Source: a virus
Taxonomy: Duplodnaviria; Caudoviricetes
Direction: 5' to 3' (one strand)
DNA length: 64,000 nt
IMG/VR virus record: IMGVR_UViG_3300005989_000005
Location: 449 to 64,448 of that record
Shown here: one piece after another, positions 1-64,000 of the stretch
Numbering within the stretch: the stretch's first letter is position 1
How the letters are laid out: each line of letters starts with the position of its first letter
Notes under the pieces: generated by a model
What the model saw: only the letters and a program-made list of their open reading frames with translations
Databases searched by the model: none
What the model was told of the DNA's origin: nothing
Made by a program: the position numbers and the translations under genes

Positions 1-124
1 TAGAGATGGCGGCCACACCAGTTGAATCTTCACCACGAAGAACATCGAGGTAAAGCATGTCATAAAAAGCCTTCTTAGCAGGTTCGGTCAAAACCTTTGA
101 GGCCACGCCAACAAGTCCGCAAAT
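1..124 (-). CDS. Class II (Ntn) glutamine amidotransferase, N-terminal part (runs off window start); apparent ATT start
   Basis: Minus strand reads (I/M)CGLVGVASKVLTEPAKKAFYDMLYLDVLRGEDSTGVAAIS, the CG-x-x-G...RG-x-DSTG GATase-II signature. SD AGGAGG lies 9 nt upstream of ATT at 124. Not in the ORF track. Confidence 0.85.
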   Translation of the reverse strand, partial: MCGLVGVASKVLTEPAKKAFYDMLYLDVLRGEDSTGVAAIS

Positions 125-142
125 GTTACTAACCCTCCTTTC

Positions 143-754
143 TTAGGTCAAAATAAATCGGTCGAGATAGTTGAAGTAGAGAACCTGACACTCATGGTTA
201 ATGTTTACATACTCAGCGTGTGGTTGATAGCATAGGCAGCTTGTGTCTGAATAGAACACAGCCTCAATGTCTGTACCAACACCTTCTACCATGATGGCAT
301 GTGTCTCTTTCTTCGTAGCAAGCTCTGCGACCAACAACACCTCTCCGTGATCAGCAGGGATCATCATCTGATGGTGTGTAGAGGTTACTTGCACAGGGCT
401 GTCAGAAAGTATGTCGTAGGCTTCGTGAGTGCCCCCTACAGCATGGTTGTTGACGTGCTGCCACATCTTCCCACCATTCTTGACATTGAGGAACTGAGCG
501 CCCCTACAGATGCCTGCCATGGGCACCTTACCCACCCACTCTTCATAGATGTGAGACTCTGTAGCATCACGACGAGGATTGCTGTACGTGCGGGGGTGTT
601 TAGGTTCTCCATAGTAAGAGGGGTCTACATCTTCTCCACCAGTAAACTGGATGAGGTCAATGTGTTCGTCAACATTATCAACAACAGTCCAACCTTGACG
701 AAGGAACATAGTAGCAATTGCGTAGTCGTTACCTACAATATAGACCTTAGGCAT
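143..754 (-). CDS. Class I glutamine amidotransferase / peptidase C26-like
   Basis: TGGEDVDP, GICRGAQ (nucleophile Cys), STHHQM, QPHAE (His-x-Glu). Start placed at MPKVY (754) after GGGAG. Confidence 0.9.
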   Translation of the reverse strand: MPKVYIVGNDYAIATMFLRQGWTVVDNVDEHIDLIQFTGGEDVDPSYYGEPKHPRTYSNPRRDATESHIYEEWVGKVPMAGICRGAQFLNVKNGGKMWQHVNNHAVGGTHEAYDILSDSPVQVTSTHHQMMIPADHGEVLLVAELATKKETHAIMVEGVGTDIEAVFYSDTSCLCYQPHAEYVNINHECQVLYFNYLDRFILT

Positions 755-1643
755 TGAGCAGCTCCCGAAGTTGTTGAATGACAGACACAAAGTCTTCCCG
801 GTCTTTATACTCAAACCCGGTGGAAGGGGCTTTACGGAAGATGTGGAAGTCTTGTTTGACAGCTTTGCTTACAGGACGAAGGGACTGTACCCTTTCACCA
901 AAAGCATCGGACTTATCGGTGCGCTTAGCCCAAAGGGCGTTAACACTGTCGCTTTCATACCCCTTGCAATCACAAAGCATGTTCTTACCTACGTTAGCAG
1001 GGGTGCCACGAAGGAAGTTACGTACATAGTCCTCTTGATAGTTAGAGGCATAGAACGTGGCATGACCACTGTAGTAACGAGAGAAGCTGATTGGGTAGAT
1101 TTTCTTGACATCAGACACATTGTACATGTGAGCGAAGAAGAAGGCTTCGTTTTCCGTGCAACCAATGTCGAGAAGCTCTTGGTAAGCAACGCAACGTTTC
1201 TGAATCTCATCTCCGCTGTAGGACTCAGTCATAAACCGAGACGCAATCATACCACTGACAATGAAGGAGGTGGGAAAGTTTGCATCAACAAGATGACCAT
1301 AGGTCAGGATGCTGTCAATGTCCTTGTCAACGAAGATGTCAGCCCAAGGGCTGCGTTTTACAAGCCAGTCAATAAAACGACGAAGCTTACCGTCAGAGAC
1401 GTGGGGCTTCATAACAGCACTGAGAATATACTTGATACCCCCCTTTTTGTCGAATGGGTAAGGAACCCTGCTGTCAAGATTGTAACCTTGAAGCCATCCG
1501 TGACAAGCCCAGCGACCTACTTTGACGTAGCCACCATCAGCTGTAATAATAGCGCCAAAAGCATTGTTGTCAGCAGAGCGAGCTTTTTGGTACGGGGCAG
1601 CGTCGTCTGCAAACCGCTTTCTTACTTCCATCAAATTAGTCAT
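747..1643 (-). CDS. Hypothetical protein in amide-ligase cluster
   Basis: 298-aa ORF coupled to both neighbours; no motif recognised. Confidence 0.7.
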   Translation of the reverse strand: MTNLMEVRKRFADDAAPYQKARSADNNAFGAIITADGGYVKVGRWACHGWLQGYNLDSRVPYPFDKKGGIKYILSAVMKPHVSDGKLRRFIDWLVKRSPWADIFVDKDIDSILTYGHLVDANFPTSFIVSGMIASRFMTESYSGDEIQKRCVAYQELLDIGCTENEAFFFAHMYNVSDVKKIYPISFSRYYSGHATFYASNYQEDYVRNFLRGTPANVGKNMLCDCKGYESDSVNALWAKRTDKSDAFGERVQSLRPVSKAVKQDFHIFRKAPSTGFEYKDREDFVSVIQQLRELLNA

Positions 1644-2161
1644 TACATCACCATTTGTGCATCGGGTGTGAGGGCGGGATGGACGTTAGCCCGAGCAAAA
1701 GCCCCAAACTTATCTCTAACAAAATTGTTATAAATCATAGCTGCATCTTCCTCTTTGTCAAACCTTCCAAGGTTTTGGACCTTCCCATCATACTTACAGT
1801 AAACTGCCCACTTGTTACGAGATTTATCCCAAGAAACACCTTTGTACTTAGAAGTGTGAATTTTACCTCTACCATTTCGTATGTTTTCTTGTCTTGTTGC
1901 GACTCTAAGGTTAGACAGTCTGTTATCTGATCTGTCACCGTTGATGTGGTCTACATCTCCGTCAGGCCACTCTCCATAAGTCATGTGCCAAATAACTCTG
2001 TGTGCTAAATAGATTTTACCAGCTACACCTATTTGTCTATAACCTTCTCCGTGAAGAGATGTTGCAACTTTTCCCCGAAACCTCTTGCAAACGCAAGAGG
2101 CATGTCTCCAAGTTAGCTTTCCTGTGTCTGGTTCGTACATCAAGTAATCATTAAAATTCAT
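1643..2161 (-). CDS. HNH homing endonuclease with AP2 domain
   Basis: AHRVIW...DVDHINGDRSDNRLSNLR followed by SKYKGVSW...LGRF AP2-like domain. Confidence 0.9.
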   Translation of the reverse strand: MNFNDYLMYEPDTGKLTWRHASCVCKRFRGKVATSLHGEGYRQIGVAGKIYLAHRVIWHMTYGEWPDGDVDHINGDRSDNRLSNLRVATRQENIRNGRGKIHTSKYKGVSWDKSRNKWAVYCKYDGKVQNLGRFDKEEDAAMIYNNFVRDKFGAFARANVHPALTPDAQMVM

Positions 2162-3033
2162 CTTACAACAATAGCCTCTGGTGTAAGTGCTACATGAATG
2201 AATTTCTTGTAACCACCACGTTCTGCAATGATAGGAATGCTATCTTTGCCGTTACGAACAATGTAATCAAAGGCCTTAGCCATACACTCTTGACGATAGG
2301 GAGAGGTCTGAGAGGGGGCAGAGTTGATTTCGAGGACATAGGGGCGTCCATCTGCGTCAACCATCACGTCTACAGCCCCAAAGTCAAGGCCAGAGAGCAC
2401 GAAAGCCTCTCGTGCCACACGGACAGTCTTGAGGGGCCATTCATCCCAACGGACATTGTCGAAGCGGCCACCACGAGCAACGTTCCATGCAATAGCTGCG
2501 GGGTCTGCTGGTGTCTTCTTAGCCACCCACACTACACGACCTTGAACGAAGATGACACGATATTCAGCCACCTTGGCAATATATTCAGAAGCATACCAAC
2601 CTGCACCACAACGAGCAATAGCTGCATCAAGCTCTGCACGATTGTTACACAGGTAGACATGACGACCCTGAGCATGTGTACGGGGACGAACAATTACAGG
2701 ATAGTTAGGCCCATCTTCAAGACCAGCCCCATACCCATAATCTTCTGTGAAGGTGTGAGGGCAGAGAAGCTTGTTACGGTCTTGAAGCACACCCTCTTGT
2801 TCCATCAACACCTTACGAAATCCCGCCTTATCATTCACACGATGAATGGCCTCTGCTGTGTTGACCACATTACGGCAATCAACATTGCTAGTGGTGCCCC
2901 AACGAAACACAAGGGACAGATCATCAGGGAGACGACGATCATTACGAACCACCTTGTCAATGAGGTCTGACTTAGCAACAAGGTGTTTAACACTGAGGCC
3001 AAGCTTAGGCCGACGAATAATGATAACAGTCAT
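2158..3033 (-). CDS. ATP-grasp ligase (RimK-like, phiEco32-type)
   Basis: INDKAGF-like segment, PVIVRP, EYRV, WNVARGGRF, LDFGAVDV, VLEINSAP. Start at MTVII. Confidence 0.9.
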   Translation of the reverse strand: MTVIIIRRPKLGLSVKHLVAKSDLIDKVVRNDRRLPDDLSLVFRWGTTSNVDCRNVVNTAEAIHRVNDKAGFRKVLMEQEGVLQDRNKLLCPHTFTEDYGYGAGLEDGPNYPVIVRPRTHAQGRHVYLCNNRAELDAAIARCGAGWYASEYIAKVAEYRVIFVQGRVVWVAKKTPADPAAIAWNVARGGRFDNVRWDEWPLKTVRVAREAFVLSGLDFGAVDVMVDADGRPYVLEINSAPSQTSPYRQECMAKAFDYIVRNGKDSIPIIAERGGYKKFIHVALTPEAIVVR

Positions 3034-3044
3034 GTGTTTTTCCT

Positions 3045-3272
3045 TTACATGTAGTCGTCTAGTGATTTTTCTGGAATCCAAAGCTTAAACCTAGAGGAGT
3101 CCCTTGCCGTTGCACAACCCTTATAGATAACAAAGTTCCACTCATCAGAAAACCCCGTTTCAGTATCTGAAACCTTTGCAGGCCAAGTAACATCAGGTTC
3201 AGCTATTTTTAGCTTTTCTATCTGGAAAGCGTCTGTCGGGACTACCCAATCCCCCACCTTAAACTTTGTCAT
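3045..3272 (-). CDS. Tagged microprotein 1 (FKVGDWV start, ends KSLDDYM)
   Basis: 75-aa ORF with shared C-terminal tag. Confidence 0.8.
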   Translation of the reverse strand: MTKFKVGDWVVPTDAFQIEKLKIAEPDVTWPAKVSDTETGFSDEWNFVIYKGCATARDSSRFKLWIPEKSLDDYM

Positions 3273-3280
3273 GATTGTTC

Positions 3281-3511
3281 CTATAGATAATCATCTAGGG
3301 ATTTATCTTCAACAGGGGCGCAATAGAAATACTCTTCCGCCCAAGACCACGGTGGATTGTGTTCAAACCTAATACCGCATCCGTCTACCTCTTTAACAAC
3401 AAAGACTTTGTCTGGGGAGATTCCTTTTTCTAACCATGTGCTGTCCCATGAGTTAGTTTTTAGGTGTTCAGGTTTTCTAAGAACCCTGTCTCCCACTTTA
3501 AAGGTAGTCAT
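3281..3511 (-). CDS. Tagged microprotein 2 (FKVGDRV start, ends KSLDDYL)
   Basis: 76-aa ORF with shared C-terminal tag. Confidence 0.8.
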   Translation of the reverse strand: MTTFKVGDRVLRKPEHLKTNSWDSTWLEKGISPDKVFVVKEVDGCGIRFEHNPPWSWAEEYFYCAPVEDKSLDDYL

Positions 3512-3743
3512 CTAGGTCTTTCTCCAAAACAATACGTTTCCACCTAGCCCCTCTTCCATTGTAACCAGTGTATCTCCACCCTGTATGAGTCCACCGCTCT
3601 AACTTCTTTTCCAGAACACGGTATCTCCCTCCAACACGGTACACAGTAGCATTCTGACTCACACAAATAAACTCCTGATTCTCTAACTCACCCTTGTCTT
3701 TTAGGAGGGACATCTGGTCATAGTCAATGTCATAAGTAGTCAT
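3498..3743 (-). CDS. Tagged microprotein 3 (ends KDLDDYL)
   Basis: 81-aa ORF with shared C-terminal tag. Confidence 0.8.
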   Translation of the reverse strand: MTTYDIDYDQMSLLKDKGELENQEFICVSQNATVYRVGGRYRVLEKKLERWTHTGWRYTGYNGRGARWKRIVLEKDLDDYL

Positions 3744-3954
3744 CTAGGTTCACCTCTACATCTTCAATGATGCGGATTTCTGAATTACGAAGAATGTCCT
3801 CCGTACCAACAACACGCCAAGGAAATATTCTGTCTATTGAAGCAGGGCCTCTATTCATCACCTGTATGACAGCCCCAACCTCAAAAGGTTGATGATGTTC
3901 ATCCATCATCTGCCCTTCATCATCTAACATCCCTAAGAAAACAGCTCTCTTCAT
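3730..3954 (-). CDS. Tagged microprotein 4 (ends VNLDDYL)
   Basis: Likely start MKRAV at 3954; shared C-terminal tag. Confidence 0.75.
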   Translation of the reverse strand: MKRAVFLGMLDDEGQMMDEHHQPFEVGAVIQVMNRGPASIDRIFPWRVVGTEDILRNSEIRIIEDVEVNLDDYL

Positions 3955-3986
3955 GTGACACCCTAAAAAATATTTTCCTGACCCCC

Positions 3987-4014
3987 TTGACAAGAGGTGA
4001 TTTCTGACTATATT
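3987..4014 (+). promoter_or_regulatory. TTGACA-N16-TATATT promoter-like motif, antisense to flanking genes
   Basis: Intergenic; same architecture as motifs at 32734-32761 and 60759-60786. Confidence 0.4.
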
Positions 4015-4039
4015 ATCTTAAGGGTTTGTTTAAAAAAAA

Positions 4040-4423
4040 TTATCCCACCCATTGATAATATCTATTATCTACTATATTACATAGACGTTGATGAGCTGGT
4101 GGTGTAGGCATCTCATAGATGAAGACTTCATGTTCTTCCCCATTAACCTCAGCTACAATCTTCGTACGTTGATACCAATCAGGATGTCCCTCTAGACGAT
4201 CACAACGAAGGACATTATCAATCCCCGCCTCGTAAACCTCTCCAATGATAGGAAGAAGAGGGAGACGTTCTGGATTGATGCTGTGAGGGACAGCCATAGG
4301 AAACCCACAATGGTAGAGGACATAGGGTTTACGAGAGATTGCTTTACCAATAAACTCTGCCCCCTCAAGGAGATGATTGTTCCAATGTCCTCGTTGGAGG
4401 GTGCCATATGTAAAGAGCTTCAA
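4040..4423 (-). CDS. Gamma-glutamylcyclotransferase (AIG2-like)
   Basis: LFTYGTLQRG, IIGEVY, DRLEGHPDWYQR. Confidence 0.92.
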   Translation of the reverse strand: MKLFTYGTLQRGHWNNHLLEGAEFIGKAISRKPYVLYHCGFPMAVPHSINPERLPLLPIIGEVYEAGIDNVLRCDRLEGHPDWYQRTKIVAEVNGEEHEVFIYEMPTPPAHQRLCNIVDNRYYQWVG

Positions 4424-4424
4424 A

Positions 4425-4925
4425 TTAGTCTCCTATTTTATTTAGTTTGGCGAACTCTTTGTATCTCTCTGCTGCTGCGAGATTATAGGCCAGCGCAGCT
4501 TCTTCTTCGGAGTTAAAAGTCCCCAGATGATCTTTATTAATACATGCACACCATTTCCCAGAGCTTTGTGATTTGTAAACCCCTCTGTATTTAGATGTAG
4601 AGCCTTTCCTAGAACCCCTATTTACACAGTTCTGTTTGCCAGTTGCCAGCCGCAGATTTTCGACCTTGTTGTTTGTCTCATCTCCGTCAATATGATCAAC
4701 CTCTTTGTCAGGCCACTCTCCGTAAACAAGTGCCCAAATTACTCTGTGTAAGGCATACTGCTTTCTTTTAAAAGCTACTTTAAAACAGTTAGTCGCCTTG
4801 TGGTACGAGCCTGCCTCTAATGAGGGTTTTCTTCCTATACCAGAGGATAACCAAAACAATTTACCTGATTCGTCATACCTAAAGGTAGCCCTCAACTCTT
4901 CAACACTACAACTCTCTTTTCTCAT
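4425..4925 (-). CDS. HNH homing endonuclease with AP2 domain
   Basis: LHRVIW...EVDHIDGDETNNKVENLR; SKYRGVY...HLGTF. Confidence 0.9.
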   Translation of the reverse strand: MRKESCSVEELRATFRYDESGKLFWLSSGIGRKPSLEAGSYHKATNCFKVAFKRKQYALHRVIWALVYGEWPDKEVDHIDGDETNNKVENLRLATGKQNCVNRGSRKGSTSKYRGVYKSQSSGKWCACINKDHLGTFNSEEEAALAYNLAAAERYKEFAKLNKIGD

Positions 4926-4954
4926 AATATACCATAAGCTTCATCTGTTGTCCT

Positions 4955-5194
4955 TTACATATATTCGTCTAGTTCTTTTTCTGACACGTAGATCACAAAG
5001 CTTGAAAAACTCCAAGAATCGGTTGGATGAACGCTGTGGAAAATGGGGTGTCCGTATACATTTATTTGAGTCACCTTAACTGGTGCAAAAGGGTGTAAAC
5101 CAACTTGTTTACAAGCTTCACACCACAACCTATTTCCAATAGATTCTTCATTAACCCTTACAACACTATCTCCTTCTTTAAATCTCTGCTTCAT
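4955..5194 (-). CDS. Tagged microprotein 5 (FKEGDSV start, ends KELDEYM)
   Basis: 79-aa ORF with shared tag. Confidence 0.8.
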   Translation of the reverse strand: MKQRFKEGDSVVRVNEESIGNRLWCEACKQVGLHPFAPVKVTQINVYGHPIFHSVHPTDSWSFSSFVIYVSEKELDEYM

Positions 5195-5385
5195 TACATG
5201 TACTCATCTAAAGATTTTGAGAGGGGTTTGAGGACTAAGTGTTGACTTTCTTGAGTCAAATCTTTTATATTGAGGATGCGTCTACGACCCTGTCCAGCAA
5301 TGAAAACGTAGTGAAAATCACGATGATGAAAAGATTTTATATAACGATAAGGGAACAGCTCGTTTTTGACACTGACTTCCATCAC
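5194..5385 (-). CDS. Tagged microprotein 6 (ends KSLDEYM)
   Basis: 63-aa ORF with shared tag; stop/start overlap. Confidence 0.8.
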   Translation of the reverse strand: MMEVSVKNELFPYRYIKSFHHRDFHYVFIAGQGRRRILNIKDLTQESQHLVLKPLSKSLDEYM

Positions 5386-5681
5386 ATATACTCCTCTAGC
5401 TCTTTATTCAGAGGTCCATTAACCACTTCTTGAAACAAAGCCTTAAGCTCCCCTGTTGGATCGCCCCTTTCCCAACCTTCGTAAAAGACGGCCCTCATTG
5501 TGGTATAGTGGTCTGGGAGACCTAAGTCTACCCCTGCCTCTGATAAGGCTATCCAATAAAATTCTATAATGTTTGTGGACTGGTCTAACACCGCTTTAAA
5601 AAGCGAGATAACATCAAAATCTTTTTGTCGGTGCGCGGTGAAACCTATTTGTTTCAAATAACCCAAAGCTAGAGGGTGCAT
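5382..5681 (-). CDS. Tagged microprotein 7 (ends KELEEYM)
   Basis: Likely start MHPLAL at 5681; shared tag. Confidence 0.75.
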   Translation of the reverse strand: MHPLALGYLKQIGFTAHRQKDFDVISLFKAVLDQSTNIIEFYWIALSEAGVDLGLPDHYTTMRAVFYEGWERGDPTGELKALFQEVVNGPLNKELEEYM

Positions 5682-5685
5682 CTTC

Positions 5686-5943
5686 TTAGACTTTCCAAAA
5701 AAGACGCAAACTCTCGTGAACAGCATTGAGGTTACGCCAACCAAAATATTCACAGGCTTCCTGATAAGCAGCCTCTCGTGCTTCAATCACATCGAAGGGG
5801 ATGAAGGTGTTAACAGCGTCTTCGTCTAACGCCCTCTGTGCCCTGTTAAGTTGGGCAGCAACGAGATTGAAATCAGAAGAGGGAGTTTCATCCTCCAAAT
5901 AGGCTTTCAACCCTTGGTCAGAAACATGGCTAAAATCGCTCAT
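5686..5943 (-). CDS. Hypothetical early protein
   Basis: 85-aa acidic ORF with SD GAGG. Confidence 0.65.
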   Translation of the reverse strand: MSDFSHVSDQGLKAYLEDETPSSDFNLVAAQLNRAQRALDEDAVNTFIPFDVIEAREAAYQEACEYFGWRNLNAVHESLRLFWKV

Positions 5944-6031
5944 AGAGGGCCTCTCTGTGTTTTAGGTGGGGTAGGTAGGGAAAGGGGCCTAACAACGCTG
6001 TAAGGCCCCTCCCAGCTCGTCTACGGGCCTA

Positions 6032-6406
6032 TTAACGCTTGCCTTTACCTTTACCCTTGTGCTTGTCGTAGTTTTTGTCGTCGCTTTCACACCCATTGCC
6101 TTCGTCAACAGGCTCTTCCTCAGCGGGAGGGGCAACGGCTACGGCACTCAGTGCAGCCAGATCAAAGCCAGCCCCGCCAACATCCGGGCAGGTGGCATTG
6201 TTACGATAGAGGACAACGCCCTCTTCATTCACAACGTCGATGAATGCGGTGGCATCACACCCGGTGTCACGATAGCCGTTTTCTTCGTGAGCGGGGAAGG
6301 TTTGAACAACGTCTTTCAGTCCTGCTTTGAAGTCGTCAAAGACGCCAGCATTTGCAGTGGTAGCAACGAACATCGCAAAAGAAGCTGCGAGAACGGTCTT
6401 AATCAT
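6032..6406 (-). CDS. Secreted/periplasmic protein
   Basis: Signal peptide ending A-N-A; Cys residues; acidic then basic tail. Confidence 0.7.
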   Translation of the reverse strand: MIKTVLAASFAMFVATTANAGVFDDFKAGLKDVVQTFPAHEENGYRDTGCDATAFIDVVNEEGVVLYRNNATCPDVGGAGFDLAALSAVAVAPPAEEEPVDEGNGCESDDKNYDKHKGKGKGKR

Positions 6407-6505
6407 GTGTAGTCTCCATTAAAAGGGAATTTCCTGCCTATCGCAGGTAGTTAGAGCCTAAGCCCTAATTAGCTGTGATAGGAAGAGGGCATTTCTGCCC
6501 CCTCC

Positions 6506-6862
6506 TCATTCCTTAAGCTTATCAAGTTGAACGTTGAGGATTTCTTTCAAGTCAGACATAATCTCCTTAGCCTCAGGGGTGTTGACAACCATTTCCCCTG
6601 CCTCTGATGCAGCAATTAGGTAGATGGTATCAGTGGAAGGAATAAGGGCAGCAAAGGTCATTGAAAAAACAAAAACCCAAGGCACAAACCAAAAGGTTTT
6701 TGCAAACTCTTTTTCTGCTGTGTTATATCTGTCATCGCCCATAATCTTGCAAGCCCCCCAAAAGAGACTGGAGATGGCGAAGATAAAAGCTATGATAATT
6801 AACACACCTTGTAAATTACTAATTACATCCGCAAGATAGAGAAACCAAGAAAGACTGTTCAT
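6506..6862 (-). CDS. Phage membrane protein
   Basis: Two hydrophobic helices; MNSLSWFLYLADV...IPS..TIYLIAASE pattern. Confidence 0.75.
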   Translation of the reverse strand: MNSLSWFLYLADVISNLQGVLIIIAFIFAISSLFWGACKIMGDDRYNTAEKEFAKTFWFVPWVFVFSMTFAALIPSTDTIYLIAASEAGEMVVNTPEAKEIMSDLKEILNVQLDKLKE

Positions 6863-6873
6863 ATCAATTTTCC

Positions 6874-7101
6874 TTAAGCTGTGGGACGAATACCTTCTTC
6901 GTCTTTGTGATGAACGTTACGCCACACCATGTCATATGCTGTGCCGTTGTGAGCGTAGTAGAGAGAGGGCCAACACCATCCCGGAGTCATAATACGGGTG
7001 TGCATGTATTTCCCGAAAGACTCTTTGGTGAAGATGGAAGGGTCGCTATTGTAACGCCTCCACATTTTAGTGAGCTTGTCTTGGTCAACCTTTGTTTTCA
7101 T
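6874..7101 (-). CDS. Hypothetical early protein
   Basis: Start MKTKV after GAGAGGGAG; the longer ORF would overlap the tRNA. Confidence 0.6.
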   Translation of the reverse strand: MKTKVDQDKLTKMWRRYNSDPSIFTKESFGKYMHTRIMTPGWCWPSLYYAHNGTAYDMVWRNVHHKDEEGIRPTA

Positions 7102-7133
7102 CTCCCTCTCCTGTGAAAGCTTGCTTGAAAGAT

Positions 7134-7212
7134 TGGTGCCCGTGGTGGGAGTCGAACCCACACTGTAGTCATTTTAAGTGACTTGCCTCCTTACCATTTG
7201 GGCTACACGGGC
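7134..7212 (-). tRNA. trnL: tRNA-Leu(UAA), short variable arm
   Basis: Acceptor GCCCGTG/CACGGGC, anticodon arm AGTCA-CTTAAAA-TGACT, T arm GTGGG-TTCGACT-CCCAC, A73, encoded CCA; 79 nt. Confidence 0.92.
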
Positions 7213-7218
7213 TAAAGC

Positions 7219-7506
7219 TTAACCATTTGGAGGAAGACGTTCCTCAATATCTTGCCAATTGTCACCAGCAACAGCAACACAAGACACACCATTAGGCCCT
7301 GTAGACACAAGGGTCCATGTCCCTGTGTCTGGGTTGACAAACACTTGAATGATCCCGTTCTCGTTATTTACCATACCAATGGCTACACGGCTTTCTTGGT
7401 AGTTGTCACGAAGAAGCTGCTCAAGCTGCTGTGTCTCATAGCACTCCTGAGCGTGTGCTGTGGATGATAGGAGCAAAAGGCTCACACCGACGAGAAGGGG
7501 TTTCAT
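7219..7506 (-). CDS. Secreted protein of a family I associate with Rhodobacterales
   Basis: Signal peptide (AHA-QEC), C...L...Y.E...G...GTWT...G.SC..G..W pattern. Confidence 0.7.
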   Translation of the reverse strand: MKPLLVGVSLLLLSSTAHAQECYETQQLEQLLRDNYQESRVAIGMVNNENGIIQVFVNPDTGTWTLVSTGPNGVSCVAVAGDNWQDIEERLPPNG

Positions 7507-7595
7507 AGGAACACCCATCTTAGAAAATCCGCTACAATTGTGTAGCCCAACAGGACAGAAATAGCAAAGTTTTGCCAATCCTCTTCGGTTTTCAT
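7503..7595 (-). CDS. 30-aa membrane peptide MKTEEDWQNFAISVLLGYTIVADFLRWVFL
   Basis: ATGA overlaps at both ends; hydrophobic. Confidence 0.55.
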   Translation of the reverse strand: MKTEEDWQNFAISVLLGYTIVADFLRWVFL

Positions 7596-7774
7596 TCTTT
7601 CTCTCCAATCAATTCACTGATTGCCTCAAGGGTTGAAGTCAAACAATGGAGCAGGAACACGAGGAGGATGACCCCAAGGGCCACAACATCTTCGTTATAC
7701 CACGCTTGATACGCAAGATAAATCCCAAGGGGGAATTGAAAGAAACCTAGCCAGACAAAGAAACGTTCCATCAC
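7592..7774 (-). CDS. Small membrane protein
   Basis: Two hydrophobic segments; coupled. Confidence 0.65.
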   Translation of the reverse strand: MMERFFVWLGFFQFPLGIYLAYQAWYNEDVVALGVILLVFLLHCLTSTLEAISELIGEKE

Positions 7775-7932
7775 ATCCTCATTTTAATCTTACCAATCGC
7801 ATAGGCAACAGCCATAGGCCAAAAGGTGATGAACAGAAGTGAATGCCACCAACGCCATTGGAGGCTTTCTGTGTTAGCGCCATTGAAGCCAATGCCAACC
7901 ATTACGTAGATGGCAATGAAGAACCAACCCAT
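7771..7932 (-). CDS. Small membrane protein
   Basis: MGWFFIAIY...LLFITFWP; TGATG overlap. Confidence 0.65.
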   Translation of the reverse strand: MGWFFIAIYVMVGIGFNGANTESLQWRWWHSLLFITFWPMAVAYAIGKIKMRM

Positions 7933-8252
7933 CACAGCTTCTCCATCACACAAGAGAACACATCCACCTCACCGTCTACGATGTTGTAGGTGATTTTGTG
8001 GGTTGCATAATTATCAGTATGCTTGTCAAAGACCCAACCATAAGAATAAAGACCCCCTACAAGAGAGACTTTCTCAATTACAGGCATTTTCTTGCGACGA
8101 TAGGTCGCTGAGAGCGACCAGAGAGGGTTCATCCTCTCAGACCAAATACCATTGTCGTAGATTTCCCAAGGCTTCTCAGCCTTAAGAATTTTCTTTTCCT
8201 CGTCCGTGAGAAGGCCAAAGGGAATGCGATTGGTGAATGGACAGAAAGTCAT
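7932..8252 (-). CDS. Hypothetical protein (N..PFGLL..EE motif)
   Basis: Start MTFCP, TAATG overlap. Confidence 0.7.
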   Translation of the reverse strand: MTFCPFTNRIPFGLLTDEEKKILKAEKPWEIYDNGIWSERMNPLWSLSATYRRKKMPVIEKVSLVGGLYSYGWVFDKHTDNYATHKITYNIVDGEVDVFSCVMEKL

Positions 8253-8329
8253 TAATATAACGCCCCCATAATGAGGAACACCCATCCGATTGCCCCAAGG
8301 ATGATTACAGGCACAAGCCAATGTGTCAT
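8252..8329 (-). CDS. 25-aa membrane peptide MTHWLVPVIILGAIGWVFLIMGALY
   Basis: Coupled on both sides. Confidence 0.55.
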   Translation of the reverse strand: MTHWLVPVIILGAIGWVFLIMGALY

Positions 8330-8445
8330 TTTACATTCCCATCTGAAAGAAGATCAGCATATTTGAATAGGTAGCAAATGCCCATGATGCTGCCATACCC
8401 AATCAACCACACAAGAGTGTCATGCCACATACCAAGGCTCCACAT
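8326..8445 (-). CDS. 39-aa membrane peptide
   Basis: MWSLGMWHDTLVWLIGYGSIMGICYLFKY...; ATGA overlap. Confidence 0.5.
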   Translation of the reverse strand: MWSLGMWHDTLVWLIGYGSIMGICYLFKYADLLSDGNVK

Positions 8446-8485
8446 GCGTGCGCTTAGGCGCACGGATTTTATGATAGGAAAACGC

Positions 8486-8517
8486 AATAAAAAGGGCCAG
8501 CCCGAAGGCCAGCCCTT
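8486..8517 (-). terminator. Rho-independent terminator
   Basis: AAGGGCTGGCC-TTCG-GGCTGGCCCTT followed by TTTATT. Confidence 0.8.
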
Positions 8518-8544
8518 AATTGAAAGGAACGCTATGCGTTCCCC

Positions 8545-9138
8545 TTAGAAGTCGGGCTGAAACACCGTCACACCATTGACCACGCTCTTCTGAACAGGGG
8601 CAGACGTAACCACCTCAGCCGCCAATTCCTTTTGCAGCATGGCAATGATTTCACCCACATTGAACCCATCGGCCTTGAGCTTATCGGCATAGGTCTTGAG
8701 GTGCTTGACCACCTTGGTCTTTGCCTCATCCGTCACCTCGCGCTCAGCCTTGGGGGCCTTGGGAAGAGCCTTGCCCAATTCCTTGTCATCCCACGACATG
8801 CCCTTGGCGACAGCCTCACGGATCACACCATAGGTGTTGCTGCCACGCAGGTCAAATTCGCCCATCCAGCCCATGACAAACTCACCGCCCGTGGCGTGTT
8901 TCTTGTTCGTCTTGAACGTCAGCTTGTCACCGAAAGCCTGACGGATGATTGCGCCAACACGCGCCCCTTGCCCATGCTGACGAGCAGACATGACGAAACG
9001 GGACAGAGCATCCCAATCACGATGCTTGGCCGTGCGTTCAATGCACTTGTGCAGAAGGGCAAGGCCCTCAACACCATTCTGTTTGCGAGACGCCCACAGG
9101 GTTTGAACCTGAACGTCAAGAGAGATAGCTTTTCCCAT
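8545..9138 (-). CDS. Early hypothetical protein (GC-richer codon usage)
   Basis: 197-aa ORF followed by a terminator. Confidence 0.75.
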   Translation of the reverse strand: MGKAISLDVQVQTLWASRKQNGVEGLALLHKCIERTAKHRDWDALSRFVMSARQHGQGARVGAIIRQAFGDKLTFKTNKKHATGGEFVMGWMGEFDLRGSNTYGVIREAVAKGMSWDDKELGKALPKAPKAEREVTDEAKTKVVKHLKTYADKLKADGFNVGEIIAMLQKELAAEVVTSAPVQKSVVNGVTVFQPDF

Positions 9139-9213
9139 GATAACCTCATCAATTATCTGTTAATGGTGCGACATTACACCTAGCAGCACACCACACGGAT
9201 GTGCTGTCCGTTG

Positions 9214-9351
9214 TCATGTCATACGATAGACAATCACCACACCAAAGGTGTGGATTTGTCTGTAGCCACGTTCACGACGTTCAGCAAGCCAAACGTATTC
9301 AGGGACAGACTCACGATTGCCTGCCTGATCCTCTTTTAGATATTGGTTCAT
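9214..9351 (-). CDS. Putative 45-aa early peptide
   Basis: MNQYLKEDQAG...; adjacent to the upstream stop. Confidence 0.4.
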   Translation of the reverse strand: MNQYLKEDQAGNRESVPEYVWLAERRERGYRQIHTFGVVIVYRMT

Positions 9352-9492
9352 TTAATACCATGCCTCACAAGCCTCAGAAGTCATAGCCCAAAGAAACCAT
9401 GTTTCACAACACGGTTGCACAGACTCAACGTCAAATTGTTCCGACGCCATGTCCAACAAGTCAAAATCCTGAAACCCATCTTCACGTTCCAT
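9352..9492 (-). CDS. Putative 46-aa acidic early peptide
   Basis: MEREDGFQDFDLLDMASEQFDVES...AWY. Confidence 0.4.
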   Translation of the reverse strand: MEREDGFQDFDLLDMASEQFDVESVQPCCETWFLWAMTSEACEAWY

Positions 9493-9568
9493 AGCAAGCC
9501 CCCACAATTCCTATCATGTTTCCCTAATCAAGGCAGCCTCAAACAAGGCTGACTAGAAAGAGGAAAGG

Positions 9569-9814
9569 GAGGCGCATCCTACACCCATTGGATGTAACGG
9601 GGCTGGCCCCGCTTAGATTGCGCCTCACCTAATTGTTTCTGTTTGTGAGCTTTCACTGGCGGTTGACCCAATGAAGGTTCAACCGCTCCCTCTAGCCGTT
9701 CCGCACGTCTGCACTGTCGCGTCAACAAAGGACTCTAGGTCCAAGGATATGCCGTTAATCATTCGCGTTCTAGCTAGGGCAGAAAGCCCTTTTCATGCAC
9801 AGGGAATTTTCCCT
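9569..9814 (-). ncRNA. Candidate structured non-coding RNA
   Basis: Three-way junction at 9569-9626 plus four further hairpins; no convincing ORF. Confidence 0.3.
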
Positions 9815-10066
9815 TTCACCCTTTCACTTGGCGACACAATGTCCAGTGCCACAGGTCCAAGCTATCGGCTTAGTGCATGGCGCTACCTCTTAGCGCATAG
9901 ATGGACACACAGTCAGACACAAAGAACATCTTACCACATGTCGTGTCACAACAGGCAAGCCCGTCATGCCACTAGCGGCAATCAATCCAGTCTGACACTT
10001 GTGTGTCACGCTTTTCAATGGACACTAACGTGTCCGGCCTAGCCGCATAGCTTGACCATAGAAACG

Positions 10067-10095
10067 AACCTAACATGATTCGCTTGTATAGTCAA
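10067..10095 (-). promoter_or_regulatory. Early sigma70-type promoter with GANTC in spacer
   Basis: TTGACT-N17-TAGGTT; CGAATCA 7 nt after -35. Confidence 0.7.
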
Positions 10096-10126
10096 GCCCC
10101 AAGGAAAGGGGCAAGACAGGCAAGGC

Positions 10127-10585
10127 TTATGCCTTGCGAATGATCACAACATTAGATGCACTCTTACCAGCCCGCTTGAACGGCGAGTCCTTGCGAGGGA
10201 CGACAACTTTACGTTGTCCCTCTTTCCAAGCCGGATCACGCGGTATAGCATCATTGTCAGGATGATCCATGATAACTTGAGTCTCATAAGACCCATCACC
10301 CCGCATATGGGCAATAGTGTGAACCCTTGCGGCAATGGCATTACCATGACGTGACAGCTTACCTGCCATAGTCCTAACCTTGCAACCGTCGCTAAGACGG
10401 TGAACAGAGTCCATCTTGTCAGACACAATCAACTCATCAGGCTTGTCTTGCCCATTGGCAAACACAATGCTTGTGCATCTTGCCTTGTCATTGCTGACAG
10501 GCATATGACGTTCTCTGTTCCAGCGTTCCACACGCTTGGCAGAGAGAGCAAGACGCGCCTTGTCTTTTGACGATAGGTTGCTCAT
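10127..10585 (-). CDS. First early protein, hypothetical, basic
   Basis: Start MSNLSS after AAGGGAG; directly downstream of the promoter array. Confidence 0.7.
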   Translation of the reverse strand: MSNLSSKDKARLALSAKRVERWNRERHMPVSNDKARCTSIVFANGQDKPDELIVSDKMDSVHRLSDGCKVRTMAGKLSRHGNAIAARVHTIAHMRGDGSYETQVIMDHPDNDAIPRDPAWKEGQRKVVVPRKDSPFKRAGKSASNVVIIRKA

Positions 10586-10649
10586 TACATTCGCTCCCTT
10601 TCCAGTTGTGCATTGTGTCGCCACAATACAACGGCTTTTCATACTCACA

Positions 10650-10678
10650 GTCTTAAAGCGATTCGTTTAGCTTGTCAA
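10650..10678 (-). promoter_or_regulatory. Early sigma70-type promoter with GANTC in spacer
   Basis: TTGACA-N17-TAAGAC; CGAATCG 7 nt after -35. Confidence 0.7.
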
Positions 10679-10734
10679 TCCTTTTCAGCTTGTCGCCTAC
10701 TTGCGGATCAATCCACCTCATCGCCTTGCCCCAT

Positions 10735-10763
10735 TGTCTAAACTGATTCGCGTCTAGTGTCAA
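10735..10763 (-). promoter_or_regulatory. Early sigma70-type promoter with GANTC in spacer
   Basis: TTGACA-N17-TAGACA; CGAATCA 7 nt after -35. Confidence 0.7.
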
Positions 10764-10848
10764 CAGGTTTATTCTGCTCTAGCTTGTCGCGCTAGTGTCG
10801 CCCTACTCTGCGCCGCGCTAGTCGCTGGCCGTCTTGGGTATGTCACAA

Positions 10849-10877
10849 GGTATGAGCCGATTCGCTTCCCTTGTCCA
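10849..10877 (-). promoter_or_regulatory. Early promoter with GANTC in spacer
   Basis: TGGACA-N17-CATACC; CGAATCG 7 nt after -35. Confidence 0.55.
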
Positions 10878-10981
10878 GCCTCTTTCTCACCTCCCCTTCA
10901 CATTCATTCCCTTGCATATCTCGTCTTTGATTGTGTATAGATTCCCGCGTGTAGTTATACACTCGCGCGTATGTGAACCTC

Positions 10982-11010
10982 GCGTTATCTGGGCTTAGGT
11001 GATTCGTCAA
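10982..11010 (-). promoter_or_regulatory. Early promoter, GANTC overlapping -35
   Basis: TTGACG-N17-TAACGC. Confidence 0.5.
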
Positions 11011-11073
11011 CCCCCCGTTACCCTTTGTTTCTGTATTATCACTAGCTTTTGATTGTGGGTGATTCGGTTGGCG

Positions 11074-11102
11074 CGAATAGCATGGTTTGATTGTGTAGTC
11101 AA
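11074..11102 (-). promoter_or_regulatory. Early promoter
   Basis: TTGACT-N17-TATTCG; CGAATCA just downstream. Confidence 0.55.
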
Positions 11103-11149
11103 CTCCCCTCGCTCTCTCCCTTTATGAATAAGTGTTCACATATGCCTAA

Positions 11150-11870
11150 CGGGTATGGGGGGCATGGGCCAAGGGGGGTTAAGGGGTTGATTATATACAA
11201 CAATTGCCAAAAAACTGAGATTTTGGGTGTAAACTACATAATACCCCGTCGCCATACACATCTGTAATAGGTGACTGAACAATCTATCCCTTCTTTCGTC
11301 TGCTCCGCAGGAGTTTTCCTACATTAAGGAGGAGCAAAGCCTTGCTCCGACGACCTAAAGGTCATATATTATATAAACGAGGGGCGACTACCGTCGAAAA
11401 AGAATCGAGTAAAATCAACAGTTTGTAAAATAGTTGTAAAAATGTTCATTTTTTCTGTCACAAATGGGGTGTTTTTAGCATATATATAAGTAGGGGACTA
11501 TGAAAAGCTAGTCTTCTGGGGCAAGGTCAGTTAGAGACGAGGGAATATAATTCTTCGTTCCTGTGTCTAACTTCCTAAGGCTCCCTAACCCACCAGAAAA
11601 ACCCTTGCTATAATTATGTCTATTGTTTAGATGTTCTCTTAGTAAGATTTTCTGGGGGGTAAGGGGGGCTTAGGTAGTTAGATAACAGGGAATATAATAT
11701 AACTATTATATAAGAAGCTTTCAACTAACGTTAGTTAGACAGAGAAGCTTCCCAGATGTTTAGTAATGTGATGTCATTGTGTCGTTTAGCGACGCTATGT
11801 TCTTAGTATGAATGAGGTAGGGGCGTGGGATTGTTTGTTACCCCAGACTACTTTTTGTGATGACATCACT
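11150..11870. other. Non-coding divergence region, probable genome termini / origin
   Basis: No ORFs; TATATA tracts, G-runs and an imperfect inverted repeat; lies between the divergent early and late arms. Confidence 0.5.
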
Positions 11871-11883
11871 TTCGTAAACATTA

Positions 11884-11958
11884 GCCCTTGAAGCCTTTAA
11901 GGATGAGGTCGGCTCTTGTAAAGCCGGGAAGCAGGTTCAATTCCTGACTGGGGCACCA
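11884..11958 (+). tRNA. trnT: tRNA-Thr(UGU), atypical
   Basis: Anticodon arm CGGCT-CTTGTAA-AGCCG, T loop TTCAATT, 3' GGGGCACCA; mismatches in acceptor and T stems, A at position 8. Confidence 0.75.
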
Positions 11959-11973
11959 ATTTTTGAGGATATT

Positions 11974-12258
11974 ATGGCTACAGACCCAAGGCTGGCTAGA
12001 GCAGGTGTCTCTGGCTATAACAAACCTAAACGAACACCAGATCACCCAAAGAAGTCTCACATTGTCGTTGCTAAAGAAGGCGACAAAGTGAAGACCATTC
12101 GTTTTGGTGAGCAAGGGGCTTCCACAGCTGGTGCTCCCAAAGCTGGTGAAAGTGAACGAATGAAAAAGAAAAGGGCTTCGTTTAAGGCTCGTCATTCAAA
12201 GAACATTGCCAAGGGTAAGATGTCTGCGGCTTATTGGGCAGACAAGGCTAAGTGGTAA
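11974..12258 (+). CDS. Conserved basic phage protein
   Basis: IRFGEQG...SFKARH..NI...SAAYWA...W pattern. Confidence 0.8.
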   Translation: MATDPRLARAGVSGYNKPKRTPDHPKKSHIVVAKEGDKVKTIRFGEQGASTAGAPKAGESERMKKKRASFKARHSKNIAKGKMSAAYWADKAKW

Positions 12259-12259
12259 G

Positions 12260-12424
12260 ATGGCAGACATCACCCCCAAAAACCAGTTAATTGATAAACG
12301 CTCCATTCCTGTAGTCTTTCCTCGTTTTCAAAAGGTTCAGCCTGCTGATAACGAAAAAACTTTCCTTGAGGATTTTTGGGATGACACGCGGTTTTGGAAC
12401 GATAGAAATGTTTGGGGTAGTTGA
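12260..12424 (+). CDS. 54-aa putative virion adaptor ending in W-x-D-x3-W-x-D-x3-W
   Basis: ...[16 protein letters not shown]; TGATG overlap with the collagen fibre gene. Confidence 0.65.
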
Positions 12425-12963
12425 TGCCTACGTTTGAAGACAGAGAGAGCCTCTCCCTTATTAGGGAAAAACTAAACAACGCTATTATAGCTGCTGAAAC
12501 TGTTACAGGTCTTCCCGGTCCACAAGGACCATCTGGTCCTCAAGGGGTTCCGGGACCAACGGGGCCTCAAGGGCCTCAAGGTGTTCAAGGAGAAACAGGA
12601 CCAACCGGGCCTACAGGTTCTACAGGACCACAAGGCATTCCCGGACCCGCTGGTCCCACAGGTGCTACAGGGGCCACAGGCCCCACAGGGCCTCAAGGAG
12701 AGACAGGACCAGCTGGTCCAACGGGTGCAACAGGGCCACAAGGCCTTATTGGACTCACTGGCCCTACAGGGGCTACAGGCCCAGCTGGGGCTAATGGAGC
12801 CAACGGGGCAACCGGAGCTACAGGACCAGCAGGTGCAGATGGTGTGGGGGTTCCTGTAGGAGGCCTTACAGGACAAGCTTTGACAAAAGCTTCTGCTACA
12901 AATTTTGACACGGCTTGGACAACAATCACTGGCTCAAGTCCTATTATGGCGTGGGTGATTTAA
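12424..12963 (+). CDS. Collagen-like fibre protein
   Basis: Long G-X-Y repeat; N-terminus [21 protein letters not shown] resembles that of the 15308 protein. Confidence 0.9.
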
Positions 12964-14151
12964 TTGATCAATCTTACTAGTACAAGCGATGTGCTTCGTA
13001 TCGTTACAAGTTCGGCTGCACAAATTGAATGTCACGCTTCGTGGGCAGATTTTAATGGTACAGTGGTCAGCTTAGGTCGGCAAAATACACCAGCTATTAC
13101 CACAGCTACAACAACAACTGTTGTCCCTTCTCCGGGTTCAGGGGTTCAACGAAATGTTAAGCATTTAAACATTACTAACGATCACGCCAGCCTGCCTTGT
13201 ACAATCACTGTTGAGCATTTTGAAGGGACTACAGCTTCGGAGCTAGTGGCTGTAACGCTTATTAGTGGCGAAAACATGGTGCTGGGCGAGGATGGGCGCT
13301 GGACGCACTACGACGCCAACGGGGCTGTCTATCCACCCGCAGGCAAGGGCGCATATGACGGCTACCCCGTCGTGTTTATGAAGTCAGGCACGGCGGCGGA
13401 TACTGTTGGATACTGGTATTGCACGGCCAAGGATGCGGGCTTTCCGGGGGCATGGTCGCCGGGAACGCCGGGGATTAACGGGCGAGTGACTGACGGCACG
13501 GCATCACCTGATAACGGCTGTCTACCAATTCGCAACCCCGCCATCGGGGCAAATTTCCTGACCGAGTTGACTATGGGGGCATCGGTCAACCACAGCCATT
13601 TGTTCTTCGATGTGCTTTGGGTCAATTCCGGCATTGTCGTTACCACTACCACAGCACAAACTATTACAACACCAACATTACCAGCCCGTGACGTAAATGG
13701 TACGACCAACGGCGAAGGCTGCATGATTGGGATGCTAACAACCACCGCGAATACTAACGCAGCGGTTATTTCCAACAGCACAGTAACCTATACCAACTCG
13801 GACGGGGTAGGGGGCAGGACAGCCACGCTTTCGGCCATTGCGGGCTCACAAATCCCGGCAACCCCAGTTCTTGGGACGCTGATTTGGTTTAACTTGCAAG
13901 CCGGGGATAAAGGTGTTCGATCTATTGAATCAGTTACGCTAGGTACGTCATTAGGTGCTGGGGCTGTATCACTGTTCATTGCCAGAGACTTAGCAAATAT
14001 CGGGACAAGCCTCGTTAACGTACAATTCACCCGTCGTTTAAGCGATCCGGGTGTAAGGCTCTACAACGGCACCTGCATGTTGCATTGCGTTCTGGCGTCA
14101 GCAACCACCGCCACATTCTTTAATGGCGAAATTGTTATTCAAGAAAAGTAG
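12964..14151 (+). CDS. Virion structural/fibre tip protein
   Basis: TTG start abutting the previous stop; Thr/Gly-rich, beta-rich composition. Confidence 0.7.
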   Translation: MINLTSTSDVLRIVTSSAAQIECHASWADFNGTVVSLGRQNTPAITTATTTTVVPSPGSGVQRNVKHLNITNDHASLPCTITVEHFEGTTASELVAVTLISGENMVLGEDGRWTHYDANGAVYPPAGKGAYDGYPVVFMKSGTAADTVGYWYCTAKDAGFPGAWSPGTPGINGRVTDGTASPDNGCLPIRNPAIGANFLTELTMGASVNHSHLFFDVLWVNSGIVVTTTTAQTITTPTLPARDVNGTTNGEGCMIGMLTTTANTNAAVISNSTVTYTNSDGVGGRTATLSAIAGSQIPATPVLGTLIWFNLQAGDKGVRSIESVTLGTSLGAGAVSLFIARDLANIGTSLVNVQFTRRLSDPGVRLYNGTCMLHCVLASATTATFFNGEIVIQEK

Positions 14152-14174
14152 ACTCAAGCACTTAAAGGGCAAAC

Positions 14175-14420
14175 ATGTCATTTCCTCAATACACCTCCAT
14201 TGCTGACGCTCCTGCGTTAGATGCAATTGAAATCACTCCGGGAGCTTCTCCCCTTTCGTCTGTTGTTCGCGGTCTTATGGCTGCTGGCACAGGGACAGCT
14301 ACAGTTATTACTTTTCGTGGTAACACAGTAACTATTCCCCTTGTTGCAGGAGCAGTGGTTCCAATTGTTTGCACACATGTTACAGCTGCTACAGCCACAG
14401 GAATTGTTGGCCTCGTTTAA
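14175..14420 (+). CDS. Head-spike base protein (RcGTA GhsA/Rcc01079-like)
   Basis: A..ITP...L...RGL..G.G...V...G.TVT...AG.VVPI..V.A.ATGIVGL pattern; precedes an LGLGL protein. Confidence 0.75.
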   Translation: MSFPQYTSIADAPALDAIEITPGASPLSSVVRGLMAAGTGTATVITFRGNTVTIPLVAGAVVPIVCTHVTAATATGIVGLV

Positions 14421-14430
14421 GGAGTAGATT

Positions 14431-15228
14431 ATGGGCCTTGGTATCGGTTTAGGCCTTAGTTTAGGCCAGAGTGGTTATGCGTTTGGCAGTGCGCCTCCCG
14501 CGTTTTCGCCTGCGGATCTGTTCCTTTCGTCAGAGCCTGGCGTGTGGGGGCAAGCCGCCTTGGCTGACCTATGGCAGGACGTGGCGCGCACGACGCCGGT
14601 AACGTCGGCGGGACAACCCGTCGGCTCTTGGCGGCTCTACACGTCCAGCGGCGTAACCTACGCAACACAAGCAACGGCAGGCGCGCGTCCCACATACGAA
14701 ATCGACAGCAACGGGCGCGGGCGCATTCAGTTTGGGGCAGGCAAAAGGATGCAAGCCCCCACGATCACCCCCGGAACAGACAAGGTGCAGGCCATTATCA
14801 CGCTGTCCACTGTCGGGACGGGGACTGAGGTGTTTCTGGAAATGAGTCCAATCAGCGACGGCAACAACGGCGTGTTTTTCCTTTACCAAGCCGTTGGTTC
14901 TACGCGGTGGCGCAGCAAGGGCACGACAGCAGCAGACGCAACATTTTTAATTCCCACGCCGCCTGACCAATACGTTTTGACAGGCCTTGGGGACATCAGC
15001 GGCGATGTTTCAATCATTCGCAAAGACGGCGTTCAGGTCGGCTCAAACCCCGGCGACCAAGGGACAGGCAATTACCTTGCATACGCCCTGAACATTGGGG
15101 ACCGCGATGGAGGGGGCATTCCTCTGCTTGGTGCAATGTATGGTTTTATCGTGCGCTTTGGCCCCGCTCTTTCTGGGCCTCAATTGGCTGATGCGGAGGC
15201 TTGGGCAAGCGCCCTCAGAAACCCTTAA
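14431..15228 (+). CDS. Head fibre (RcGTA GhsB/Rcc01080-like N-anchor); possible -1 extended form to 15308
   Basis: N-terminal MGLGIGLGLSL anchor; lectin-like beta-rich body. Confidence 0.75.
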   Translation: MGLGIGLGLSLGQSGYAFGSAPPAFSPADLFLSSEPGVWGQAALADLWQDVARTTPVTSAGQPVGSWRLYTSSGVTYATQATAGARPTYEIDSNGRGRIQFGAGKRMQAPTITPGTDKVQAIITLSTVGTGTEVFLEMSPISDGNNGVFFLYQAVGSTRWRSKGTTAADATFLIPTPPDQYVLTGLGDISGDVSIIRKDGVQVGSNPGDQGTGNYLAYALNIGDRDGGGIPLLGAMYGFIVRFGPALSGPQLADAEAWASALRNP

Positions 15229-15256
15229 CGCCCCCGTTCGTGCTTGCGAGCGGGGC
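15219..15256 (+). other. Candidate -1 ribosomal frameshift signal (A_AAC_CCT plus hairpin)
   Basis: X_XXY_YYZ heptamer immediately before the stop; GC-rich stem-loop at 15230-15256; the -1 frame ends in TAATG overlap with the next gene. Confidence 0.5.
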
Positions 15257-15307
15257 TTGGAATGACGCGGGCGAGTGGTCCGATACTGCAACGTGGAGTG
15301 ACACCTA

Positions 15308-17026
15308 ATGCCGACAATTTCTAACGGCGAAACGGGCCTGAGCGTCCGCGACAAACTGAACACGGCCATTACCCGCACAGAGCGGGTGATGATCGTTGCC
15401 GACGTGACGCAGATTGCAAGCCTCGTTTATGACCTCAGCAGCCAGTGGGGCGTGGCGGCTGGTATGCAGGTCATGGCGGCGCGCGAGGGGTTCTTGTATG
15501 AAGTATTGGCGTCAGACGCGACAACGTTCGACATTCAGCCGGGAGCGGTAAAACTTGACCTCATGCCAAGCCCCGACGGAACATACAACTTTCGTGGTAT
15601 GATCCCAGCGGCGAACGGGTCAACTGACGATTATCCGCTTCTGGCAAAGCTTCTGGCAAAGCCCTACAGCACATCGAGCATACTTGAAATCAAATTCCCG
15701 CGCGGTAACTATCGCATGGGGTCTACGATTGACCTTCGCCGCCCAGTAAAGTTCATCGGTAGCGGTGGTTTTACATCAACCACGGCCTCACAGCTTACGT
15801 TTTCGCAGAATACGTCTGGCATTTGTGTGAACAGGTTTAATACTGACGTTAATGGGCTGATCAGCCCGACAGGCAGCGAGGCAGACTCAGCGGGAATTCA
15901 GGGCCTTTACATCTACTCTCTCGGCGGAACGGACCGCACAAAGCACGGGATCGTTATTCGCGCCCGAGCGTTTGTGTTTAACACTCATGTTGCTGACTTC
16001 CCCGGAGACGGCATCCATATCCAAGCAAGTGCTGGCTTGGGCGGCGCTGCTGAGGGGAACGCGAACTCTTGGTCCTTGATGAACATTGTCACCACGAGAA
16101 ACAAGAACCACGGCCTTTATGTGAACGGCGATGATTCAAATGCAGGAACGGCCTTAAACGTCGATGCATCTTCCAATGGCAGATACGGAATTTGGGATAG
16201 CAGTTTCTTGGGCAACACCTACATTGGTTGCCACGTTGCCGCAAACGGTACGCCAAATGTTAATGGAAACTCAAGCATCCAATCTTCTCTGGTTTCCTTC
16301 GGGGGCCTGCTTTACGCGGCCCATTGGGATGCAACAGAGGCACAGCTTGTCGCAACTGAGCCGGGGACTAACTCAAACATCTGGATACCTGACAACGGGA
16401 TCGGCGGTGCTATACCGTGGACCGCAGGCCGTCCAGAGGGGACTTACTTTGTTGCCTTTGGATACCGCGCAGACAACGCCAACAACAACAGCGTATTCAT
16501 GGGCTGTTACAGCGAAAGCAGCGCAGCGGGCAATGTGTTTCAGGGCCGATGCCTAGTCCTTGGGGGTCAGCTTGGGTCTCAATATGCGGGGGACTCAATC
16601 GGGGCGATGCCGGGAGGAACGCCCGTCTCGCGTTCATATCTGACGGTCCAAAACCAACTAAGCACCGTTCTGACAGATGGTTCGGCTTACATAACATTGC
16701 GCGGAAAAACTAACGAACTAGAGGAAACTTGGCGTTTTAAGCGAACAGCCAGCGGCGGTATTACCTTTAATAACGCAGACCTTGGGGCAAGAACTGTCTT
16801 TAACATTACAGGGCTCTCAGACGCGGTGCCGTGGAAGCTGAGCGTAGCCGACTTCCTGAACAACGGCGTGCGCGAGGGTGTCCGATCCGCCACCCCAACC
16901 ACCGAGTTTTGGCCTACAGGCAGCTACATCCGCAACAGCAACGTGGCATCGGGGCAACCGCGCGGCTGGCGCTGCACGGTGGGTGGGACGCCGGGAACGT
17001 GGGTGGCCGATAGCAACTGGCCGTAG
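15308..17026 (+). CDS. Tailspike-like fibre / putative polysaccharide depolymerase (beta-helix)
   Basis: GSTDDYP...IKFPRGNYR pectate-lyase-like start, repeated N..G..I coils; N-terminal anchor like the 12424 protein. Confidence 0.75.
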   Translation: MPTISNGETGLSVRDKLNTAITRTERVMIVADVTQIASLVYDLSSQWGVAAGMQVMAAREGFLYEVLASDATTFDIQPGAVKLDLMPSPDGTYNFRGMIPAANGSTDDYPLLAKLLAKPYSTSSILEIKFPRGNYRMGSTIDLRRPVKFIGSGGFTSTTASQLTFSQNTSGICVNRFNTDVNGLISPTGSEADSAGIQGLYIYSLGGTDRTKHGIVIRARAFVFNTHVADFPGDGIHIQASAGLGGAAEGNANSWSLMNIVTTRNKNHGLYVNGDDSNAGTALNVDASSNGRYGIWDSSFLGNTYIGCHVAANGTPNVNGNSSIQSSLVSFGGLLYAAHWDATEAQLVATEPGTNSNIWIPDNGIGGAIPWTAGRPEGTYFVAFGYRADNANNNSVFMGCYSESSAAGNVFQGRCLVLGGQLGSQYAGDSIGAMPGGTPVSRSYLTVQNQLSTVLTDGSAYITLRGKTNELEETWRFKRTASGGITFNNADLGARTVFNITGLSDAVPWKLSVADFLNNGVREGVRSATPTTEFWPTGSYIRNSNVASGQPRGWRCTVGGTPGTWVADSNWP

Positions 17027-17037
17027 AAGGAAACACT

Positions 17038-17706
17038 ATGTCTATAACCTCTGCGCAACGAAAAGCCTTAGAGGCAGCTGGGTACACAGTTAAAAACCAA
17101 ACAGTTATGAACAAAGATGGTAAATCTGTCGGTGGTTATAACGAAAATGGTAAAATTTGGTCTGGCTCTTCTAAGGTTAAAGACATCTTAAAGGGAGAAG
17201 CAAAAGCCTCTCCTAAAGACACTAAGCCTGCTTCAAAACCTGCCCGACGCACTGCAAAAGCAGCTGAGGTAGAAAACTTAGATGATCCTAGAGGCACTCA
17301 GTGGAGCCATCTCCGTCGTTCAGGTGGAGCTAGGCCAGAGGGAAAAGCTACAGGATTACCAGCAGCCAAAAAAGCTACAGATAAAAAAGCTGTGGCCGCA
17401 GCAGCTGCTGCCGCAGGCGCAACACGTCTAGCTCGTTCTCTAGGTACAGGAGTTTCTGGGGGAATTAAGCCACTCAGTCGTCCTACTTCTGCTACTAAAG
17501 CACAGCCTGCACGTCCTCAGATTACACAACGCCCTATCCCTTACACACCTCCCAGTAACATTCGTCCTGCCGCAGGTGGGGGTCGAGCTGTAGGTGGTGC
17601 TATTCGTCCTCGTGGTCCGGGTGGACGAGGTTTGTTAAAACTGCCCGACATTTTAGACTTGCCACGTATGAATAAGGGCGGTCTTGTCTCAAAAGGTAAA
17701 AAATAA
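17038..17706 (+). CDS. Basic low-complexity putative internal virion protein
   Basis: K/A/R-rich; ends MNKGGLVSKGKK. Confidence 0.65.
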   Translation: MSITSAQRKALEAAGYTVKNQTVMNKDGKSVGGYNENGKIWSGSSKVKDILKGEAKASPKDTKPASKPARRTAKAAEVENLDDPRGTQWSHLRRSGGARPEGKATGLPAAKKATDKKAVAAAAAAAGATRLARSLGTGVSGGIKPLSRPTSATKAQPARPQITQRPIPYTPPSNIRPAAGGGRAVGGAIRPRGPGGRGLLKLPDILDLPRMNKGGLVSKGKK

Positions 17707-17861
17707 TGGCTAAGAAACCCGTTGCTCCTCTCAAGACTGTCAAGCCGCTGCCGACCAAAGGCAACATTATCGACCGTCAAATGGAAGCTGCTAAAAAGAA
17801 AAAGACCCCTATGCCCGCTAAAAAGTATAACAAGGGCGGCATGATTAAGGGTAAGTGCTAA
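17706..17861 (+). CDS. 51-aa basic protein ending YNKGGMIKGKC
   Basis: TAATG overlap; below the ORF-track cutoff. Confidence 0.65.
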   Translation: MAKKPVAPLKTVKPLPTKGNIIDRQMEAAKKKKTPMPAKKYNKGGMIKGKC

Positions 17862-17873
17862 AAGGAAAGCTTT

Positions 17874-18239
17874 ATGGCTAAGCAACTAACAGACCAGCAA
17901 CGCCTCTTTTTGGAGGTATTGTTTGACGAAGCTGGTGGGGATGTGGTGAAAGCCAAAAAGCTCGCTGGTTATCACGACACCTACCCAACCACATCTGTTC
18001 TTAAAACCTTGCAAGACGAGATTGTAGAAGCCACAAAAGCTTTTATCGCTCGTAATGGTCCCAAAGCTGCAATCAGTATTGTAGGTGTTATGAATAACCC
18101 CACTGAGTTGGGTGTTAAAGAAAAGATGGTTGCTGCTAAAGACATCCTTGATCGCATGGGTGTAGTTAAGACAGAGAAGATTGACGTTACATCTAACGGC
18201 TTGTTCATCTTGCCTTCAAAGTTAATTGAGTCAGATTAA
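17874..18239 (+). CDS. Terminase small subunit (probable)
   Basis: LTDQQRLF...AKKLAGY HTH, ...AAKDILDRMG; upstream of TerL. Confidence 0.65.
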   Translation: MAKQLTDQQRLFLEVLFDEAGGDVVKAKKLAGYHDTYPTTSVLKTLQDEIVEATKAFIARNGPKAAISIVGVMNNPTELGVKEKMVAAKDILDRMGVVKTEKIDVTSNGLFILPSKLIESD

Positions 18240-18727
18240 TGGCAAGGACAACCTTTCCTTTTCATTGCAGGTGTGGTACACTTGTTACCAGTAAAGCTTC
18301 TATATGCTTTCAATGTCAGCGAGACTACAGAATAGCAAGAAAAGCTAAGCTTAAAGATGGGGAACTAAACCCCGTAACAAAAGCCGGACAAGTTTATCGT
18401 GCTAAACACCCTAAAACATATTTACTTTGCAACCCAAGACTAAGAGCTAAACAAAAGGGCTGGGAGTTTAATCTTACGCAAGAGGATATTATTATCCCCG
18501 AATACTGCCCAGTTTTAAAAGTTAAACTTGACCCTGTTGGTAGTGGTGGTTCGTACACACCCTCTGTAGACAGAATTGATTCTACAAAAGGTTATATTAA
18601 AGGTAATATCCGCATCGTCTCTCACAGAGCAAACACATTGCTAAATGACGGCAGTTTAGAAGAACATAAGCTTGTTTATGAATTTCTTCTTGAACAGGCC
18701 AAACGCGGAGAAGATGAAGATGCGTGA
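18239..18727 (+). CDS. HNH-type homing endonuclease
   Basis: RAKQKGWEFNL...CPVL...PSVDRIDSTKGY..GNIRIVS..AN. Confidence 0.85.
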   Translation: MARTTFPFHCRCGTLVTSKASICFQCQRDYRIARKAKLKDGELNPVTKAGQVYRAKHPKTYLLCNPRLRAKQKGWEFNLTQEDIIIPEYCPVLKVKLDPVGSGGSYTPSVDRIDSTKGYIKGNIRIVSHRANTLLNDGSLEEHKLVYEFLLEQAKRGEDEDA

Positions 18728-18950
18728 CTACGCTAAAGAGTATGCAGCTACACACGGTACAGCTAAAGGCAAAAAAGATCGGGCAGCTCGTAATGCTGCT
18801 CGTGCCAAGGCTATAAAAGCTGGTAAAGTAAGAAAGGGAGACGGAAAAGAGATTGACCACAAAAACTTCAACCCCCGAGACAACTCCCCAAGCAATCTTC
18901 GTGTGGTTAGTAAAAAAACCAATCGTACGAAACAACCCAAGAGAAAATAA
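18720..18950 (+). CDS. Small HNH protein (packaging-associated type)
   Basis: RDYAKEY...GDGKEIDHK...N..SNLR..N. Confidence 0.8.
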   Translation: MRDYAKEYAATHGTAKGKKDRAARNAARAKAIKAGKVRKGDGKEIDHKNFNPRDNSPSNLRVVSKKTNRTKQPKRK

Positions 18951-19330
18951 TGATCAGTGAAGCAGACGAACTAGCATTGGCAGACGGGAAGTGGGTTCCC
19001 ATTCCTCGTATTTCCCGTGTTATTCCGTTTGGGTATGAGGTTGATCCAGAAGACCCTAACACTCTGCTCCCTGTACCTATTCAACTTGAAGCCCTTGAAG
19101 CGGCTAAAAAGCATGTGAAACGTTTTTCGTATCGAGATATAGCCAACTGGCTGACAGCCGTTACAGGCCGTTCTATCTCTCACATGGGGCTAAAGAAGAG
19201 GCTTGAAATTGAACGAACTAGACGAACAAAGGCTCGCGCTATTAAAAGCTGGACCAGTAGGCTTGAAGCCGCTAAAGCACGGGCAGAAACATTCGAGCAG
19301 GAGCGGCTCGGGGCGAAAAAGGAAGGTTGA
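18950..19330 (+). CDS. DNA-binding protein (recombinase-type PFGY/HTH domain)
   Basis: IPFGY...SYRDIANWL...ISHMGLKK. Confidence 0.65.
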   Translation: MISEADELALADGKWVPIPRISRVIPFGYEVDPEDPNTLLPVPIQLEALEAAKKHVKRFSYRDIANWLTAVTGRSISHMGLKKRLEIERTRRTKARAIKSWTSRLEAAKARAETFEQERLGAKKEG

Positions 19331-20789
19331 AGAAGTTCAACCTGCTGCCCCGGCCCTTCTCACTGTCCCGGATTATCAGTTTTCTTCTGAGGAAGCAAAA
19401 CGGGAAGTTATTTTTAAGCCCAATCCGGGGCCTCAAACAGAATTTCTTGCAGCCCCTGAGAGGGAGGTGTTATACGGCGGTTCAGCTGGTGGTGGTAAGT
19501 CATACGCCATTCTTGCTGACGCACTTCGTGATCTTCCACACCCAGAATTTAGGGGGCTGATTGTCCGTAGAACTACGGAAGAGCTTAGAGAACTTGTCCA
19601 GAAAAGCCAAGAGCTTTACCCAAAAGCCATTCCCGGCATTAAATGGTCGGAACGTAAAATGGAGTGGCGTACACCTGCTGGCGGTTCTCTCTGGATGTCG
19701 TACCTAGAACGAGACCAAGACGTTACACGTTATCAAGGCCAAGCGTTTAATTACATTGCCTTTGACGAATTGACCCAATGGTCTACACCTTACGCATGGA
19801 ACTACATGCGTTCTCGTCTTCGTACAACAGCTAAAGACCTTCGTCTCTACATGAGAGCATCTACTAACCCCGGTGGTCCCGGCCACAACTGGGTTAAGAA
19901 AATGTTCATTGATCCGGCTGTTTGGGGGAAGCCCTTCTGGGCTACCGACATTGAGACAGGTGAAACACTTGTCTGGCCCAAAGGCCATTCTAGAGCAGGA
20001 CAACCACTATTTAAGCGCAGGTTTATTCCTGCCCGTCTTTCTGATAACCCGTACCTCTTCGATAGTGGAGACTACGAGGCTAACCTCCTCTCCCTGCCGG
20101 AAGCAGAACGACGTAGACTTTTAGGAGGAGACTGGGATGTTGTGGAAGGAAACGCCTTCCCCGAGTGGAACAGAAACATCCACGTTATCGAACCTTATGA
20201 AATCCCTTATAGCTGGCGAAGATTTAGGGCCTGTGACTACGGGTATGGAAGCCACTCCGCTGTGGTCTGGTTTGCTGTCACTCCCGAAGAAGAGCTAATA
20301 ATTTATCGTGAGCTTTACGTCTCTAAGGTTCTAGCCCCTGATCTGGCAGATATGATCCTGGATATTGAGCGAGATGATGGCCCAATTACTTATGGAGTTC
20401 TTGACAGCTCTTGCTGGCATAACCGTGGTAATCCGGGTCCATCTATTGCTGAAAGTATGATTGTTCGTGGGTGTCGTTGGAGACCCTCTGATCGTAGTAA
20501 AGGCGCTAGGGTTGCTGGTAAAAACGAAGTTCATAGACGCTTACAAGTAGATGAATATACAGAACGTCCACGTATGATGGTATTTTCAAATTGTGTTCAT
20601 ACGATTGCCCAGCTGCCTGTTATTCCGCTTGACCCCAACAATCCAGAGGATGTTGATACTAAGAGCGAAGACCACATTTATGACGCTATTCGTTATGGGT
20701 GTATGTCTCGTCCTCGCTCTTCTGCTTGGGACGTGAACCCAGAAACTGTTCGCCATTACCGTCCTGTAGACGGAGTTTTTGGCTATTAA
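19203..20789 (+). CDS. terL: Terminase large subunit (start uncertain)
   Basis: PQTEFL...YGGSAGGGKS, FDELTQ, STNPGG, DYGY, DHIYDAIRY. Confidence 0.95.
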   Translation: MKLNELDEQRLALLKAGPVGLKPLKHGQKHSSRSGSGRKRKVEEVQPAAPALLTVPDYQFSSEEAKREVIFKPNPGPQTEFLAAPEREVLYGGSAGGGKSYAILADALRDLPHPEFRGLIVRRTTEELRELVQKSQELYPKAIPGIKWSERKMEWRTPAGGSLWMSYLERDQDVTRYQGQAFNYIAFDELTQWSTPYAWNYMRSRLRTTAKDLRLYMRASTNPGGPGHNWVKKMFIDPAVWGKPFWATDIETGETLVWPKGHSRAGQPLFKRRFIPARLSDNPYLFDSGDYEANLLSLPEAERRRLLGGDWDVVEGNAFPEWNRNIHVIEPYEIPYSWRRFRACDYGYGSHSAVVWFAVTPEEELIIYRELYVSKVLAPDLADMILDIERDDGPITYGVLDSSCWHNRGNPGPSIAESMIVRGCRWRPSDRSKGARVAGKNEVHRRLQVDEYTERPRMMVFSNCVHTIAQLPVIPLDPNNPEDVDTKSEDHIYDAIRYGCMSRPRSSAWDVNPETVRHYRPVDGVFGY

Positions 20790-20799
20790 AGGATAGACT

Positions 20800-22872
20800 A
20801 TGCAAGACGACGAAATGCTTTACGAAAATGAAGGCGTAGACTCCGTTGAAGATAATGAAAAACATTACGACGAGGCTGTAGCTTTTGTTCGTGAGCGTTT
20901 TCATCGGGCACGGGAAAAGCGCCTTGCTGACGAAGTACGTTTCCTTCGTTGCTATCGTAACTTCCGTGGATTGTACGGACCAGATGTTCAGTTCTCTGAA
21001 ACAGAAAAGTCTCGTGTTTTTGTAAAAGTTACTAAGACTAAGGTTCTTGCAGCTTACGGCCAAATCACTGAGGTTTTGTTTGGTCAAGGCCAGTTTCCCA
21101 TTTCTGTGGAAGAAAGTAAACTTCCTGATGGGGTATCAGAAACTGTAAGCTTTGATCCAGCTGCTCCTCCGCAGGCGGCTAAGTCGCAAGGACCAGTCTC
21201 CCCCTTTGGTACAAAGGACGGTCCTCGTCTCCCTCCGGGAGCTACAGCCATTAGTCTTGGTGCTCTTGAAAAGAAACTTGAGCCTATTAAGGACCGTCTT
21301 CAAAATGGTCCGGGTACTACACCTACAGCTGTCACTTTCCATCCTGCACAAATTGCAGCTAAAAAGATGGAAAAGAAAATCCAAGACCAACTTGAAGAAA
21401 GCGGTGCATCTAAACACCTTCGTTCCTCAGCATTTGAATGTGCCTTATTTGGCACTGGTATCCTGAAAGGGCCTATGGCTCTTGACAAAGAATATCCCCG
21501 CTGGAATGACAAAGGTGAATATGACCCACTTAAGAAAGTTGTTCCTACAGTTTCTCATGTCTCGGTTTGGAACTTCTATCCAGACCCTGATGCAGCTAAC
21601 ATGGATCAGACCGAGTATTGTGTTGAACGACACAAAATGTCTCGTAAAGACCTTAAAGACTTAACTAAGCGTCCTTTCTTCCGTGAGACAGCAATTGATA
21701 ATGCAATTGACAGTGGCCCCAACTACCAGCGTGAGTATTGGGAGCATGTTATGGAGGACGGTACGGGGCATCCTGATGTAGAACGTTGGGAAGTGTTGGA
21801 ATACTGGGGCTACATGAGTGCTAAGCATCTTCGTGAGAAAGATGTTCCGGTTGATAAGTCTATCAAAGACGATGACATGGTTAACGTCAATGTTTGGGTT
21901 TGCCATAACGAAATTCTTCGTTTTGTAATGAACCCCTTCCAACCCTCCCGTATCCCTTACTACGCAGCCCCTTACGAAGTCAACCCATACAGCTTCTTTG
22001 GTATTGGTATTGCCGAAAACATGGAAGATACGCAAATCCTGATGAACGGGTTTATGCGTATGGCTGTAGACAACGGTGCCCTCTCTGGCAACCTCGTATT
22101 TGAGATTGACGAAACTAACCTTGTTCCGGGTCAAGACCTTTCGATCTATCCGGGTAAGGTGTTTCGTCGTCAGTCTGGTGCTCCGGGTCAGGCTTTGTTT
22201 GGCACACAGTTCCCTAACGTCTCTCAGCAAAACATGATGCTGTTTGACAAAGCTCGTGTCCTTGCAGATGAAAGCACAGGCCTTCCTTCTTACTCCTATG
22301 GTCAGACACAAATTCAAGGTGTAGGACGTACAGCTTCTGGCATTTCGATGTTGATGAACGCTGCTAACGGTTCTATCCGAACAGTTGTGAAAAACCTCGA
22401 CGACTACTTGCTTGCTCCTCTTGGTAAAGCCCTCTTTGCGTTTAACATGCAATTTGACTTTGACCCGGAAATTAAGGGTGATCTAGAAGTGTCGGCTCGT
22501 GGGACGGAAAGCCTTATGGCTACCGAAGTTCGTAGTCAGCGTCTTATGCAGTTCCTTGGTGTTATCAGCAACCCGATCCTTGCTCCGTTTGCCAAGCTTG
22601 ACCAGATTGTTCGTGAGATTGCAAACTCTCTCGACCTCGATCCTGACAAGGTTACAAACAACATGGCAGATGCTGCCCTACAGGCAGAGGTTCTTAAGGC
22701 CTTCCAGCCCCCTACAGGGCCTCAGGGAGGGCCTCAGACGCCTCTTCCACCGGGTACACAGGCTAATGACACACAAGGCTCTGGTGGCGGTATGATGGGC
22801 ACAGGAAGCGTTCCTACGCCGGGTATGCAGGGCTTCTCTGCTAATAATGGTTCGGGAGCGCCTCCGCAATGA
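20800..22872 (+). CDS. Portal protein
   Basis: 690 aa directly after TerL; podovirus portal motifs (PYEVNPYSFFGIG, DESTGLP). Confidence 0.9.
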   Translation: MQDDEMLYENEGVDSVEDNEKHYDEAVAFVRERFHRAREKRLADEVRFLRCYRNFRGLYGPDVQFSETEKSRVFVKVTKTKVLAAYGQITEVLFGQGQFPISVEESKLPDGVSETVSFDPAAPPQAAKSQGPVSPFGTKDGPRLPPGATAISLGALEKKLEPIKDRLQNGPGTTPTAVTFHPAQIAAKKMEKKIQDQLEESGASKHLRSSAFECALFGTGILKGPMALDKEYPRWNDKGEYDPLKKVVPTVSHVSVWNFYPDPDAANMDQTEYCVERHKMSRKDLKDLTKRPFFRETAIDNAIDSGPNYQREYWEHVMEDGTGHPDVERWEVLEYWGYMSAKHLREKDVPVDKSIKDDDMVNVNVWVCHNEILRFVMNPFQPSRIPYYAAPYEVNPYSFFGIGIAENMEDTQILMNGFMRMAVDNGALSGNLVFEIDETNLVPGQDLSIYPGKVFRRQSGAPGQALFGTQFPNVSQQNMMLFDKARVLADESTGLPSYSYGQTQIQGVGRTASGISMLMNAANGSIRTVVKNLDDYLLAPLGKALFAFNMQFDFDPEIKGDLEVSARGTESLMATEVRSQRLMQFLGVISNPILAPFAKLDQIVREIANSLDLDPDKVTNNMADAALQAEVLKAFQPPTGPQGGPQTPLPPGTQANDTQGSGGGMMGTGSVPTPGMQGFSANNGSGAPPQ

Positions 22873-23066
22873 GCTTAAAGCAGCTTGTTAACTCGCATGA
22901 TGTGTATCAGTCGTTTCTTAAATACATTAACGACATGATTGCCCTACGTCAAAAAAGCTTAGAAACAGCAATTGAGCCTCACGACATTTATCGTATACAG
23001 GGTCAGATTAAAGAGTTGCGTAGGCTTTTGACTATGCGAGATGAAGTTAACGCAATGGATAAGTGA
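22869..23066 (+). CDS. Small conserved protein after portal
   Basis: ...YRIQGQIKELRRL coiled pattern. Confidence 0.75.
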   Translation: MSLKQLVNSHDVYQSFLKYINDMIALRQKSLETAIEPHDIYRIQGQIKELRRLLTMRDEVNAMDK

Positions 23067-23067
23067 T

Positions 23068-25704
23068 ATGGCTAATTGGGAAGAAGAGCTTGGACTAAAT
23101 GATGTCCGTCCTTTTGACAGACCTATGACTGCGGGTAAGAACGACAAAGTAGTGGGTCAAGATGAACTTGGCAACACGCTTTACGAAACTCCTACAGGTC
23201 AACGTTACAGTGTGCGTCCTGCTTCTAAAGAAGAAAGCAAGACAACACGAGGTAAGGTTGAAGATTGGGTTGACGAAGGTGCTCCTCTTCCTAGTTGGGA
23301 CCAGATTGTAGATAGTGCTAAAGCGGCCCCACAAGCTGCCTACGACAGTGTAGCTGGTATGGTTAGGGGTGAGGGCACTTATGGGGATGTTATGGGGGCT
23401 GTGGCCACTATGGCTGCTCCCGGTGCTAGTAAAGCCTTTGACGCTTTTGACCCGAACACCACACGTATGTTCTTTGGGCCTGATAGCCCAGCTGCTGACA
23501 GAGATGCTCTTGATCGAGCGGAACTCATGTCTGAAAAGGGGTACAGCCCTGAGGAAGTTTGGTTAAGTACAGGTTGGTGGAACAGCCCTAATGGATGGCG
23601 ATTTGAAGTGTCTGATAAAGACATGCAAATCCATCCCCAACTCCTCGCAAAAGCAGAAGAGGTCGCACCTACTGGATTAGCTGCCTCTGGTAAATTAACG
23701 GAGGGTGTTAAACACCCTGAGTTTTTTAATGCACTCCCCGATGATGGAAACATAATCCCAGACTTAGGGAAAGTCTTTGTTAGTGTTAAGGATAAAGAAA
23801 GTGGTGCCTACCAAGTGGGCACAGGAAATATCTCTGTAAAAGGAAAAGACAAAGAAACAATTAAGTCTGTCCTTTTGCATGAAATGCAACACCTAGTCCA
23901 AGACGCTGAAAACAATGTTAGTAAGGGTGCAAATCCAGACGCCATTGCAAGTGATTTAAACAAAACACTTAGTCAACTCCCTCGTGATGCCCTTGAATAC
24001 TTAGCAGAGAGACGAGAACGTGATCGCCTAATCTCTCAGCTAGACCTTGCTCGTAAAAACCTTGAAAGCAACACACCTAAAGGTTGGGGGTCTTTTGAGG
24101 TAGACAGCTCTGGTGCTACTGTGGACGATTACACAGATATGATCACAGAGTTAAAACGGGACAGGAACAGCAAAGCTCAAATCTTTCAACGTCAGTTCTC
24201 TCCTGAGTTTAAAAAGTCTATTGATGACTTCTATACAGCTACATTAGGTTTTACTGATTACCTTGAAAAAACAGACGAAGGTGATTGGGTTCCTCTGCCA
24301 AAAGAACAGGCTCTTGAAAAACTTCGTTCTGGTGTAGCTTTTGACTTGTACCAAAGAGACCCCGGTGAAGCTGAGGCCCGTCTTGTACAAACACGTAAAG
24401 ATTTAGATCAAGCTGAGAGGGCTATGCGTTTTCCCGAAAAGGACTACGACATTGACCCGAATACACTGATTGATAAATATGACCTCAGAAAGATCACTAA
24501 CAACATGCTCAGTGAGCTAGATAACGTTAGAGGTCGAAGAGGTTATGCAGAAGGAGGTATGGTGGAAAATCCAAACGTTGACCCGGTGTCGGGCAATCCT
24601 GTTCCAACAGGGGCAAAACCCGAAGAAGTGAGGGACGATGTTCCAATCATGGCTTCCGAAGGTGAATACGTAATTCCTGCTAACGTTGTTCGTTACCTTG
24701 GTCTTGACCGAATTGAAAAGCTTGTAGAGAAAGCTAAAAAAGGTTTGGCAGAGCTTGAGGCAGGTGGACGTATTGGTGGACAAGGAGAAGACGACCTTCC
24801 CTTTTCCCCAGAGGAGTTAATGGCTGTTGAAGAAGAAGCTGTTGCAGATCGTCCTCCGGGTATGGCCGAAGGTGGGATGGTTTCTGGTAATAACGATGAC
24901 GTTGATCCTGTTACAGGGTTGCCGGTATGGTTAACCACTTTCCAGAACGCACCTAAGCCTGCTGCTCCAAGTGTCCCAACAGTGACACCTACAGCTCAAA
25001 AGACCTCTGAAAAAGAGCCTGAAAAAAGCTGGATGGACCGTAAAGATGGGGTTGTATCTAAGCCAACAGGTTTAGCTGCTTCTGTCAATGAGTGGACGGT
25101 TAACGATTTTAATAAGTATGCCACTGCCCGTAATAGTGTAGGTCAAAAAGCAGGACAGGCTCTTGTTGGCATGACTGTACCTTTTGGCGGTATTGCAGGT
25201 AAAATCCGTGAACGTTATCTTGAACGAAACGTTCCTCGTGAAATGGCTTCTATGATTGAAAGCGGTAAAGACCTCCAAGGAAATCCCCTGAGTTCTGCAC
25301 AGCTTGATCAACTAAAGAAAGGCTATTCTCGTATTAGCACAGAGCCTATCTCCGCAGGACGTGGGGTTAGTGGTGTTGCTAATGCAATTCTGCAAGAGAC
25401 AGGATTAGTTAAGCCTCGTCCAGCAGCACCAGAAAAAGCTGCTAAACAGCAGGCCAGAGCACAAAACGATGGTTTGATCAATCGTGCTTTGGACTTCATC
25501 ACTGGTGAACGAAAGCCTCGTGAAACACCTAACACCAGTTCGTCTGACCGAAAAGAAAGTTCAGGTCTGATTGGTAAACGAAGTGGTTCTTCGGGAAATA
25601 GTGACACAGCTCGTAAAGGAAATACCTCTAAGGGTGGTTCAGGCTCTGTGTCTATTAGTGCAAACAAGTCTAGCTCTCGTAGCAAAGATAACAAGAAAAA
25701 ATAA
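23068..25704 (+). CDS. Large internal/ejection protein with LPD23-like, zincin (HExxH) and D-x-VP-x-M-x-S-x-GEYV domains
   Basis: EEVWLSTGW...WRFEVSD; LLHEMQHLVQ; GEAEAR; DDVPIMASEGEYVIPANVV. Confidence 0.7.
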   Translation: MANWEEELGLNDVRPFDRPMTAGKNDKVVGQDELGNTLYETPTGQRYSVRPASKEESKTTRGKVEDWVDEGAPLPSWDQIVDSAKAAPQAAYDSVAGMVRGEGTYGDVMGAVATMAAPGASKAFDAFDPNTTRMFFGPDSPAADRDALDRAELMSEKGYSPEEVWLSTGWWNSPNGWRFEVSDKDMQIHPQLLAKAEEVAPTGLAASGKLTEGVKHPEFFNALPDDGNIIPDLGKVFVSVKDKESGAYQVGTGNISVKGKDKETIKSVLLHEMQHLVQDAENNVSKGANPDAIASDLNKTLSQLPRDALEYLAERRERDRLISQLDLARKNLESNTPKGWGSFEVDSSGATVDDYTDMITELKRDRNSKAQIFQRQFSPEFKKSIDDFYTATLGFTDYLEKTDEGDWVPLPKEQALEKLRSGVAFDLYQRDPGEAEARLVQTRKDLDQAERAMRFPEKDYDIDPNTLIDKYDLRKITNNMLSELDNVRGRRGYAEGGMVENPNVDPVSGNPVPTGAKPEEVRDDVPIMASEGEYVIPANVVRYLGLDRIEKLVEKAKKGLAELEAGGRIGGQGEDDLPFSPEELMAVEEEAVADRPPGMAEGGMVSGNNDDVDPVTGLPVWLTTFQNAPKPAAPSVPTVTPTAQKTSEKEPEKSWMDRKDGVVSKPTGLAASVNEWTVNDFNKYATARNSVGQKAGQALVGMTVPFGGIAGKIRERYLERNVPREMASMIESGKDLQGNPLSSAQLDQLKKGYSRISTEPISAGRGVSGVANAILQETGLVKPRPAAPEKAAKQQARAQNDGLINRALDFITGERKPRETPNTSSSDRKESSGLIGKRSGSSGNSDTARKGNTSKGGSGSVSISANKSSSRSKDNKKK

Positions 25705-25748
25705 CAATGGCGACCCATCAATGGTGATGGCCCCAGAAGGAAACATTA

Positions 25749-26558
25749 ATGTCTGATTATATCGCACCCCGTTCTGTCAAGCGTCTTGAAGATGAAATTG
25801 CAGAGCTGGAAAAACAGTTTACGCCTGAGGAGGAAGAAGAGGAAGAAGAGCAGGAGGAAGGACAGGTTGAAACGGAAGTTGAAACTAATGTCGAACCTCA
25901 GGAACCTCTCTCTAAAGAAGAGGAAACTTTCCGAAAACGCTATTCTGATCTTCGTCGCCACAGTCAAAAACTGGCGGATCAGTTAAAAGAAGTGGAAGCC
26001 AAACTTCTCCAAGCTGAAAAGCAAAAAACCTCCCCCGGTCTTCCGACCGCAGAGGAGGCTGAGGAGTGGGCTAAAGCTAACCCAAAAGCAGCTGCAATCA
26101 TTCGTGCACTAGCTGCTAACGAGACAGCAAACAGTTCTGCTGAACTGAATACGATTAAAGAAAAACTTAATCGTGCTGAACAAGAAGCCCGTATTGTTAA
26201 AGCCCACCCGGACTTTGAAGACATTACGGCAGAAGACGAATTTCACGACTGGGCTGAACAGCAGCCTGCGAGTGTACAGAAACTCATCTACAGCTCGTCT
26301 GCGGATGATGTGATCTGGGCTATCGGTCAGTATAAAAAAGAAACCAAGACCGAAAAACCCAATCCTCGGAAAGAGGCAGCTAAAGCTGTTTCTTCCAAAG
26401 CTACATCTGCTGAACCTAAGACCGAAGGTAAGGGGCGCTTTACCGAGTCTATGGTTAGCAAAATGTCGATGCAAGAGTATGAAAAGAATGAAGCCGCTAT
26501 TCAAGAATCAATGAAGAACGGTACATTCGTTTACGACCTCTCTGGCGCGGCACGATAA
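25749..26558 (+). CDS. Capsid scaffolding protein
   Basis: Acidic coiled coil (KRYSDLRRH...HPDF) directly before the capsid gene. Confidence 0.8.
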   Translation: MSDYIAPRSVKRLEDEIAELEKQFTPEEEEEEEEQEEGQVETEVETNVEPQEPLSKEEETFRKRYSDLRRHSQKLADQLKEVEAKLLQAEKQKTSPGLPTAEEAEEWAKANPKAAAIIRALAANETANSSAELNTIKEKLNRAEQEARIVKAHPDFEDITAEDEFHDWAEQQPASVQKLIYSSSADDVIWAIGQYKKETKTEKPNPRKEAAKAVSSKATSAEPKTEGKGRFTESMVSKMSMQEYEKNEAAIQESMKNGTFVYDLSGAAR

Positions 26559-26722
26559 TCTGGCCCCTTAACAGGCTCCCCAGATTGATATAAACACAAA
26601 AGCTTACCCAATCAAGTAGTGGCCGAGGGACGTGGGCACACGTTTCCTCCACCCGCCAAAGATGGCCCTTGTGTGTTGATGGTCGTACTAACTATCTTTC
26701 CCATCAACAAAGGATTAATATT

Positions 26723-27790
26723 ATGGCTTTTAAAGCTGCTGCGGGTCATGGCTCGCTTCCTAATGGCGTCTTTTCGCCGATCATCTACTCCAAAAAGGCC
26801 CAGCTGGCTTTCCGCCGTTCCTCGGTCATTCAGGCAATTACCAACACTGAGTATTTCGGTGAGATTGCTTCGTTCGGTGACGCGGTTAAAATTATCAAAG
26901 AGCCGGAAGTGGCAATCCGCCCCTACGCTCGTGGTAAGATTATCCAGCCGCAAGACCTCGTGGATGAAGACTTCACGCTGGTCATCGACCAAGCTAACGA
27001 GTTTGCCTTCCAGCTGGAAGACATCGAGCAGGCCCATTCGCACATCAACTGGATGTCGCTGGCAACTGACCGTGCTGGTTTCAAACTGCGTGACCAGTTT
27101 GACGCCGAAGTGCTTGGCTACCTGACAGGCTTCAAGCAGTCGGTCATCGGCAACCCGGCTGACACCCTGCGTGTTCTGGCTGACATGCCCGGCACCCGTG
27201 CTGTTAGCTCGGCTGGTGTGGACGAACTTCTGGCCTCCAACAAACTGAACCGTCTGTCGTTCCTCGCGGCTGGTGGTGACAACTCCATCCCGGTGGCCCC
27301 GCGCTTCCCCGGCCAGCAGACTAAGCCCACCGACCTCGTGTCGCCGCTTACCATTCTGGCTCGTATGGCTCGTAACCTCGATCTGCAAAACGTGGATCAG
27401 AACGGTCGTTGGTTGGTCATTGACCCGGTCTTTGCAGAAATGCTCAAAGACGAAGACAGCCGTCTGTTCAACGCTGACTACTCCGAAAAGGGTGGCCTGC
27501 GTAATGGTCAGATCGGGAAGCAAATCCACGGCTTCACCATCTACATGTCGAACTCGCTGCCGCGTGTTGGTACGGGTCCGACCACGGTTGGTACAACGTC
27601 TCAGAACGCCAACTACGGTGTTATCGTTGCTGGTCACAGCTCGGCTGTTGCCTCGGCAGAAAACCTGACCAAGACTGAAACGTTCCGTTCGCAGGAAACG
27701 TTCGCGGACGTGGTTCGTGGTCTGCACGTTTACGGTCGCAAAATCCTTCGTCCCGAAGGCCTCGTGACTGCAAAATACAACGTCGCGTAA
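26723..27790 (+). CDS. Major capsid protein
   Basis: FSPIIYSKK...YFGEI...GDAVKIIKEP...GLHVYGRKILRPE; biased codon usage; terminator follows. Confidence 0.92.
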   Translation: MAFKAAAGHGSLPNGVFSPIIYSKKAQLAFRRSSVIQAITNTEYFGEIASFGDAVKIIKEPEVAIRPYARGKIIQPQDLVDEDFTLVIDQANEFAFQLEDIEQAHSHINWMSLATDRAGFKLRDQFDAEVLGYLTGFKQSVIGNPADTLRVLADMPGTRAVSSAGVDELLASNKLNRLSFLAAGGDNSIPVAPRFPGQQTKPTDLVSPLTILARMARNLDLQNVDQNGRWLVIDPVFAEMLKDEDSRLFNADYSEKGGLRNGQIGKQIHGFTIYMSNSLPRVGTGPTTVGTTSQNANYGVIVAGHSSAVASAENLTKTETFRSQETFADVVRGLHVYGRKILRPEGLVTAKYNVA

Positions 27791-27797
27791 TGAAACT

Positions 27798-27826
27798 GGG
27801 AGGGCTTAACGGCCCTCCTCTTTCTT
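27798..27826 (+). terminator. Rho-independent terminator
   Basis: GGAGGGC-TTAACG-GCCCTCC plus T-rich tract. Confidence 0.75.
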
Positions 27827-27842
27827 GGAAAAGGATATAAAT

Positions 27843-28304
27843 ATGCCTACGCTTAACAGCGCACGTCGTAACACCTCTGGTATTCTGGACGGTGGTTACA
27901 AGAACTTCGCACGGGTTCTGGACTTTAACCTGAACTTGGCTGCTGATGTTACTATGGGTACTGCTACGGATGACGTGCAGCTGGCAACTCTGCCCGCTGG
28001 TGCTGTTGTTCTGGCTGCTACCGTCCAACAGGTTGGTGTTGGTACTGGCACGGGTACGCTGGCGCTGCGCGTCGGTACTACCGCTGTGACTGGTACTTTG
28101 GCCTCGACAGCTACCGTCGGCACTGTTGCAGCTACGGTCCCTGCCGCCATTCCGCTGGTTGTCCCGGCTGCTGGTGCAGAACTGAACCTGCTTGGTGCCA
28201 CCGCTGTCCGTACGGACGGTGTGGTTCGTGTTGTGGTGGTTGTGGCCGAAGGTGATCGTTCGCCTCGTGTACCGGAACTGACCGACCGTGACACCCTTGC
28301 CTAA
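27843..28304 (+). CDS. Capsid decoration/cement protein (probable)
   Basis: A/T/V-rich with LPAGAVVL motif; high-expression codon bias; follows MCP. Confidence 0.65.
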   Translation: MPTLNSARRNTSGILDGGYKNFARVLDFNLNLAADVTMGTATDDVQLATLPAGAVVLAATVQQVGVGTGTGTLALRVGTTAVTGTLASTATVGTVAATVPAAIPLVVPAAGAELNLLGATAVRTDGVVRVVVVVAEGDRSPRVPELTDRDTLA

Positions 28305-28312
28305 TTGAACTA

Positions 28313-28346
28313 AGGGGGCGGGGGCTTTTGCCCTTGCCCCTCTTTT
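28313..28346 (+). terminator. Rho-independent terminator
   Basis: GC-rich stem with TTTT loop followed by CTTTT. Confidence 0.75.
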
Positions 28347-28361
28347 ATGACGAGGATTTAA

Positions 28362-29048
28362 ATGCCCTACAATTATCTTGAGCTTGTCAATGATGTCAAC
28401 AAGCGTTTAAATGAGGTTCCTCTTACCTCGTCCAACTTTGCCTCTGCTGCTGGTTACTATGCTGATGTGAAGGGGTATGTTAATGCTGCTCTTAATCGTA
28501 TTAACCGAGAAGAGTTTGAATGGCCCTTTAACCACACGACATACACACAAGCGTTAACTATTGACCAATCACGCTACAATCACCAAGCAGATGCAAAAAC
28601 TGTGGCATTCGACACTTTTCGAGTAAAAGGTGATGACACACTAAATGTCACCTCTCGTCGCTTACGGGTGATGGATTACGAAGAGTATCTAAACAACTAT
28701 CCAGATTACGAGTTTAACCCAGCAGATTACCACGATGCTCCTCAGTTTATCGTACGTAATCGTAACCTCTCTTACACTATCGCCCCTCCGCCTGATCAAG
28801 CTTATGAGGTCTTGTACGAGTATTATCGTCTGCCTGTTGATCTTGTTGACTGGGACGATGTACCCACTGTACCAGAGCAATTTAGGTGGGTTATTCTTGA
28901 GGGAGCTATGTACCATGCGTACATGTTCCGTGGTGGACTAGAAGAGGCTGCTATTTCTAATCAGCTCTTTCAGTCTGGTATTAAAGACATGCGTAAGCTG
29001 TATATCAATCGTTATGAGTACACCCGTTCAACAGTCATTAGGTCGTGA
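28362..29048 (+). CDS. Tail adaptor (tubular protein A-like)
   Basis: YLELVNDV..RLNEV..L; PPPDQAY...Y..P.DL...D.P.VP. Confidence 0.8.
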   Translation: MPYNYLELVNDVNKRLNEVPLTSSNFASAAGYYADVKGYVNAALNRINREEFEWPFNHTTYTQALTIDQSRYNHQADAKTVAFDTFRVKGDDTLNVTSRRLRVMDYEEYLNNYPDYEFNPADYHDAPQFIVRNRNLSYTIAPPPDQAYEVLYEYYRLPVDLVDWDDVPTVPEQFRWVILEGAMYHAYMFRGGLEEAAISNQLFQSGIKDMRKLYINRYEYTRSTVIRS

Positions 29049-29055
29049 GGTTTAA

Positions 29056-30573
29056 ATGCCTACTAGGTGGGAAACATTTCCGATTCAACTTCAAGGCGGT
29101 TTAACCACCAATCTTGGTCGTCTTGAGCAAGGGATCAGTGCTCCCGGTAGTGCTACAATCCTACAAAACTTTGAGCCAGACGTTAAAGGTGGCTACACTC
29201 GTATCCTTGGCTACACAAAGTTTAGCGAAACAGCTGTCCCCGGAACAGGGCTAATTCATGGGGTTGTTGCTTATGGAGCCTCTGAGGCACTTGTTGCCAG
29301 AGGGGGAAATTACTACAGAGGGTCTGGTGGAGCTTGGACAAGTATTCTCGCCATCATTAACCCAACTATCAATCGTATTAGAGCAGACACGTATGACTTT
29401 ACAGGGGACCGTAAATACGTTGTAGTAGACGCGGTTAACCCCCCAGCATATTTTAATGCTGTAGCGGGAACCATGGCATATGCTGTAGGCGCTCCTGCTG
29501 ACGTGGTTGGGGCTGACCGAGTAAGGGTTTTTAAAAACCACCTGTTCTTCTCAAAAGGACGTTTCCTTAGCTTTAGCTCCCCATTCCTTGAAAGTGATTT
29601 TCTTCCTGCCAATGGTGCAGGTGTTATCAACGTTGGAGACGAGATTACAGGTTTGATGGTCTTTCGTGATCAGCTGATTGTGTTCTGTCTTAATCGTATC
29701 TATCGTGTCTCTGGCAGCTCTGTCTCTGACTTCGTCCTGTCTCCAATCACCAACAACACAGGTTGCTTGTGTGGGGATACGGTTCAGGAAGTTGGTGGTG
29801 ACATCATGTACCTCGGTCCTGATGGTATCCGCTACCTTAGTGCATCTGAACGAGACAATGATTTTGGTCTGACAAGAGCTTCTGAAAAAATTCAGAGCAA
29901 GGTGTCGGAGATTACCAATGCAAACTGTCTTTTCTCGTCTGTAACCATCTCCGCTAAGAACCAGTACCGATTGTTTTACTATTTGTCTAACGTCAGCACA
30001 GAAAACTCTAAAGGTTTCCTCGGGACTAAGTATTCCAATCAGACAGCAGATAATATTGCTTGGGCTGAGATGAAGGGCTTTAAGATTTATGGTCTGGGTA
30101 AGTATCAAGCACGAGACAAAGAAACAATTTTGTTTGTTGGTGATACTGGGTTTGTCTATCGTATGGAGTCTGGAAACGGTCTAGACGGGACAGATATTGA
30201 GGCAATCTTTGAGACGCCTTTTATGCCTATCAATGACCCCAAGATACGAAAGACGATGTACAAACACACATTGTATGCTCGTCCCTCTGGTGGCCTGAAC
30301 ATTACAGGCTTGCTTAAGTTTGACTACACACAACCTAACTCTTCTCCTGCTTCTCCGTTCTCTGTGACCTTTACATCTGGATCGTCTACCTATGGTGACG
30401 TTATGGCAGTGTACGGAACTTCAACGTATGGTTCACCAGCAGAAGAACAGTTTTACAATAACGTGAATGGTAGTGGATTTGTTGTTGCTGCTCGTTATAC
30501 ATCACTGGGACAAACTCCCCCATACAACCTGAACTTTGTTGTTCTTGAATACAGAACAAACGAAAGGAGATAA
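29056..30573 (+). CDS. Tail nozzle (tubular protein B-like)
   Basis: Beta-propeller-like, 505 aa; position after the adaptor. Confidence 0.8.
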   Translation: MPTRWETFPIQLQGGLTTNLGRLEQGISAPGSATILQNFEPDVKGGYTRILGYTKFSETAVPGTGLIHGVVAYGASEALVARGGNYYRGSGGAWTSILAIINPTINRIRADTYDFTGDRKYVVVDAVNPPAYFNAVAGTMAYAVGAPADVVGADRVRVFKNHLFFSKGRFLSFSSPFLESDFLPANGAGVINVGDEITGLMVFRDQLIVFCLNRIYRVSGSSVSDFVLSPITNNTGCLCGDTVQEVGGDIMYLGPDGIRYLSASERDNDFGLTRASEKIQSKVSEITNANCLFSSVTISAKNQYRLFYYLSNVSTENSKGFLGTKYSNQTADNIAWAEMKGFKIYGLGKYQARDKETILFVGDTGFVYRMESGNGLDGTDIEAIFETPFMPINDPKIRKTMYKHTLYARPSGGLNITGLLKFDYTQPNSSPASPFSVTFTSGSSTYGDVMAVYGTSTYGSPAEEQFYNNVNGSGFVVAARYTSLGQTPPYNLNFVVLEYRTNERR

Positions 30574-30575
30574 TA

Positions 30576-32216
30576 ATGACGGGCTATGTCCGCACGGACA
30601 CTACTAACCAAATTGCCAACGGCAACACAATTGATGCTATTCCTCTTGATAGTGAATATGATGCTATCCAAGCTGCCTTCGCTAACGTAAGTGGTCACAC
30701 CCATAGTGGGGCTACAGGAGAGGGTGGGCCTATTACGGTCATTGGTCCTGCTCAACAGGTCGTTGCCTCGTCTAACAGTTTGTCACCTAATGCTGATAAT
30801 ACTATGGACCTTGGTACCACATCCTTTGAGTGGAAAGACTTATGGATTGACGGCGTAGCCAACATTGACAGCCTTGTAGCAGACACAGCTGACATTAATG
30901 CTGGTACAATTGACAACACAACAATTGGTGCTACGACAGCTACAACCATTCGTGGAACAACTATTACAGCCACTACAGGTTTTGTTGGCAACCTTACAGG
31001 CAATGCTTCAACAGCCACCACTACCGCTACAGCAACTACAGCTACGACCCTTGCCACACCTCGTACAATTAATGGCACCTTGTTTGATGGCTCTGCCAAC
31101 ATTGTTACGACAAACTGGGGCACCTCTCGTAGCATTACGATTGGTGGCACAGCCCGTGCTGTAGATGGCTCTGCCCCCGTCACTTGGTCTCTTGCAGATA
31201 TTGGTGTAGGGACACTTGGTACACAAAACTCTGGTGCTGTAACAATCACTGGTGGTACTATCACAGGTATTACAGACCTTACAGTTGCAGACGGTGGTAC
31301 GGGTGTTAGCACGATCACTGGTATTATTCGTGGTAACGGTACATCACCCTTCACCGCCGCTGTGGCAGGGACCGACTTCCTTGCACCTTCTGCTATTGGC
31401 ACGACAATACAAGCTTTTGATGCAGGTTTGCAATCTATTGCAGGTTTGACGACGCTTGCAGACCGTATGATCTACACCACTGCTTCTGATGTCTATGCAG
31501 TGACCCCTCTTACCAGTTTTGCTCGTAGCATCCTTGATGATGCAGATGCAGTAACTGTAAGAGGTACAATTGGTGCTCAGGCATCAGACGCTACCCTTAC
31601 ATCTCTCTCTGGTCTCTCTCTTGTAGCTGGTGATGTTATCTACGCAACTGGGGCAGATACCTTTGTTAGACTAGGTATTGGCTCAACAGATCAGGTTCTT
31701 ACAGTTAGTGGAGGTGTACCTGCTTGGGTCACTCTGCCTTCTTCGGGTATTGCCTTAGGAACGCCTGTTGCTGCATCTGGGACACAAGTTGATTTTACTG
31801 GCATCCCTTCTACTGCTAAACGAGTTACAGTCCTTCTCTCTGAGGTCTCACACAACGCTGGTGGCAGCGTTTCAATCGGCGTGCAGATCGGAGACAGCGG
31901 AGGGATCGAAACAACTGGATACACCGGGGCTGTGCGAGATCAGAACGGGCCGACCACTGCCGCATTCAGCGCAAGTTTCTTGCTCACCCCAGTGATAGGC
32001 GGTGCGTCGCAAATCATCCATGGGCGCATGGTTTTGGAGTGCGTTGACCCCGCGACAAATCTCTGGGTTGCGGTCGGTCAAGCTGCAAACAACACCAGCA
32101 CCATCATGTCATCGTCCTCCGGCAGCAAAACCCTTTCCGCAACGCTTGACCGCGTTCGCATTCTTCTCAGCTCTGGATCGTTCGACGCTGGCACCGTCAA
32201 CGTGTCGTGGGAATAA
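30576..32216 (+). CDS. Tail fibre protein
   Basis: N-terminal GHTHSG..GEGGPI, LATPRTING..FDGSANI repeats, GC-richer C-terminal tip (DFTGIPS...TLDRVRI). Confidence 0.85.
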   Translation: MTGYVRTDTTNQIANGNTIDAIPLDSEYDAIQAAFANVSGHTHSGATGEGGPITVIGPAQQVVASSNSLSPNADNTMDLGTTSFEWKDLWIDGVANIDSLVADTADINAGTIDNTTIGATTATTIRGTTITATTGFVGNLTGNASTATTTATATTATTLATPRTINGTLFDGSANIVTTNWGTSRSITIGGTARAVDGSAPVTWSLADIGVGTLGTQNSGAVTITGGTITGITDLTVADGGTGVSTITGIIRGNGTSPFTAAVAGTDFLAPSAIGTTIQAFDAGLQSIAGLTTLADRMIYTTASDVYAVTPLTSFARSILDDADAVTVRGTIGAQASDATLTSLSGLSLVAGDVIYATGADTFVRLGIGSTDQVLTVSGGVPAWVTLPSSGIALGTPVAASGTQVDFTGIPSTAKRVTVLLSEVSHNAGGSVSIGVQIGDSGGIETTGYTGAVRDQNGPTTAAFSASFLLTPVIGGASQIIHGRMVLECVDPATNLWVAVGQAANNTSTIMSSSSGSKTLSATLDRVRILLSSGSFDAGTVNVSWE

Positions 32217-32230
32217 TTTTAGAGGTAATT

Positions 32231-32413
32231 ATGGCTAAACGTCCTACAGTAAGTGAGATGATGTCTGTTGCTGACAAGCGACTTGGAAAAACTACAGGGG
32301 CCTCTAAAGGCAAAAAGCCTGCGCCTAAAGGCTCTTTTAAAGGCAGCCGTCCTCGTGTAAATGCCAAAGATGGCCTTCACGGCCTAAAACTTAAATATAC
32401 GAAGAAGTTCTAA
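32231..32413 (+). CDS. Small basic protein
   Basis: 60 aa, SD GAGG. Confidence 0.6.
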   Translation: MAKRPTVSEMMSVADKRLGKTTGASKGKKPAPKGSFKGSRPRVNAKDGLHGLKLKYTKKF

Positions 32414-32416
32414 GGT

Positions 32417-32683
32417 ATGCTGCCAGAACTCATCTCAATAATTAATCTTGTAATGCAATACCTCATCGTACCTGCTATTGTGTGGGTCTTCTGGCTTCAC
32501 AAAGATTTAGTCATCTTACAGACAGAAGTTGCAGTGTTACGAGCAGAAGCCACAGCAAGAGACCGAGCTAGGAAAGAGGAACGAGAAACGTTCTCTAAAC
32601 AGCTAGACCAAATCTTAGTGGCAGTTAATAGCATTAATGGTCGTATTGACAACATGATGAATAGTAACAATAGTAACCATTAG
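32417..32683 (+). CDS. Membrane-anchored coiled-coil protein (holin-like)
   Basis: N-terminal TM then coiled coil; precedes the endolysin. Confidence 0.55.
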   Translation: MLPELISIINLVMQYLIVPAIVWVFWLHKDLVILQTEVAVLRAEATARDRARKEERETFSKQLDQILVAVNSINGRIDNMMNSNNSNH

Positions 32684-32733
32684 GTTATATATTCTTAGGG
32701 GTGGCGGAAAGTTTTTAAAACCAACCCTTATTA

Positions 32734-32761
32734 TATATAATCAAAAATTGACCCTTGTCAA
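32734..32761 (-). promoter_or_regulatory. TTGACA-N16-TATATA motif, antisense to lysis genes
   Basis: Intergenic upstream of the endolysin. Confidence 0.4.
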
Positions 32762-32797
32762 GGGGTAAATGAAAATAAATTTTCCCTTGGAGGTAAG

Positions 32798-33238
32798 ATG
32801 AGGAAGATTAACGAGATTATCCTGCATTGTAGTGATACTCGTCCTAATTGGATGGGTAATCGTACTACCTCGTCTAAGGTCGCTGAGATCAGGCGTTGGC
32901 ACAAGCAGGAACGAAAATGGAGTGATATTGGTTATCATTTCGTTATCGACAGGGACGGAACTGTTGCTAAGGGTCGTCCCTTAAGTCGAGTTGGTGCCCA
33001 CGTAGTAGGTAAGAACGCTTTTAGTGTTGGTGTCTGTCTTATCGGTGGACATGGTGCTAGTGCAGATGACGACTTCTATGAGAACTTTACAGAAGCACAG
33101 AACGTTGCTGTTCGTCAACTTATAGAAGACCTTCGTAAACAGTTCCCGGAAATTTTTTTGATAACGGGTCATAATCAATACGCTGCCAAAGCCTGTCCGG
33201 GCTTTCGTGTTGGCAAATTCTTAGGAGAGAAAAAATGA
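32798..33238 (+). CDS. Endolysin, N-acetylmuramoyl-L-alanine amidase (T7 lysozyme-like)
   Basis: IILHCSDT, WSDIGYHF, GAHV.G.N, GHNQ..KACP. Confidence 0.93.
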   Translation: MRKINEIILHCSDTRPNWMGNRTTSSKVAEIRRWHKQERKWSDIGYHFVIDRDGTVAKGRPLSRVGAHVVGKNAFSVGVCLIGGHGASADDDFYENFTEAQNVAVRQLIEDLRKQFPEIFLITGHNQYAAKACPGFRVGKFLGEKK

Positions 33239-33417
33239 AAACTTGGCTCATCACTCGTTTGAAAGAGAAAACCACTTGGGCTGGTATTGCTACCGTCATT
33301 GGTTCGCTTAGCTTCATTCCAAATGCAGCTGAATGGTCCACTGTGGTGATTGCTGCTGGTACAGCTATTGCTGGTGCCATTTCCATTCTGGCAAAAGAAG
33401 CCCCCAAATCCGAGTGA
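33235..33417 (+). CDS. Holin (probable)
   Basis: RLKEKTTWAG plus two TM helices. Confidence 0.75.
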   Translation: MKTWLITRLKEKTTWAGIATVIGSLSFIPNAAEWSTVVIAAGTAIAGAISILAKEAPKSE

Positions 33418-33428
33418 TTGGAAAATAG

Positions 33429-33710
33429 ATGTTAGCCACGCTTGTTAGCAAATTTATGGCATGGCTTGGTGGTCGGGGTCTGCGTATTCTCGTACGTCAG
33501 ATCGCCGACGCACTAGAAGAGGCCGAAGTTGATAGAGACTATAAACTGGCTATGCAAGAGCTTGCTTTGATGGAAGCGCAAGCTGGTAACTCGGCAAGGG
33601 ATGCAGAAGCCCACAGGAGAATGAACGATGTGGAAATTGGCACAGGTGCTTCTGATGACGCTGTTATTGAGCGCCTGCGTAAGCTCGCAGACAAGCCCGC
33701 CAAGAGCTGA
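33429..33710 (+). CDS. i-spanin-like protein
   Basis: N-terminal hydrophobic segment, coiled coil; overlaps the lipoprotein ORF. Confidence 0.6.
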   Translation: MLATLVSKFMAWLGGRGLRILVRQIADALEEAEVDRDYKLAMQELALMEAQAGNSARDAEAHRRMNDVEIGTGASDDAVIERLRKLADKPAKS

Positions 33711-33861
33711 GGTTGTTCCGTCAGCTGTAGAACGTTTGCGTCAGCCTGCTGAAAATCACGCCACAGCGTTGGTTAATGGGGATGTTTCAGAGGTACGAAG
33801 AACTGGCTTAACCCTGTTAGAATTGTTGTATGCTTATGCAGGGTGGGAAGATGAAGAATAA
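33628..33861 (+). CDS. o-spanin lipoprotein
   Basis: Lipobox LLLSAC. Confidence 0.65.
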   Translation: MWKLAQVLLMTLLLSACVSSQTSPPRAEVVPSAVERLRQPAENHATALVNGDVSEVRRTGLTLLELLYAYAGWEDEE

Positions 33862-33878
33862 GGTCGTAGGAGAACTTA

Positions 33879-35486
33879 ATGGCTAAGAAATTTGGTGGTT
33901 TCACCGAACAACAACGAGAGGTCTTAGCCCGGAGAATGGGGTTTAACGGCCCTATGGATCAGTTTGGGAAGTTCTTACAGTCTTCCCCCCAGCACCAGCA
34001 GAAGTTCCTATCATACGAGGATAAAGCTCAGCAGGCCATCCAGCAAACAGCTCCACAACAGCCTAATCCAAAACCCGCTTTTGCAGCTGGTGGTGTGGTT
34101 ACGGGTGGGGACGGGAACGGGCAGTTTATGACCCAGTTCATGCAGAACAATGCAACTCCTCCGCCTGATGGTCCTCCCACTACAACCCCCACAACTGCAC
34201 CTACAACCACTCCGACAACCACCCCTACGACGACACCAGCCGCCCCTACAGGAAGTATGGCTGATGCTGCGACGTGGGGAGGGTCTATCCTAACAAATCA
34301 GCTTATCAATAACCCGGCAGCTAACACCCCTCAGGTGCAAGTTGAGCAGATGCAAACGTCTGCCAATGAAATGCTTAATCCTACGTCTGGGCAGGTGACA
34401 CCTTCGGCTAACGTCACAGCGAGCCAGACAGCCCCTACAGCGCAGGCTCAGGACGTTACAGCCACCCCAGCCCCCCAAGTTACAACAGCCACCTCAGCGC
34501 CCGCTGTAGCCGCTGCTGTGCAGGGTATGCAGGCAGAGCAGGGGACGGTTTCTCAAAACGCTCAGGTTACAGCTGCGACGGCTCTCCCTTCGGCTGATGC
34601 CACAGTGCAGGGTCAGCTTGCTAAGTTGATGCAACAGTTTGAGGGTGGGGAAACCCCAGCTTGGGCTGCTGGTGCCATCCGTAATGCAAATGCCATTATG
34701 GCTCAGCGTGGTCTTGGTGCCTCGTCCATGGCAGGGGCTGCTGTTACACAAGCTGCAATGGAAAGCGCCATTCAGATTGCTGCTCAGGACGCTGCTACGT
34801 TCTCGGGCTTTGAAATGCAAAACTTGAACAACCGCCAGCAAGCTCGTCTTGTTAACGCTCAGTCGTTCTTGCAGATGGACTTGGCTAACCTCGATGCTCG
34901 TCAACAGACAGCCATCTTTAAGAGCCAGTCGATTATTCAGTCTCTGTTCACGGATCAGGCGGCTGAAAATGCTTCTCGTCAATTTAACGCTACGAGTGAA
35001 GCTCAAACTGAACAGTTCTTTGCAAGCCTTAGAACACAGGTGCAGCAGTTTAATGCGTCTCAGTTTAATGCTATGGAGCAGTTTAGGGCTGGACAGACAG
35101 ACTCTGTGAACATGTTCAATCGTCAGATGAACGACGCTACAGAGCAGTTTAACGCTTCTAACCGTCTTGTTATTGATCAATCAAACGCTGAATGGCGTAG
35201 GGCTGTTACGACAGCTAACAACGCCAACGTAAACGAAGCTAACCGTATTAACGCTCAGACAGCCTCTGGTATGACGTTAGCTGCCTATAATAACTTGATG
35301 CAACGTGAACGTGACTTCTATTCGTTTGCCTTCACCGCTGGCGAAAATGCCCTCAATCGTGCAAACGAGTTGGCATTAGCTCAGATGGGTGTTAGTGCTG
35401 CTGCCCGTGAAGCCTCTGCAAGCCGTTCGGCTGGTATGTGGCAGGCAGTGGGTTCGTTGGCTGGGGCCTTAATCTCGAAGTGGTAA
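33879..35486 (+). CDS. Ejection/internal virion protein
   Basis: Q/A/N-rich helical repeats, PTT linker, FAAGGVV motif. Confidence 0.7.
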   Translation: MAKKFGGFTEQQREVLARRMGFNGPMDQFGKFLQSSPQHQQKFLSYEDKAQQAIQQTAPQQPNPKPAFAAGGVVTGGDGNGQFMTQFMQNNATPPPDGPPTTTPTTAPTTTPTTTPTTTPAAPTGSMADAATWGGSILTNQLINNPAANTPQVQVEQMQTSANEMLNPTSGQVTPSANVTASQTAPTAQAQDVTATPAPQVTTATSAPAVAAAVQGMQAEQGTVSQNAQVTAATALPSADATVQGQLAKLMQQFEGGETPAWAAGAIRNANAIMAQRGLGASSMAGAAVTQAAMESAIQIAAQDAATFSGFEMQNLNNRQQARLVNAQSFLQMDLANLDARQQTAIFKSQSIIQSLFTDQAAENASRQFNATSEAQTEQFFASLRTQVQQFNASQFNAMEQFRAGQTDSVNMFNRQMNDATEQFNASNRLVIDQSNAEWRRAVTTANNANVNEANRINAQTASGMTLAAYNNLMQRERDFYSFAFTAGENALNRANELALAQMGVSAAAREASASRSAGMWQAVGSLAGALISKW

Positions 35487-35487
35487 C

Positions 35488-36351
35488 ATGAACTACATGA
35501 ACAGCTTAAAAGCCCTCCGAGCTAAGATGGAAGAAAGCTCTCAGGGTATTCAACAATCAGTAAGTCAGGGGTTGGAATCTTTCATCCCCTCTCGTATGCA
35601 AACAGAAGTTCCTCAGGAAAACACTGAGGACATCATCACTCGGACAGCAAGCTGGGTGTCTGACATTAAGAAGGCTGCATTAGAAATGCAGAAGGCTTAT
35701 CAGACAGCTTCTAAAGGCTCTCAGTCAGCTCCCTCTGCTGGTACAGCTTTTGTTGATGGATTTACCAATGCGTCTTCTAAAGCTAAAGAGGCTGAGACAG
35801 AGGCTGTTGACCCTGAGGTTCAGGCTGCTAACCAAGAGGCTTTTGTGTCTCGTCGTAGCGAAGCCAGCCCTTCTAATTATGCTCCCACACGTCCTACAGA
35901 AATCAACTCGTTTAAAGATGCGATTGACATGACAGAGGGTGGTGGAGACTACGACACGTTGTTCGGCTTTTCTAACCGAGATGGTAAGAAGTTTGCTGGT
36001 AAGCGTGTCAGCCAGATGACCATTGGTGAGATTAAGCAATTTGCTTCTCCTAGTGGAGAGTATGGTCAGTGGGTTAAAGGTCAGGTGGGGCGTGTTGCTA
36101 CACCTATGGGCCGTTACCAGTTTGTTGGCACCACCTTAAAAGCTATGGCCTCTGAAATGGGGCTAGACGATAACACAGTGTTCACCCCAGAAGTTCAAGA
36201 TGCTATGTTTGAACACTATCTGGATAAACGTATCAAGAGTGGTAAGACGATGGATGAGAAAGTGTCTCAGGTTCGTCAGGCTTGGGAGGGCTTTAAGCAT
36301 GTTCCCACCTCTACCCTCAGAACTCTAATTGCTCAACGTGAGGCAGCTTAA
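35488..36351 (+). CDS. Ejection protein with lysozyme-like muramidase domain
   Basis: TEGGGDYDTLFG...PMGRYQF...TL...F..QD...W.G. Confidence 0.8.
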   Translation: MNYMNSLKALRAKMEESSQGIQQSVSQGLESFIPSRMQTEVPQENTEDIITRTASWVSDIKKAALEMQKAYQTASKGSQSAPSAGTAFVDGFTNASSKAKEAETEAVDPEVQAANQEAFVSRRSEASPSNYAPTRPTEINSFKDAIDMTEGGGDYDTLFGFSNRDGKKFAGKRVSQMTIGEIKQFASPSGEYGQWVKGQVGRVATPMGRYQFVGTTLKAMASEMGLDDNTVFTPEVQDAMFEHYLDKRIKSGKTMDEKVSQVRQAWEGFKHVPTSTLRTLIAQREAA

Positions 36352-36869
36352 TGGATTTTATGGGACCAATCCCCGGTATGTCGTTAACTAAAGAACCGGG
36401 TAACGCACCTTGGGAGCAGCCCCCTCTGTATAATACAGTGGAAGAATCTCTTGCGTTCTACCTTGAGAAATTTAACGACGAAGAAACTTTAGACGAAATG
36501 ATGTTTGCCCTTGAGGCAGGCTATCCCGTGGATGCTATGGTAAACTTCCTAACCTCGTATAGTGTGATGGAAGGTTATCATAGCGTTGACGTTAAAATGA
36601 TTATTGCTCCCGTTCTTCATGAGTATATTATGAGCCTTGCTGATGCAGCTGGCATTGAATATACAGAAGAGCTTGGCCCCTCTAAAGAAGAGCGTATGGC
36701 TGCACGGGACAAGAAGCGTAGTCAGGTCTTGTTCACCAAGATGATGGAAGAGGGGGGTGATCCTTCTTCTGCTATGGTCGATAAGGCAGAAGACCTTTTA
36801 GAGGGGGAAACTTCCTCAGACGAAAATGAAGAAGATACCCACTCTCCTTTGATTAAACGGAGGATGTAA
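36351..36869 (+). CDS. Conserved hypothetical virion-associated protein
   Basis: PIPGMSLT.EPGNAPWEQPP pattern. Confidence 0.7.
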   Translation: MDFMGPIPGMSLTKEPGNAPWEQPPLYNTVEESLAFYLEKFNDEETLDEMMFALEAGYPVDAMVNFLTSYSVMEGYHSVDVKMIIAPVLHEYIMSLADAAGIEYTEELGPSKEERMAARDKKRSQVLFTKMMEEGGDPSSAMVDKAEDLLEGETSSDENEEDTHSPLIKRRM

Positions 36870-38008
36870 TGGCTAGTGCAGCTGTTGAAGGGTTTGTCAC
36901 AGGTTTTGCTGGGACACTGGCTCAAAATGTAATTGAGAATAAGCAACGTGCCCGTGACTACTTTGATAAACAAGTTGAGTTCGCTCGTACGAAAGGTTTG
37001 GAAAACCGTAACCGCGTACGTGAAACCGTCAACACTAATATATCTATTGCACGTCAGCTTGAAGCTGTGGGTGTCCCTAAAGAAGTGATTATGGCTCAGG
37101 TCAACCAAGACCCGGCTGGCCTTAGCTCTTTCTACGAACAAGCAGAGAAGATTAGGGCGTCCACAGGTAAAGACTTCACCCCCGAGGAATGGAAAGCCAT
37201 CTTCAAGGTAGCTGGTGATTTTAAAGCTCCTGACGAAGACATTGCTACGTTTATCTCTCGTACCTACGACCCCATTGCTAATGCAGCCTCTGAGCCTGAT
37301 TTTGCTGATGATCCAGAAGGAACCCTCATCTCTCGTATGATGGGCTTCAACGCTATGGATCAAGCTCGTGCTCGTCTTGGTGAGACAGTGGTTGCTGATG
37401 GTTTGACAGCTGACGAACTTGTACGTTATGGTGACGTACAGCCTCAGCGTGTTGGCGGTAATGCTGTAGTGACGACCAACTACGGAGCTATTCCGGGACG
37501 AGAGGGTTCTAGCGACCTCTCCATCTCTGAGACAAGCGCCCTTCTTAAGGTGGTTGACGAACAAGTTAGCACCGCTATTGGAATGCTTGAATCAGCTGGT
37601 GGGTTGGCCGAAGGTGCAGACCTTACTGCGACCCGTGATGAGGTGGTGCAAGAAATTGCTACTCTCTACCCCCAAGCCTCTGTAGCAGACATTCAACGTA
37701 TGGCTGATAATGCCATTCGTAAGCGTCGTTATAACGTAGACACAGGGGAAGAGCCGGGATTGCCCGTAGGAGAGCCTGAGGAGGCCGTAGAAGCCCCTGT
37801 AGAGGCTCCGGTAGGGGAGACTAGCCCAGAACCGACTATGCCCTCTGAGGCCCCTCCTACGGCCTCTACGACCCCAGAGGTTATTACCACTGGTGATGGG
37901 GTTCAACTCACCCTTGTGAGGGACAACGACGATGGTACATCCACGTACATGGACCCTGACGGAAATGAATATCGAATTGCCACAGACTTGGCAAGACAAC
38001 AACAATAA
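36869..38008 (+). CDS. Ejection/internal virion protein
   Basis: GFVTGFAG amphipathic N-terminus; position. Confidence 0.65.
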   Translation: MASAAVEGFVTGFAGTLAQNVIENKQRARDYFDKQVEFARTKGLENRNRVRETVNTNISIARQLEAVGVPKEVIMAQVNQDPAGLSSFYEQAEKIRASTGKDFTPEEWKAIFKVAGDFKAPDEDIATFISRTYDPIANAASEPDFADDPEGTLISRMMGFNAMDQARARLGETVVADGLTADELVRYGDVQPQRVGGNAVVTTNYGAIPGREGSSDLSISETSALLKVVDEQVSTAIGMLESAGGLAEGADLTATRDEVVQEIATLYPQASVADIQRMADNAIRKRRYNVDTGEEPGLPVGEPEEAVEAPVEAPVGETSPEPTMPSEAPPTASTTPEVITTGDGVQLTLVRDNDDGTSTYMDPDGNEYRIATDLARQQQ

Positions 38009-41000
38009 TGGAGACCCCCTTGGCCCTCACTCTTGAAGAACTTCTTAAGCAGACAGAGCAGAGAAACCAAGGGGCAGCTCCCGCTATAACCCCTGCCCCT
38101 ACAGCTCCTCGTATCCCCACTATTGAGGCGGCTCCTGCTAAACCTACGTTGAATGAGTTGGTGGTAGAGACACAGAAACGTGCCCCCACCCCTCCTGCCA
38201 CTACATCCCTTACAGTGGATGATGTGGTTAATGACCCTGAGCGTCTGGCTAAAATCCGTAAGATGATGTCCACCACTAAGGATGTTTATTACGAGACAGC
38301 TCCTGCTGAGGAGGTTATGGAAGGTTTCATGTCTCACATGCGTTGGCTTAACACCAACGAAGTGTCTACAGCTCGTGAAGCTCTTAACATCACTGTCGCA
38401 GATGAAGATACCAAGGCTGTCTATGGTGAAGCCTATAAAATCTACGACGAGATGGGGAGTATGTTCTCCAATGGGGATGCGTGGAATGGTATGCTCGACT
38501 ATGGTGGGGCTTTCGTAACTTCCCCTAGTTTGTGGCTTGGTGTTGGTATTGGTAAGATTGCCGGGTCTGTTGGGACCAAAGCTGCTGCAAAGACAGCTAC
38601 TACAGTTGCAATTAATGCTGCCACCAAACAGATTGTCCAAAAGTCTGGTGGTGCTGTAGCTACGCAAGCTATTAAGAACGAGCTAAAGAATACGGCTGCT
38701 AAGGCTGCTGCTCGTTACCACATTGGTGGTGCCCTTGCTGCTGAGGCTCCTCTTGCAGCTATGCAAGACTACTTCCTTCAAGACATGCGTATGGACACGG
38801 GGGTTCAGGACGAATATGATTTTATGCAAGGTGCTATTGCAACGGTGGCTGGTGGCGTTGGGGCAATCCCCGGCATCTACACCCTTCGTCGCAGTTCCAA
38901 TTCTACGTTTGCAGAAACAGGGAAACTCCTTGACGAAAGTTTTAAACAAAGGGCGAGAACTTCCGCTAAACGGGCGGCCCCTAAAGTAAAAGCCTCTCTT
39001 GAGAAAGCCCAGCTTGACTGGCTTAAACTGGCAGAAAACGGGATAGGCTTTGAAAACAATGTTCCGTTACAGAGAGAAGTTTTTAATTGGTTCTTTAACT
39101 TTGATGTAGAGAACGGGCTTGCTCGAATCCTGCAAGAGGAGGGGGCCAGTCTCTCTTTTGAAGAGGGTGCATTTACCAGAGACATGTTGGCGTATGCCAT
39201 GAACATGGGTGACGAGAACCTTGAAGCTTTTAATAAGGCCTTTGAACCCCTTGGTGTGACGTTTGGAGAGGCTACGACCATCTTAGCTAACTCTGTAAGG
39301 TCAAAGGGGCAAGATATGAACGTTATCTCTCAGACCTCCAAAATCTTTAAAGAGTTTCGTAATACCTCTGTAGCTAAGAAACATTCAGCTAAAACCCTTG
39401 TAGAGAACGCCACAGAAGAGGCTGCTGACGATGTTGAGCTGTCTGCTGGTAACGTTGTAGGTTATGCTCAGTCGGTGTGGAAGAAGATGCTTGTTTCCAC
39501 CTTCCCCACTACAGCCGTTAACGTGAAAGGCTGGGCTATTGCTCGTAGCGCCTCTGCTATGGCTGATATTGCTCTGGCTGGTGGCCTAATGGGACGCGCT
39601 GGCATTCGTGCTGTGATTGACCCTGCTGGTGCCCTTAAGGATGTAGCTAAGGTGAGGGCCTTGGCCCAGAACCAGACATTCGCCCTTCAAACCCTTATGG
39701 ACCCCTTCCTTAGTGCAGAGGCTTTTATTGCCCTGCTTGAGAAGGCTCCGACCAAGGTTAAGAAGAATATGTCTGGTCAAATCTTTGGTGGGGTGGATGA
39801 CTTCGGCCCTGAGAGGTTTGGTCTTAATCCTAATTCCAAAACTGTTAGTGCAATTGAGAAGACCTCTGACATTGCACAGCGTATCAGCTTGGTCCATGCA
39901 CAGGACACTTTGACGAAAGGTGTCTCTGGTCTTACAGCCCTTGACCGTGAGTCTCGTATTGCCTTTGGTAAAGGCATTCAGCAGCTTATTGAAGATGGGG
40001 AGGTTTGGAAGCTTACAGACGAGATGTGGAACAAAGCCACAACCTCTGTGCTTCGGGAGACATTCTCGGAAGACCTGTCTATGGGCAAGGGGTTCCTTGC
40101 AGGTGCAGCTAAGTTCGTTCAGAACCTGTCGTCTACACCGGGTATCGGCTTTATTGTGCCGTTCGGTAAATTCCTCAACAACACGGTTGCCTTCACCTAT
40201 CGTCACTCTCCCCTTGCCTATGTTGGCGTAGCAGGACGAGTGTTTAAGGGGGCACCTGAGGATGACATTGCTGAGACAGCGGCTCGTGCTACTGTTGGGA
40301 CAATGGCTTTGGCTTACCTTGTCGCAGGTGAGGAAGAGAAGCAGAAGGAAGGCCTTCAATGGTTTGAACGTCGTAATGACGATGGGTCTATTGAAGACAT
40401 CACCACTGTGTTCCCCTATTCCGTCTACTCCCTGATTGGTCGTATGTACCACAACTGGGATAAAGGTGAGGGTATGGACAAAGGACTTGTTGACAGCTTG
40501 CTGCAACAAATTGGTCCTCTAGATGCCCTTGAGACTGTTGCTGCTCCCCCTTTCATTCGTGACTTCACCCGTTACATGACGGATGAGACGATTGATGATG
40601 GAGAGAAGGCCACGTTCTTTGCCACAGTTAAGGACGCTCTTGGCTATGTCGCAGGAACGACAGGGGATATTCTGGCGGGTTACACACGTCCTCTGGACTT
40701 GATGAGCCGTACTATTTCCTATACCAACCCTGAGGCTGGTGGTGGTCTGACTATTGATCGTAAGCAAGCTGAGGGGATTGATAAGTTTACCCTTGGTCTT
40801 ACTCGTTACACCTCTGCCTTCTTCAACTACGCACTTGGTGAAGAGAACGAGTATGGTGTGAGGCTGATGGGTAAGCCTAAGGAGAGTGCTATCTCTCCCG
40901 GTCCTGTTCGTATTCCAAACCCGGCTGGGACTATCGTTGGTACGACGTTGCCCCCTAAGGCTAACAAGATTAATAAGTTGCTTGGTATGGTGGATAAACC

Positions 41001-41400
41001 GCCTTACATGGCTGATAGCTTCACCTCTGGTAATCCTGAGTATGACGCTTTCATCAACAAGACAATCACACCTATGCTAGAGGAAAGGGCAGCTCGTCTG
41101 TTAAAGAACGAGGTGTTCCTTAAAGCCCCTCAATCGGCTAAGATTGATCGTGTTAACACCCTTATACAAGAGACACGTAGGGAAATCCTCAGTCTCTTGG
41201 AAGGGGGTCGTATTGGTGATAGCCAAGACCGTCTTAACAACGAGAGACGAAAGCTTCTCGTAGGAGACCGGGGTGCTAGGCGTAGGGCTATGAAAGCCTT
41301 GGGCATTACCACAGATGAACATAAACTCTCTCTCTTTGAAATCGAGGCCATCAAACGTAGGATGGACCTTGAGGAAGAAGAGTTTGGGAGAATAAAATGA
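38008..41400 (+). CDS. Large ejection protein
   Basis: 1130 aa, last gene of the late arm, Ala/Gly-rich hydrophobic segments. Confidence 0.7.
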   Translation: METPLALTLEELLKQTEQRNQGAAPAITPAPTAPRIPTIEAAPAKPTLNELVVETQKRAPTPPATTSLTVDDVVNDPERLAKIRKMMSTTKDVYYETAPAEEVMEGFMSHMRWLNTNEVSTAREALNITVADEDTKAVYGEAYKIYDEMGSMFSNGDAWNGMLDYGGAFVTSPSLWLGVGIGKIAGSVGTKAAAKTATTVAINAATKQIVQKSGGAVATQAIKNELKNTAAKAAARYHIGGALAAEAPLAAMQDYFLQDMRMDTGVQDEYDFMQGAIATVAGGVGAIPGIYTLRRSSNSTFAETGKLLDESFKQRARTSAKRAAPKVKASLEKAQLDWLKLAENGIGFENNVPLQREVFNWFFNFDVENGLARILQEEGASLSFEEGAFTRDMLAYAMNMGDENLEAFNKAFEPLGVTFGEATTILANSVRSKGQDMNVISQTSKIFKEFRNTSVAKKHSAKTLVENATEEAADDVELSAGNVVGYAQSVWKKMLVSTFPTTAVNVKGWAIARSASAMADIALAGGLMGRAGIRAVIDPAGALKDVAKVRALAQNQTFALQTLMDPFLSAEAFIALLEKAPTKVKKNMSGQIFGGVDDFGPERFGLNPNSKTVSAIEKTSDIAQRISLVHAQDTLTKGVSGLTALDRESRIAFGKGIQQLIEDGEVWKLTDEMWNKATTSVLRETFSEDLSMGKGFLAGAAKFVQNLSSTPGIGFIVPFGKFLNNTVAFTYRHSPLAYVGVAGRVFKGAPEDDIAETAARATVGTMALAYLVAGEEEKQKEGLQWFERRNDDGSIEDITTVFPYSVYSLIGRMYHNWDKGEGMDKGLVDSLLQQIGPLDALETVAAPPFIRDFTRYMTDETIDDGEKATFFATVKDALGYVAGTTGDILAGYTRPLDLMSRTISYTNPEAGGGLTIDRKQAEGIDKFTLGLTRYTSAFFNYALGEENEYGVRLMGKPKESAISPGPVRIPNPAGTIVGTTLPPKANKINKLLGMVDKPPYMADSFTSGNPEYDAFINKTITPMLEERAARLLKNEVFLKAPQSAKIDRVNTLIQETRREILSLLEGGRIGDSQDRLNNERRKLLVGDRGARRRAMKALGITTDEHKLSLFEIEAIKRRMDLEEEEFGRIK

Positions 41401-41442
41401 AAAAGGCCCCGCCCTCGAAAGAGGAGCGGGGCTTATTTATTT
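41399..41442. terminator. Bidirectional terminator between convergent arms
   Basis: A-tract, GCCCCGC-CCTC-GAAA-GAGG-A-GCGGGGC, T-rich tract. Confidence 0.85.
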
Positions 41443-41687
41443 CAAGTTACCTCTAGCATCCAATTATAGTTGTCTTCTAAAGATTCCCACATTGGGGTCT
41501 TGTCGTAGAAAACTAAGTTAGACTTATCACAGGCTAGCACTAATTCTCTAACACCTGCCTCAGGCTCTTTGTAAAAAAGTTTAGCAACCCTGACAATGTC
41601 ATTAAATCTGAGGTGCTTCTTGTCAGGTTGTTCGAGAGTTGCTGCCACCTCTCTTGCCAACTTGTGGAGTTCGCTGTCGTCCATCAC
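41442..41687 (-). CDS. Hypothetical protein
   Basis: 81-aa coupled ORF. Confidence 0.6.
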   Translation of the reverse strand: MMDDSELHKLAREVAATLEQPDKKHLRFNDIVRVAKLFYKEPEAGVRELVLACDKSNLVFYDKTPMWESLEDNYNWMLEVT

Positions 41688-42259
41688 AACCTTTCACTCT
41701 CGAAAGCTGTAATTGTTTTGTTTGATTTAGAGCAGTTTTCGTGTGCTGTCAAAAGTGTTAGATTCCAAGGGACATGCAAACCACAAATACCTTTACCTTT
41801 AAGTGGCACAATATGATCAACATGCCACACTTGGTGGGTTACATCAGATAACGCAGCTCGTATCAAATAAATAAATTGAAGTTTAGCTCTGTCGTCTTCT
41901 GATAGCTTTTTAGTCTGATAACTAATGTTGCGAGACCTTAGACTTTGATACTCTGCGTAACGGTGTTTGTTATTAGCCTTAAAGTTCTTTGACTTGAGTT
42001 TGAACTTCTCTGGATTTTGCTTGTAGGCAACCCTAGATTGTTTTGTTTTTCGTAGCGACTCCTTTGCAAGCCAAGTTGGGTCTTGCTTATTTGTGTGGTA
42101 TTTTTCCTTAGCAAGGGCTTTAACTTTGTCTGGAAATTTTTTATAGTGAGCCTTTACGCAATCTTTGCATCTAGATTGATAGCCAGTTTTTGTCGAAGAG
42201 TTTTTTGAAAACTCCTCACACTCCTTTTCTGATTTACAAGTGCAACAGGTAAGTTTCAT
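41684..42259 (-). CDS. HNH endonuclease with N-terminal Zn finger
   Basis: C..C...F.......G.QSRCKDC; HVDHIVPL...CGLHVPWNL...N. Confidence 0.9.
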   Translation of the reverse strand: MKLTCCTCKSEKECEEFSKNSSTKTGYQSRCKDCVKAHYKKFPDKVKALAKEKYHTNKQDPTWLAKESLRKTKQSRVAYKQNPEKFKLKSKNFKANNKHRYAEYQSLRSRNISYQTKKLSEDDRAKLQFIYLIRAALSDVTHQVWHVDHIVPLKGKGICGLHVPWNLTLLTAHENCSKSNKTITAFESERL

Positions 42260-42984
42260 AACTTTTCTGATTCAAAAGAGATTATCCACTGTTTGCAGAT
42301 GTCACTACGAACAATGTCCTCGATACCAAACTCAATCACTGGGATGTCCATTTGGTATTTCTTAGCAAGGTGGATAATCTTAGATAGACCAGACTGTTCC
42401 TTAATGTCACTCTGTCGTACGTCACCGTTGATGACAACCTTACAGCCCTCACCAATACGAGTGAGGAACATCTTAATCTCTGCTACAGTGGTGTTCTGTG
42501 CTTCGTCTAGAATGACGAAAGCGTTCTTGAATGAACGTCCACGCATAACAGACATTGGGGAGAGTTCAATGTTGCCATTCTTAATCCCCGTCTCCACCAC
42601 GCCTTTACCCAGACGTTCATTAAGGACATCTAAGACAGGGGCTGCCCAAGGACCAAACTTCTCGTTAAGGTCTCCGGGGAAGTAACCAAGGTCTTTGCCC
42701 ACAGACACGTTAGGACGTGTGAGGATGATCTTGTCTACCTGTTTGGTAAGATACATGTTAGCTGCCATACTGGCTGCTAGGAATGTCTTACCTGTCCCTG
42801 AGTAACCACAGACGATGGTTTGAGGAGCTGATTTAAGGGCCTCTAGATAAAGGGCTTGTGCAGCATTAAGAGGTTGTAGGTCGAAAATCTTTCCTACTGC
42901 CTCCTCCCCCGCTTTCTTGTAACGAGAGATACGCTTGCCCCGTGGTTTTTCGAGCATTGTTATTGTCCTTTGGGGTGAGGTCAA
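42256..42984 (-). CDS. phoH: PhoH-like ATPase
   Basis: GYSGTGKT, LTRPNV, GYFPG, MRGRSF, DEAQN, GD.RQSD, IVRS. Confidence 0.95.
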   Translation of the reverse strand: MTSPQRTITMLEKPRGKRISRYKKAGEEAVGKIFDLQPLNAAQALYLEALKSAPQTIVCGYSGTGKTFLAASMAANMYLTKQVDKIILTRPNVSVGKDLGYFPGDLNEKFGPWAAPVLDVLNERLGKGVVETGIKNGNIELSPMSVMRGRSFKNAFVILDEAQNTTVAEIKMFLTRIGEGCKVVINGDVRQSDIKEQSGLSKIIHLAKKYQMDIPVIEFGIEDIVRSDICKQWIISFESEKL

Positions 42985-43144
42985 ACCCCATTTTCTTTTT
43001 TGTTTCTAGCTGAAAAGGTTCCCCACTAGGGCTTAACACTAATGAGGGGCGAACAGCAGCCTCCTCCCAGACTGTAATAGTCTGGGAAGGGCCTTCATCA
43101 TCGTACCAATTACTCACATGTACGGAGACCAGTGGTAGAGTCAT
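42866..43144 (-). CDS. Hypothetical protein
   Basis: Likely start MTLPLV; overlaps both neighbours. Confidence 0.45.
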   Translation of the reverse strand: MTLPLVSVHVSNWYDDEGPSQTITVWEEAAVRPSLVLSPSGEPFQLETKKKMGFDLTPKDNNNARKTTGQAYLSLQESGGGGSRKDFRPTTS

Positions 43145-44876
43145 AATAACAAGCACCTCCTTCTTTCTCGTCCACAAATGTGTCTTGCTCAACTTCTGGC
43201 TCTTGTGCCACATCTTCTACAGAAGCTGCATTCAAGATACCATAACGTTTACCAGAAGCCCGGAATGTAGTACACCCAGATGCCCCACCAAGGTAAGCTT
43301 GCATATAAACATCTTTGAACTGATCCCATGTAACGTCATCACCAACATTACAAGTTTTAGAGCAAGCGGAGTCTACGTACTTGCTTGCAACGTTAAGCAC
43401 CTTAACGTGGTCAAACACTGACAACTCATTCGCAGTCTTCCCCTTAACCCCAAAGACACGATAGCCATAATCTTCTACTCGTTCTACCCGAGGCCCTTCA
43501 AAGGTCTGAATAGTGCGGTCGTAGTAGTGACTAAACACAGGCTCGATACCAGATGACACATTATCTGCACTTAAGGAGATAGTCCCTGTAGGTGCGATAG
43601 ACAAGAGGTGGGAGTTACGGATACCGTACTTACTGATGTTGTCACGGATGTCACTTGGCAACGTGGTGGCAAAACCTGATTGTAGGTACAACTCCCGGTT
43701 CAGAAGGGGGAAAGACCCCTTTTCAACAGCGAGGGCAATAGAGGCCCGGTAACATGTGTCACGAATAACAGACATAACCTTAGCCTGCCACTCCAAGAAC
43801 TCGTCAGAACCAAAAACTAGCCCAAGTGCCTCCCCAGCATTTGCAAGCCCTGTAACACCAAGCCCCATACGTCGCTTATTCTGTGCCTCTTCTTTTTGTT
43901 TAGGGAGGGGATAGAAGGTACGGTCAATAACATTGTCCATTGCACGGACAACAGGGGCAATGTCACGGATCAGTGCATCGTAGTCAAACTCCCAAAGGTC
44001 AAACATAGGAGTTTTACGAACGTATTTAACAAGATTCCAAGAGCCTAGAAGACAAGCACCATAGGGCGGCAGTGGCTGCTCCCCACATGGGTTTGTTGCT
44101 GCAATCGTCTCACAATACCATAGATTGTTCTTTTTGTTGATGCGGTCAATAAACAGAATACCCGGCTCAGCCCAGTCCCATGTAGCACGGAGGATTTTAT
44201 CCCAAAGAGCTTTAGCACGAATGGTTTTGTGGACACGCCCGTCAAACACAAGGTCAAACATCTCGTCATTAATCACAGCTTGCATAAAAGCGTCTGTAAC
44301 TCCAACAGAGATGTTGAATTGCGTCAGGTTAGTGCTGTTCTGCTTCGCCTCTACAAACTCCTCAATATCTGGGTGATCTACACGAAGAACCCCCATCTGA
44401 GCGCCCCTACGATGACCAGCAGAAGCGATAGTCTTACAGATAGCATCGAAGATACCCATAAAGCTAATAGGCCCACTAGAGCGGCTGTCGAGGCTCCTGA
44501 TATGGTCCCCACGAGGGCGAAGGGTGGAGAAGTCGTACCCAATACCCCCACCAAGACGCATGGTCTCAGCAGCTTCATGGGCTGCATTCATAATACCGTG
44601 CATACTATCTGGGATGGTGCCAGACACAAAACAGTTATAAGCAGTCACGACTTTGGGGCTGCCCATCGCTGCTTGTACACGCCCTGCTGGGAGAAAACGT
44701 TGATTAAGCAGAATAGACTTTAGGGTCCGGTAATGGTCTTCGTCGTCCTTCAAAGCGTCTGCTACACGTACCATAGCGTCCTTGAAGCTTTCACCCTTGG
44801 AACGATACTTCATAGCATGGATTTCTTGGCTGATGCCAAGTGCAGGTCCGTAGTTAGTTTGTTCTGTCAATCTCAC
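43110..44876 (-). CDS. nrdJ: Class II (adenosylcobalamin-dependent) ribonucleotide reductase
   Basis: FLPAGRV, YNCFV, TNPCGEQPL, CLLGS.NL, IAPTGTIS, C-terminal Cys pair; no NrdB gene seen. Confidence 0.9.
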   Translation of the reverse strand: MRLTEQTNYGPALGISQEIHAMKYRSKGESFKDAMVRVADALKDDEDHYRTLKSILLNQRFLPAGRVQAAMGSPKVVTAYNCFVSGTIPDSMHGIMNAAHEAAETMRLGGGIGYDFSTLRPRGDHIRSLDSRSSGPISFMGIFDAICKTIASAGHRRGAQMGVLRVDHPDIEEFVEAKQNSTNLTQFNISVGVTDAFMQAVINDEMFDLVFDGRVHKTIRAKALWDKILRATWDWAEPGILFIDRINKKNNLWYCETIAATNPCGEQPLPPYGACLLGSWNLVKYVRKTPMFDLWEFDYDALIRDIAPVVRAMDNVIDRTFYPLPKQKEEAQNKRRMGLGVTGLANAGEALGLVFGSDEFLEWQAKVMSVIRDTCYRASIALAVEKGSFPLLNRELYLQSGFATTLPSDIRDNISKYGIRNSHLLSIAPTGTISLSADNVSSGIEPVFSHYYDRTIQTFEGPRVERVEDYGYRVFGVKGKTANELSVFDHVKVLNVASKYVDSACSKTCNVGDDVTWDQFKDVYMQAYLGGASGCTTFRASGKRYGILNAASVEDVAQEPEVEQDTFVDEKEGGACYYDSTTGLRTCE

Positions 44877-45328
44877 ACCCCAATATTATAACAGTCATAG
44901 CCCGGAACTTGTGTAGTGTCTTTGACTAAATCCTCTAGGTCTGGTGGGGCATAGTTACTTCCTTTAAGAATTTTCCCGTCCTCACGGAAGATTGGTTTAC
45001 CATCTTCTCCAAGCTTAGACAGGTTGCTCTTGTGAACACGAACAAATGCCACCTGTAGCGGCAGACCAAACGTAGCTGCCATACCAGAGAGGACGTATTG
45101 AAGGTCAGCCATCTCTTTCAACATACGCTCTTTAGTCTTACGCTTAACCTCTCCGTGGGAGGACAGGTCAGCGAGAGCAGCAGCAATCTCTTCTTTCAGT
45201 TCAGCCCATTCTTCTGCAAGGAGGGTGTAACGAAGGATAAGCTCTTTCTCGTTGATGTCTTGATCGAGGCGGTGTCCAAAAGCTCGATGGAACTCGGACA
45301 CCACATCTTCACGGCTTAGATAGGTCAT
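44873..45328 (-). CDS. MazG-like / PRA-PH-family NTP pyrophosphohydrolase
   Basis: EE..EL...KEMADLQYV..G...VH.SN.SK. Confidence 0.85.
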   Translation of the reverse strand: MTYLSREDVVSEFHRAFGHRLDQDINEKELILRYTLLAEEWAELKEEIAAALADLSSHGEVKRKTKERMLKEMADLQYVLSGMAATFGLPLQVAFVRVHKSNLSKLGEDGKPIFREDGKILKGSNYAPPDLEDLVKDTTQVPGYDCYNIGV

Positions 45329-45549
45329 TCATCACCCCCTGCTGCCAGCACCTGTCCAAGACTTTGTAGACGATAGATGGCATAGATTAGGTCACGTCGG
45401 TTTTCAAAGTTGGAGCCGACTTGAACAGTGCCGTCAGATTTTTCGATCAAGAAAATAGCACTGACCACGTCATTTTTTAGCCCGTCAATAAAATTAGAGT
45501 ATTCTTCATCATGTTCGTCTAAGCTGTTTAGCTTCACTACGTTAGTCAT
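45325..45549 (-). CDS. Hypothetical protein
   Basis: 74-aa coupled ORF. Confidence 0.6.
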   Translation of the reverse strand: MTNVVKLNSLDEHDEEYSNFIDGLKNDVVSAIFLIEKSDGTVQVGSNFENRRDLIYAIYRLQSLGQVLAAGGDE

Positions 45550-46069
45550 TAATTACCTCAAAATTAAGTTTTGCAAACTCCCCAAATAACTCTCTGGCAA
45601 GCTTGTCGTAAGCTTTAGCAGCTTCTTCTTCGTTACTAAAAGCTCCAAGTTCAAACCTGTTACCATCTTTATAGACTCTGGCCCTAGGTTTTCCGTGACG
45701 GTCTAACCAAACCCCTTTGTAACGAGAGGTATAGTTGATATTTTTCTTTGCTACATTGTAGTTATTTTGTTGCAGAGAAGCTTCCCTCAAGTTCTCTATG
45801 CGGTTGTCTAACTTGTTCCTGTTAATGTGGTCTAAGGGTGTTGTGGGCCATACCTCTTTGCACAAAAACCAAACAATATGATGTGTTGCAAGCAACACGT
45901 TATCATGACGTACTACACGGTATCCAGTGGCCCCACTTACACAACCACACTCTTGTCCGATCTTAACTCGGTTACTGTTTGCAACTTTCCAATGAAGTCT
46001 CCCTGTGACCTCGTTATAGTCTATAAACTGTTTTAACCTTTCTAAGCTTTCTGTGGGAAGGGTAAGCAT
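45542..46069 (-). CDS. HNH homing endonuclease with AP2 domain
   Basis: LDHINRNKLDNRIENLR; SRYKGVW...LGAF. Confidence 0.9.
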   Translation of the reverse strand: MLTLPTESLERLKQFIDYNEVTGRLHWKVANSNRVKIGQECGCVSGATGYRVVRHDNVLLATHHIVWFLCKEVWPTTPLDHINRNKLDNRIENLREASLQQNNYNVAKKNINYTSRYKGVWLDRHGKPRARVYKDGNRFELGAFSNEEEAAKAYDKLARELFGEFAKLNFEVIND

Positions 46070-46608
46070 TAGTCTCTTCCAAAAAATAGCGTTGCTTGAT
46101 CAACGTCTTTGTTCTTATCAAACATGGCCCAGACGAAGTTGTCTACACCAGTCATTTTACTGTCTTCAATCCACTTTACTCGTCCAATGCTCTTAACCCA
46201 AACACACTTATCCAGATAAGGGCTAAACCGTTTATTGTGAAGGAAGTCTGCTGGGAGAAGAAGGAGGGTTGGACGAAGGGAAATCCATTTATCTAGGAGT
46301 GGTTTCAACACCCCCCAAGTGAAGGGAGGGTTGGTGATAATGTATTGACAGAAAGCTAGAGACTCCTCTGTCAGATTGTTAGCATCGCCTTCTAAGACCC
46401 AATCCGTTTGAGGCTCAATGTCCAAGGCAAGGGTACAAAGAGACTCTGGGAACAGGTCTTCAATATGTGTAGCTAGACGACCATCCCCTGCACAGGGTTC
46501 ACAGAAGGTCACAGGCCCCAGCATTCCCTTGAGAGGCTCTACAGCTGCAAAGGGGGTGGGATAGAAGTCACGAGGACGTGGTTCGTATGTACTACGTTTT
46601 CCCATCAC
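46069..46608 (-). CDS. Orphan N6-adenine/N4-cytosine DNA methyltransferase
   Basis: DFYPTP, EPCAGDG (SAM binding), ITNPPF catalytic motif. Confidence 0.85.
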   Translation of the reverse strand: MMGKRSTYEPRPRDFYPTPFAAVEPLKGMLGPVTFCEPCAGDGRLATHIEDLFPESLCTLALDIEPQTDWVLEGDANNLTEESLAFCQYIITNPPFTWGVLKPLLDKWISLRPTLLLLPADFLHNKRFSPYLDKCVWVKSIGRVKWIEDSKMTGVDNFVWAMFDKNKDVDQATLFFGRD

Positions 46609-46682
46609 TCTCCCACGTATAAAACATAGGCCATAATCCCTACGAAAAGGAGGACGAAAAGGGTGTCAGGTGAAGTTAACAA
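46605..46682 (-). CDS. 25-aa membrane peptide (TTG start)
   Basis: MLTSPDTLFVLLFVGIMAYVLYVGE; G-rich SD; coupled to the MTase. Confidence 0.45.
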   Translation of the reverse strand: MLTSPDTLFVLLFVGIMAYVLYVGE

Positions 46683-46691
46683 TTTACCCCC

Positions 46692-47174
46692 CTAAAAATT
46701 TGTTCTGGCATATTCTCCAAAAATCTCCTTTGCTAACTCATCATAAGCCAACGCTGCAACTCTCTCCTCCTCGAACATACCTATGTGCAGTTTACTAGAG
46801 CCGTTCCAGATACTCGCCCTCCACTTTTTGCTTTTGTTATGCCAATGCACCCCTTTGAAACTAGAGCTGCCGTTTTTTATTGGTCCCTTATTAAGCATAT
46901 TTTGCCTGTGAGAAACATCACGTAAGTTCTCAACTCTGTTGTCTGCCTTGTCGCCATTAATGTGATCAAGCTCTTGCTCAGGCCAGCAACCATAAGTTAA
47001 AAACCAGACAACCTTGTGGTTAAAGTAAAATCTTTTATTAAGTCTAAAGAAAAGATACCCACGGCTGTGTTTAGTTCCTATTTTATCCCCAACCTTGACT
47101 GAGTTATTAACTCGGATTTTCCAAAAAAGTTCACCTGTATCAGGGTTGCACTCGACAGCGTCTTCAAGAGTCAT
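46692..47174 (-). CDS. HNH homing endonuclease with AP2 domain
   Basis: LDHINGDKADNRVENLR; SSFKGVHW...IGMF. Confidence 0.9.
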   Translation of the reverse strand: MTLEDAVECNPDTGELFWKIRVNNSVKVGDKIGTKHSRGYLFFRLNKRFYFNHKVVWFLTYGCWPEQELDHINGDKADNRVENLRDVSHRQNMLNKGPIKNGSSSFKGVHWHNKSKKWRASIWNGSSKLHIGMFEEERVAALAYDELAKEIFGEYARTNF

Positions 47175-47823
47175 CTTTAGCTACCGCAGAAAATACATTT
47201 GGAAAGACGGGGTTTAAACAACCCTTAATTTTTTCTGCCAACACCCGATGCTCTAGTTGAGTGGTTTTATCCATACGTACATCTAGGTAGGTGAGCCAGC
47301 TACGAAGGGTGCCATTGACGTAGAGCTTACTCATTGTAAGCCCCTCAGGGAGAATGACACGAGCACACTCTTTGGCTACGCCATACTCACGCATGTAAGC
47401 ATAAAAATCTCTAACCTTGATCAAAAGGTTATTTTCTCCGTACTTACACTGAGCAGTCAACACCTTATCCAAATCATCGGTACTATTCTGTCGGTTCTTC
47501 TCATCTTGACGACGAAAATCACGATCAGTGAACTCAATCTCATCACTGTATCGTTGACTAAACTCCTGAAACGAGAAGCTACGATGGCGAAGTAGTTGTC
47601 TCGTAATATCCCGTGGGGCTTGCACCTCTACAACAGCATTAGCCATCTCGAAGATAGACCAATGTTTATTACGGATGCAGTAATCAAGGAGAGAGCCTAG
47701 AGGCTTGTCTTGATGCTGTGGATTACTCACCCTAGCACAGTAAGCAACCACCCCCTCAGGGGTGGCTTCTCGTAGCTCTATGGTGGGTTGTGTTAAAGCG
47801 ATTAACCTTGCTTCACACTTCAT
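47164..47823 (-). CDS. thyX: Flavin-dependent thymidylate synthase
   Basis: HWSIFE, RHRSFSFQEFSQRY, ARVILP, NGTLRSW. Confidence 0.96.
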   Translation of the reverse strand: MKCEARLIALTQPTIELREATPEGVVAYCARVSNPQHQDKPLGSLLDYCIRNKHWSIFEMANAVVEVQAPRDITRQLLRHRSFSFQEFSQRYSDEIEFTDRDFRRQDEKNRQNSTDDLDKVLTAQCKYGENNLLIKVRDFYAYMREYGVAKECARVILPEGLTMSKLYVNGTLRSWLTYLDVRMDKTTQLEHRVLAEKIKGCLNPVFPNVFSAVAKDDS

Positions 47824-47969
47824 ACTAGCACCTGATCAACCTCTTGCTTGAGACGAAGCAGACAATCGTCTAGCAACTCTCGGTTTTCCTTTGAGGGGTC
47901 TTTCTTAGTACGGGCAACAAGCCCATTAAACTCTTGTAACACGACAGCAAGCTGTTTAAATTTCTTCAT
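47820..47969 (-). CDS. 49-aa hypothetical protein
   Basis: ATGA overlaps at both ends. Confidence 0.55.
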   Translation of the reverse strand: MKKFKQLAVVLQEFNGLVARTKKDPSKENRELLDDCLLRLKQEVDQVLV

Positions 47970-48018
47970 AGGAAGACTCCAATTATCATTATTATTATCA
48001 GGAGACTTACTAGTGTCA

Positions 48019-48789
48019 TCAATTCACTTGATTGACCACTAGGTTTTCGTCCTTTCCTCGTAGCGAATAACGGGTACGAGACCAACCACCACAGTCTTGA
48101 CATTGCAGACGATGGAACTTACCCACAGAGGTGTAAGCATAGCCACGATATTGCATGTGTTTACCGCCACACTTAGGGCACACAGGGTCTTCACTAGGCT
48201 CTGAGTACACAGCGAGGTTGGGATGGTTAGTGGACCAAGGACGAAGCTTAAGATAGAGGTCTTCGAGGGCTAGGACATCTTTGATGTTATAGTCCTTCAT
48301 TTCTGCCCAAGCCTCATCATTTCCTTTGAGGCATTCCAGCCAGAGGAGAAAGCCGGGGAACTTGGCATGGCCGTCTTTCTTGACGGAGCAATTAAGCACC
48401 CCAGTGAGGTATTCAAGCGAGTTAGAAGGAAACCCAAACTCTCGTTTAGCAATCTTGTAGGTGTCAATCACCTTAAAGGGGGCGGGTGGTTTTAATCCGT
48501 GTACTAACGCCCTTGCTCTGATTTGTTTGAAGTCGAACTCTTCGCCATTGTGAGCAACTGCGAAATCAGCTTCGTTAAGTAGCTCGCAAAGCTTTGAGAC
48601 AATACGACGGTCATTCTCTTTCCTGTTTTCTTCATAGAAGATTTCGTCCCCTCCCAGCCATTTGGCTGAGAAGGACATGATGTGTCCGTGTTGCTTAACT
48701 TGCTTAGGGGAGATGTTTTCTTTCCAGAAGCGCCACACGTAAGCAATCTTGGGAGCTGTTTCAATGTCAATAATGAGGATTTTAGGCAC
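48019..48789 (-). CDS. RNase H-like 3'-5' exonuclease with C-terminal Zn finger
   Basis: IDIET, AHNG..FD, DT, YN..DV, CPKCG...CQDCG. Confidence 0.85.
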   Translation of the reverse strand: MPKILIIDIETAPKIAYVWRFWKENISPKQVKQHGHIMSFSAKWLGGDEIFYEENRKENDRRIVSKLCELLNEADFAVAHNGEEFDFKQIRARALVHGLKPPAPFKVIDTYKIAKREFGFPSNSLEYLTGVLNCSVKKDGHAKFPGFLLWLECLKGNDEAWAEMKDYNIKDVLALEDLYLKLRPWSTNHPNLAVYSEPSEDPVCPKCGGKHMQYRGYAYTSVGKFHRLQCQDCGGWSRTRYSLRGKDENLVVNQVN

Positions 48790-49279
48790 TTACATACTCC
48801 CAGTTATAGTTTTTATAGTGTGCCCTTTCTCCTTTTAAAGCCCGACAAATCCCCGGAGCAGAGAATCCAACAGCTTTACCTTGATTTAAAGACTCTAGAA
48901 ATATAGTTTCTTTAGTATCTCTGTGAGTACCTAGGACAGCTTTAGATAGGTGATGATCTTTACCGACCCTGTCCTTAAACGCTGCTTGTCTCCCTGCGAC
49001 ATAAGAGTGTTTAATATTATAAGAACGGTCACACCACTCTAGGTTTGAGGGTGCGTTGTTAGCTCGGTTAGAGTCTTTATGGTTCACATCGCTGTAGGAT
49101 TTTGTGTTTGGTAGTAGAGCCTCCGCAATATGTCGATGAACAGCTTTCAAGACACCACTGACTACAGCGTAGTAGTACCTGTTTTTGCTGTTGTAAAAAA
49201 GTTTAGTTGGAGAAACGTCTAAATACTCTTCCAAGAGCATTTTTTGTAAAACCAAGGTCTCAGTTAAATTGTTTGTCAT
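48782..49279 (-). CDS. HNH endonuclease (HNH_3 plus NUMOD-like)
   Basis: VHRHIA...VNHKDSNRANN...NLEW...N. Confidence 0.85.
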   Translation of the reverse strand: MTNNLTETLVLQKMLLEEYLDVSPTKLFYNSKNRYYYAVVSGVLKAVHRHIAEALLPNTKSYSDVNHKDSNRANNAPSNLEWCDRSYNIKHSYVAGRQAAFKDRVGKDHHLSKAVLGTHRDTKETIFLESLNQGKAVGFSAPGICRALKGERAHYKNYNWEYVSA

Positions 49280-49550
49280 CAAGCATCCTTTGCAAAGTGT
49301 CTCGAAGAGCAGCTTTACCTGCATATTTCATCAAAAGACGTGCCCCGGTGTAAATAAATTTGCGCGCATCGTACTCTTTCGTTGTGCCATCTTTAACCCC
49401 CCACCTCCATGCAGCTTTTGTGACGTTAGACAGGTGAAAGGAGTCCCCCAACCACTGAGTTTCTCCTTTCCACTCAATTACATCATTAAGCGTTCTGGCT
49501 GTCTCTGGAAGGTCGTAGTAGGCACTAGGACCACCGTCTGACTTAATCAC
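49260..49550 (-). CDS. DUF3310-like conserved phage protein
   Basis: SDGGPSAYY...F..SN..KA..RWG.K. Confidence 0.65.
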   Translation of the reverse strand: MIKSDGGPSAYYDLPETARTLNDVIEWKGETQWLGDSFHLSNVTKAAWRWGVKDGTTKEYDARKFIYTGARLLMKYAGKAALRDTLQRMLDDKQFN

Positions 49551-49813
49551 TGAGCACTCTCGACATATGGATCATCAACAAACTGCACACCAGCAGTGAC
49601 AAGCTGAATAACATGTTTAGTTCCTTTAGTCTTAACTAGGGCAGCAACCTGTGCCATCTGTAGGCGCTCTTCTTTGGAAAAGCTGTCAGCATATTCTTCG
49701 GCAGCCAGCTTACCATGATCGTCATAGATGTTATAGAACATAACCGTACGATTGTACACTTGGAGAGGAATATGTTCTACATCGGTGAAACGATTAAACT
49801 TGAGTTTGTTCAT
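49547..49813 (-). CDS. Conserved hypothetical protein
   Basis: Start MNKLKF after AAGGAA-like SD. Confidence 0.65.
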   Translation of the reverse strand: MNKLKFNRFTDVEHIPLQVYNRTVMFYNIYDDHGKLAAEEYADSFSKEERLQMAQVAALVKTKGTKHVIQLVTAGVQFVDDPYVESAQ

Positions 49814-50237
49814 TTTGTTCTTTCTTATTATTGGAACGAATTTCTCGTTCGTTTTTGCTTTTAGCGTCGTGGCAGCTCTTACATAAAAGCTGTAGGTTTT
49901 CTTGCTCACAATAAAGATTATTGATGAAAGAGTCCCAACCAGTAAATCCTGATGCAGGGTCTACGACAGGGTTGATGTGGTCACAGAATACATTCTTGAC
50001 CCTCTTTCCTTCAATCACAATGGATGCACCCACCTCTTGTTTGCAACCATTACAGAGATAAACTCCTTTTCTTACTCGTGCATTCTTGATAGTCTCACTA
50101 ATGGGCTTCCACCACCTAGAGGCTCTACGTAGGTGTCCTTTAACGAAAGACACAAAAGCAGCCTCAGTCATAGTGCCAGAAGCCCTAGTCTTAGTTGGTT
50201 TATCTATATGTGCTCTCCACGTTAAAGTTTTCACCAA
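49794..50237 (-). CDS. HNH endonuclease (possible resolvase role)
   Basis: YLCNGC...DHINPV...NLQLLCKSCH..K; start uncertain. Confidence 0.8.
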   Translation of the reverse strand: MVKTLTWRAHIDKPTKTRASGTMTEAAFVSFVKGHLRRASRWWKPISETIKNARVRKGVYLCNGCKQEVGASIVIEGKRVKNVFCDHINPVVDPASGFTGWDSFINNLYCEQENLQLLCKSCHDAKSKNEREIRSNNKKEQNEQTQV

Positions 50238-50367
50238 TGAACTTGTAAAGCTTTAGGGCGTCTTCATCTGTCAGCAAAAGTTCAATCTTAGCGTCCTGTT
50301 GACGACCCTCGATTACAAGAATTTGCCAGCCATTTTTCTCTCTGACCCAGTCAAATGTATATCTCAT
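50200..50367 (-). CDS. 55-aa hypothetical protein
   Basis: MRYTFDWVREKNGWQIL...; ATGA overlap with the exonuclease stop. Confidence 0.5.
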   Translation of the reverse strand: MRYTFDWVREKNGWQILVIEGRQQDAKIELLLTDEDALKLYKFIGENFNVESTYR

Positions 50368-51316
50368 TCTGCCTTCGTCGTGATAGGAACACGTTTAGGT
50401 GGGGTCCACAAAACCTTTTCTCCTTTCTCATCAAGCTCTCTGACCATCCAGAGAAGCTGTGATTGCTGTTTCATTTTCTCTTTCCACCTGTCTCCCCAAG
50501 CTTGTACGTATTTCTCAGCTACAAGCTCATAACATTCACGAGAAGAGGTGGCGTCTTTAAGTAGATTGTAGGCAAAAACAGGGCCACGGTTTTTAATACC
50601 TGCTACAGCATCAACAGTGTCCCCAACGAGAAGTTGGTAGTAGAAGAACTTGTCCCCCACACCAAAGATTTTAGCAGGCTTGAGGTGTCCTTTCTTGTCT
50701 CGCTCTCCTAAGTTCTTGTGCTCTAACCAACCCAGCTCATCCACCTCAATAGGGCCTACAGAGGATTGATTAGCAATCTCCCACGAAAAGTGGAAGCCCG
50801 GACATTGACGAACGTCTTTATCACGAGAACAGATGATGGTGTCTTTCAGCCCCTGTTTCCAACGGCTGTATTGGTAGATCACCATAGCATCGTCTGCCTC
50901 TAGACCACCTTCGTCAATATGATAAGGATAAGCACTAAGAATGTAAGATAGCAGATTATGAAAGTGGAAGGGCTTAGCAGCCTTGCGACCTCCTTTATAT
51001 TCTTTAGAGTCTGTGTCGTCCTTGGTTATGGACTGGGCCACTTCGACACGAAAGTTTTCAACATAGTCTTTGGGTTTGTCACCTTCCCTCTTTCTCTGTT
51101 TGTTTAACAGCTTATTGATACGCTTGGTGTTGGTGAGGAAGAGGAGGGGAGGCTCTGTTGCCTCCACCTCATCACAGATAAACTTGATACGATTATCAAG
51201 AAGCTCTTGTGCAAACTCCCAACTGTTAGGCAAGACCTCATCGTCGATCTTTTGCTCTGAGGAAAAACCTATTTCGTAAAGGGAAGCAAGATGTCAGCAT
51301 CAATAAGCGGCTTCAT
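50364..51316 (-). CDS. 5'-3' exonuclease (T7 gp6/FEN-like), reading frame split near codon 11-13
   Basis: Strong SD then MKPLIDADILL in one frame, YEIGF...EADDAM...SRDKD...GDTVD in another. Confidence 0.85.
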
Positions 51317-51346
51317 CTCGTATCCTCCTTTCTCTGCATACGCAGG

Positions 51347-51700
51347 TTAGAGTTTAACTTTTTTAGCTTTTTCTAGGCGGTCTACAACAGAGGCTTCGTA
51401 GAAGGTGACACCAAGTTTTTGAGAGAGAGCCTCAATACGTTTTTGTTCATCTTCTTCTGCCTTCTCAAACATGCTAAGCTCCCTTTGCCCCCTAATTTGG
51501 ACCTCAACAGGTCCAGCATAGGTTTCGTAGGGCTCAATAGTAGAACGGAACTGAACAAAGACGCCTTTAAGTCCAGACTGCTCAGCCTTATCCAGCTTGT
51601 CGTACAACTCACCAAATAGTTGATGGAGGGTTGTCTTATCGTACTCAGTGTACTCGTTTAAGTAAATGTCTTCACCAAACTGAGTTTCTTTCATTACCAA
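51347..51700 (-). CDS. Hypothetical protein
   Basis: 117-aa coupled ORF. Confidence 0.6.
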   Translation of the reverse strand: MVMKETQFGEDIYLNEYTEYDKTTLHQLFGELYDKLDKAEQSGLKGVFVQFRSTIEPYETYAGPVEVQIRGQRELSMFEKAEEDEQKRIEALSQKLGVTFYEASVVDRLEKAKKVKL

Positions 51701-52413
51701 TCCTCGCCATCACCCACATCAAGCCCAGCCTTCGGCTCAGGGGCCTTAGGGGCCTTCATCTCTTTCTGGCTACCCTTGTCCACCTTAGGGGTAGATGCCC
51801 CTCCTAGGGCCTTCTCAAGGGCGCTACCGGGGTAGTCTACAGCCCCTTTGATTTTTTCTTTGATCCAGTCGGGAAAATCATTAAAGACCTCCACATCAGG
51901 GTCATAGAAATCCCACACAAGCGGGGGGTTTTTCAGTTCAGGAGCCTTAGCAGCTTCCTTAGGACGCATAGACGAAACGTTAGCCACCTTCTCGTAGATA
52001 CGGTCTACACCCGGACGCTTGTCAGCTTCCTGAACAATGGTGACTACACAAGGGGCACCAACAAGCTTGGACCAGTCACCATCAGCCGTGTCTTCGGGGT
52101 CGAGGGCGAAATAACGTTTGGTAGATTTGGCTAGATCAGCTTTGAGCGACATGAAGGGAAGCTCTTCTGACAGCCAACGAGGCTTGTCCTCAAGATCATT
52201 ACCTTCTTCATCTTTCATAAACTCGTCCAAAAACTCGTAAGTCAGACGAATTGAAAGCCGTGGAGGCTTAGCCTCGCCTTTGTACTCTCTTTGAGGTTGG
52301 ACACCAAGGCCCACAATCTGCACAAGACGTGCTGGATAGGAACCTGCATCAAGGGGGTCGGGACGTTTCTTATCCGAACCACCAGACATAGGAAGTTTCT
52401 TTGCATTCATCAT
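51694..52413 (-). CDS. Single-stranded DNA-binding protein (probable)
   Basis: G.YPARL...LG.Q; acidic aromatic C-tail GDGEDW; next to the polymerase. Confidence 0.75.
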   Translation of the reverse strand: MMNAKKLPMSGGSDKKRPDPLDAGSYPARLVQIVGLGVQPQREYKGEAKPPRLSIRLTYEFLDEFMKDEEGNDLEDKPRWLSEELPFMSLKADLAKSTKRYFALDPEDTADGDWSKLVGAPCVVTIVQEADKRPGVDRIYEKVANVSSMRPKEAAKAPELKNPPLVWDFYDPDVEVFNDFPDWIKEKIKGAVDYPGSALEKALGGASTPKVDKGSQKEMKAPKAPEPKAGLDVGDGEDW

Positions 52414-52428
52414 TATTGTTGTTTTCCT

Positions 52429-54309
52429 TTAGTGAACGTCGCTATAAGCTCGGCCAAATTGTACGTCAACACCTAGTTGAACGTTTAGCTTGAGCTTGTT
52501 ATTTACTGTTTGAATTGCTGTCTTAAGCAGGGACGTAGCTTTCTCTCTGTTACCTTTACGAACCTCTAGGACAACCTCATCGTGAAATTGAGCTGTGAGT
52601 TGACTACGTTGTTTTCTCACCTCTCTGACCCAAGTGTCAAAGCAATAGACACCTGTACCTTGGTTAAGGGTGGAAAACTTATCTTTGTCGTAACGAAGAG
52701 AATACCAGAACTTAGACACAGGGTTGTACAACCACTTCTGACCACTCACCGTCTTAGTGACGCAATCATCAGCAATCTTACGTACAGCCCAGTTACGTTT
52801 CCAATAACCTTCTAGAAGCTCTTTGGCCTTGGCAACTGTGGTCTTAAGCTCTCTAGCAAGCTTAGCAGCTCCCACCCCATAGACAGCGGAGTAGTTCACC
52901 ACCTTGTAAATCTTACGAAGACCAGCAACCTGCTTGATAAGAGCAGCAAGATTAGCCCCAATGTCGTGGTCATCCTTATGTGCCAAGTAGAGGGAAACAT
53001 CATCCTCAGATACCGCACCAGAACGCTTAGCCAAATCGAGGTGGGGGTCGAACCCCTTTTGGGACATCTCGATAACATACTCTGGATCGTAGAAGTACAT
53101 GTAGTGCTTCTTAGTGTTATCTTCAAGACTGTTCATGTCAGACCCAACTAATTCGTGGTCATCACGAGCAATCAGACAACCCCTTACGTCTTTTCCATAA
53201 GGCTTGTCGATGCCGGGTAGGTTGACAATCTCTGTGTGCTTGAAGCGTAATGTGTTAGTCAGTCCTTGAACTCTGGCCCTAAGAAATCCCTCATCGTCCA
53301 CATTTTCGAGGAAGCCTTTGAGGATACCAATCCTGTGCTTAAGAATTGAAAGACCTGCGAGTTCATTAATGGCAGGCTCTTGTTCCGCAAGCTCAAGAAC
53401 ACTAGGGCAAATATCAGGGGAGTTAGGAAGCTTAACCTGAGGGATTTTCCTCTCTGTGTCATCATCCTCCTTAACGAATTTGAATGTGATTGGTTCCCAA
53501 CCCAGGCTAAACAGCCAATCTTTGATTTGTTCAGGACTATTGGGGTTAGGGTCTTCTTCTTTGGTGACAATATATATAGGTGCTGAATGGTCTTTTGTCA
53601 AGCCCTGTTCGCGTAAATATTTTTGCCACTTAGCCCCCTCTACAGAGAGAGTTCCGTCTTTTTTGTAAGGTTTAGCCGGAGGCTCTTTCTTAGCGAGCTT
53701 TTTCACCTTAGGCATGACAGAGGCCAAAGCCTCTACCTTCGGTTGTTGTTCTGCTTCGAGACGTGCTAATGCTTCTTTGCAGAACGGAATATCTAGTCGC
53801 CACCTACTACGCTCTTGCTCTCTTGCACAAGAAGCTTTAAAGGTTAGATAAGAGATGATAGGAAGCTTTTCAGGCTCTTCTGTATCATACAGACGGGCTA
53901 AGTAACTCTTTTGTTTCGTCCAAAGACGAAGGTTAATAGCAACGTCAGACTCGCATCTGAACTTATACACTTCGTACGAAAGATTCTCCCAATCGTTAAC
54001 CTTAGGCTTTTCAATCCCTAAATCTTTTCCCCACCATTCAAGACCATGAAGTTGGCGTTCGGGGTATAGGTAGTACGAAAGGTAGAGTGTGTCGATAAGC
54101 TTAGCTTTGATACTAATACTTAGGAGACGTTCAAGAGCAGGAACGTCGTAACACACGATGTTGTGGCCCACTAATACTGACTGAGAGAGGAGCCATGCCC
54201 TCATGTCATCATAATGTCGTAGTGAATGAATGACACCTTCGTCTTCGTAGGATAAGACGTGTATCTTAGTGGGACTTAGGCCATCGGTTTCAATATCAAA
54301 GACTGGCAC
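52429..54309 (-). CDS. Family A DNA polymerase with 3'-5' exonuclease
   Basis: FDIET, GHN...YD, YC..DV; D...LE motif A, K..NYS.VYG motif B, FHDE motif C. Confidence 0.96.
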   Translation of the reverse strand: MPVFDIETDGLSPTKIHVLSYEDEGVIHSLRHYDDMRAWLLSQSVLVGHNIVCYDVPALERLLSISIKAKLIDTLYLSYYLYPERQLHGLEWWGKDLGIEKPKVNDWENLSYEVYKFRCESDVAINLRLWTKQKSYLARLYDTEEPEKLPIISYLTFKASCAREQERSRWRLDIPFCKEALARLEAEQQPKVEALASVMPKVKKLAKKEPPAKPYKKDGTLSVEGAKWQKYLREQGLTKDHSAPIYIVTKEEDPNPNSPEQIKDWLFSLGWEPITFKFVKEDDDTERKIPQVKLPNSPDICPSVLELAEQEPAINELAGLSILKHRIGILKGFLENVDDEGFLRARVQGLTNTLRFKHTEIVNLPGIDKPYGKDVRGCLIARDDHELVGSDMNSLEDNTKKHYMYFYDPEYVIEMSQKGFDPHLDLAKRSGAVSEDDVSLYLAHKDDHDIGANLAALIKQVAGLRKIYKVVNYSAVYGVGAAKLARELKTTVAKAKELLEGYWKRNWAVRKIADDCVTKTVSGQKWLYNPVSKFWYSLRYDKDKFSTLNQGTGVYCFDTWVREVRKQRSQLTAQFHDEVVLEVRKGNREKATSLLKTAIQTVNNKLKLNVQLGVDVQFGRAYSDVH

Positions 54310-54320
54310 TTACCCCCCTT

Positions 54321-54497
54321 TCATTTAGTATACTCCGGGCATGTTTTAGAAAAATCTGAGAAAGCAACAGGGGGATGACCTTGGTCATGTCCCCACCATT
54401 CCCTAGCAGCTTGATGAATCTCATCTGTCCAATGGCGGGGACATTTGTCATTTTTACAATCTGATGAACAGAAGGTTTGATCTTTATAACAAATCAT
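54321..54497 (-). CDS. 58-aa Cys-rich hypothetical protein
   Basis: MICYKDQTFC...C..C.RH; ATGA overlap. Confidence 0.6.
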   Translation of the reverse strand: MICYKDQTFCSSDCKNDKCPRHWTDEIHQAAREWWGHDQGHPPVAFSDFSKTCPEYTK

Positions 54498-54814
54498 TTA
54501 ATCAACCAATCCATGTTTAACCAGTCAGTGTTTTCCGGCATAAGTTCTACCTTATCTCCGTGCTTCTCTTTCAAGGCAGCCCAGATATAAGCATTGTTCC
54601 TGCGAAGGCCATAAGCCTCTTTATGACATTGATACTGAGAGCCGCTACTACCATAAAAATTGTAGTGTGCCTCCCCAGAAGATACACGAGTGATGCCAGA
54701 GTTCATCCTCCAACTGTCCCCTTGAGTGTAGCCTCCAGACCAACCAGCTAAAACCTTGTAGTGAGGGGGTTTAGTGTTGAACTTAATGATAACCCAGTTA
54801 TCTGGTGTGTACAT
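54494..54814 (-). CDS. Conserved phage hypothetical protein
   Basis: YTPDNWV...YKVLAGWSGGY..GDSWRMNSGI...F.G.SGS.Y.C. Confidence 0.8.
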   Translation of the reverse strand: MYTPDNWVIIKFNTKPPHYKVLAGWSGGYTQGDSWRMNSGITRVSSGEAHYNFYGSSGSQYQCHKEAYGLRRNNAYIWAALKEKHGDKVELMPENTDWLNMDWLIK

Positions 54815-54817
54815 TCT

Positions 54818-55117
54818 CTATCCTAACAACATTTGACAAACAGTGACGATAGCTGTGGTCCATTCCTCAACCATCACAGGGACTTGAGTTACCACTTTCC
54901 AACCGGGGGCAGCAATGACAGTGAACTCATCAGGAATCTCTACAGCATTAAGACGAACAATCACCTCTTGGTCCAAGAGGGTTTGTTGTACAATGTTGCT
55001 TGGGAAGTGAGTGAGGCTGTTGACGTATTCAATGTTGATACATTCACCATTAGGGGTGGCTCGTAGTTCTGAGTAGGTGGGGCTTCCCCATGAGAAGAAA
55101 TCTTTCACCTCGTTCAT
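54818..55117 (-). CDS. Hypothetical protein
   Basis: Start MNEVKD via ATGA overlap. Confidence 0.6.
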   Translation of the reverse strand: MNEVKDFFSWGSPTYSELRATPNGECINIEYVNSLTHFPSNIVQQTLLDQEVIVRLNAVEIPDEFTVIAAPGWKVVTQVPVMVEEWTTAIVTVCQMLLG

Positions 55118-55254
55118 TGCCCACCTCCCGCGCGGATGGCGTCCTCGGTCGCTTTCCCGTAGCCCTCCGCGTATCCGTCGCCCCATCCGTTCTGGTAGGC
55201 TTCATCACGATTGCGCTGGATTTCGTCTTTGGTTGCTTTGCTTTCGCGGCTCAT
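55114..55254 (-). CDS. 46-aa peptide in GC-rich island
   Basis: MSRESK...AYQNGWGDGYAEGYGK; coupled on both sides. Confidence 0.55.
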   Translation of the reverse strand: MSRESKATKDEIQRNRDEAYQNGWGDGYAEGYGKATEDAIRAGGGQ

Positions 55255-55466
55255 TGGATAACTGCCCCCGTGAAACTGCCAAGATTAACGGCATACCAAA
55301 TGCCTTTGCTGTCTGGACCGCAGGCGCAGGCAACGGCATCGCCCGGCCCACACTCGTCGCCGTCAATGTCGATCCAGTTAGTGATTGGCACTTGCTGCCC
55401 ATCGCTCAGAATCGCGATGCATCTAGCACGGTGGATGGCGTCTACCTCAAGCCCGCTGTCACCCAT
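55251..55466 (-). CDS. 71-aa hypothetical protein in GC-rich island
   Basis: Start MGDSG after GGAGG. Confidence 0.65.
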   Translation of the reverse strand: MGDSGLEVDAIHRARCIAILSDGQQVPITNWIDIDGDECGPGDAVACACGPDSKGIWYAVNLGSFTGAVIQ

Positions 55467-56400
55467 TGCTGCCTCCATCGGTGAGGGCGGCGCAGACACC
55501 CGGAATGTGCAGAACCTTTTGCAGCTTGTTAGATTGAGCGGCGAACGCCTTTTTCCAACTCTCGCTCTCTTCCTCCATCCGCGCCAGACGGTCGCGCAGG
55601 GTGGCGGCTTCGGCCTCGGCGGTTTCCATCCGCGCCTCGGCATCTGAGCGCTGCTCTCGTACATCTGCCACCGTCGCGGCAACTGCGGCGTCCATTTCCG
55701 CCACCGTCGCGGTCAGCGCCGCGATGCGGGCGGCGGCTTCCGACATGGGTGATTTGATTTCCCCAACTGTTAGACCCGGCTTTCCGTCTGCGTCATAGGT
55801 GCGCGCGTCGGGCGATGCGGTGCCAAAAGCCCGAAGCATCAAGACTTCATGCTCATTCAGCAACCGTTCCACCAGATCATCACCCGGCGCGAGGTGGCGG
55901 GCGATAAGGGCGAGGGCGGCTGTAGACCGCGCCAAGCACTCGAACAGCGCGGCCAGCTTGGCGGCATCAACGCGGCCTTGCAGGTCATTGTGGATGTGGC
56001 TCAGAACGCGGGCGTTCTCGCGGTGCGCCTCCACCAGTTCCGCCACCACCCCGGCGTCGGGGGTGTCCAGCGCTGCGAGAATGCGGGCCTCGTAATCGGC
56101 CTGCGCAGCGGCTTTGGCGTCATCTAGGTGCAGAGACGTGTGCTTAAATTTGTCGCTCCACCCGTAAACAAGGAAAAAGCCCTCGATATAGTGAATGATA
56201 TAAGGACCAGCTTTCCACTTGTTTTCAGAGTGCCGTGGCAGAGCGCAAACTTCCCACTCCAACGGCTTCACCCGCACCCCCGGCGCGTCAGGTGCGGGGG
56301 GAAGGGCGGCGAGCCGATCTGCTTGCATGTCCCATTGGGGTGCGGTCTTGGCACCTTCCACGATGCGTTGCAGCGGCGCGGCCAAAGTGTAATCAGTCAT
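55459..56400 (-). CDS. Mosaic accessory protein of temperate alphaproteobacterial phage type
   Basis: VRVKPLEW...AKAAAQADYEARILAAL, coiled coil; GC-rich. Confidence 0.7.
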   Translation of the reverse strand: MTDYTLAAPLQRIVEGAKTAPQWDMQADRLAALPPAPDAPGVRVKPLEWEVCALPRHSENKWKAGPYIIHYIEGFFLVYGWSDKFKHTSLHLDDAKAAAQADYEARILAALDTPDAGVVAELVEAHRENARVLSHIHNDLQGRVDAAKLAALFECLARSTAALALIARHLAPGDDLVERLLNEHEVLMLRAFGTASPDARTYDADGKPGLTVGEIKSPMSEAAARIAALTATVAEMDAAVAATVADVREQRSDAEARMETAEAEAATLRDRLARMEEESESWKKAFAAQSNKLQKVLHIPGVCAALTDGGSNG

Positions 56401-56467
56401 GTAAATCTCCAAAGATGATTACAAACAGGGTGGCAACTACAAGAGCAAAAATTACAACCTCAGTCAT
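56393..56467 (-). CDS. 24-aa membrane peptide
   Basis: MTEVVIFALVVATLFVIIFGDLHD; coupled to the sigma stop. Confidence 0.45.
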   Translation of the reverse strand: MTEVVIFALVVATLFVIIFGDLHD

Positions 56468-56916
56468 CGTTCACTCTCCCTGAATCTAGACACGATCTTA
56501 CGAACGTTGTCCTGTGTAAGCCCCAACAAAGGGGCAATCTCAGCATAGGTGTTACCAAGGACAAAATAGCCAAGCAAAGCTTGTTTGTGTTTGGTATTGC
56601 TAACACCCTTGACATAATCACGAAGGTTAGGTTCTTCTTCGTAAGCCAGCAAATCGTTCTCTAGCACAAGATCAATGTCATACATAGGAGGACGTTTCTT
56701 AAGCTCTCGTAAATGCTTCCAGACACAAGAAAAGAGGATTTTGGTAAACCACCCCTTTAATGACCCCTTACGTTTGTCGTATTGGTCAATACAGATCATG
56801 GCCCTTGTGAAAGCATCTTGAACAATGTCTTCTGCAACATCCCAATTTTGTACATAGGGCCTCACCTTAGAGACGAAGGATTTTCGGTAGTTTGTGTATA
56901 AGGTTTCAATATTCAC
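56464..56916 (-). CDS. ECF-type RNA polymerase sigma factor
   Basis: Region 2 AEDIVQDAF.RA...YD...G.LKGW; region 4 TYAEIA.LLGL...NVRKIVSR. Confidence 0.9.
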   Translation of the reverse strand: MNIETLYTNYRKSFVSKVRPYVQNWDVAEDIVQDAFTRAMICIDQYDKRKGSLKGWFTKILFSCVWKHLRELKKRPPMYDIDLVLENDLLAYEEEPNLRDYVKGVSNTKHKQALLGYFVLGNTYAEIAPLLGLTQDNVRKIVSRFRESER

Positions 56917-57143
56917 AGATAATACTCCAAAGGACGATCTGGGGGAGGGCAGAGGTTAAAAACGTGTTTGTCAACCCTATCTACACTGTGCCCAAAGTAT
57001 AACAGCAAATGCTCTTGAATCTCCGGGCAGGGTTTTCCTTCAACTGGCTTGGAGAGGTCGTATTTCATGCTGGTAGCCCAGTTTGTATAGACCCGAAGTG
57101 TAAAATCATCACACTTACTAGGGTCAAAAATATACATCATCAC
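56913..57143 (-). CDS. Tagged microprotein 8 (ends RPLEYYL, variant tag)
   Basis: 76-aa coupled ORF. Confidence 0.7.
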   Translation of the reverse strand: MMMYIFDPSKCDDFTLRVYTNWATSMKYDLSKPVEGKPCPEIQEHLLLYFGHSVDRVDKHVFNLCPPPDRPLEYYL

Positions 57144-57388
57144 AAATATTCCTCAAGCTCTTTAGTTACAAGGGGTAAAGGTGTAAGATCACAGTGTCTG
57201 TACTCGTTGGTACATCCGTTTTCCCACCTGACGGTGTAACAGTAGTCCCCATCTTCATACGCAGCTTGGTCTTCCTCAAAATATGCAAAGATCGTACCCA
57301 GCATGTTGTGGGGGTTGTCGCCATAATCTGCATACTCCTCCTTCCCCCCTTCTGACATTCTTACTCGTGTACCGATTGGAAGCGTCAT
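57140..57388 (-). CDS. Tagged microprotein 9 (LPIGTRV start, ends KELEEYL)
   Basis: 82 aa; SH3-like Y.VRW.NG..N.Y. Confidence 0.8.
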   Translation of the reverse strand: MTLPIGTRVRMSEGGKEEYADYGDNPHNMLGTIFAYFEEDQAAYEDGDYCYTVRWENGCTNEYRHCDLTPLPLVTKELEEYL

Positions 57389-57606
57389 AAGTAATCCTCC
57401 AACTCTTTGTTTACCACAACTGGGTTAAGGTCGTCAATTTCGTACACGTTAGTGGAGTGTCTATCCCAGTGAACCCTGTAGCAAAAATCACCTCTTACTA
57501 TGTATTCAGTGATATTACCGGCCTGACCATGAGGGTTATGGGGAGCGTTCTTGTACCGTCTTTTACCAACTTGTGAGAGAAAGACCTCAGTTCCAATAGG
57601 AAGCAT
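57385..57606 (-). CDS. Tagged microprotein 10 (LPIGTEV start, ends KELEDYL)
   Basis: 73 aa; paralogue of 57140 (NPHG..G.I...Y.V.W...N.Y...DL). Confidence 0.8.
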   Translation of the reverse strand: MLPIGTEVFLSQVGKRRYKNAPHNPHGQAGNITEYIVRGDFCYRVHWDRHSTNVYEIDDLNPVVVNKELEDYL

Positions 57607-57607
57607 A

Positions 57608-59314
57608 TTACACCTCTACGAATCGGCCAGTGTTTTTGTTGTAGAACAGTTGGTATTTACCAGAGCTGCCCCAATTCCTGTCCTCAAGCACACGAAGCTC
57701 TCGTGTGTTACGAACCTCCTCAGGAAGGTCTGGGTCTTTGTTGCCTAGCAAAGCAAGCATTAAGTGACAACTACGTTGCATAGCACGAGAGCCAGCAAAC
57801 TGAGACGAATAGACAGACCCACCCATCTCATGAGAGCAATTACCAAGATCGACGTATTGCTGTTGCTTGTAGAAACTATTACGTTTGTCCTCTGCAATTT
57901 GGCCTTCTGGGGCCTTGAGGTGACAGAAGATGAAGGCTGTGAATTGCATATCAGCAGCCATGCCTGCAAGCTCTTGAGCAAAAGATTGAAGCAGCGTGTT
58001 AGCGTCTCCTGAGTTAACACCATTAGACAACGAAGTAACCGGGTCAACGAAGACAGCTTTAGCCCCCAGCTCTGCTGCTACAGCAATGTCTTTCTTCAAG
58101 CTCTCCCAACCAAGATATTGGTAGAGGTTAAGCATCAGAAGCTTGTCTTTCATAATTCGACCAGCCTCTTCGTAAGCTTCCTCCTCAAAAGGGATTTTGG
58201 GGTCGTGAAAGACCTTACCTGTGAGCTGGTTAGCCAGAAGCTTGTAGGTCATAACGTTAGGTTCTTCTGGTGCTGCCATGAACACCTTAACCTTATCCTC
58301 AGCAATGAAGTGCGCACCAAGAGCGTTCTTCACTGTGGTCTTGCCCATCTTAGTGCCAGCACCTAGGTAGATAGTCTCCCCAAGACGAATGCCACGAAGA
58401 TCGTCGTTCATCTGTTTCCAAGGCCAAGACAGCTCACCATACTTGGCAGGTTCTTTGGCACGTTCGTGAATATCGAATGCTGTGACGATTCGTGTATTCT
58501 TTGGCGTCTCTGAATGGAATGCAATAGCATTGTAGGCTGCCTTAGCCTTGCCTTCAATAAGGGCTTGGTTAGCGTCTTTGGTGGGCAGCTTAGCACTCTT
58601 AGCGTGGGGCAGAGCTAACATAGCTTTCTCCACAGCCCTGCGCCCCGGCTCATCATCGTCAAAGCAAAGAATAACCTCTTTGAAAAGACGACGAATATCC
58701 TCTGCGTGTTTAGTTAACACCTTCTTAGCAGAAGAGGCCCCATGAGGGAGGGAGACGACAGCAGGATGATAGTCAGCATCTCCGTGCATCTCATAGATGC
58801 GGTCAATGGAAGCCATGTCTTCTGGCCCCTCAGTGACAATGAGACGGTATGCACCAGAGGACTTAGCCTGCTCCCAATTAAGGAGGTCACAGTCTCGTGT
58901 GTCCCCAATATTGTAGGGAGGACAGCTCTTGTCCAACACCTTTACGTGGTAGCCTGTAAGCTTCCCGTCTTTGGTGACAGGCCAATAGATTGCTGTAGGA
59001 GTAGTGCCATCACGCTCTGACATAGAGACGTGGGCACCAAATTTAGACAAGGTGGATTCACGAAGCTTACGAACAGGTACATTCACAACTGGGTATGACG
59101 TGACCTCAGCAATCTCGGTTTGGATTTCTTCTTCTGTTTTCTCTTTTCGTTTCGGCATATCGGTGATAGATCGGCCATCTCCGTAAGGATCACGAACAAA
59201 AGTGTCGCACGAAAAACAGTAGCCACTAATAGACCCGTCGTCTTGTGCAAAAACTTTTAAGGCACGTTTTGTACCGCAAGTGTGTGGCAAAGCGTCAATC
59301 TGAACACCCGGCAT
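57608..59314 (-). CDS. Primase-helicase (T7 gp4-like)
   Basis: Zn finger H.C...YCFSC, TOPRIM EGPED/FDDDEPG, Walker A GAGTKMGKT. Confidence 0.93.
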   Translation of the reverse strand: MPGVQIDALPHTCGTKRALKVFAQDDGSISGYCFSCDTFVRDPYGDGRSITDMPKRKEKTEEEIQTEIAEVTSYPVVNVPVRKLRESTLSKFGAHVSMSERDGTTPTAIYWPVTKDGKLTGYHVKVLDKSCPPYNIGDTRDCDLLNWEQAKSSGAYRLIVTEGPEDMASIDRIYEMHGDADYHPAVVSLPHGASSAKKVLTKHAEDIRRLFKEVILCFDDDEPGRRAVEKAMLALPHAKSAKLPTKDANQALIEGKAKAAYNAIAFHSETPKNTRIVTAFDIHERAKEPAKYGELSWPWKQMNDDLRGIRLGETIYLGAGTKMGKTTVKNALGAHFIAEDKVKVFMAAPEEPNVMTYKLLANQLTGKVFHDPKIPFEEEAYEEAGRIMKDKLLMLNLYQYLGWESLKKDIAVAAELGAKAVFVDPVTSLSNGVNSGDANTLLQSFAQELAGMAADMQFTAFIFCHLKAPEGQIAEDKRNSFYKQQQYVDLGNCSHEMGGSVYSSQFAGSRAMQRSCHLMLALLGNKDPDLPEEVRNTRELRVLEDRNWGSSGKYQLFYNKNTGRFVEV

Positions 59315-59329
59315 TATTTTTCCTTCTTA

Positions 59330-59566
59330 TTACATGTATTCGTCTAGTTCTTTGTTAGTCACTGGCTCCAACCTCTCAAACCACTGATGCTGCCACCAAA
59401 CATCAGGCATTAACTCAAGTTGAACCCCCAGAGAGGGGGAAGAGTTAATAACTTCTTGTGGTTTTGTCGGGTTAATGTTGTTGATCACACACTTGTGTAC
59501 CCATATCCCCCAACGTTCTGGAACATCTGTACGACGTTGTAAGATGTCCCCCTCTTTGAACATCAT
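59330..59566 (-). CDS. Tagged microprotein 11 (FKEGDIL start, ends KELDEYM)
   Basis: Start MMFKEG. Confidence 0.8.
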   Translation of the reverse strand: MMFKEGDILQRRTDVPERWGIWVHKCVINNINPTKPQEVINSSPSLGVQLELMPDVWWQHQWFERLEPVTNKELDEYM

Positions 59567-59820
59567 AGCCAGTCCTCCAATTCTGTTTGTGGGTGCACAG
59601 AATAAAAACACCTAACATCCCCCTGCACAAGTTTTCCACCTGAGGTGCGCAGAAATATATTTTCCCTACCCTCTTTGATAAAACCCTCAAAGGTAAAGAT
59701 GGAGTCTTTACCCACCTTGTAACGTTTTTTATAGACATCCCACTTTTTTTGCTGTGTAGGACGAAGATCAGAGGCTTTTCTTTTCAGTGGGGTTCCGAGG
59801 GGCCACACACCTTGTGTCAT
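59563..59820 (-). CDS. Tagged microprotein 12 (ends TELEDWL)
   Basis: 85-aa coupled ORF. Confidence 0.75.
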   Translation of the reverse strand: MTQGVWPLGTPLKRKASDLRPTQQKKWDVYKKRYKVGKDSIFTFEGFIKEGRENIFLRTSGGKLVQGDVRCFYSVHPQTELEDWL

Positions 59821-60053
59821 TACAAGTACTCCTCCAACTCTTTGTCAACAGTGACAGGCACCCAATGGCCTTTTTCTAGGTACAGATTTGCCGGGATAAG
59901 TCTATAAGACCAGTCTTGAGGAACCTCTGCGATGTAAGAGTGACCTTCTTCCCCGACAACCTTAAAAGGTTGGTTTAAATTTACACCATAATCTTTGGCC
60001 CAACGTCTTGTACTACCTCTGTCTTTCTCAGGAACATATCTAACATACATCAC
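59820..60053 (-). CDS. Tagged microprotein 13 (ends KELEEYL)
   Basis: 77-aa coupled ORF. Confidence 0.8.
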   Translation of the reverse strand: MMYVRYVPEKDRGSTRRWAKDYGVNLNQPFKVVGEEGHSYIAEVPQDWSYRLIPANLYLEKGHWVPVTVDKELEEYL

Positions 60054-60283
60054 ATATAGTCCTCTAAATCTTTCTCAGGAGGAACAGGATAGAAGCAATC
60101 CTTAGAAAACCAAACTTTATCCGGCAGTCCATAGTTTGTAAAACTAAACATAAGGTGTTTATCAGAGCTTACAACAGGCTTTAGTTCAACAGGTCGTTTT
60201 GGGTCAAAACCTTTAGATACCATCCACGTATAATGCGCCCTTACTTTAGGGTCTGAGGATTGTTTAAGCAGATACATCATCAC
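60050..60283 (-). CDS. Tagged microprotein 14 (ends KDLEDYM)
   Basis: 77-aa coupled ORF. Confidence 0.8.
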   Translation of the reverse strand: MMMYLLKQSSDPKVRAHYTWMVSKGFDPKRPVELKPVVSSDKHLMFSFTNYGLPDKVWFSKDCFYPVPPEKDLEDYM

Positions 60284-60531
60284 ATATAATCCTCAAGCTG
60301 TTTTCCTACAAGTTTAGTGGGCATAATCTCATCTTGTCTAAAAATGTAAGAGGCAGAGGTGTTACCATTCTTTCCTATATAAGCTGCCTCAATCCTTGAC
60401 CTGTCAAAAGAGGACCAAACAACTTTATATTCAGCAGGCTCTCCCTTTTTAAACCTTTTGAAAGCTGCATTATTTAGGTTGCGTGGGTTGGCAACAATGC
60501 TAACCTTCTCTCCATATCTATAATCCATCAC
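60280..60531 (-). CDS. Tagged microprotein 15 (ends KQLEDYM)
   Basis: 83-aa coupled ORF. Confidence 0.8.
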   Translation of the reverse strand: MMDYRYGEKVSIVANPRNLNNAAFKRFKKGEPAEYKVVWSSFDRSRIEAAYIGKNGNTSASYIFRQDEIMPTKLVGKQLEDYM

Positions 60532-60748
60532 ATGTAATCCTCTAAATCTTTGTCAGGTGGGGTGCAAGGTCAAACATAGTTGACCACCAAGACCCTTGAT
60601 TAATGGCCCCGATTATGGGGTCTGGTCCCAGCATTCCTGTGACAAGCATTGGCTCATAAGGGTCCAGCCCTCTATTCTTACAAGCTGTCATCCAATAACT
60701 TTTAGAGGCCGGGTTTTTCCGTATAATGTATTGACCTACTTTAAACAC
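60528..60748 (-). CDS. Tagged microprotein 16, tag (KDLEDYM) in -1 frame
   Basis: FKVGQYI start; frame 0 stops at 60542, the -1 frame reads PPDKDLEDYM* with its stop overlapping the next start. Confidence 0.7.
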
Positions 60749-60758
60749 CCCTATCTCC

Positions 60759-60786
60759 TATATAACGCTCTCCTCCCCTTTGTCAA
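60759..60786 (-). promoter_or_regulatory. TTGACA-N16-TATATA promoter upstream of tagged-gene array
   Basis: Sense orientation, followed by GGAGA SD and GTG. Confidence 0.6.
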
Positions 60787-61625
60787 GAGGGGGAGAAGAG
60801 ATTTTTGTTGCGGAAAATGTTGTGACTGCCTTTAGACCAGTCGCGGGAGTAGATGGCATACTGGATGTTACGAACACCACGTTTGATGTTTTCCTCATTG
60901 GCCCAAGGCTGGAAGGCCTGATACCAACGCCCTAGTATGATAGGAGCATATTGTTCAAAGCCAAGGGCACTGGCCTGACCGAGAAGGTCAGCAGGGCTGT
61001 TGAGGGTTTTGGCATAGTCACGGAGGTGGACGAGAACACCAGCCCACGTCTTGATACGTGCAAAGTCAAGGGTGGACTCAAGGGCACGAAACTCAATAGA
61101 GCCATACTTAAACAGGCTGGTTACGTTGAGGCTGGCGTAACGCAGGTCTTCATTGTTAAGGGCGTGAATATCTTCTTGTTCGATAAACTCTACAAGCTTG
61201 TCTAGAAGGAAAGAGGCGTCCGACATACGGAGACAGAAGTGATTGCCAAGTCGAGACTTGTCACAGAAGCGCAGCAACACCTCTTCCAACATGAAGTAGG
61301 AGCAGATGAAGGTAACAAGTTGGGTGGGGGTGAGGTCTTGCACGTTGACATGGACGTGGATACCAGCACGATAGGTGGGACGAGGACGAGTGCCACAAGC
61401 AGCAAAGGTATCTTGCAAAGCAGCAAAGGCCGTGTCAAGCTGGTTAAGGGGCAGGGGTTCACGAAGGACAAACTCTGCACTCTCACCACGAAGAGAGGCA
61501 TCAGCCTCTTTTTTCCACATGGCAGGCATCATACGTGCATCGGGGATGTTGTCTGCTTCCAGCTCAATCTCCACGCCAACGTCTCCCCTCTGCTCTTGGC
61601 AGCCGATGATGTGTTTGATAGTCAT
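60783..61625 (-). CDS. Amidoligase (glutamine-synthetase-like fold, Amidoligase_2)
   Basis: GVEIELE, AEFV, AGIHVHVN, YASLN...GSIEFR. Confidence 0.9.
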   Translation of the reverse strand: MTIKHIIGCQEQRGDVGVEIELEADNIPDARMMPAMWKKEADASLRGESAEFVLREPLPLNQLDTAFAALQDTFAACGTRPRPTYRAGIHVHVNVQDLTPTQLVTFICSYFMLEEVLLRFCDKSRLGNHFCLRMSDASFLLDKLVEFIEQEDIHALNNEDLRYASLNVTSLFKYGSIEFRALESTLDFARIKTWAGVLVHLRDYAKTLNSPADLLGQASALGFEQYAPIILGRWYQAFQPWANEENIKRGVRNIQYAIYSRDWSKGSHNIFRNKNLFSPS

Positions 61626-62182
61626 TACATTGCCTCTTGCAAATGTTGTTGAAGGAACTGCTTGTTGTCGTTGAGAACAGGGACACCGTCTACGACACGG
61701 CCAACGTTGTGCTTACGGTAGACTAGCACAACCTGCCCGTCATGCTTGGTAAGGCCGAAGTCACGAGAGAAGGCCATAGAATTACGCTTGTTAAGCGAAG
61801 ACAGAGCCTTGGCAAATGTGGGGTAGCTCTTGTTGATAGGCTGACTAAGGGCACGAATGTTAACCTCGTCAGGACGAAGACGGCCAAATGTGGCAATGCT
61901 GTTGTGAGACAGCCCCTGTTTCCAATCACGACGCATAGGCTTGCGAGAAACAAAGACCATGTCGTTGGTGACATTAATAAAGCCAAGAGGGACAGGTTCT
62001 AGGTCAAGCTCAGAGTGACGAACAGTGATACGGTCTCCTTCGTCAATCACGTCACCATCATGCACCATAACACCAGCGTCGTTGTAGTAGGTACGGAGGA
62101 CAAAGAAGGGCTTGCCCGTGTGGGTACGGACAAGGGTGTTGTTCAGGCGTCGAGACGCATATTCCAAGTCATCTTCATACAT
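61625..62182 (-). CDS. Conserved hypothetical protein of the ligase cluster
   Basis: 185 aa; LGFIN...F.SR.P.R..WKQGL. Confidence 0.7.
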   Translation of the reverse strand: MYEDDLEYASRRLNNTLVRTHTGKPFFVLRTYYNDAGVMVHDGDVIDEGDRITVRHSELDLEPVPLGFINVTNDMVFVSRKPMRRDWKQGLSHNSIATFGRLRPDEVNIRALSQPINKSYPTFAKALSSLNKRNSMAFSRDFGLTKHDGQVVLVYRKHNVGRVVDGVPVLNDNKQFLQQHLQEAM

Positions 62183-62183
62183 G

Positions 62184-62357
62184 TCAATACCAAAATTTTG
62201 TGGGGAGGCTGTCTACAGTATAGAAAGCTGCGATTGTGCCTTTTCTTTTTTCAAGCTCTTTAACCCTCTTTTTTGCGCCCTCTTTTGTGCCGCAAGTGCG
62301 TTCATAAGAGGGAATGTTTTGAGAGTTATTTTTTAGGACGAAGACATAGTAGTGCAT
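62184..62357 (-). CDS. 57-aa hypothetical protein
   Basis: MHYYVFVL...KFWY after GAGGGG SD. Confidence 0.55.
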   Translation of the reverse strand: MHYYVFVLKNNSQNIPSYERTCGTKEGAKKRVKELEKRKGTIAAFYTVDSLPTKFWY

Positions 62358-62363
62358 GACCCC

Positions 62364-63209
62364 TCAACGGTAGCTCTTGGGAGTTTTGATACCTTCGTAC
62401 TCGAAAGCAGATGTCAGAGCAGTCTTCCAACCCTCTTCCTTGTTGATGATCTGACGAGCAGTGAGACCGTAGAACTTACGATCACCATAGTCAGGGTCAG
62501 CAAAGGTGCATTTGATAGCTTCGATGGTGTTGTTGTAAATGGTCTTACGCAGGATCGGGTCGTTGATCCACTTGTTAGACAGCACACGATATTCCATGCC
62601 ATACGGCTTGGGACGGAAGGCACCTGCTGCACCATACAAGCTACGGCGACGGTCATCCTTGTCCCAGATGAGAGACACCATGCCAAGCCATACATCAAGA
62701 CTCTTGGTCAAAGCACGACATGCTTCGAGGTGGCCCTCATCATTGATGTCAACAGCACGGTCAGTCCAGCCGATGTGTACGTGACCAGAGGCCGTACGGA
62801 ACGGCGTGTTGGCATCAGGACGGGGGTTAGCCATCTTGGTGTAGGCATTGAAGTCAGGAGAGCAACCAAGCTCTTTGGCCTCTTTAGGTTGTGCCTCAAT
62901 GTATTCCAACCCGAAATCTGCAACAGGTTCTACGTAGATTTCGTAGCCGGGAACCATAGCAGTGATGGAGTTGAGGACACGAGACATGTGTTCCTCAAAC
63001 TGAGCGTGGGTATTGGCAGGGTCGATGTTAAACTCAAGCGCCATGCCGTCAACCTGAACAGCACCCTTAGGAACTTTGTAAGGGTTTTCTTTGCTGCCGG
63101 GGATCAGACCATAGGCAGAGACAAGTTTGCCGTAACGCTTGACAAAGAACTCGGGGTCTGCACCGATCTTGAAGTCATACGATTTACCGAGAGGAGAAGT
63201 GATTTGCAT
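62364..63209 (-). CDS. phiEco32-like COOH.NH2 ligase type 2
   Basis: IGADPEFF, QVDGMALEFN, GCSPDFNAY, RTASGHVHIG, RRSLYG.AG.FRPKPYG.EYR.LSN.W. Confidence 0.92.
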   Translation of the reverse strand: MQITSPLGKSYDFKIGADPEFFVKRYGKLVSAYGLIPGSKENPYKVPKGAVQVDGMALEFNIDPANTHAQFEEHMSRVLNSITAMVPGYEIYVEPVADFGLEYIEAQPKEAKELGCSPDFNAYTKMANPRPDANTPFRTASGHVHIGWTDRAVDINDEGHLEACRALTKSLDVWLGMVSLIWDKDDRRRSLYGAAGAFRPKPYGMEYRVLSNKWINDPILRKTIYNNTIEAIKCTFADPDYGDRKFYGLTARQIINKEEGWKTALTSAFEYEGIKTPKSYR

Positions 63210-63211
63210 GA

Positions 63212-64000
63212 TTAGGCACTCTTTTGCTTGGATTGTTCGGCGATAAGGTCTTTTACAAGGGGCATCTCAAGGCACTCGTCACAGAAGAAGTGTTCACGAT
63301 CTACCCATTTGATTGCATCTTTCTGACCCCAGTTAGGGGCTTTAAGACAGTTGAGGCAACCACATTGGACACGGTTTTCCCAAGCCCCTTTGGTAAGTAG
63401 GGGGCCACCCTCAAACCAATTAGCATATTCAGCTGTGGCAGAGGCAAAGGACAGCTCAAACCCGTTATTAGGTTTGGAGATAACCCGGCCCTCTTTCATA
63501 CGGACGTAGGTCAGGTCCGACCAGTTAGTCCAGTAAGAACTTCCCGAAAGACTGCTGCGGAAGATACGGCCAGCAATGTAATAACCTCGCTCATGGCCTC
63601 GGCCAATGATTTTGTCTTTGGCTTCTTTACCCTTCCCGATTTGAATGTTGACCTTGACAAGACTTCCGTCTTCACGAAAGGCAATAGCAGATGGTTGGTT
63701 GGGTACGTCGTGAAACTCCTTGATAAGGAGGTTGACATGCTTGAGGTCATCATTGGCAGGTTTCTTGACAATGTTTTTAGTATCCCACTCATCGTCCCAA
63801 TCGTCCATCCAAGTCCTCCCGTAGCCCCCGTAGTTGCCTCCGTAGGAACTTACGTAAGGCTTTGCTACAAAAGGGGGCAGTTCACGTTCAGTGTGAAACA
63901 TCCTCCCCTCTGCGTCATTTTCAAAGGTGTAGAGGCGGTTAGGCGGCACCTCGATAGGTTGCTTGAGCTTGATGTTCTGCCGCATAGCTGCGACAAGGAT
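63212..64000 (-). CDS. C-terminal part of a large protein open to the window edge, probably the class II amidotransferase; terminal Cys cluster
   Basis: Frame open to 64000 (ILVAAMRQN...); CGCLNC...CDEC; gene order matches the cluster. Confidence 0.6.
   Translation of the reverse strand: MLVAAMRQNIKLKQPIEVPPNRLYTFENDAEGRMFHTERELPPFVAKPYVSSYGGNYGGYGRTWMDDWDDEWDTKNIVKKPANDDLKHVNLLIKEFHDVPNQPSAIAFREDGSLVKVNIQIGKGKEAKDKIIGRGHERGYYIAGRIFRSSLSGSSYWTNWSDLTYVRMKEGRVISKPNNGFELSFASATAEYANWFEGGPLLTKGAWENRVQCGCLNCLKAPNWGQKDAIKWVDREHFFCDECLEMPLVKDLIAEQSKQKSA

Follow-up and report, generated by a model that had tools for sequence, protein, structure and literature searches.

Sixteen small open reading frames of the phage analysed here share a C-terminal tail of the general form (K)-x-L-acidic-acidic-aromatic-hydrophobic-COOH. 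The stretch studied, which will be referred to as the window, comprises 64,000 nucleotides of a 64,448-bp record. Since the tail is kept as a peptide, occurs in a genome-specific dialect and is written in codons that double as a ribosome-binding site, it points to an address tag that has not been described before.

A six-frame scan of the whole window identified 15 intact minus-strand ORFs ending in L[DE][DE/Y][YW][ML]-stop, seven in a first and eight in a second cluster; in the coordinates given below, the first number is the stop side. In a sixteenth copy, the tag (stop at 60528) and the body ORF (60542-60748) are in different frames. The sequence-only reading had reported sixteen small ORFs with a common tag and found it on no other ORF; the peptides and their synonymous codons were confirmed, and no further ORF end matched in the six-frame scan of the window. 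Elsewhere in the window the motif occurred internally only twice (22396 on the plus and 49234 on the minus strand). A random ORF would end in this way with a chance of ~1e-5, as roughly estimated from typical residue frequencies. As the gene for the class II amidotransferase spans both ends of the record, the genome is effectively circular and the record circularly permuted, and therefore all 16 tagged ORFs form a single leftward stretch, as had been suggested. They are interleaved there with genes for a GGACT, an ATP-grasp, two GATases, a COOH-NH2 ligase, an amidoligase and a helicase. The tag is confined to accessory early/middle proteins and never found on core enzymes; the tagged set makes up an accessory repertoire that is probably directed at the host.

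The first cluster starts directly upstream of the ATP-grasp gene with a 75-aa protein of the FKxGD/SH3-like family A (3045..3272, ending KSLDDYM). It is followed by a second family A member of 76 aa (3281..3511, KSLDDYL), for which modelling gave a small beta-barrel and a flexible tail, by a singleton of 81 aa (3498..3743, KDLDDYL) and by a protein of at most 87 aa with a homologue in the related phage L092 (3730..3993, VNLDDYL); in the latter two genes the ATG of the next gene lies within the tag, in the singleton as GATGAC. The remaining members are a 79-aa family A protein (4955..5194, KELDEYM), of which the relative L021 carries a 72%-identical copy at another slot, a 63-aa singleton (5194..5385, KSLDEYM) and a protein of 99 aa, if begun at the Met supported by the alignment with its L092 homologue (5382..5681, KELEEYM). 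The model of this last protein was helical, of low confidence (pLDDT 42.7) and unusable as evidence of a second fold. The second cluster contains a 76-aa member of the MMMY pair coupled to the sigma-factor gene (56913..57143, RPLEYYL) and two LPIGT proteins of 82 aa (57140..57388, KELEEYL), with tag-less body homologues in other phages, and 73 aa (57385..57606, KELEDYL). It continues with a 78-aa family A protein in a slot that is polymorphic among relatives (59330..59566, KELDEYM), an 85-aa singleton (59563..59820) whose tail TELEDWL recurs in L021, a 77-aa family B protein (59820..60053, KELEEYL), the other MMMY protein of 77 aa (60050..60283, KDLEDYM) and an 83-aa family D protein (60280..60531, KQLEDYM). 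In the sixteenth copy, also of family A (60528..60748), the reading frame of the body ends at 60542, with the tag PPDKDLEDYM following in the -1 frame. This copy had been called frameshifted; its frame is indeed broken, and the lesion can be specified as the loss of one base from a C-run near 60558. A lake-metagenome relative has one extra C at 60558 and reads intact as ...FDLAPPPDKDLEDYM, which agrees with the L092 homologue that clusters with the window copy.

The claim that the bodies are mostly unalignable holds in part. BLAST grouped five of them into the FKxGD family, two into the LPIGT pair and two into the MMMY pair, whereas profile comparison distinguished at least four families without detectable homology to one another, the largest of them SH3-like. 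With the tails removed, hhalign probabilities against family A were 4% for family B, 0.5% for D and 0.1% for C. The AF2 model of family A (pLDDT 83.6) is a small beta-barrel with a helix, in which the tail appears as a low-confidence segment after a Pro-rich linker. Its best Foldseek matches were HERC2, Tudor, KOW and Mind-bomb domains, all of them weak (E 0.3-1, TM 0.4-0.5), and the nearest named family in the Atlas was SH3_15. Among the best 150 relatives of family A, the tag was present on 57 of 105 small matches and on none of the 45 larger ones. No Pfam family was found for the tagged proteins except for weak MIB_HERC2/BRWD hints for the LPIGT pair, and PHROGs returned only families of unknown function.

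The information content of the last five codons was determined for 59 tags from five phages and amounted to 1.30, 1.70 and 0.62 bits at codon positions 1, 2 and 3, respectively. Leu is encoded by CTA, TTA, TTG and CTT, and thus by both CTN and TTR, and the Ser preceding Leu in the tags of L094 by TCT, TCA, AGT and AGC, representing both TCN and AGY. Homologous pairs were 39% identical in the body versus 69% over the last five residues, and the residue class of the tail was nearly always kept. A translational-coupling junction was defined by a GGAG/GAGGA site located 5-10 nt ahead of a start codon, with this codon overlapping or adjoining the stop of the preceding gene. GAGGA/GGAG was present in 31 of the 38 tags overlapped by the next start and absent in seven; among the uncoupled tags it was absent in 18 and present in three. 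In most tags GAGGA is located 7-9 nt ahead of the overlapping start. The choice between Asp and Glu codons follows the Shine-Dalgarno need, GAG-GAN being used if the stop is overlapped by the following start, and GAY or GAA if the following gene brings a ribosome-binding site of its own; the peptide is kept in the latter case as well. The Shine-Dalgarno-free LDDY tags seen by the sequence-only reading are a systematic feature, and conservation does not merely track the needs of the next gene, as 18 of the 59 tags are uncoupled, Shine-Dalgarno-free and nevertheless keep the peptide. Based on the codon-position information, the mixed Ser and Leu codon families, the conservation in homologues and distant phages and the tags lacking a Shine-Dalgarno sequence, selection very probably acts on the peptide, as had been supposed. 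Twenty-nine coupled junctions of untagged window genes follow unrelated C-termini, so coupling alone does not produce the peptide; the translational-coupling role of the tag is real yet insufficient to explain it.

The tag was detected in eight related lineages, and several related uncultured phages have ten or more tagged proteins per genome. Each genome uses its own dialect: KxLEDY[LM] in the window phage and L092, KKLE[ED]YM in phage E, TSLEEY[ML] in L094, YK[LV]EDFL in L093, KLED[YF][VI] in L122, KLTLEDC[LM] with a penultimate Cys in all tags of L121, and KEE[ED][MC]L in L095. Tags within one genome follow its own variant, while homologous bodies elsewhere carry the variant of the other genome. 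Phage E, whose helicase and amidoligase are 59% and 36% identical to those of the window phage, has ten KKLE[ED]YM tails on bodies that BLAST does not align with those of the window phage, and in addition a solo tag that precedes a gene start with no body attached. In Sinorhizobium phage phiM6 an acidic tail analogous to the tag, DQEP[LM]E[DE]EE[TCV]L, occurs on 15 listed ORFs (13 by the automated screen), whereas PA11, which is as distant as phiM6, has no such tails. The tagged cassettes turn over by gain, loss and reordering. In L021, the interval bounded exactly by the two tag junctions is occupied by another family A cassette. In a contig from a lake metagenome, an additional cassette of 242 nt is inserted next to the tag at 59356/59378, and the remaining matches of this contig to the window are limited to tag junctions. 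The cassette order also differs among the window phage, L092 and L094. The shuffling considered by the sequence-only reading is thus partly borne out as a phenomenon; as the main selected feature it fails, since the tag DNA is too dissimilar (e.g., AAATCACTAGACGACTACATG versus AAAGAGCTTGAGGAATATTTG within the window phage).

Megablast found no match to either tagged region in the phage collection, the helicase relatives in IMG/VR (~50% identical) had no tags within their 10-kb flanks, and three tag-junction DNA patterns yielded nothing usable in IMG/VR. In bacterial and archaeal genomes a tag-junction pattern revealed neither arrays nor a clue to the host; matches in a Sulfurimonas protein of 415 aa and one Halioglobus ORF were taken as chance matches, as were single ones in L048 and L089, which came from scans of metagenomes and IMG/VR. 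The public sequencing runs that were found cover only small shares of the stretch. One RNA library contained an identical contig of 151 nt, which is not proof of transcription.

The window phage possesses a phiEco32-type module with co-directional genes for COOH-NH2 ligase, Amidoligase_2, ATP-grasp, class I/II GATases and GGCT, as assigned by Pfam. All are encoded on the minus strand: a class I glutamine amidotransferase/Peptidase_C26 (143..814), the RimK/TTL-type ATP-grasp ligase, immediately preceded by a tagged gene (2158..3033), the GGACT/AIG2-like gamma-glutamyl(amine) cyclotransferase embedded among tagged genes (4040..4423), the Amidoligase_2 enzyme, with six tagged genes following immediately downstream (60783..61625), the phiEco32-type COOH-NH2 ligase (62364..63209) and the C-terminal part of the class II glutamine amidotransferase (63212..64000), with its N-terminal part in positions 1-124 and the 448 bases before the window. 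The amidoligase module is syntenic with PA11 and phiM6, and the order tag-tag-GGACT-tag-tag-ATP-grasp is identical in the window phage, L092, L093 and L094. The window ATP-grasp scored 168 bits against that of phage E and 37 against that of tagless PA11, whereas its other core genes resemble those of both phages to the same degree; the window and E enzymes pass the Pfam RimK cut-off (that of the window also TTL), which the PA11 enzyme fails. A tagged gene directly precedes the ATP-grasp gene in both the window phage and E, and PA11-type genomes have neither GGACT nor tags. However, the module occurs without any tagged ORF in PA11, LUZ24, SU10, MW202615, Phriendly and cr108_1, so the tagged proteins cannot be its general substrate. 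GGACT as a tag-specific partner is weakened by its presence in tagless LUZ24, SU10 and MW202615, despite its absence from PA11-type genomes. Fragment L123 has an ATP-grasp of the window phage/phage E type and no tags in its visible 14 kb, no GGACT Pfam match was recorded in 20 kb of L121, and the phiM6 ATP-grasp is no closer to that of the window than PA11's. As tagged genes also adjoin the T7-type primase-helicase (57608..59314, minus strand, tagged genes on either side), the phage sigma-70-family factor (56464..56916, minus strand), which begins with a GTG overlapping the last tagged gene's stop codon, and in phage E the polymerase, the neighbourhood does not single out the ligases.

We suggest that the tail acts as a peptide-level short linear motif, a flexible C-terminal 'address tag' borne by fast-turnover small accessory proteins of the early/middle operon, with several unrelated body families, mostly SH3-like barrels. 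Its codons are dual-coded, GAG-GAN doubling as the Shine-Dalgarno sequence of the next gene when the start lies at the stop codon. Because tags keep the variant of their genome while homologous bodies carry that of another genome, one co-evolving reader per genome may well recognise all its tags. The favoured candidate for this reader is the RimK/TTL-type ATP-grasp of the adjoining amide-bond module, with GGACT as a possible eraser; the free acidic tail would then serve as substrate or handle, comparable to RimK-S6, LysX-LysW and TTL-tubulin. Judged from these sequence data, a single common reader is somewhat probable, the explanation as a whole, from address tag through to one reader, falls a little short of an even chance, and an ATP-grasp/GGACT pair in the role of the reader is rather doubtful. 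What links the tags with the ligase is only gene neighbourhood and a patchy co-occurrence, which support it weakly. Known substrates of RimK, LysX and TTL have Glu at their end, and the tails described here end in Leu, Met, Val or Ile, never in Glu. An improbable extension is an addressing code in which the free carboxyl end of any dialect-bearing protein would be extended or conjugated by a RimK/TTL-type ligase, with the embedded GGACT undoing the reaction; a rapidly evolving set of small binding domains, SH3-like and others, would thereby be switched, cross-linked or delivered as a group. The modular address tag proposed earlier agrees with several non-homologous families sharing a flexible, dialect-specific tail, whereas its recognition by the phage ligases suffers from the many tagless module phages. 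The dialects could also partly result from past homogenisation of cassette ends instead of reader co-evolution.

The tail might be no separate tag at all, representing instead the best-conserved end of one very divergent paralogue family and part of its fold. Most tagged proteins indeed begin with an x-x-G-D/T-x-V strand and look SH3-like, and at E<0.01 family A connects 21 proteins, two of them from phiM6. We regard this as highly improbable in view of the failure of the tail-less B, C and D profiles to match family A, the modelled position of the tail behind a Pro-rich linker, and the tag-less LPIGT and SH3 bodies that exist as domains within larger proteins. A further explanation holds that the conserved element is the nucleic acid, a portable translation-initiation or coupling cassette and recombination boundary, with the peptide as a mere consequence of the frame that the stop/start overlap imposes. 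The positioned GAGGA, the swap in L021, the junction-limited matches of the lake contig, the variable cassette order and the solo tag of phage E would all fit. Free variation at third codon positions with the first and second fixed, Ser from both codon families, the uncoupled tags, the 29 untagged coupled junctions and tag DNA too dissimilar for homologous exchange make it quite unlikely.

Two other alternatives accept the tail as a functional peptide and differ from the address tag read by a ligase in its partner. It could dock the small proteins on a non-enzymatic hub, either the phage polymerase/helicase by mimicry of SSB tails, a host machine, or, as a cargo-loading peptide, the procapsid for co-injection. 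An acidic run followed by an aromatic/hydrophobic C-terminus is the chemistry of SSB and T7 gp2.5/gp4 tails, and by analogy with these the tag may be suited for docking. SSB-like proteins of these phages end in GDGEDW (window phage, gene 51694-52413), EEEDTSW (E) and DDDIPW (PA11), tagged genes border the helicase gene and in E also the polymerase gene, and genome-specific dialects would suit a co-evolving phage-encoded pocket. PA11, however, has the same replisome genes and no tags, and nothing connects the early-operon proteins with the capsid; docking on a hub is an unlikely candidate. Alternatively, the tail could be a C-terminal degron through which a host or phage protease limits the accessory proteins to a brief, timed existence. 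Its predicted exposure, flexibility and hydrophobic end and its restriction to accessory early/middle proteins would be in agreement with this. Nevertheless, it is unlike known ClpX, Lon or tail-specific-protease signals and has no resemblance to LAA-type tails, dialects such as the constant penultimate Cys of L121 are not what conserved host proteases should bring about, and no protease gene was noticed in the module; we give the degron little credence.

Throughout this uncultured phage clade, at least one gene in ten bears a shared C-terminal tag, and the 7-residue tag of each genome represents a ready affinity handle for finding the candidate reader of the address tag. C-terminal peptides are known to address many unrelated proteins to one reader in few systems, e.g., clamp binders and encapsulin cargo, and the amidoligase enzyme module, present in hundreds of phages, has been unexplained since 2009. 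If the ATP-grasp/GGACT pair were the reader, the tagged proteins would be the first protein substrates for this module, and a ligase/GGACT addressing code, if true, would parallel tubulin tyrosination or LysW-carrier chemistry on the phage side. Peptide and ribosome-binding site in the same codons, with Asp or Glu set by the neighbouring gene, provide a clean natural example of an overlapping code.

No relevant match for the tag motif strings was found in the literature. The window phage has the same enzyme set as the phiEco32-type amidoligase module, for which cell-wall modification or metabolite synthesis has been proposed (Iyer et al. 2009, cited through PMC6256558 and PMC10580990); tagged small proteins are not mentioned in these two articles, and they distinguish the window phage from most phages with the module. 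As in RimK-S6, LysX/ArgX-LysW and TTL-tubulin, a RimK/TTL-family ATP-grasp gene adjoins small proteins with exposed acidic C-terminal tails, and the phage operon also has amide-bond-cleaving and amidotransferase genes; those systems, however, have one substrate or carrier, whereas the phages have 10-16 different proteins per genome. With LysW carriers the window phage and E share the adjacent RimK-family ATP-grasp; the tagged proteins lack the Zn-ribbon carrier fold (no Cys4 pattern in the sequences, and a modelled beta-barrel in family A), and their ends differ from the LysW C-terminus EDWGE, in which the Glu carboxyl is the attachment site. S6 ends in Glu-Glu and is extended with glutamate, whereas the acidic pair of the phage tail is followed by two hydrophobic residues. 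The tip of SSB (DDDIPF) and the docking tails of T7 gp2.5/gp4 resemble the tag in their acidic stretch, aromatic/hydrophobic free C-terminus and flexibility; there one tail serves many partners, whereas here many proteins carry one tail, their bodies are not SSBs, and the tail of the phage's own SSB-like protein differs from the tag. The T4 clamp-binding C-terminal motifs and encapsulin cargo peptides likewise place one C-terminal peptide for one receptor on unrelated proteins, the receptor being putative in the phage and the tag consensus different, and the scanned leftward genes showed no sliding clamp; compared with the bacterial beta-clamp motif QL[SD]LF, K-x-L-[DE]-[DE]-Y-[LM] has no Gln and another spacing. 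The tag also resembles coupled junctions and the T4 PeSL-type shuffling of cassettes, in that a Shine-Dalgarno sequence lies within the upstream ORF, stop and start overlap and cassettes are swapped at conserved junctions. Within a genome, however, its DNA is too variable to be the selected element, and it is conserved as amino acids, also where there is no coupling.

A six-frame scan of the window revealed 15 ORFs, all leftward, that end in L[DE][DE/Y][YW][ML]-stop, and the only two further occurrences of the motif were both internal. The small ORFs with a common C-terminal tag (e.g., KELEEYL) that the sequence-only reading had placed at 3045-5681 and 56913-60748 were thus recovered as 15 intact copies and a sixteenth out of frame, and, as had been claimed, the tag is absent from the other ORFs of the window. 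In the sixteenth copy the frame of the tag differs from that of the body; a lake-metagenome contig about 87% alike to W, the phage of the window, has a C-run that is longer by one C at 60558, and this joins body and tag in frame (...FDLAPPPDKDLEDYM) and confirms the proposed frameshift. The homologue of this copy in the related phage L092 has the C-terminus ...FDIAPPPDKTLEDYM, and the two bodies cluster together. The one-base loss in W may be either genuine or an error of assembly. A second, smaller instance of a common C-terminal peptide at coupled junctions is represented by FESE[RK]L-stop (F-E-S-E-[RK]-L), which ends two neighbouring, otherwise different minus-strand genes (41684-42259 and 42256-42984) encoding a 191-aa protein of unknown function and a PhoH-like ATPase, with an ATGA/GTGA overlap.

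The phage record comprises 64,448 bp, of which the window covers all but 448 bases. Structural genes of W occupy about 12.2 to 41.4 kb and are transcribed rightward, all other genes leftward, the leftward arm harbouring a T7-like replication set (primase-helicase, family A polymerase, 5'-3' exonuclease and SSB-like protein), a sigma factor, nucleotide-metabolism genes and a phiEco32-type amide-bond module, which includes a RimK/TTL-type ATP-grasp and the gamma-glutamyl(amine) cyclotransferase GGACT. The record ends split the class II amidotransferase gene, residues 1-189 of the L092 homologue matching the record start and residues 200-466 the record end. The W genome is therefore circularly permuted, which unites both groups of tagged genes in one stretch, as the sequence-only reading had argued for all 16 copies on the circularised genome. 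The nearest cultured relatives are PA11-type Pseudomonas podophages (helicase 52% identical). At 747-1655 the minus strand encodes a roughly 300-aa protein with function not known (58% identical to its L092 homologue), for which longest-ORF calling gives a spurious plus-strand ORF (771-1733) instead; among the relatives inspected (W, L092-L095 and PA11), its gene comes after that of the ATP-grasp. The tail of a 239-aa protein adjoining the polymerase (51694-52413, minus strand) is acidic and closes with Trp (GDGEDW), and its counterparts end in EEEDTSW in the related phage E (L086; ENA ERZ650287 NODE_45) and DDDIPW in PA11; because of these tails it is probably an SSB of the gp2.5 type that has a docking tail of its own. 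The leftward arm also contains four HNH(-AP2) homing-endonuclease genes (4425-4925, 45542-46069, 46692-47174 and 48782-49324), one of which is inserted between GGACT and a tagged gene; in relatives, HNH genes occupy different slots, L092 having one before the helicase.

Phage E, found in ENA assemblies by a degenerate DNA pattern for the tag junction, represents a second lineage (71.5 kb, GC 37.6%) with ten small ORFs ending in KKLE[ED][YF]M or KPLEDYM, interleaved with the same enzymes as in W and with helicase, sigma factor and polymerase. Between E and W, core proteins share 36-59% identity, and the tagged bodies cannot be aligned by BLAST. The ATP-grasp has over 1,600 homologues, and through those of the W and E enzymes further genomes of the clade were reached: L092 (10 tagged ORFs, tail KxLEDY[LM]), L093 (9, mostly YK[LVAP]EDFL), L094 (14, [IV]TSLEEY[ML]), L095 (6, [FY][FY][DE]KEE[DE][MC]L), L121 (14 or more, KLTL[EKD]DC[LM]) and L122 (about 9, [PM]KLED[YF][VI]). 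Sinorhizobium meliloti phage phiM6, whose helicase is only 24% identical to that of W, has 15 small ORFs ending in [DE]Y[KR][IVA]DQEP[LM]E[DE]EE[TCV][LI] and a GGCT gene mid-array. The C-terminal motif search in related phages thus yielded genome-specific tags in seven genomes and an acidic tail array in phiM6. Tagged ORFs were not found in PA11 and its relatives, nor in LUZ24, SU10, MW202615, Phriendly and cr108_1, and tag-junction DNA patterns retrieved no members of the tagged clade from IMG/VR. Literature searches on motif strings and on the module returned no description of tails of this type. The tag DNA pattern also matched a 415-aa protein of Sulfurimonas and related vent metagenomes (end YYYN[AS]KNLEEYL, TGATG overlap), which was taken as coincidence; it occurs in sequences L023, L030, L046, L049, L053, L061, L062, L138, L144 and L148.

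The question of whether peptide or nucleic acid is conserved was addressed with 59 tags from five phages (W, L092, L093, L094 and E). Their final five codons hold 1.30, 1.70 and 0.62 bits of information at codon positions 1, 2 and 3, a pattern characteristic of amino-acid constraint. Leu, which is invariant, is encoded by CTA, TTA, TTG and CTT, and for the Ser preceding it in L094 both TCN and AGY codons are used, which do not interconvert by a single silent change. In 16 homologous pairs, the last five residues are 69% identical compared to 39% for the body, with the residue class kept at nearly all of these positions. These data bear out the proposal that selection acts on the peptide, which we regard as highly probable.

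The acidic pair is nevertheless dual-coded, for the peptide and for the Shine-Dalgarno sequence (SD) of the next gene. Where stop and next start overlap (TGATG, TAATG, ATGA), the acidic codons are almost always GAG-GAN, placing GAGGA 7-9 nt before that start, whereas GAY-GAY, GAC-GAA or GAA-GAR is used where the next gene is distant or has its own site, which accounts for the LDDY versions noted earlier to lack an SD. Among the 59 tags, 31 are coupled with and 7 without SD, and 3 are uncoupled with and 18 without; at two W junctions the ATG of the next gene lies inside the tag (GATGAC), fixing Asp-Asp. Coupling does not create the peptide, since 29 of the 42 coupled junctions of W belong to untagged genes with unrelated C-termini. 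The suggestion that the tag is a recombination homology for cassette shuffling held in part, as the tag junctions are sites of cassette gain and loss. Tagged genes occupy fixed slots (before GGACT, GGACT/ATP-grasp, amidoligase/helicase and helicase/sigma factor), and their number, identity and order per slot vary between genomes. Before the helicase of the relative L021, whose partial helicase looks near-identical to that of W by eye, a copy of the W gene at 4955 replaces the one at 59330, with the start codon and the tag as the points where similarity switches. In a lake-metagenome contig, 242 additional nt lie next to the tag at 59356/59378, and its other matches to W fall only at tag junctions. 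In E, a solo tag without body (KKLEEYM-stop, L086:10843-10866, preceded by only about 11 open codons) separates the ATP-grasp stop from the start of the next gene and is either what is left of a lost cassette or a junction retained for its ribosome-binding role. Exchange does not, however, appear to be what selection keeps in the tag, because tag DNA varies too much within a genome. A 151-nt wastewater metatranscriptome contig is identical to window 59459-59609, i.e., the start of the 59330 gene and the tag of the 59563 gene; DNA carry-over is possible.

The bodies, described before as mostly unalignable, were grouped in part by BLAST into an FKxGD family (five members), an LPIGT pair and an MMMY pair. 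Across phages, clustering at E<1e-3 assigns 13 proteins to the FKxGD family (family A), and at E<0.01 it assigns 21, two of them from phiM6. For this family AlphaFold gives a small beta-barrel (pLDDT 83.6) that includes one helix and ends in a tail of low confidence, with weak structural matches to SH3-like domains of HERC2, Tudor, KOW and Mind-bomb. When tails were removed, profiles of three other families gave hhalign probabilities against family A of only 4%, 0.5% and 0.1%, so that the tag is carried by at least four families without detectable common origin, and to this extent the earlier description stands. The family A profile matched 291 representative proteins among 1.84 billion; in the best 150 of these, ends of the form L[DE][DE][YFW][LMIV] occur in 57 of 105 small proteins and in none of 45 larger multi-domain ones. 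Tail-less LPIGT bodies are present inside larger proteins of unrelated phages.

Within each genome all tags follow one variant, with a penultimate Cys throughout L121 and a final Val/Ile in L122, and homologous bodies carry the variant of whichever genome they are in. Because every tag keeps its genome's variant and homologous bodies elsewhere carry that of the other genome, we read the variants as co-evolution with one reader, a protein recognising the tag; past homogenisation of cassette ends could have contributed. A single reader common to all tags is somewhat favoured, and it is more likely to be encoded by the phage than to be a conserved machine of the host. The ATP-grasp/GGACT pair is a candidate for this role, although a doubtful one. 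In its favour, the order tag-tag-GGACT-tag-tag-ATP-grasp is conserved, a RimK/TTL-type ATP-grasp is present in both lineages compared (W and E), PA11-type genomes lack GGACT as well as tags, and RimK, LysX and TTL act on acidic protein C-termini; the W ATP-grasp scores 168 bits against E and only 37 bits against PA11, while other core genes are equally similar. On the other hand, six module-bearing phages, three of them with GGACT, have no tags, and L123 has a W/E-type ATP-grasp with no tags visible. The tails of the W clade also differ from the known substrates of RimK, LysX and TTL in that they do not end in Glu.
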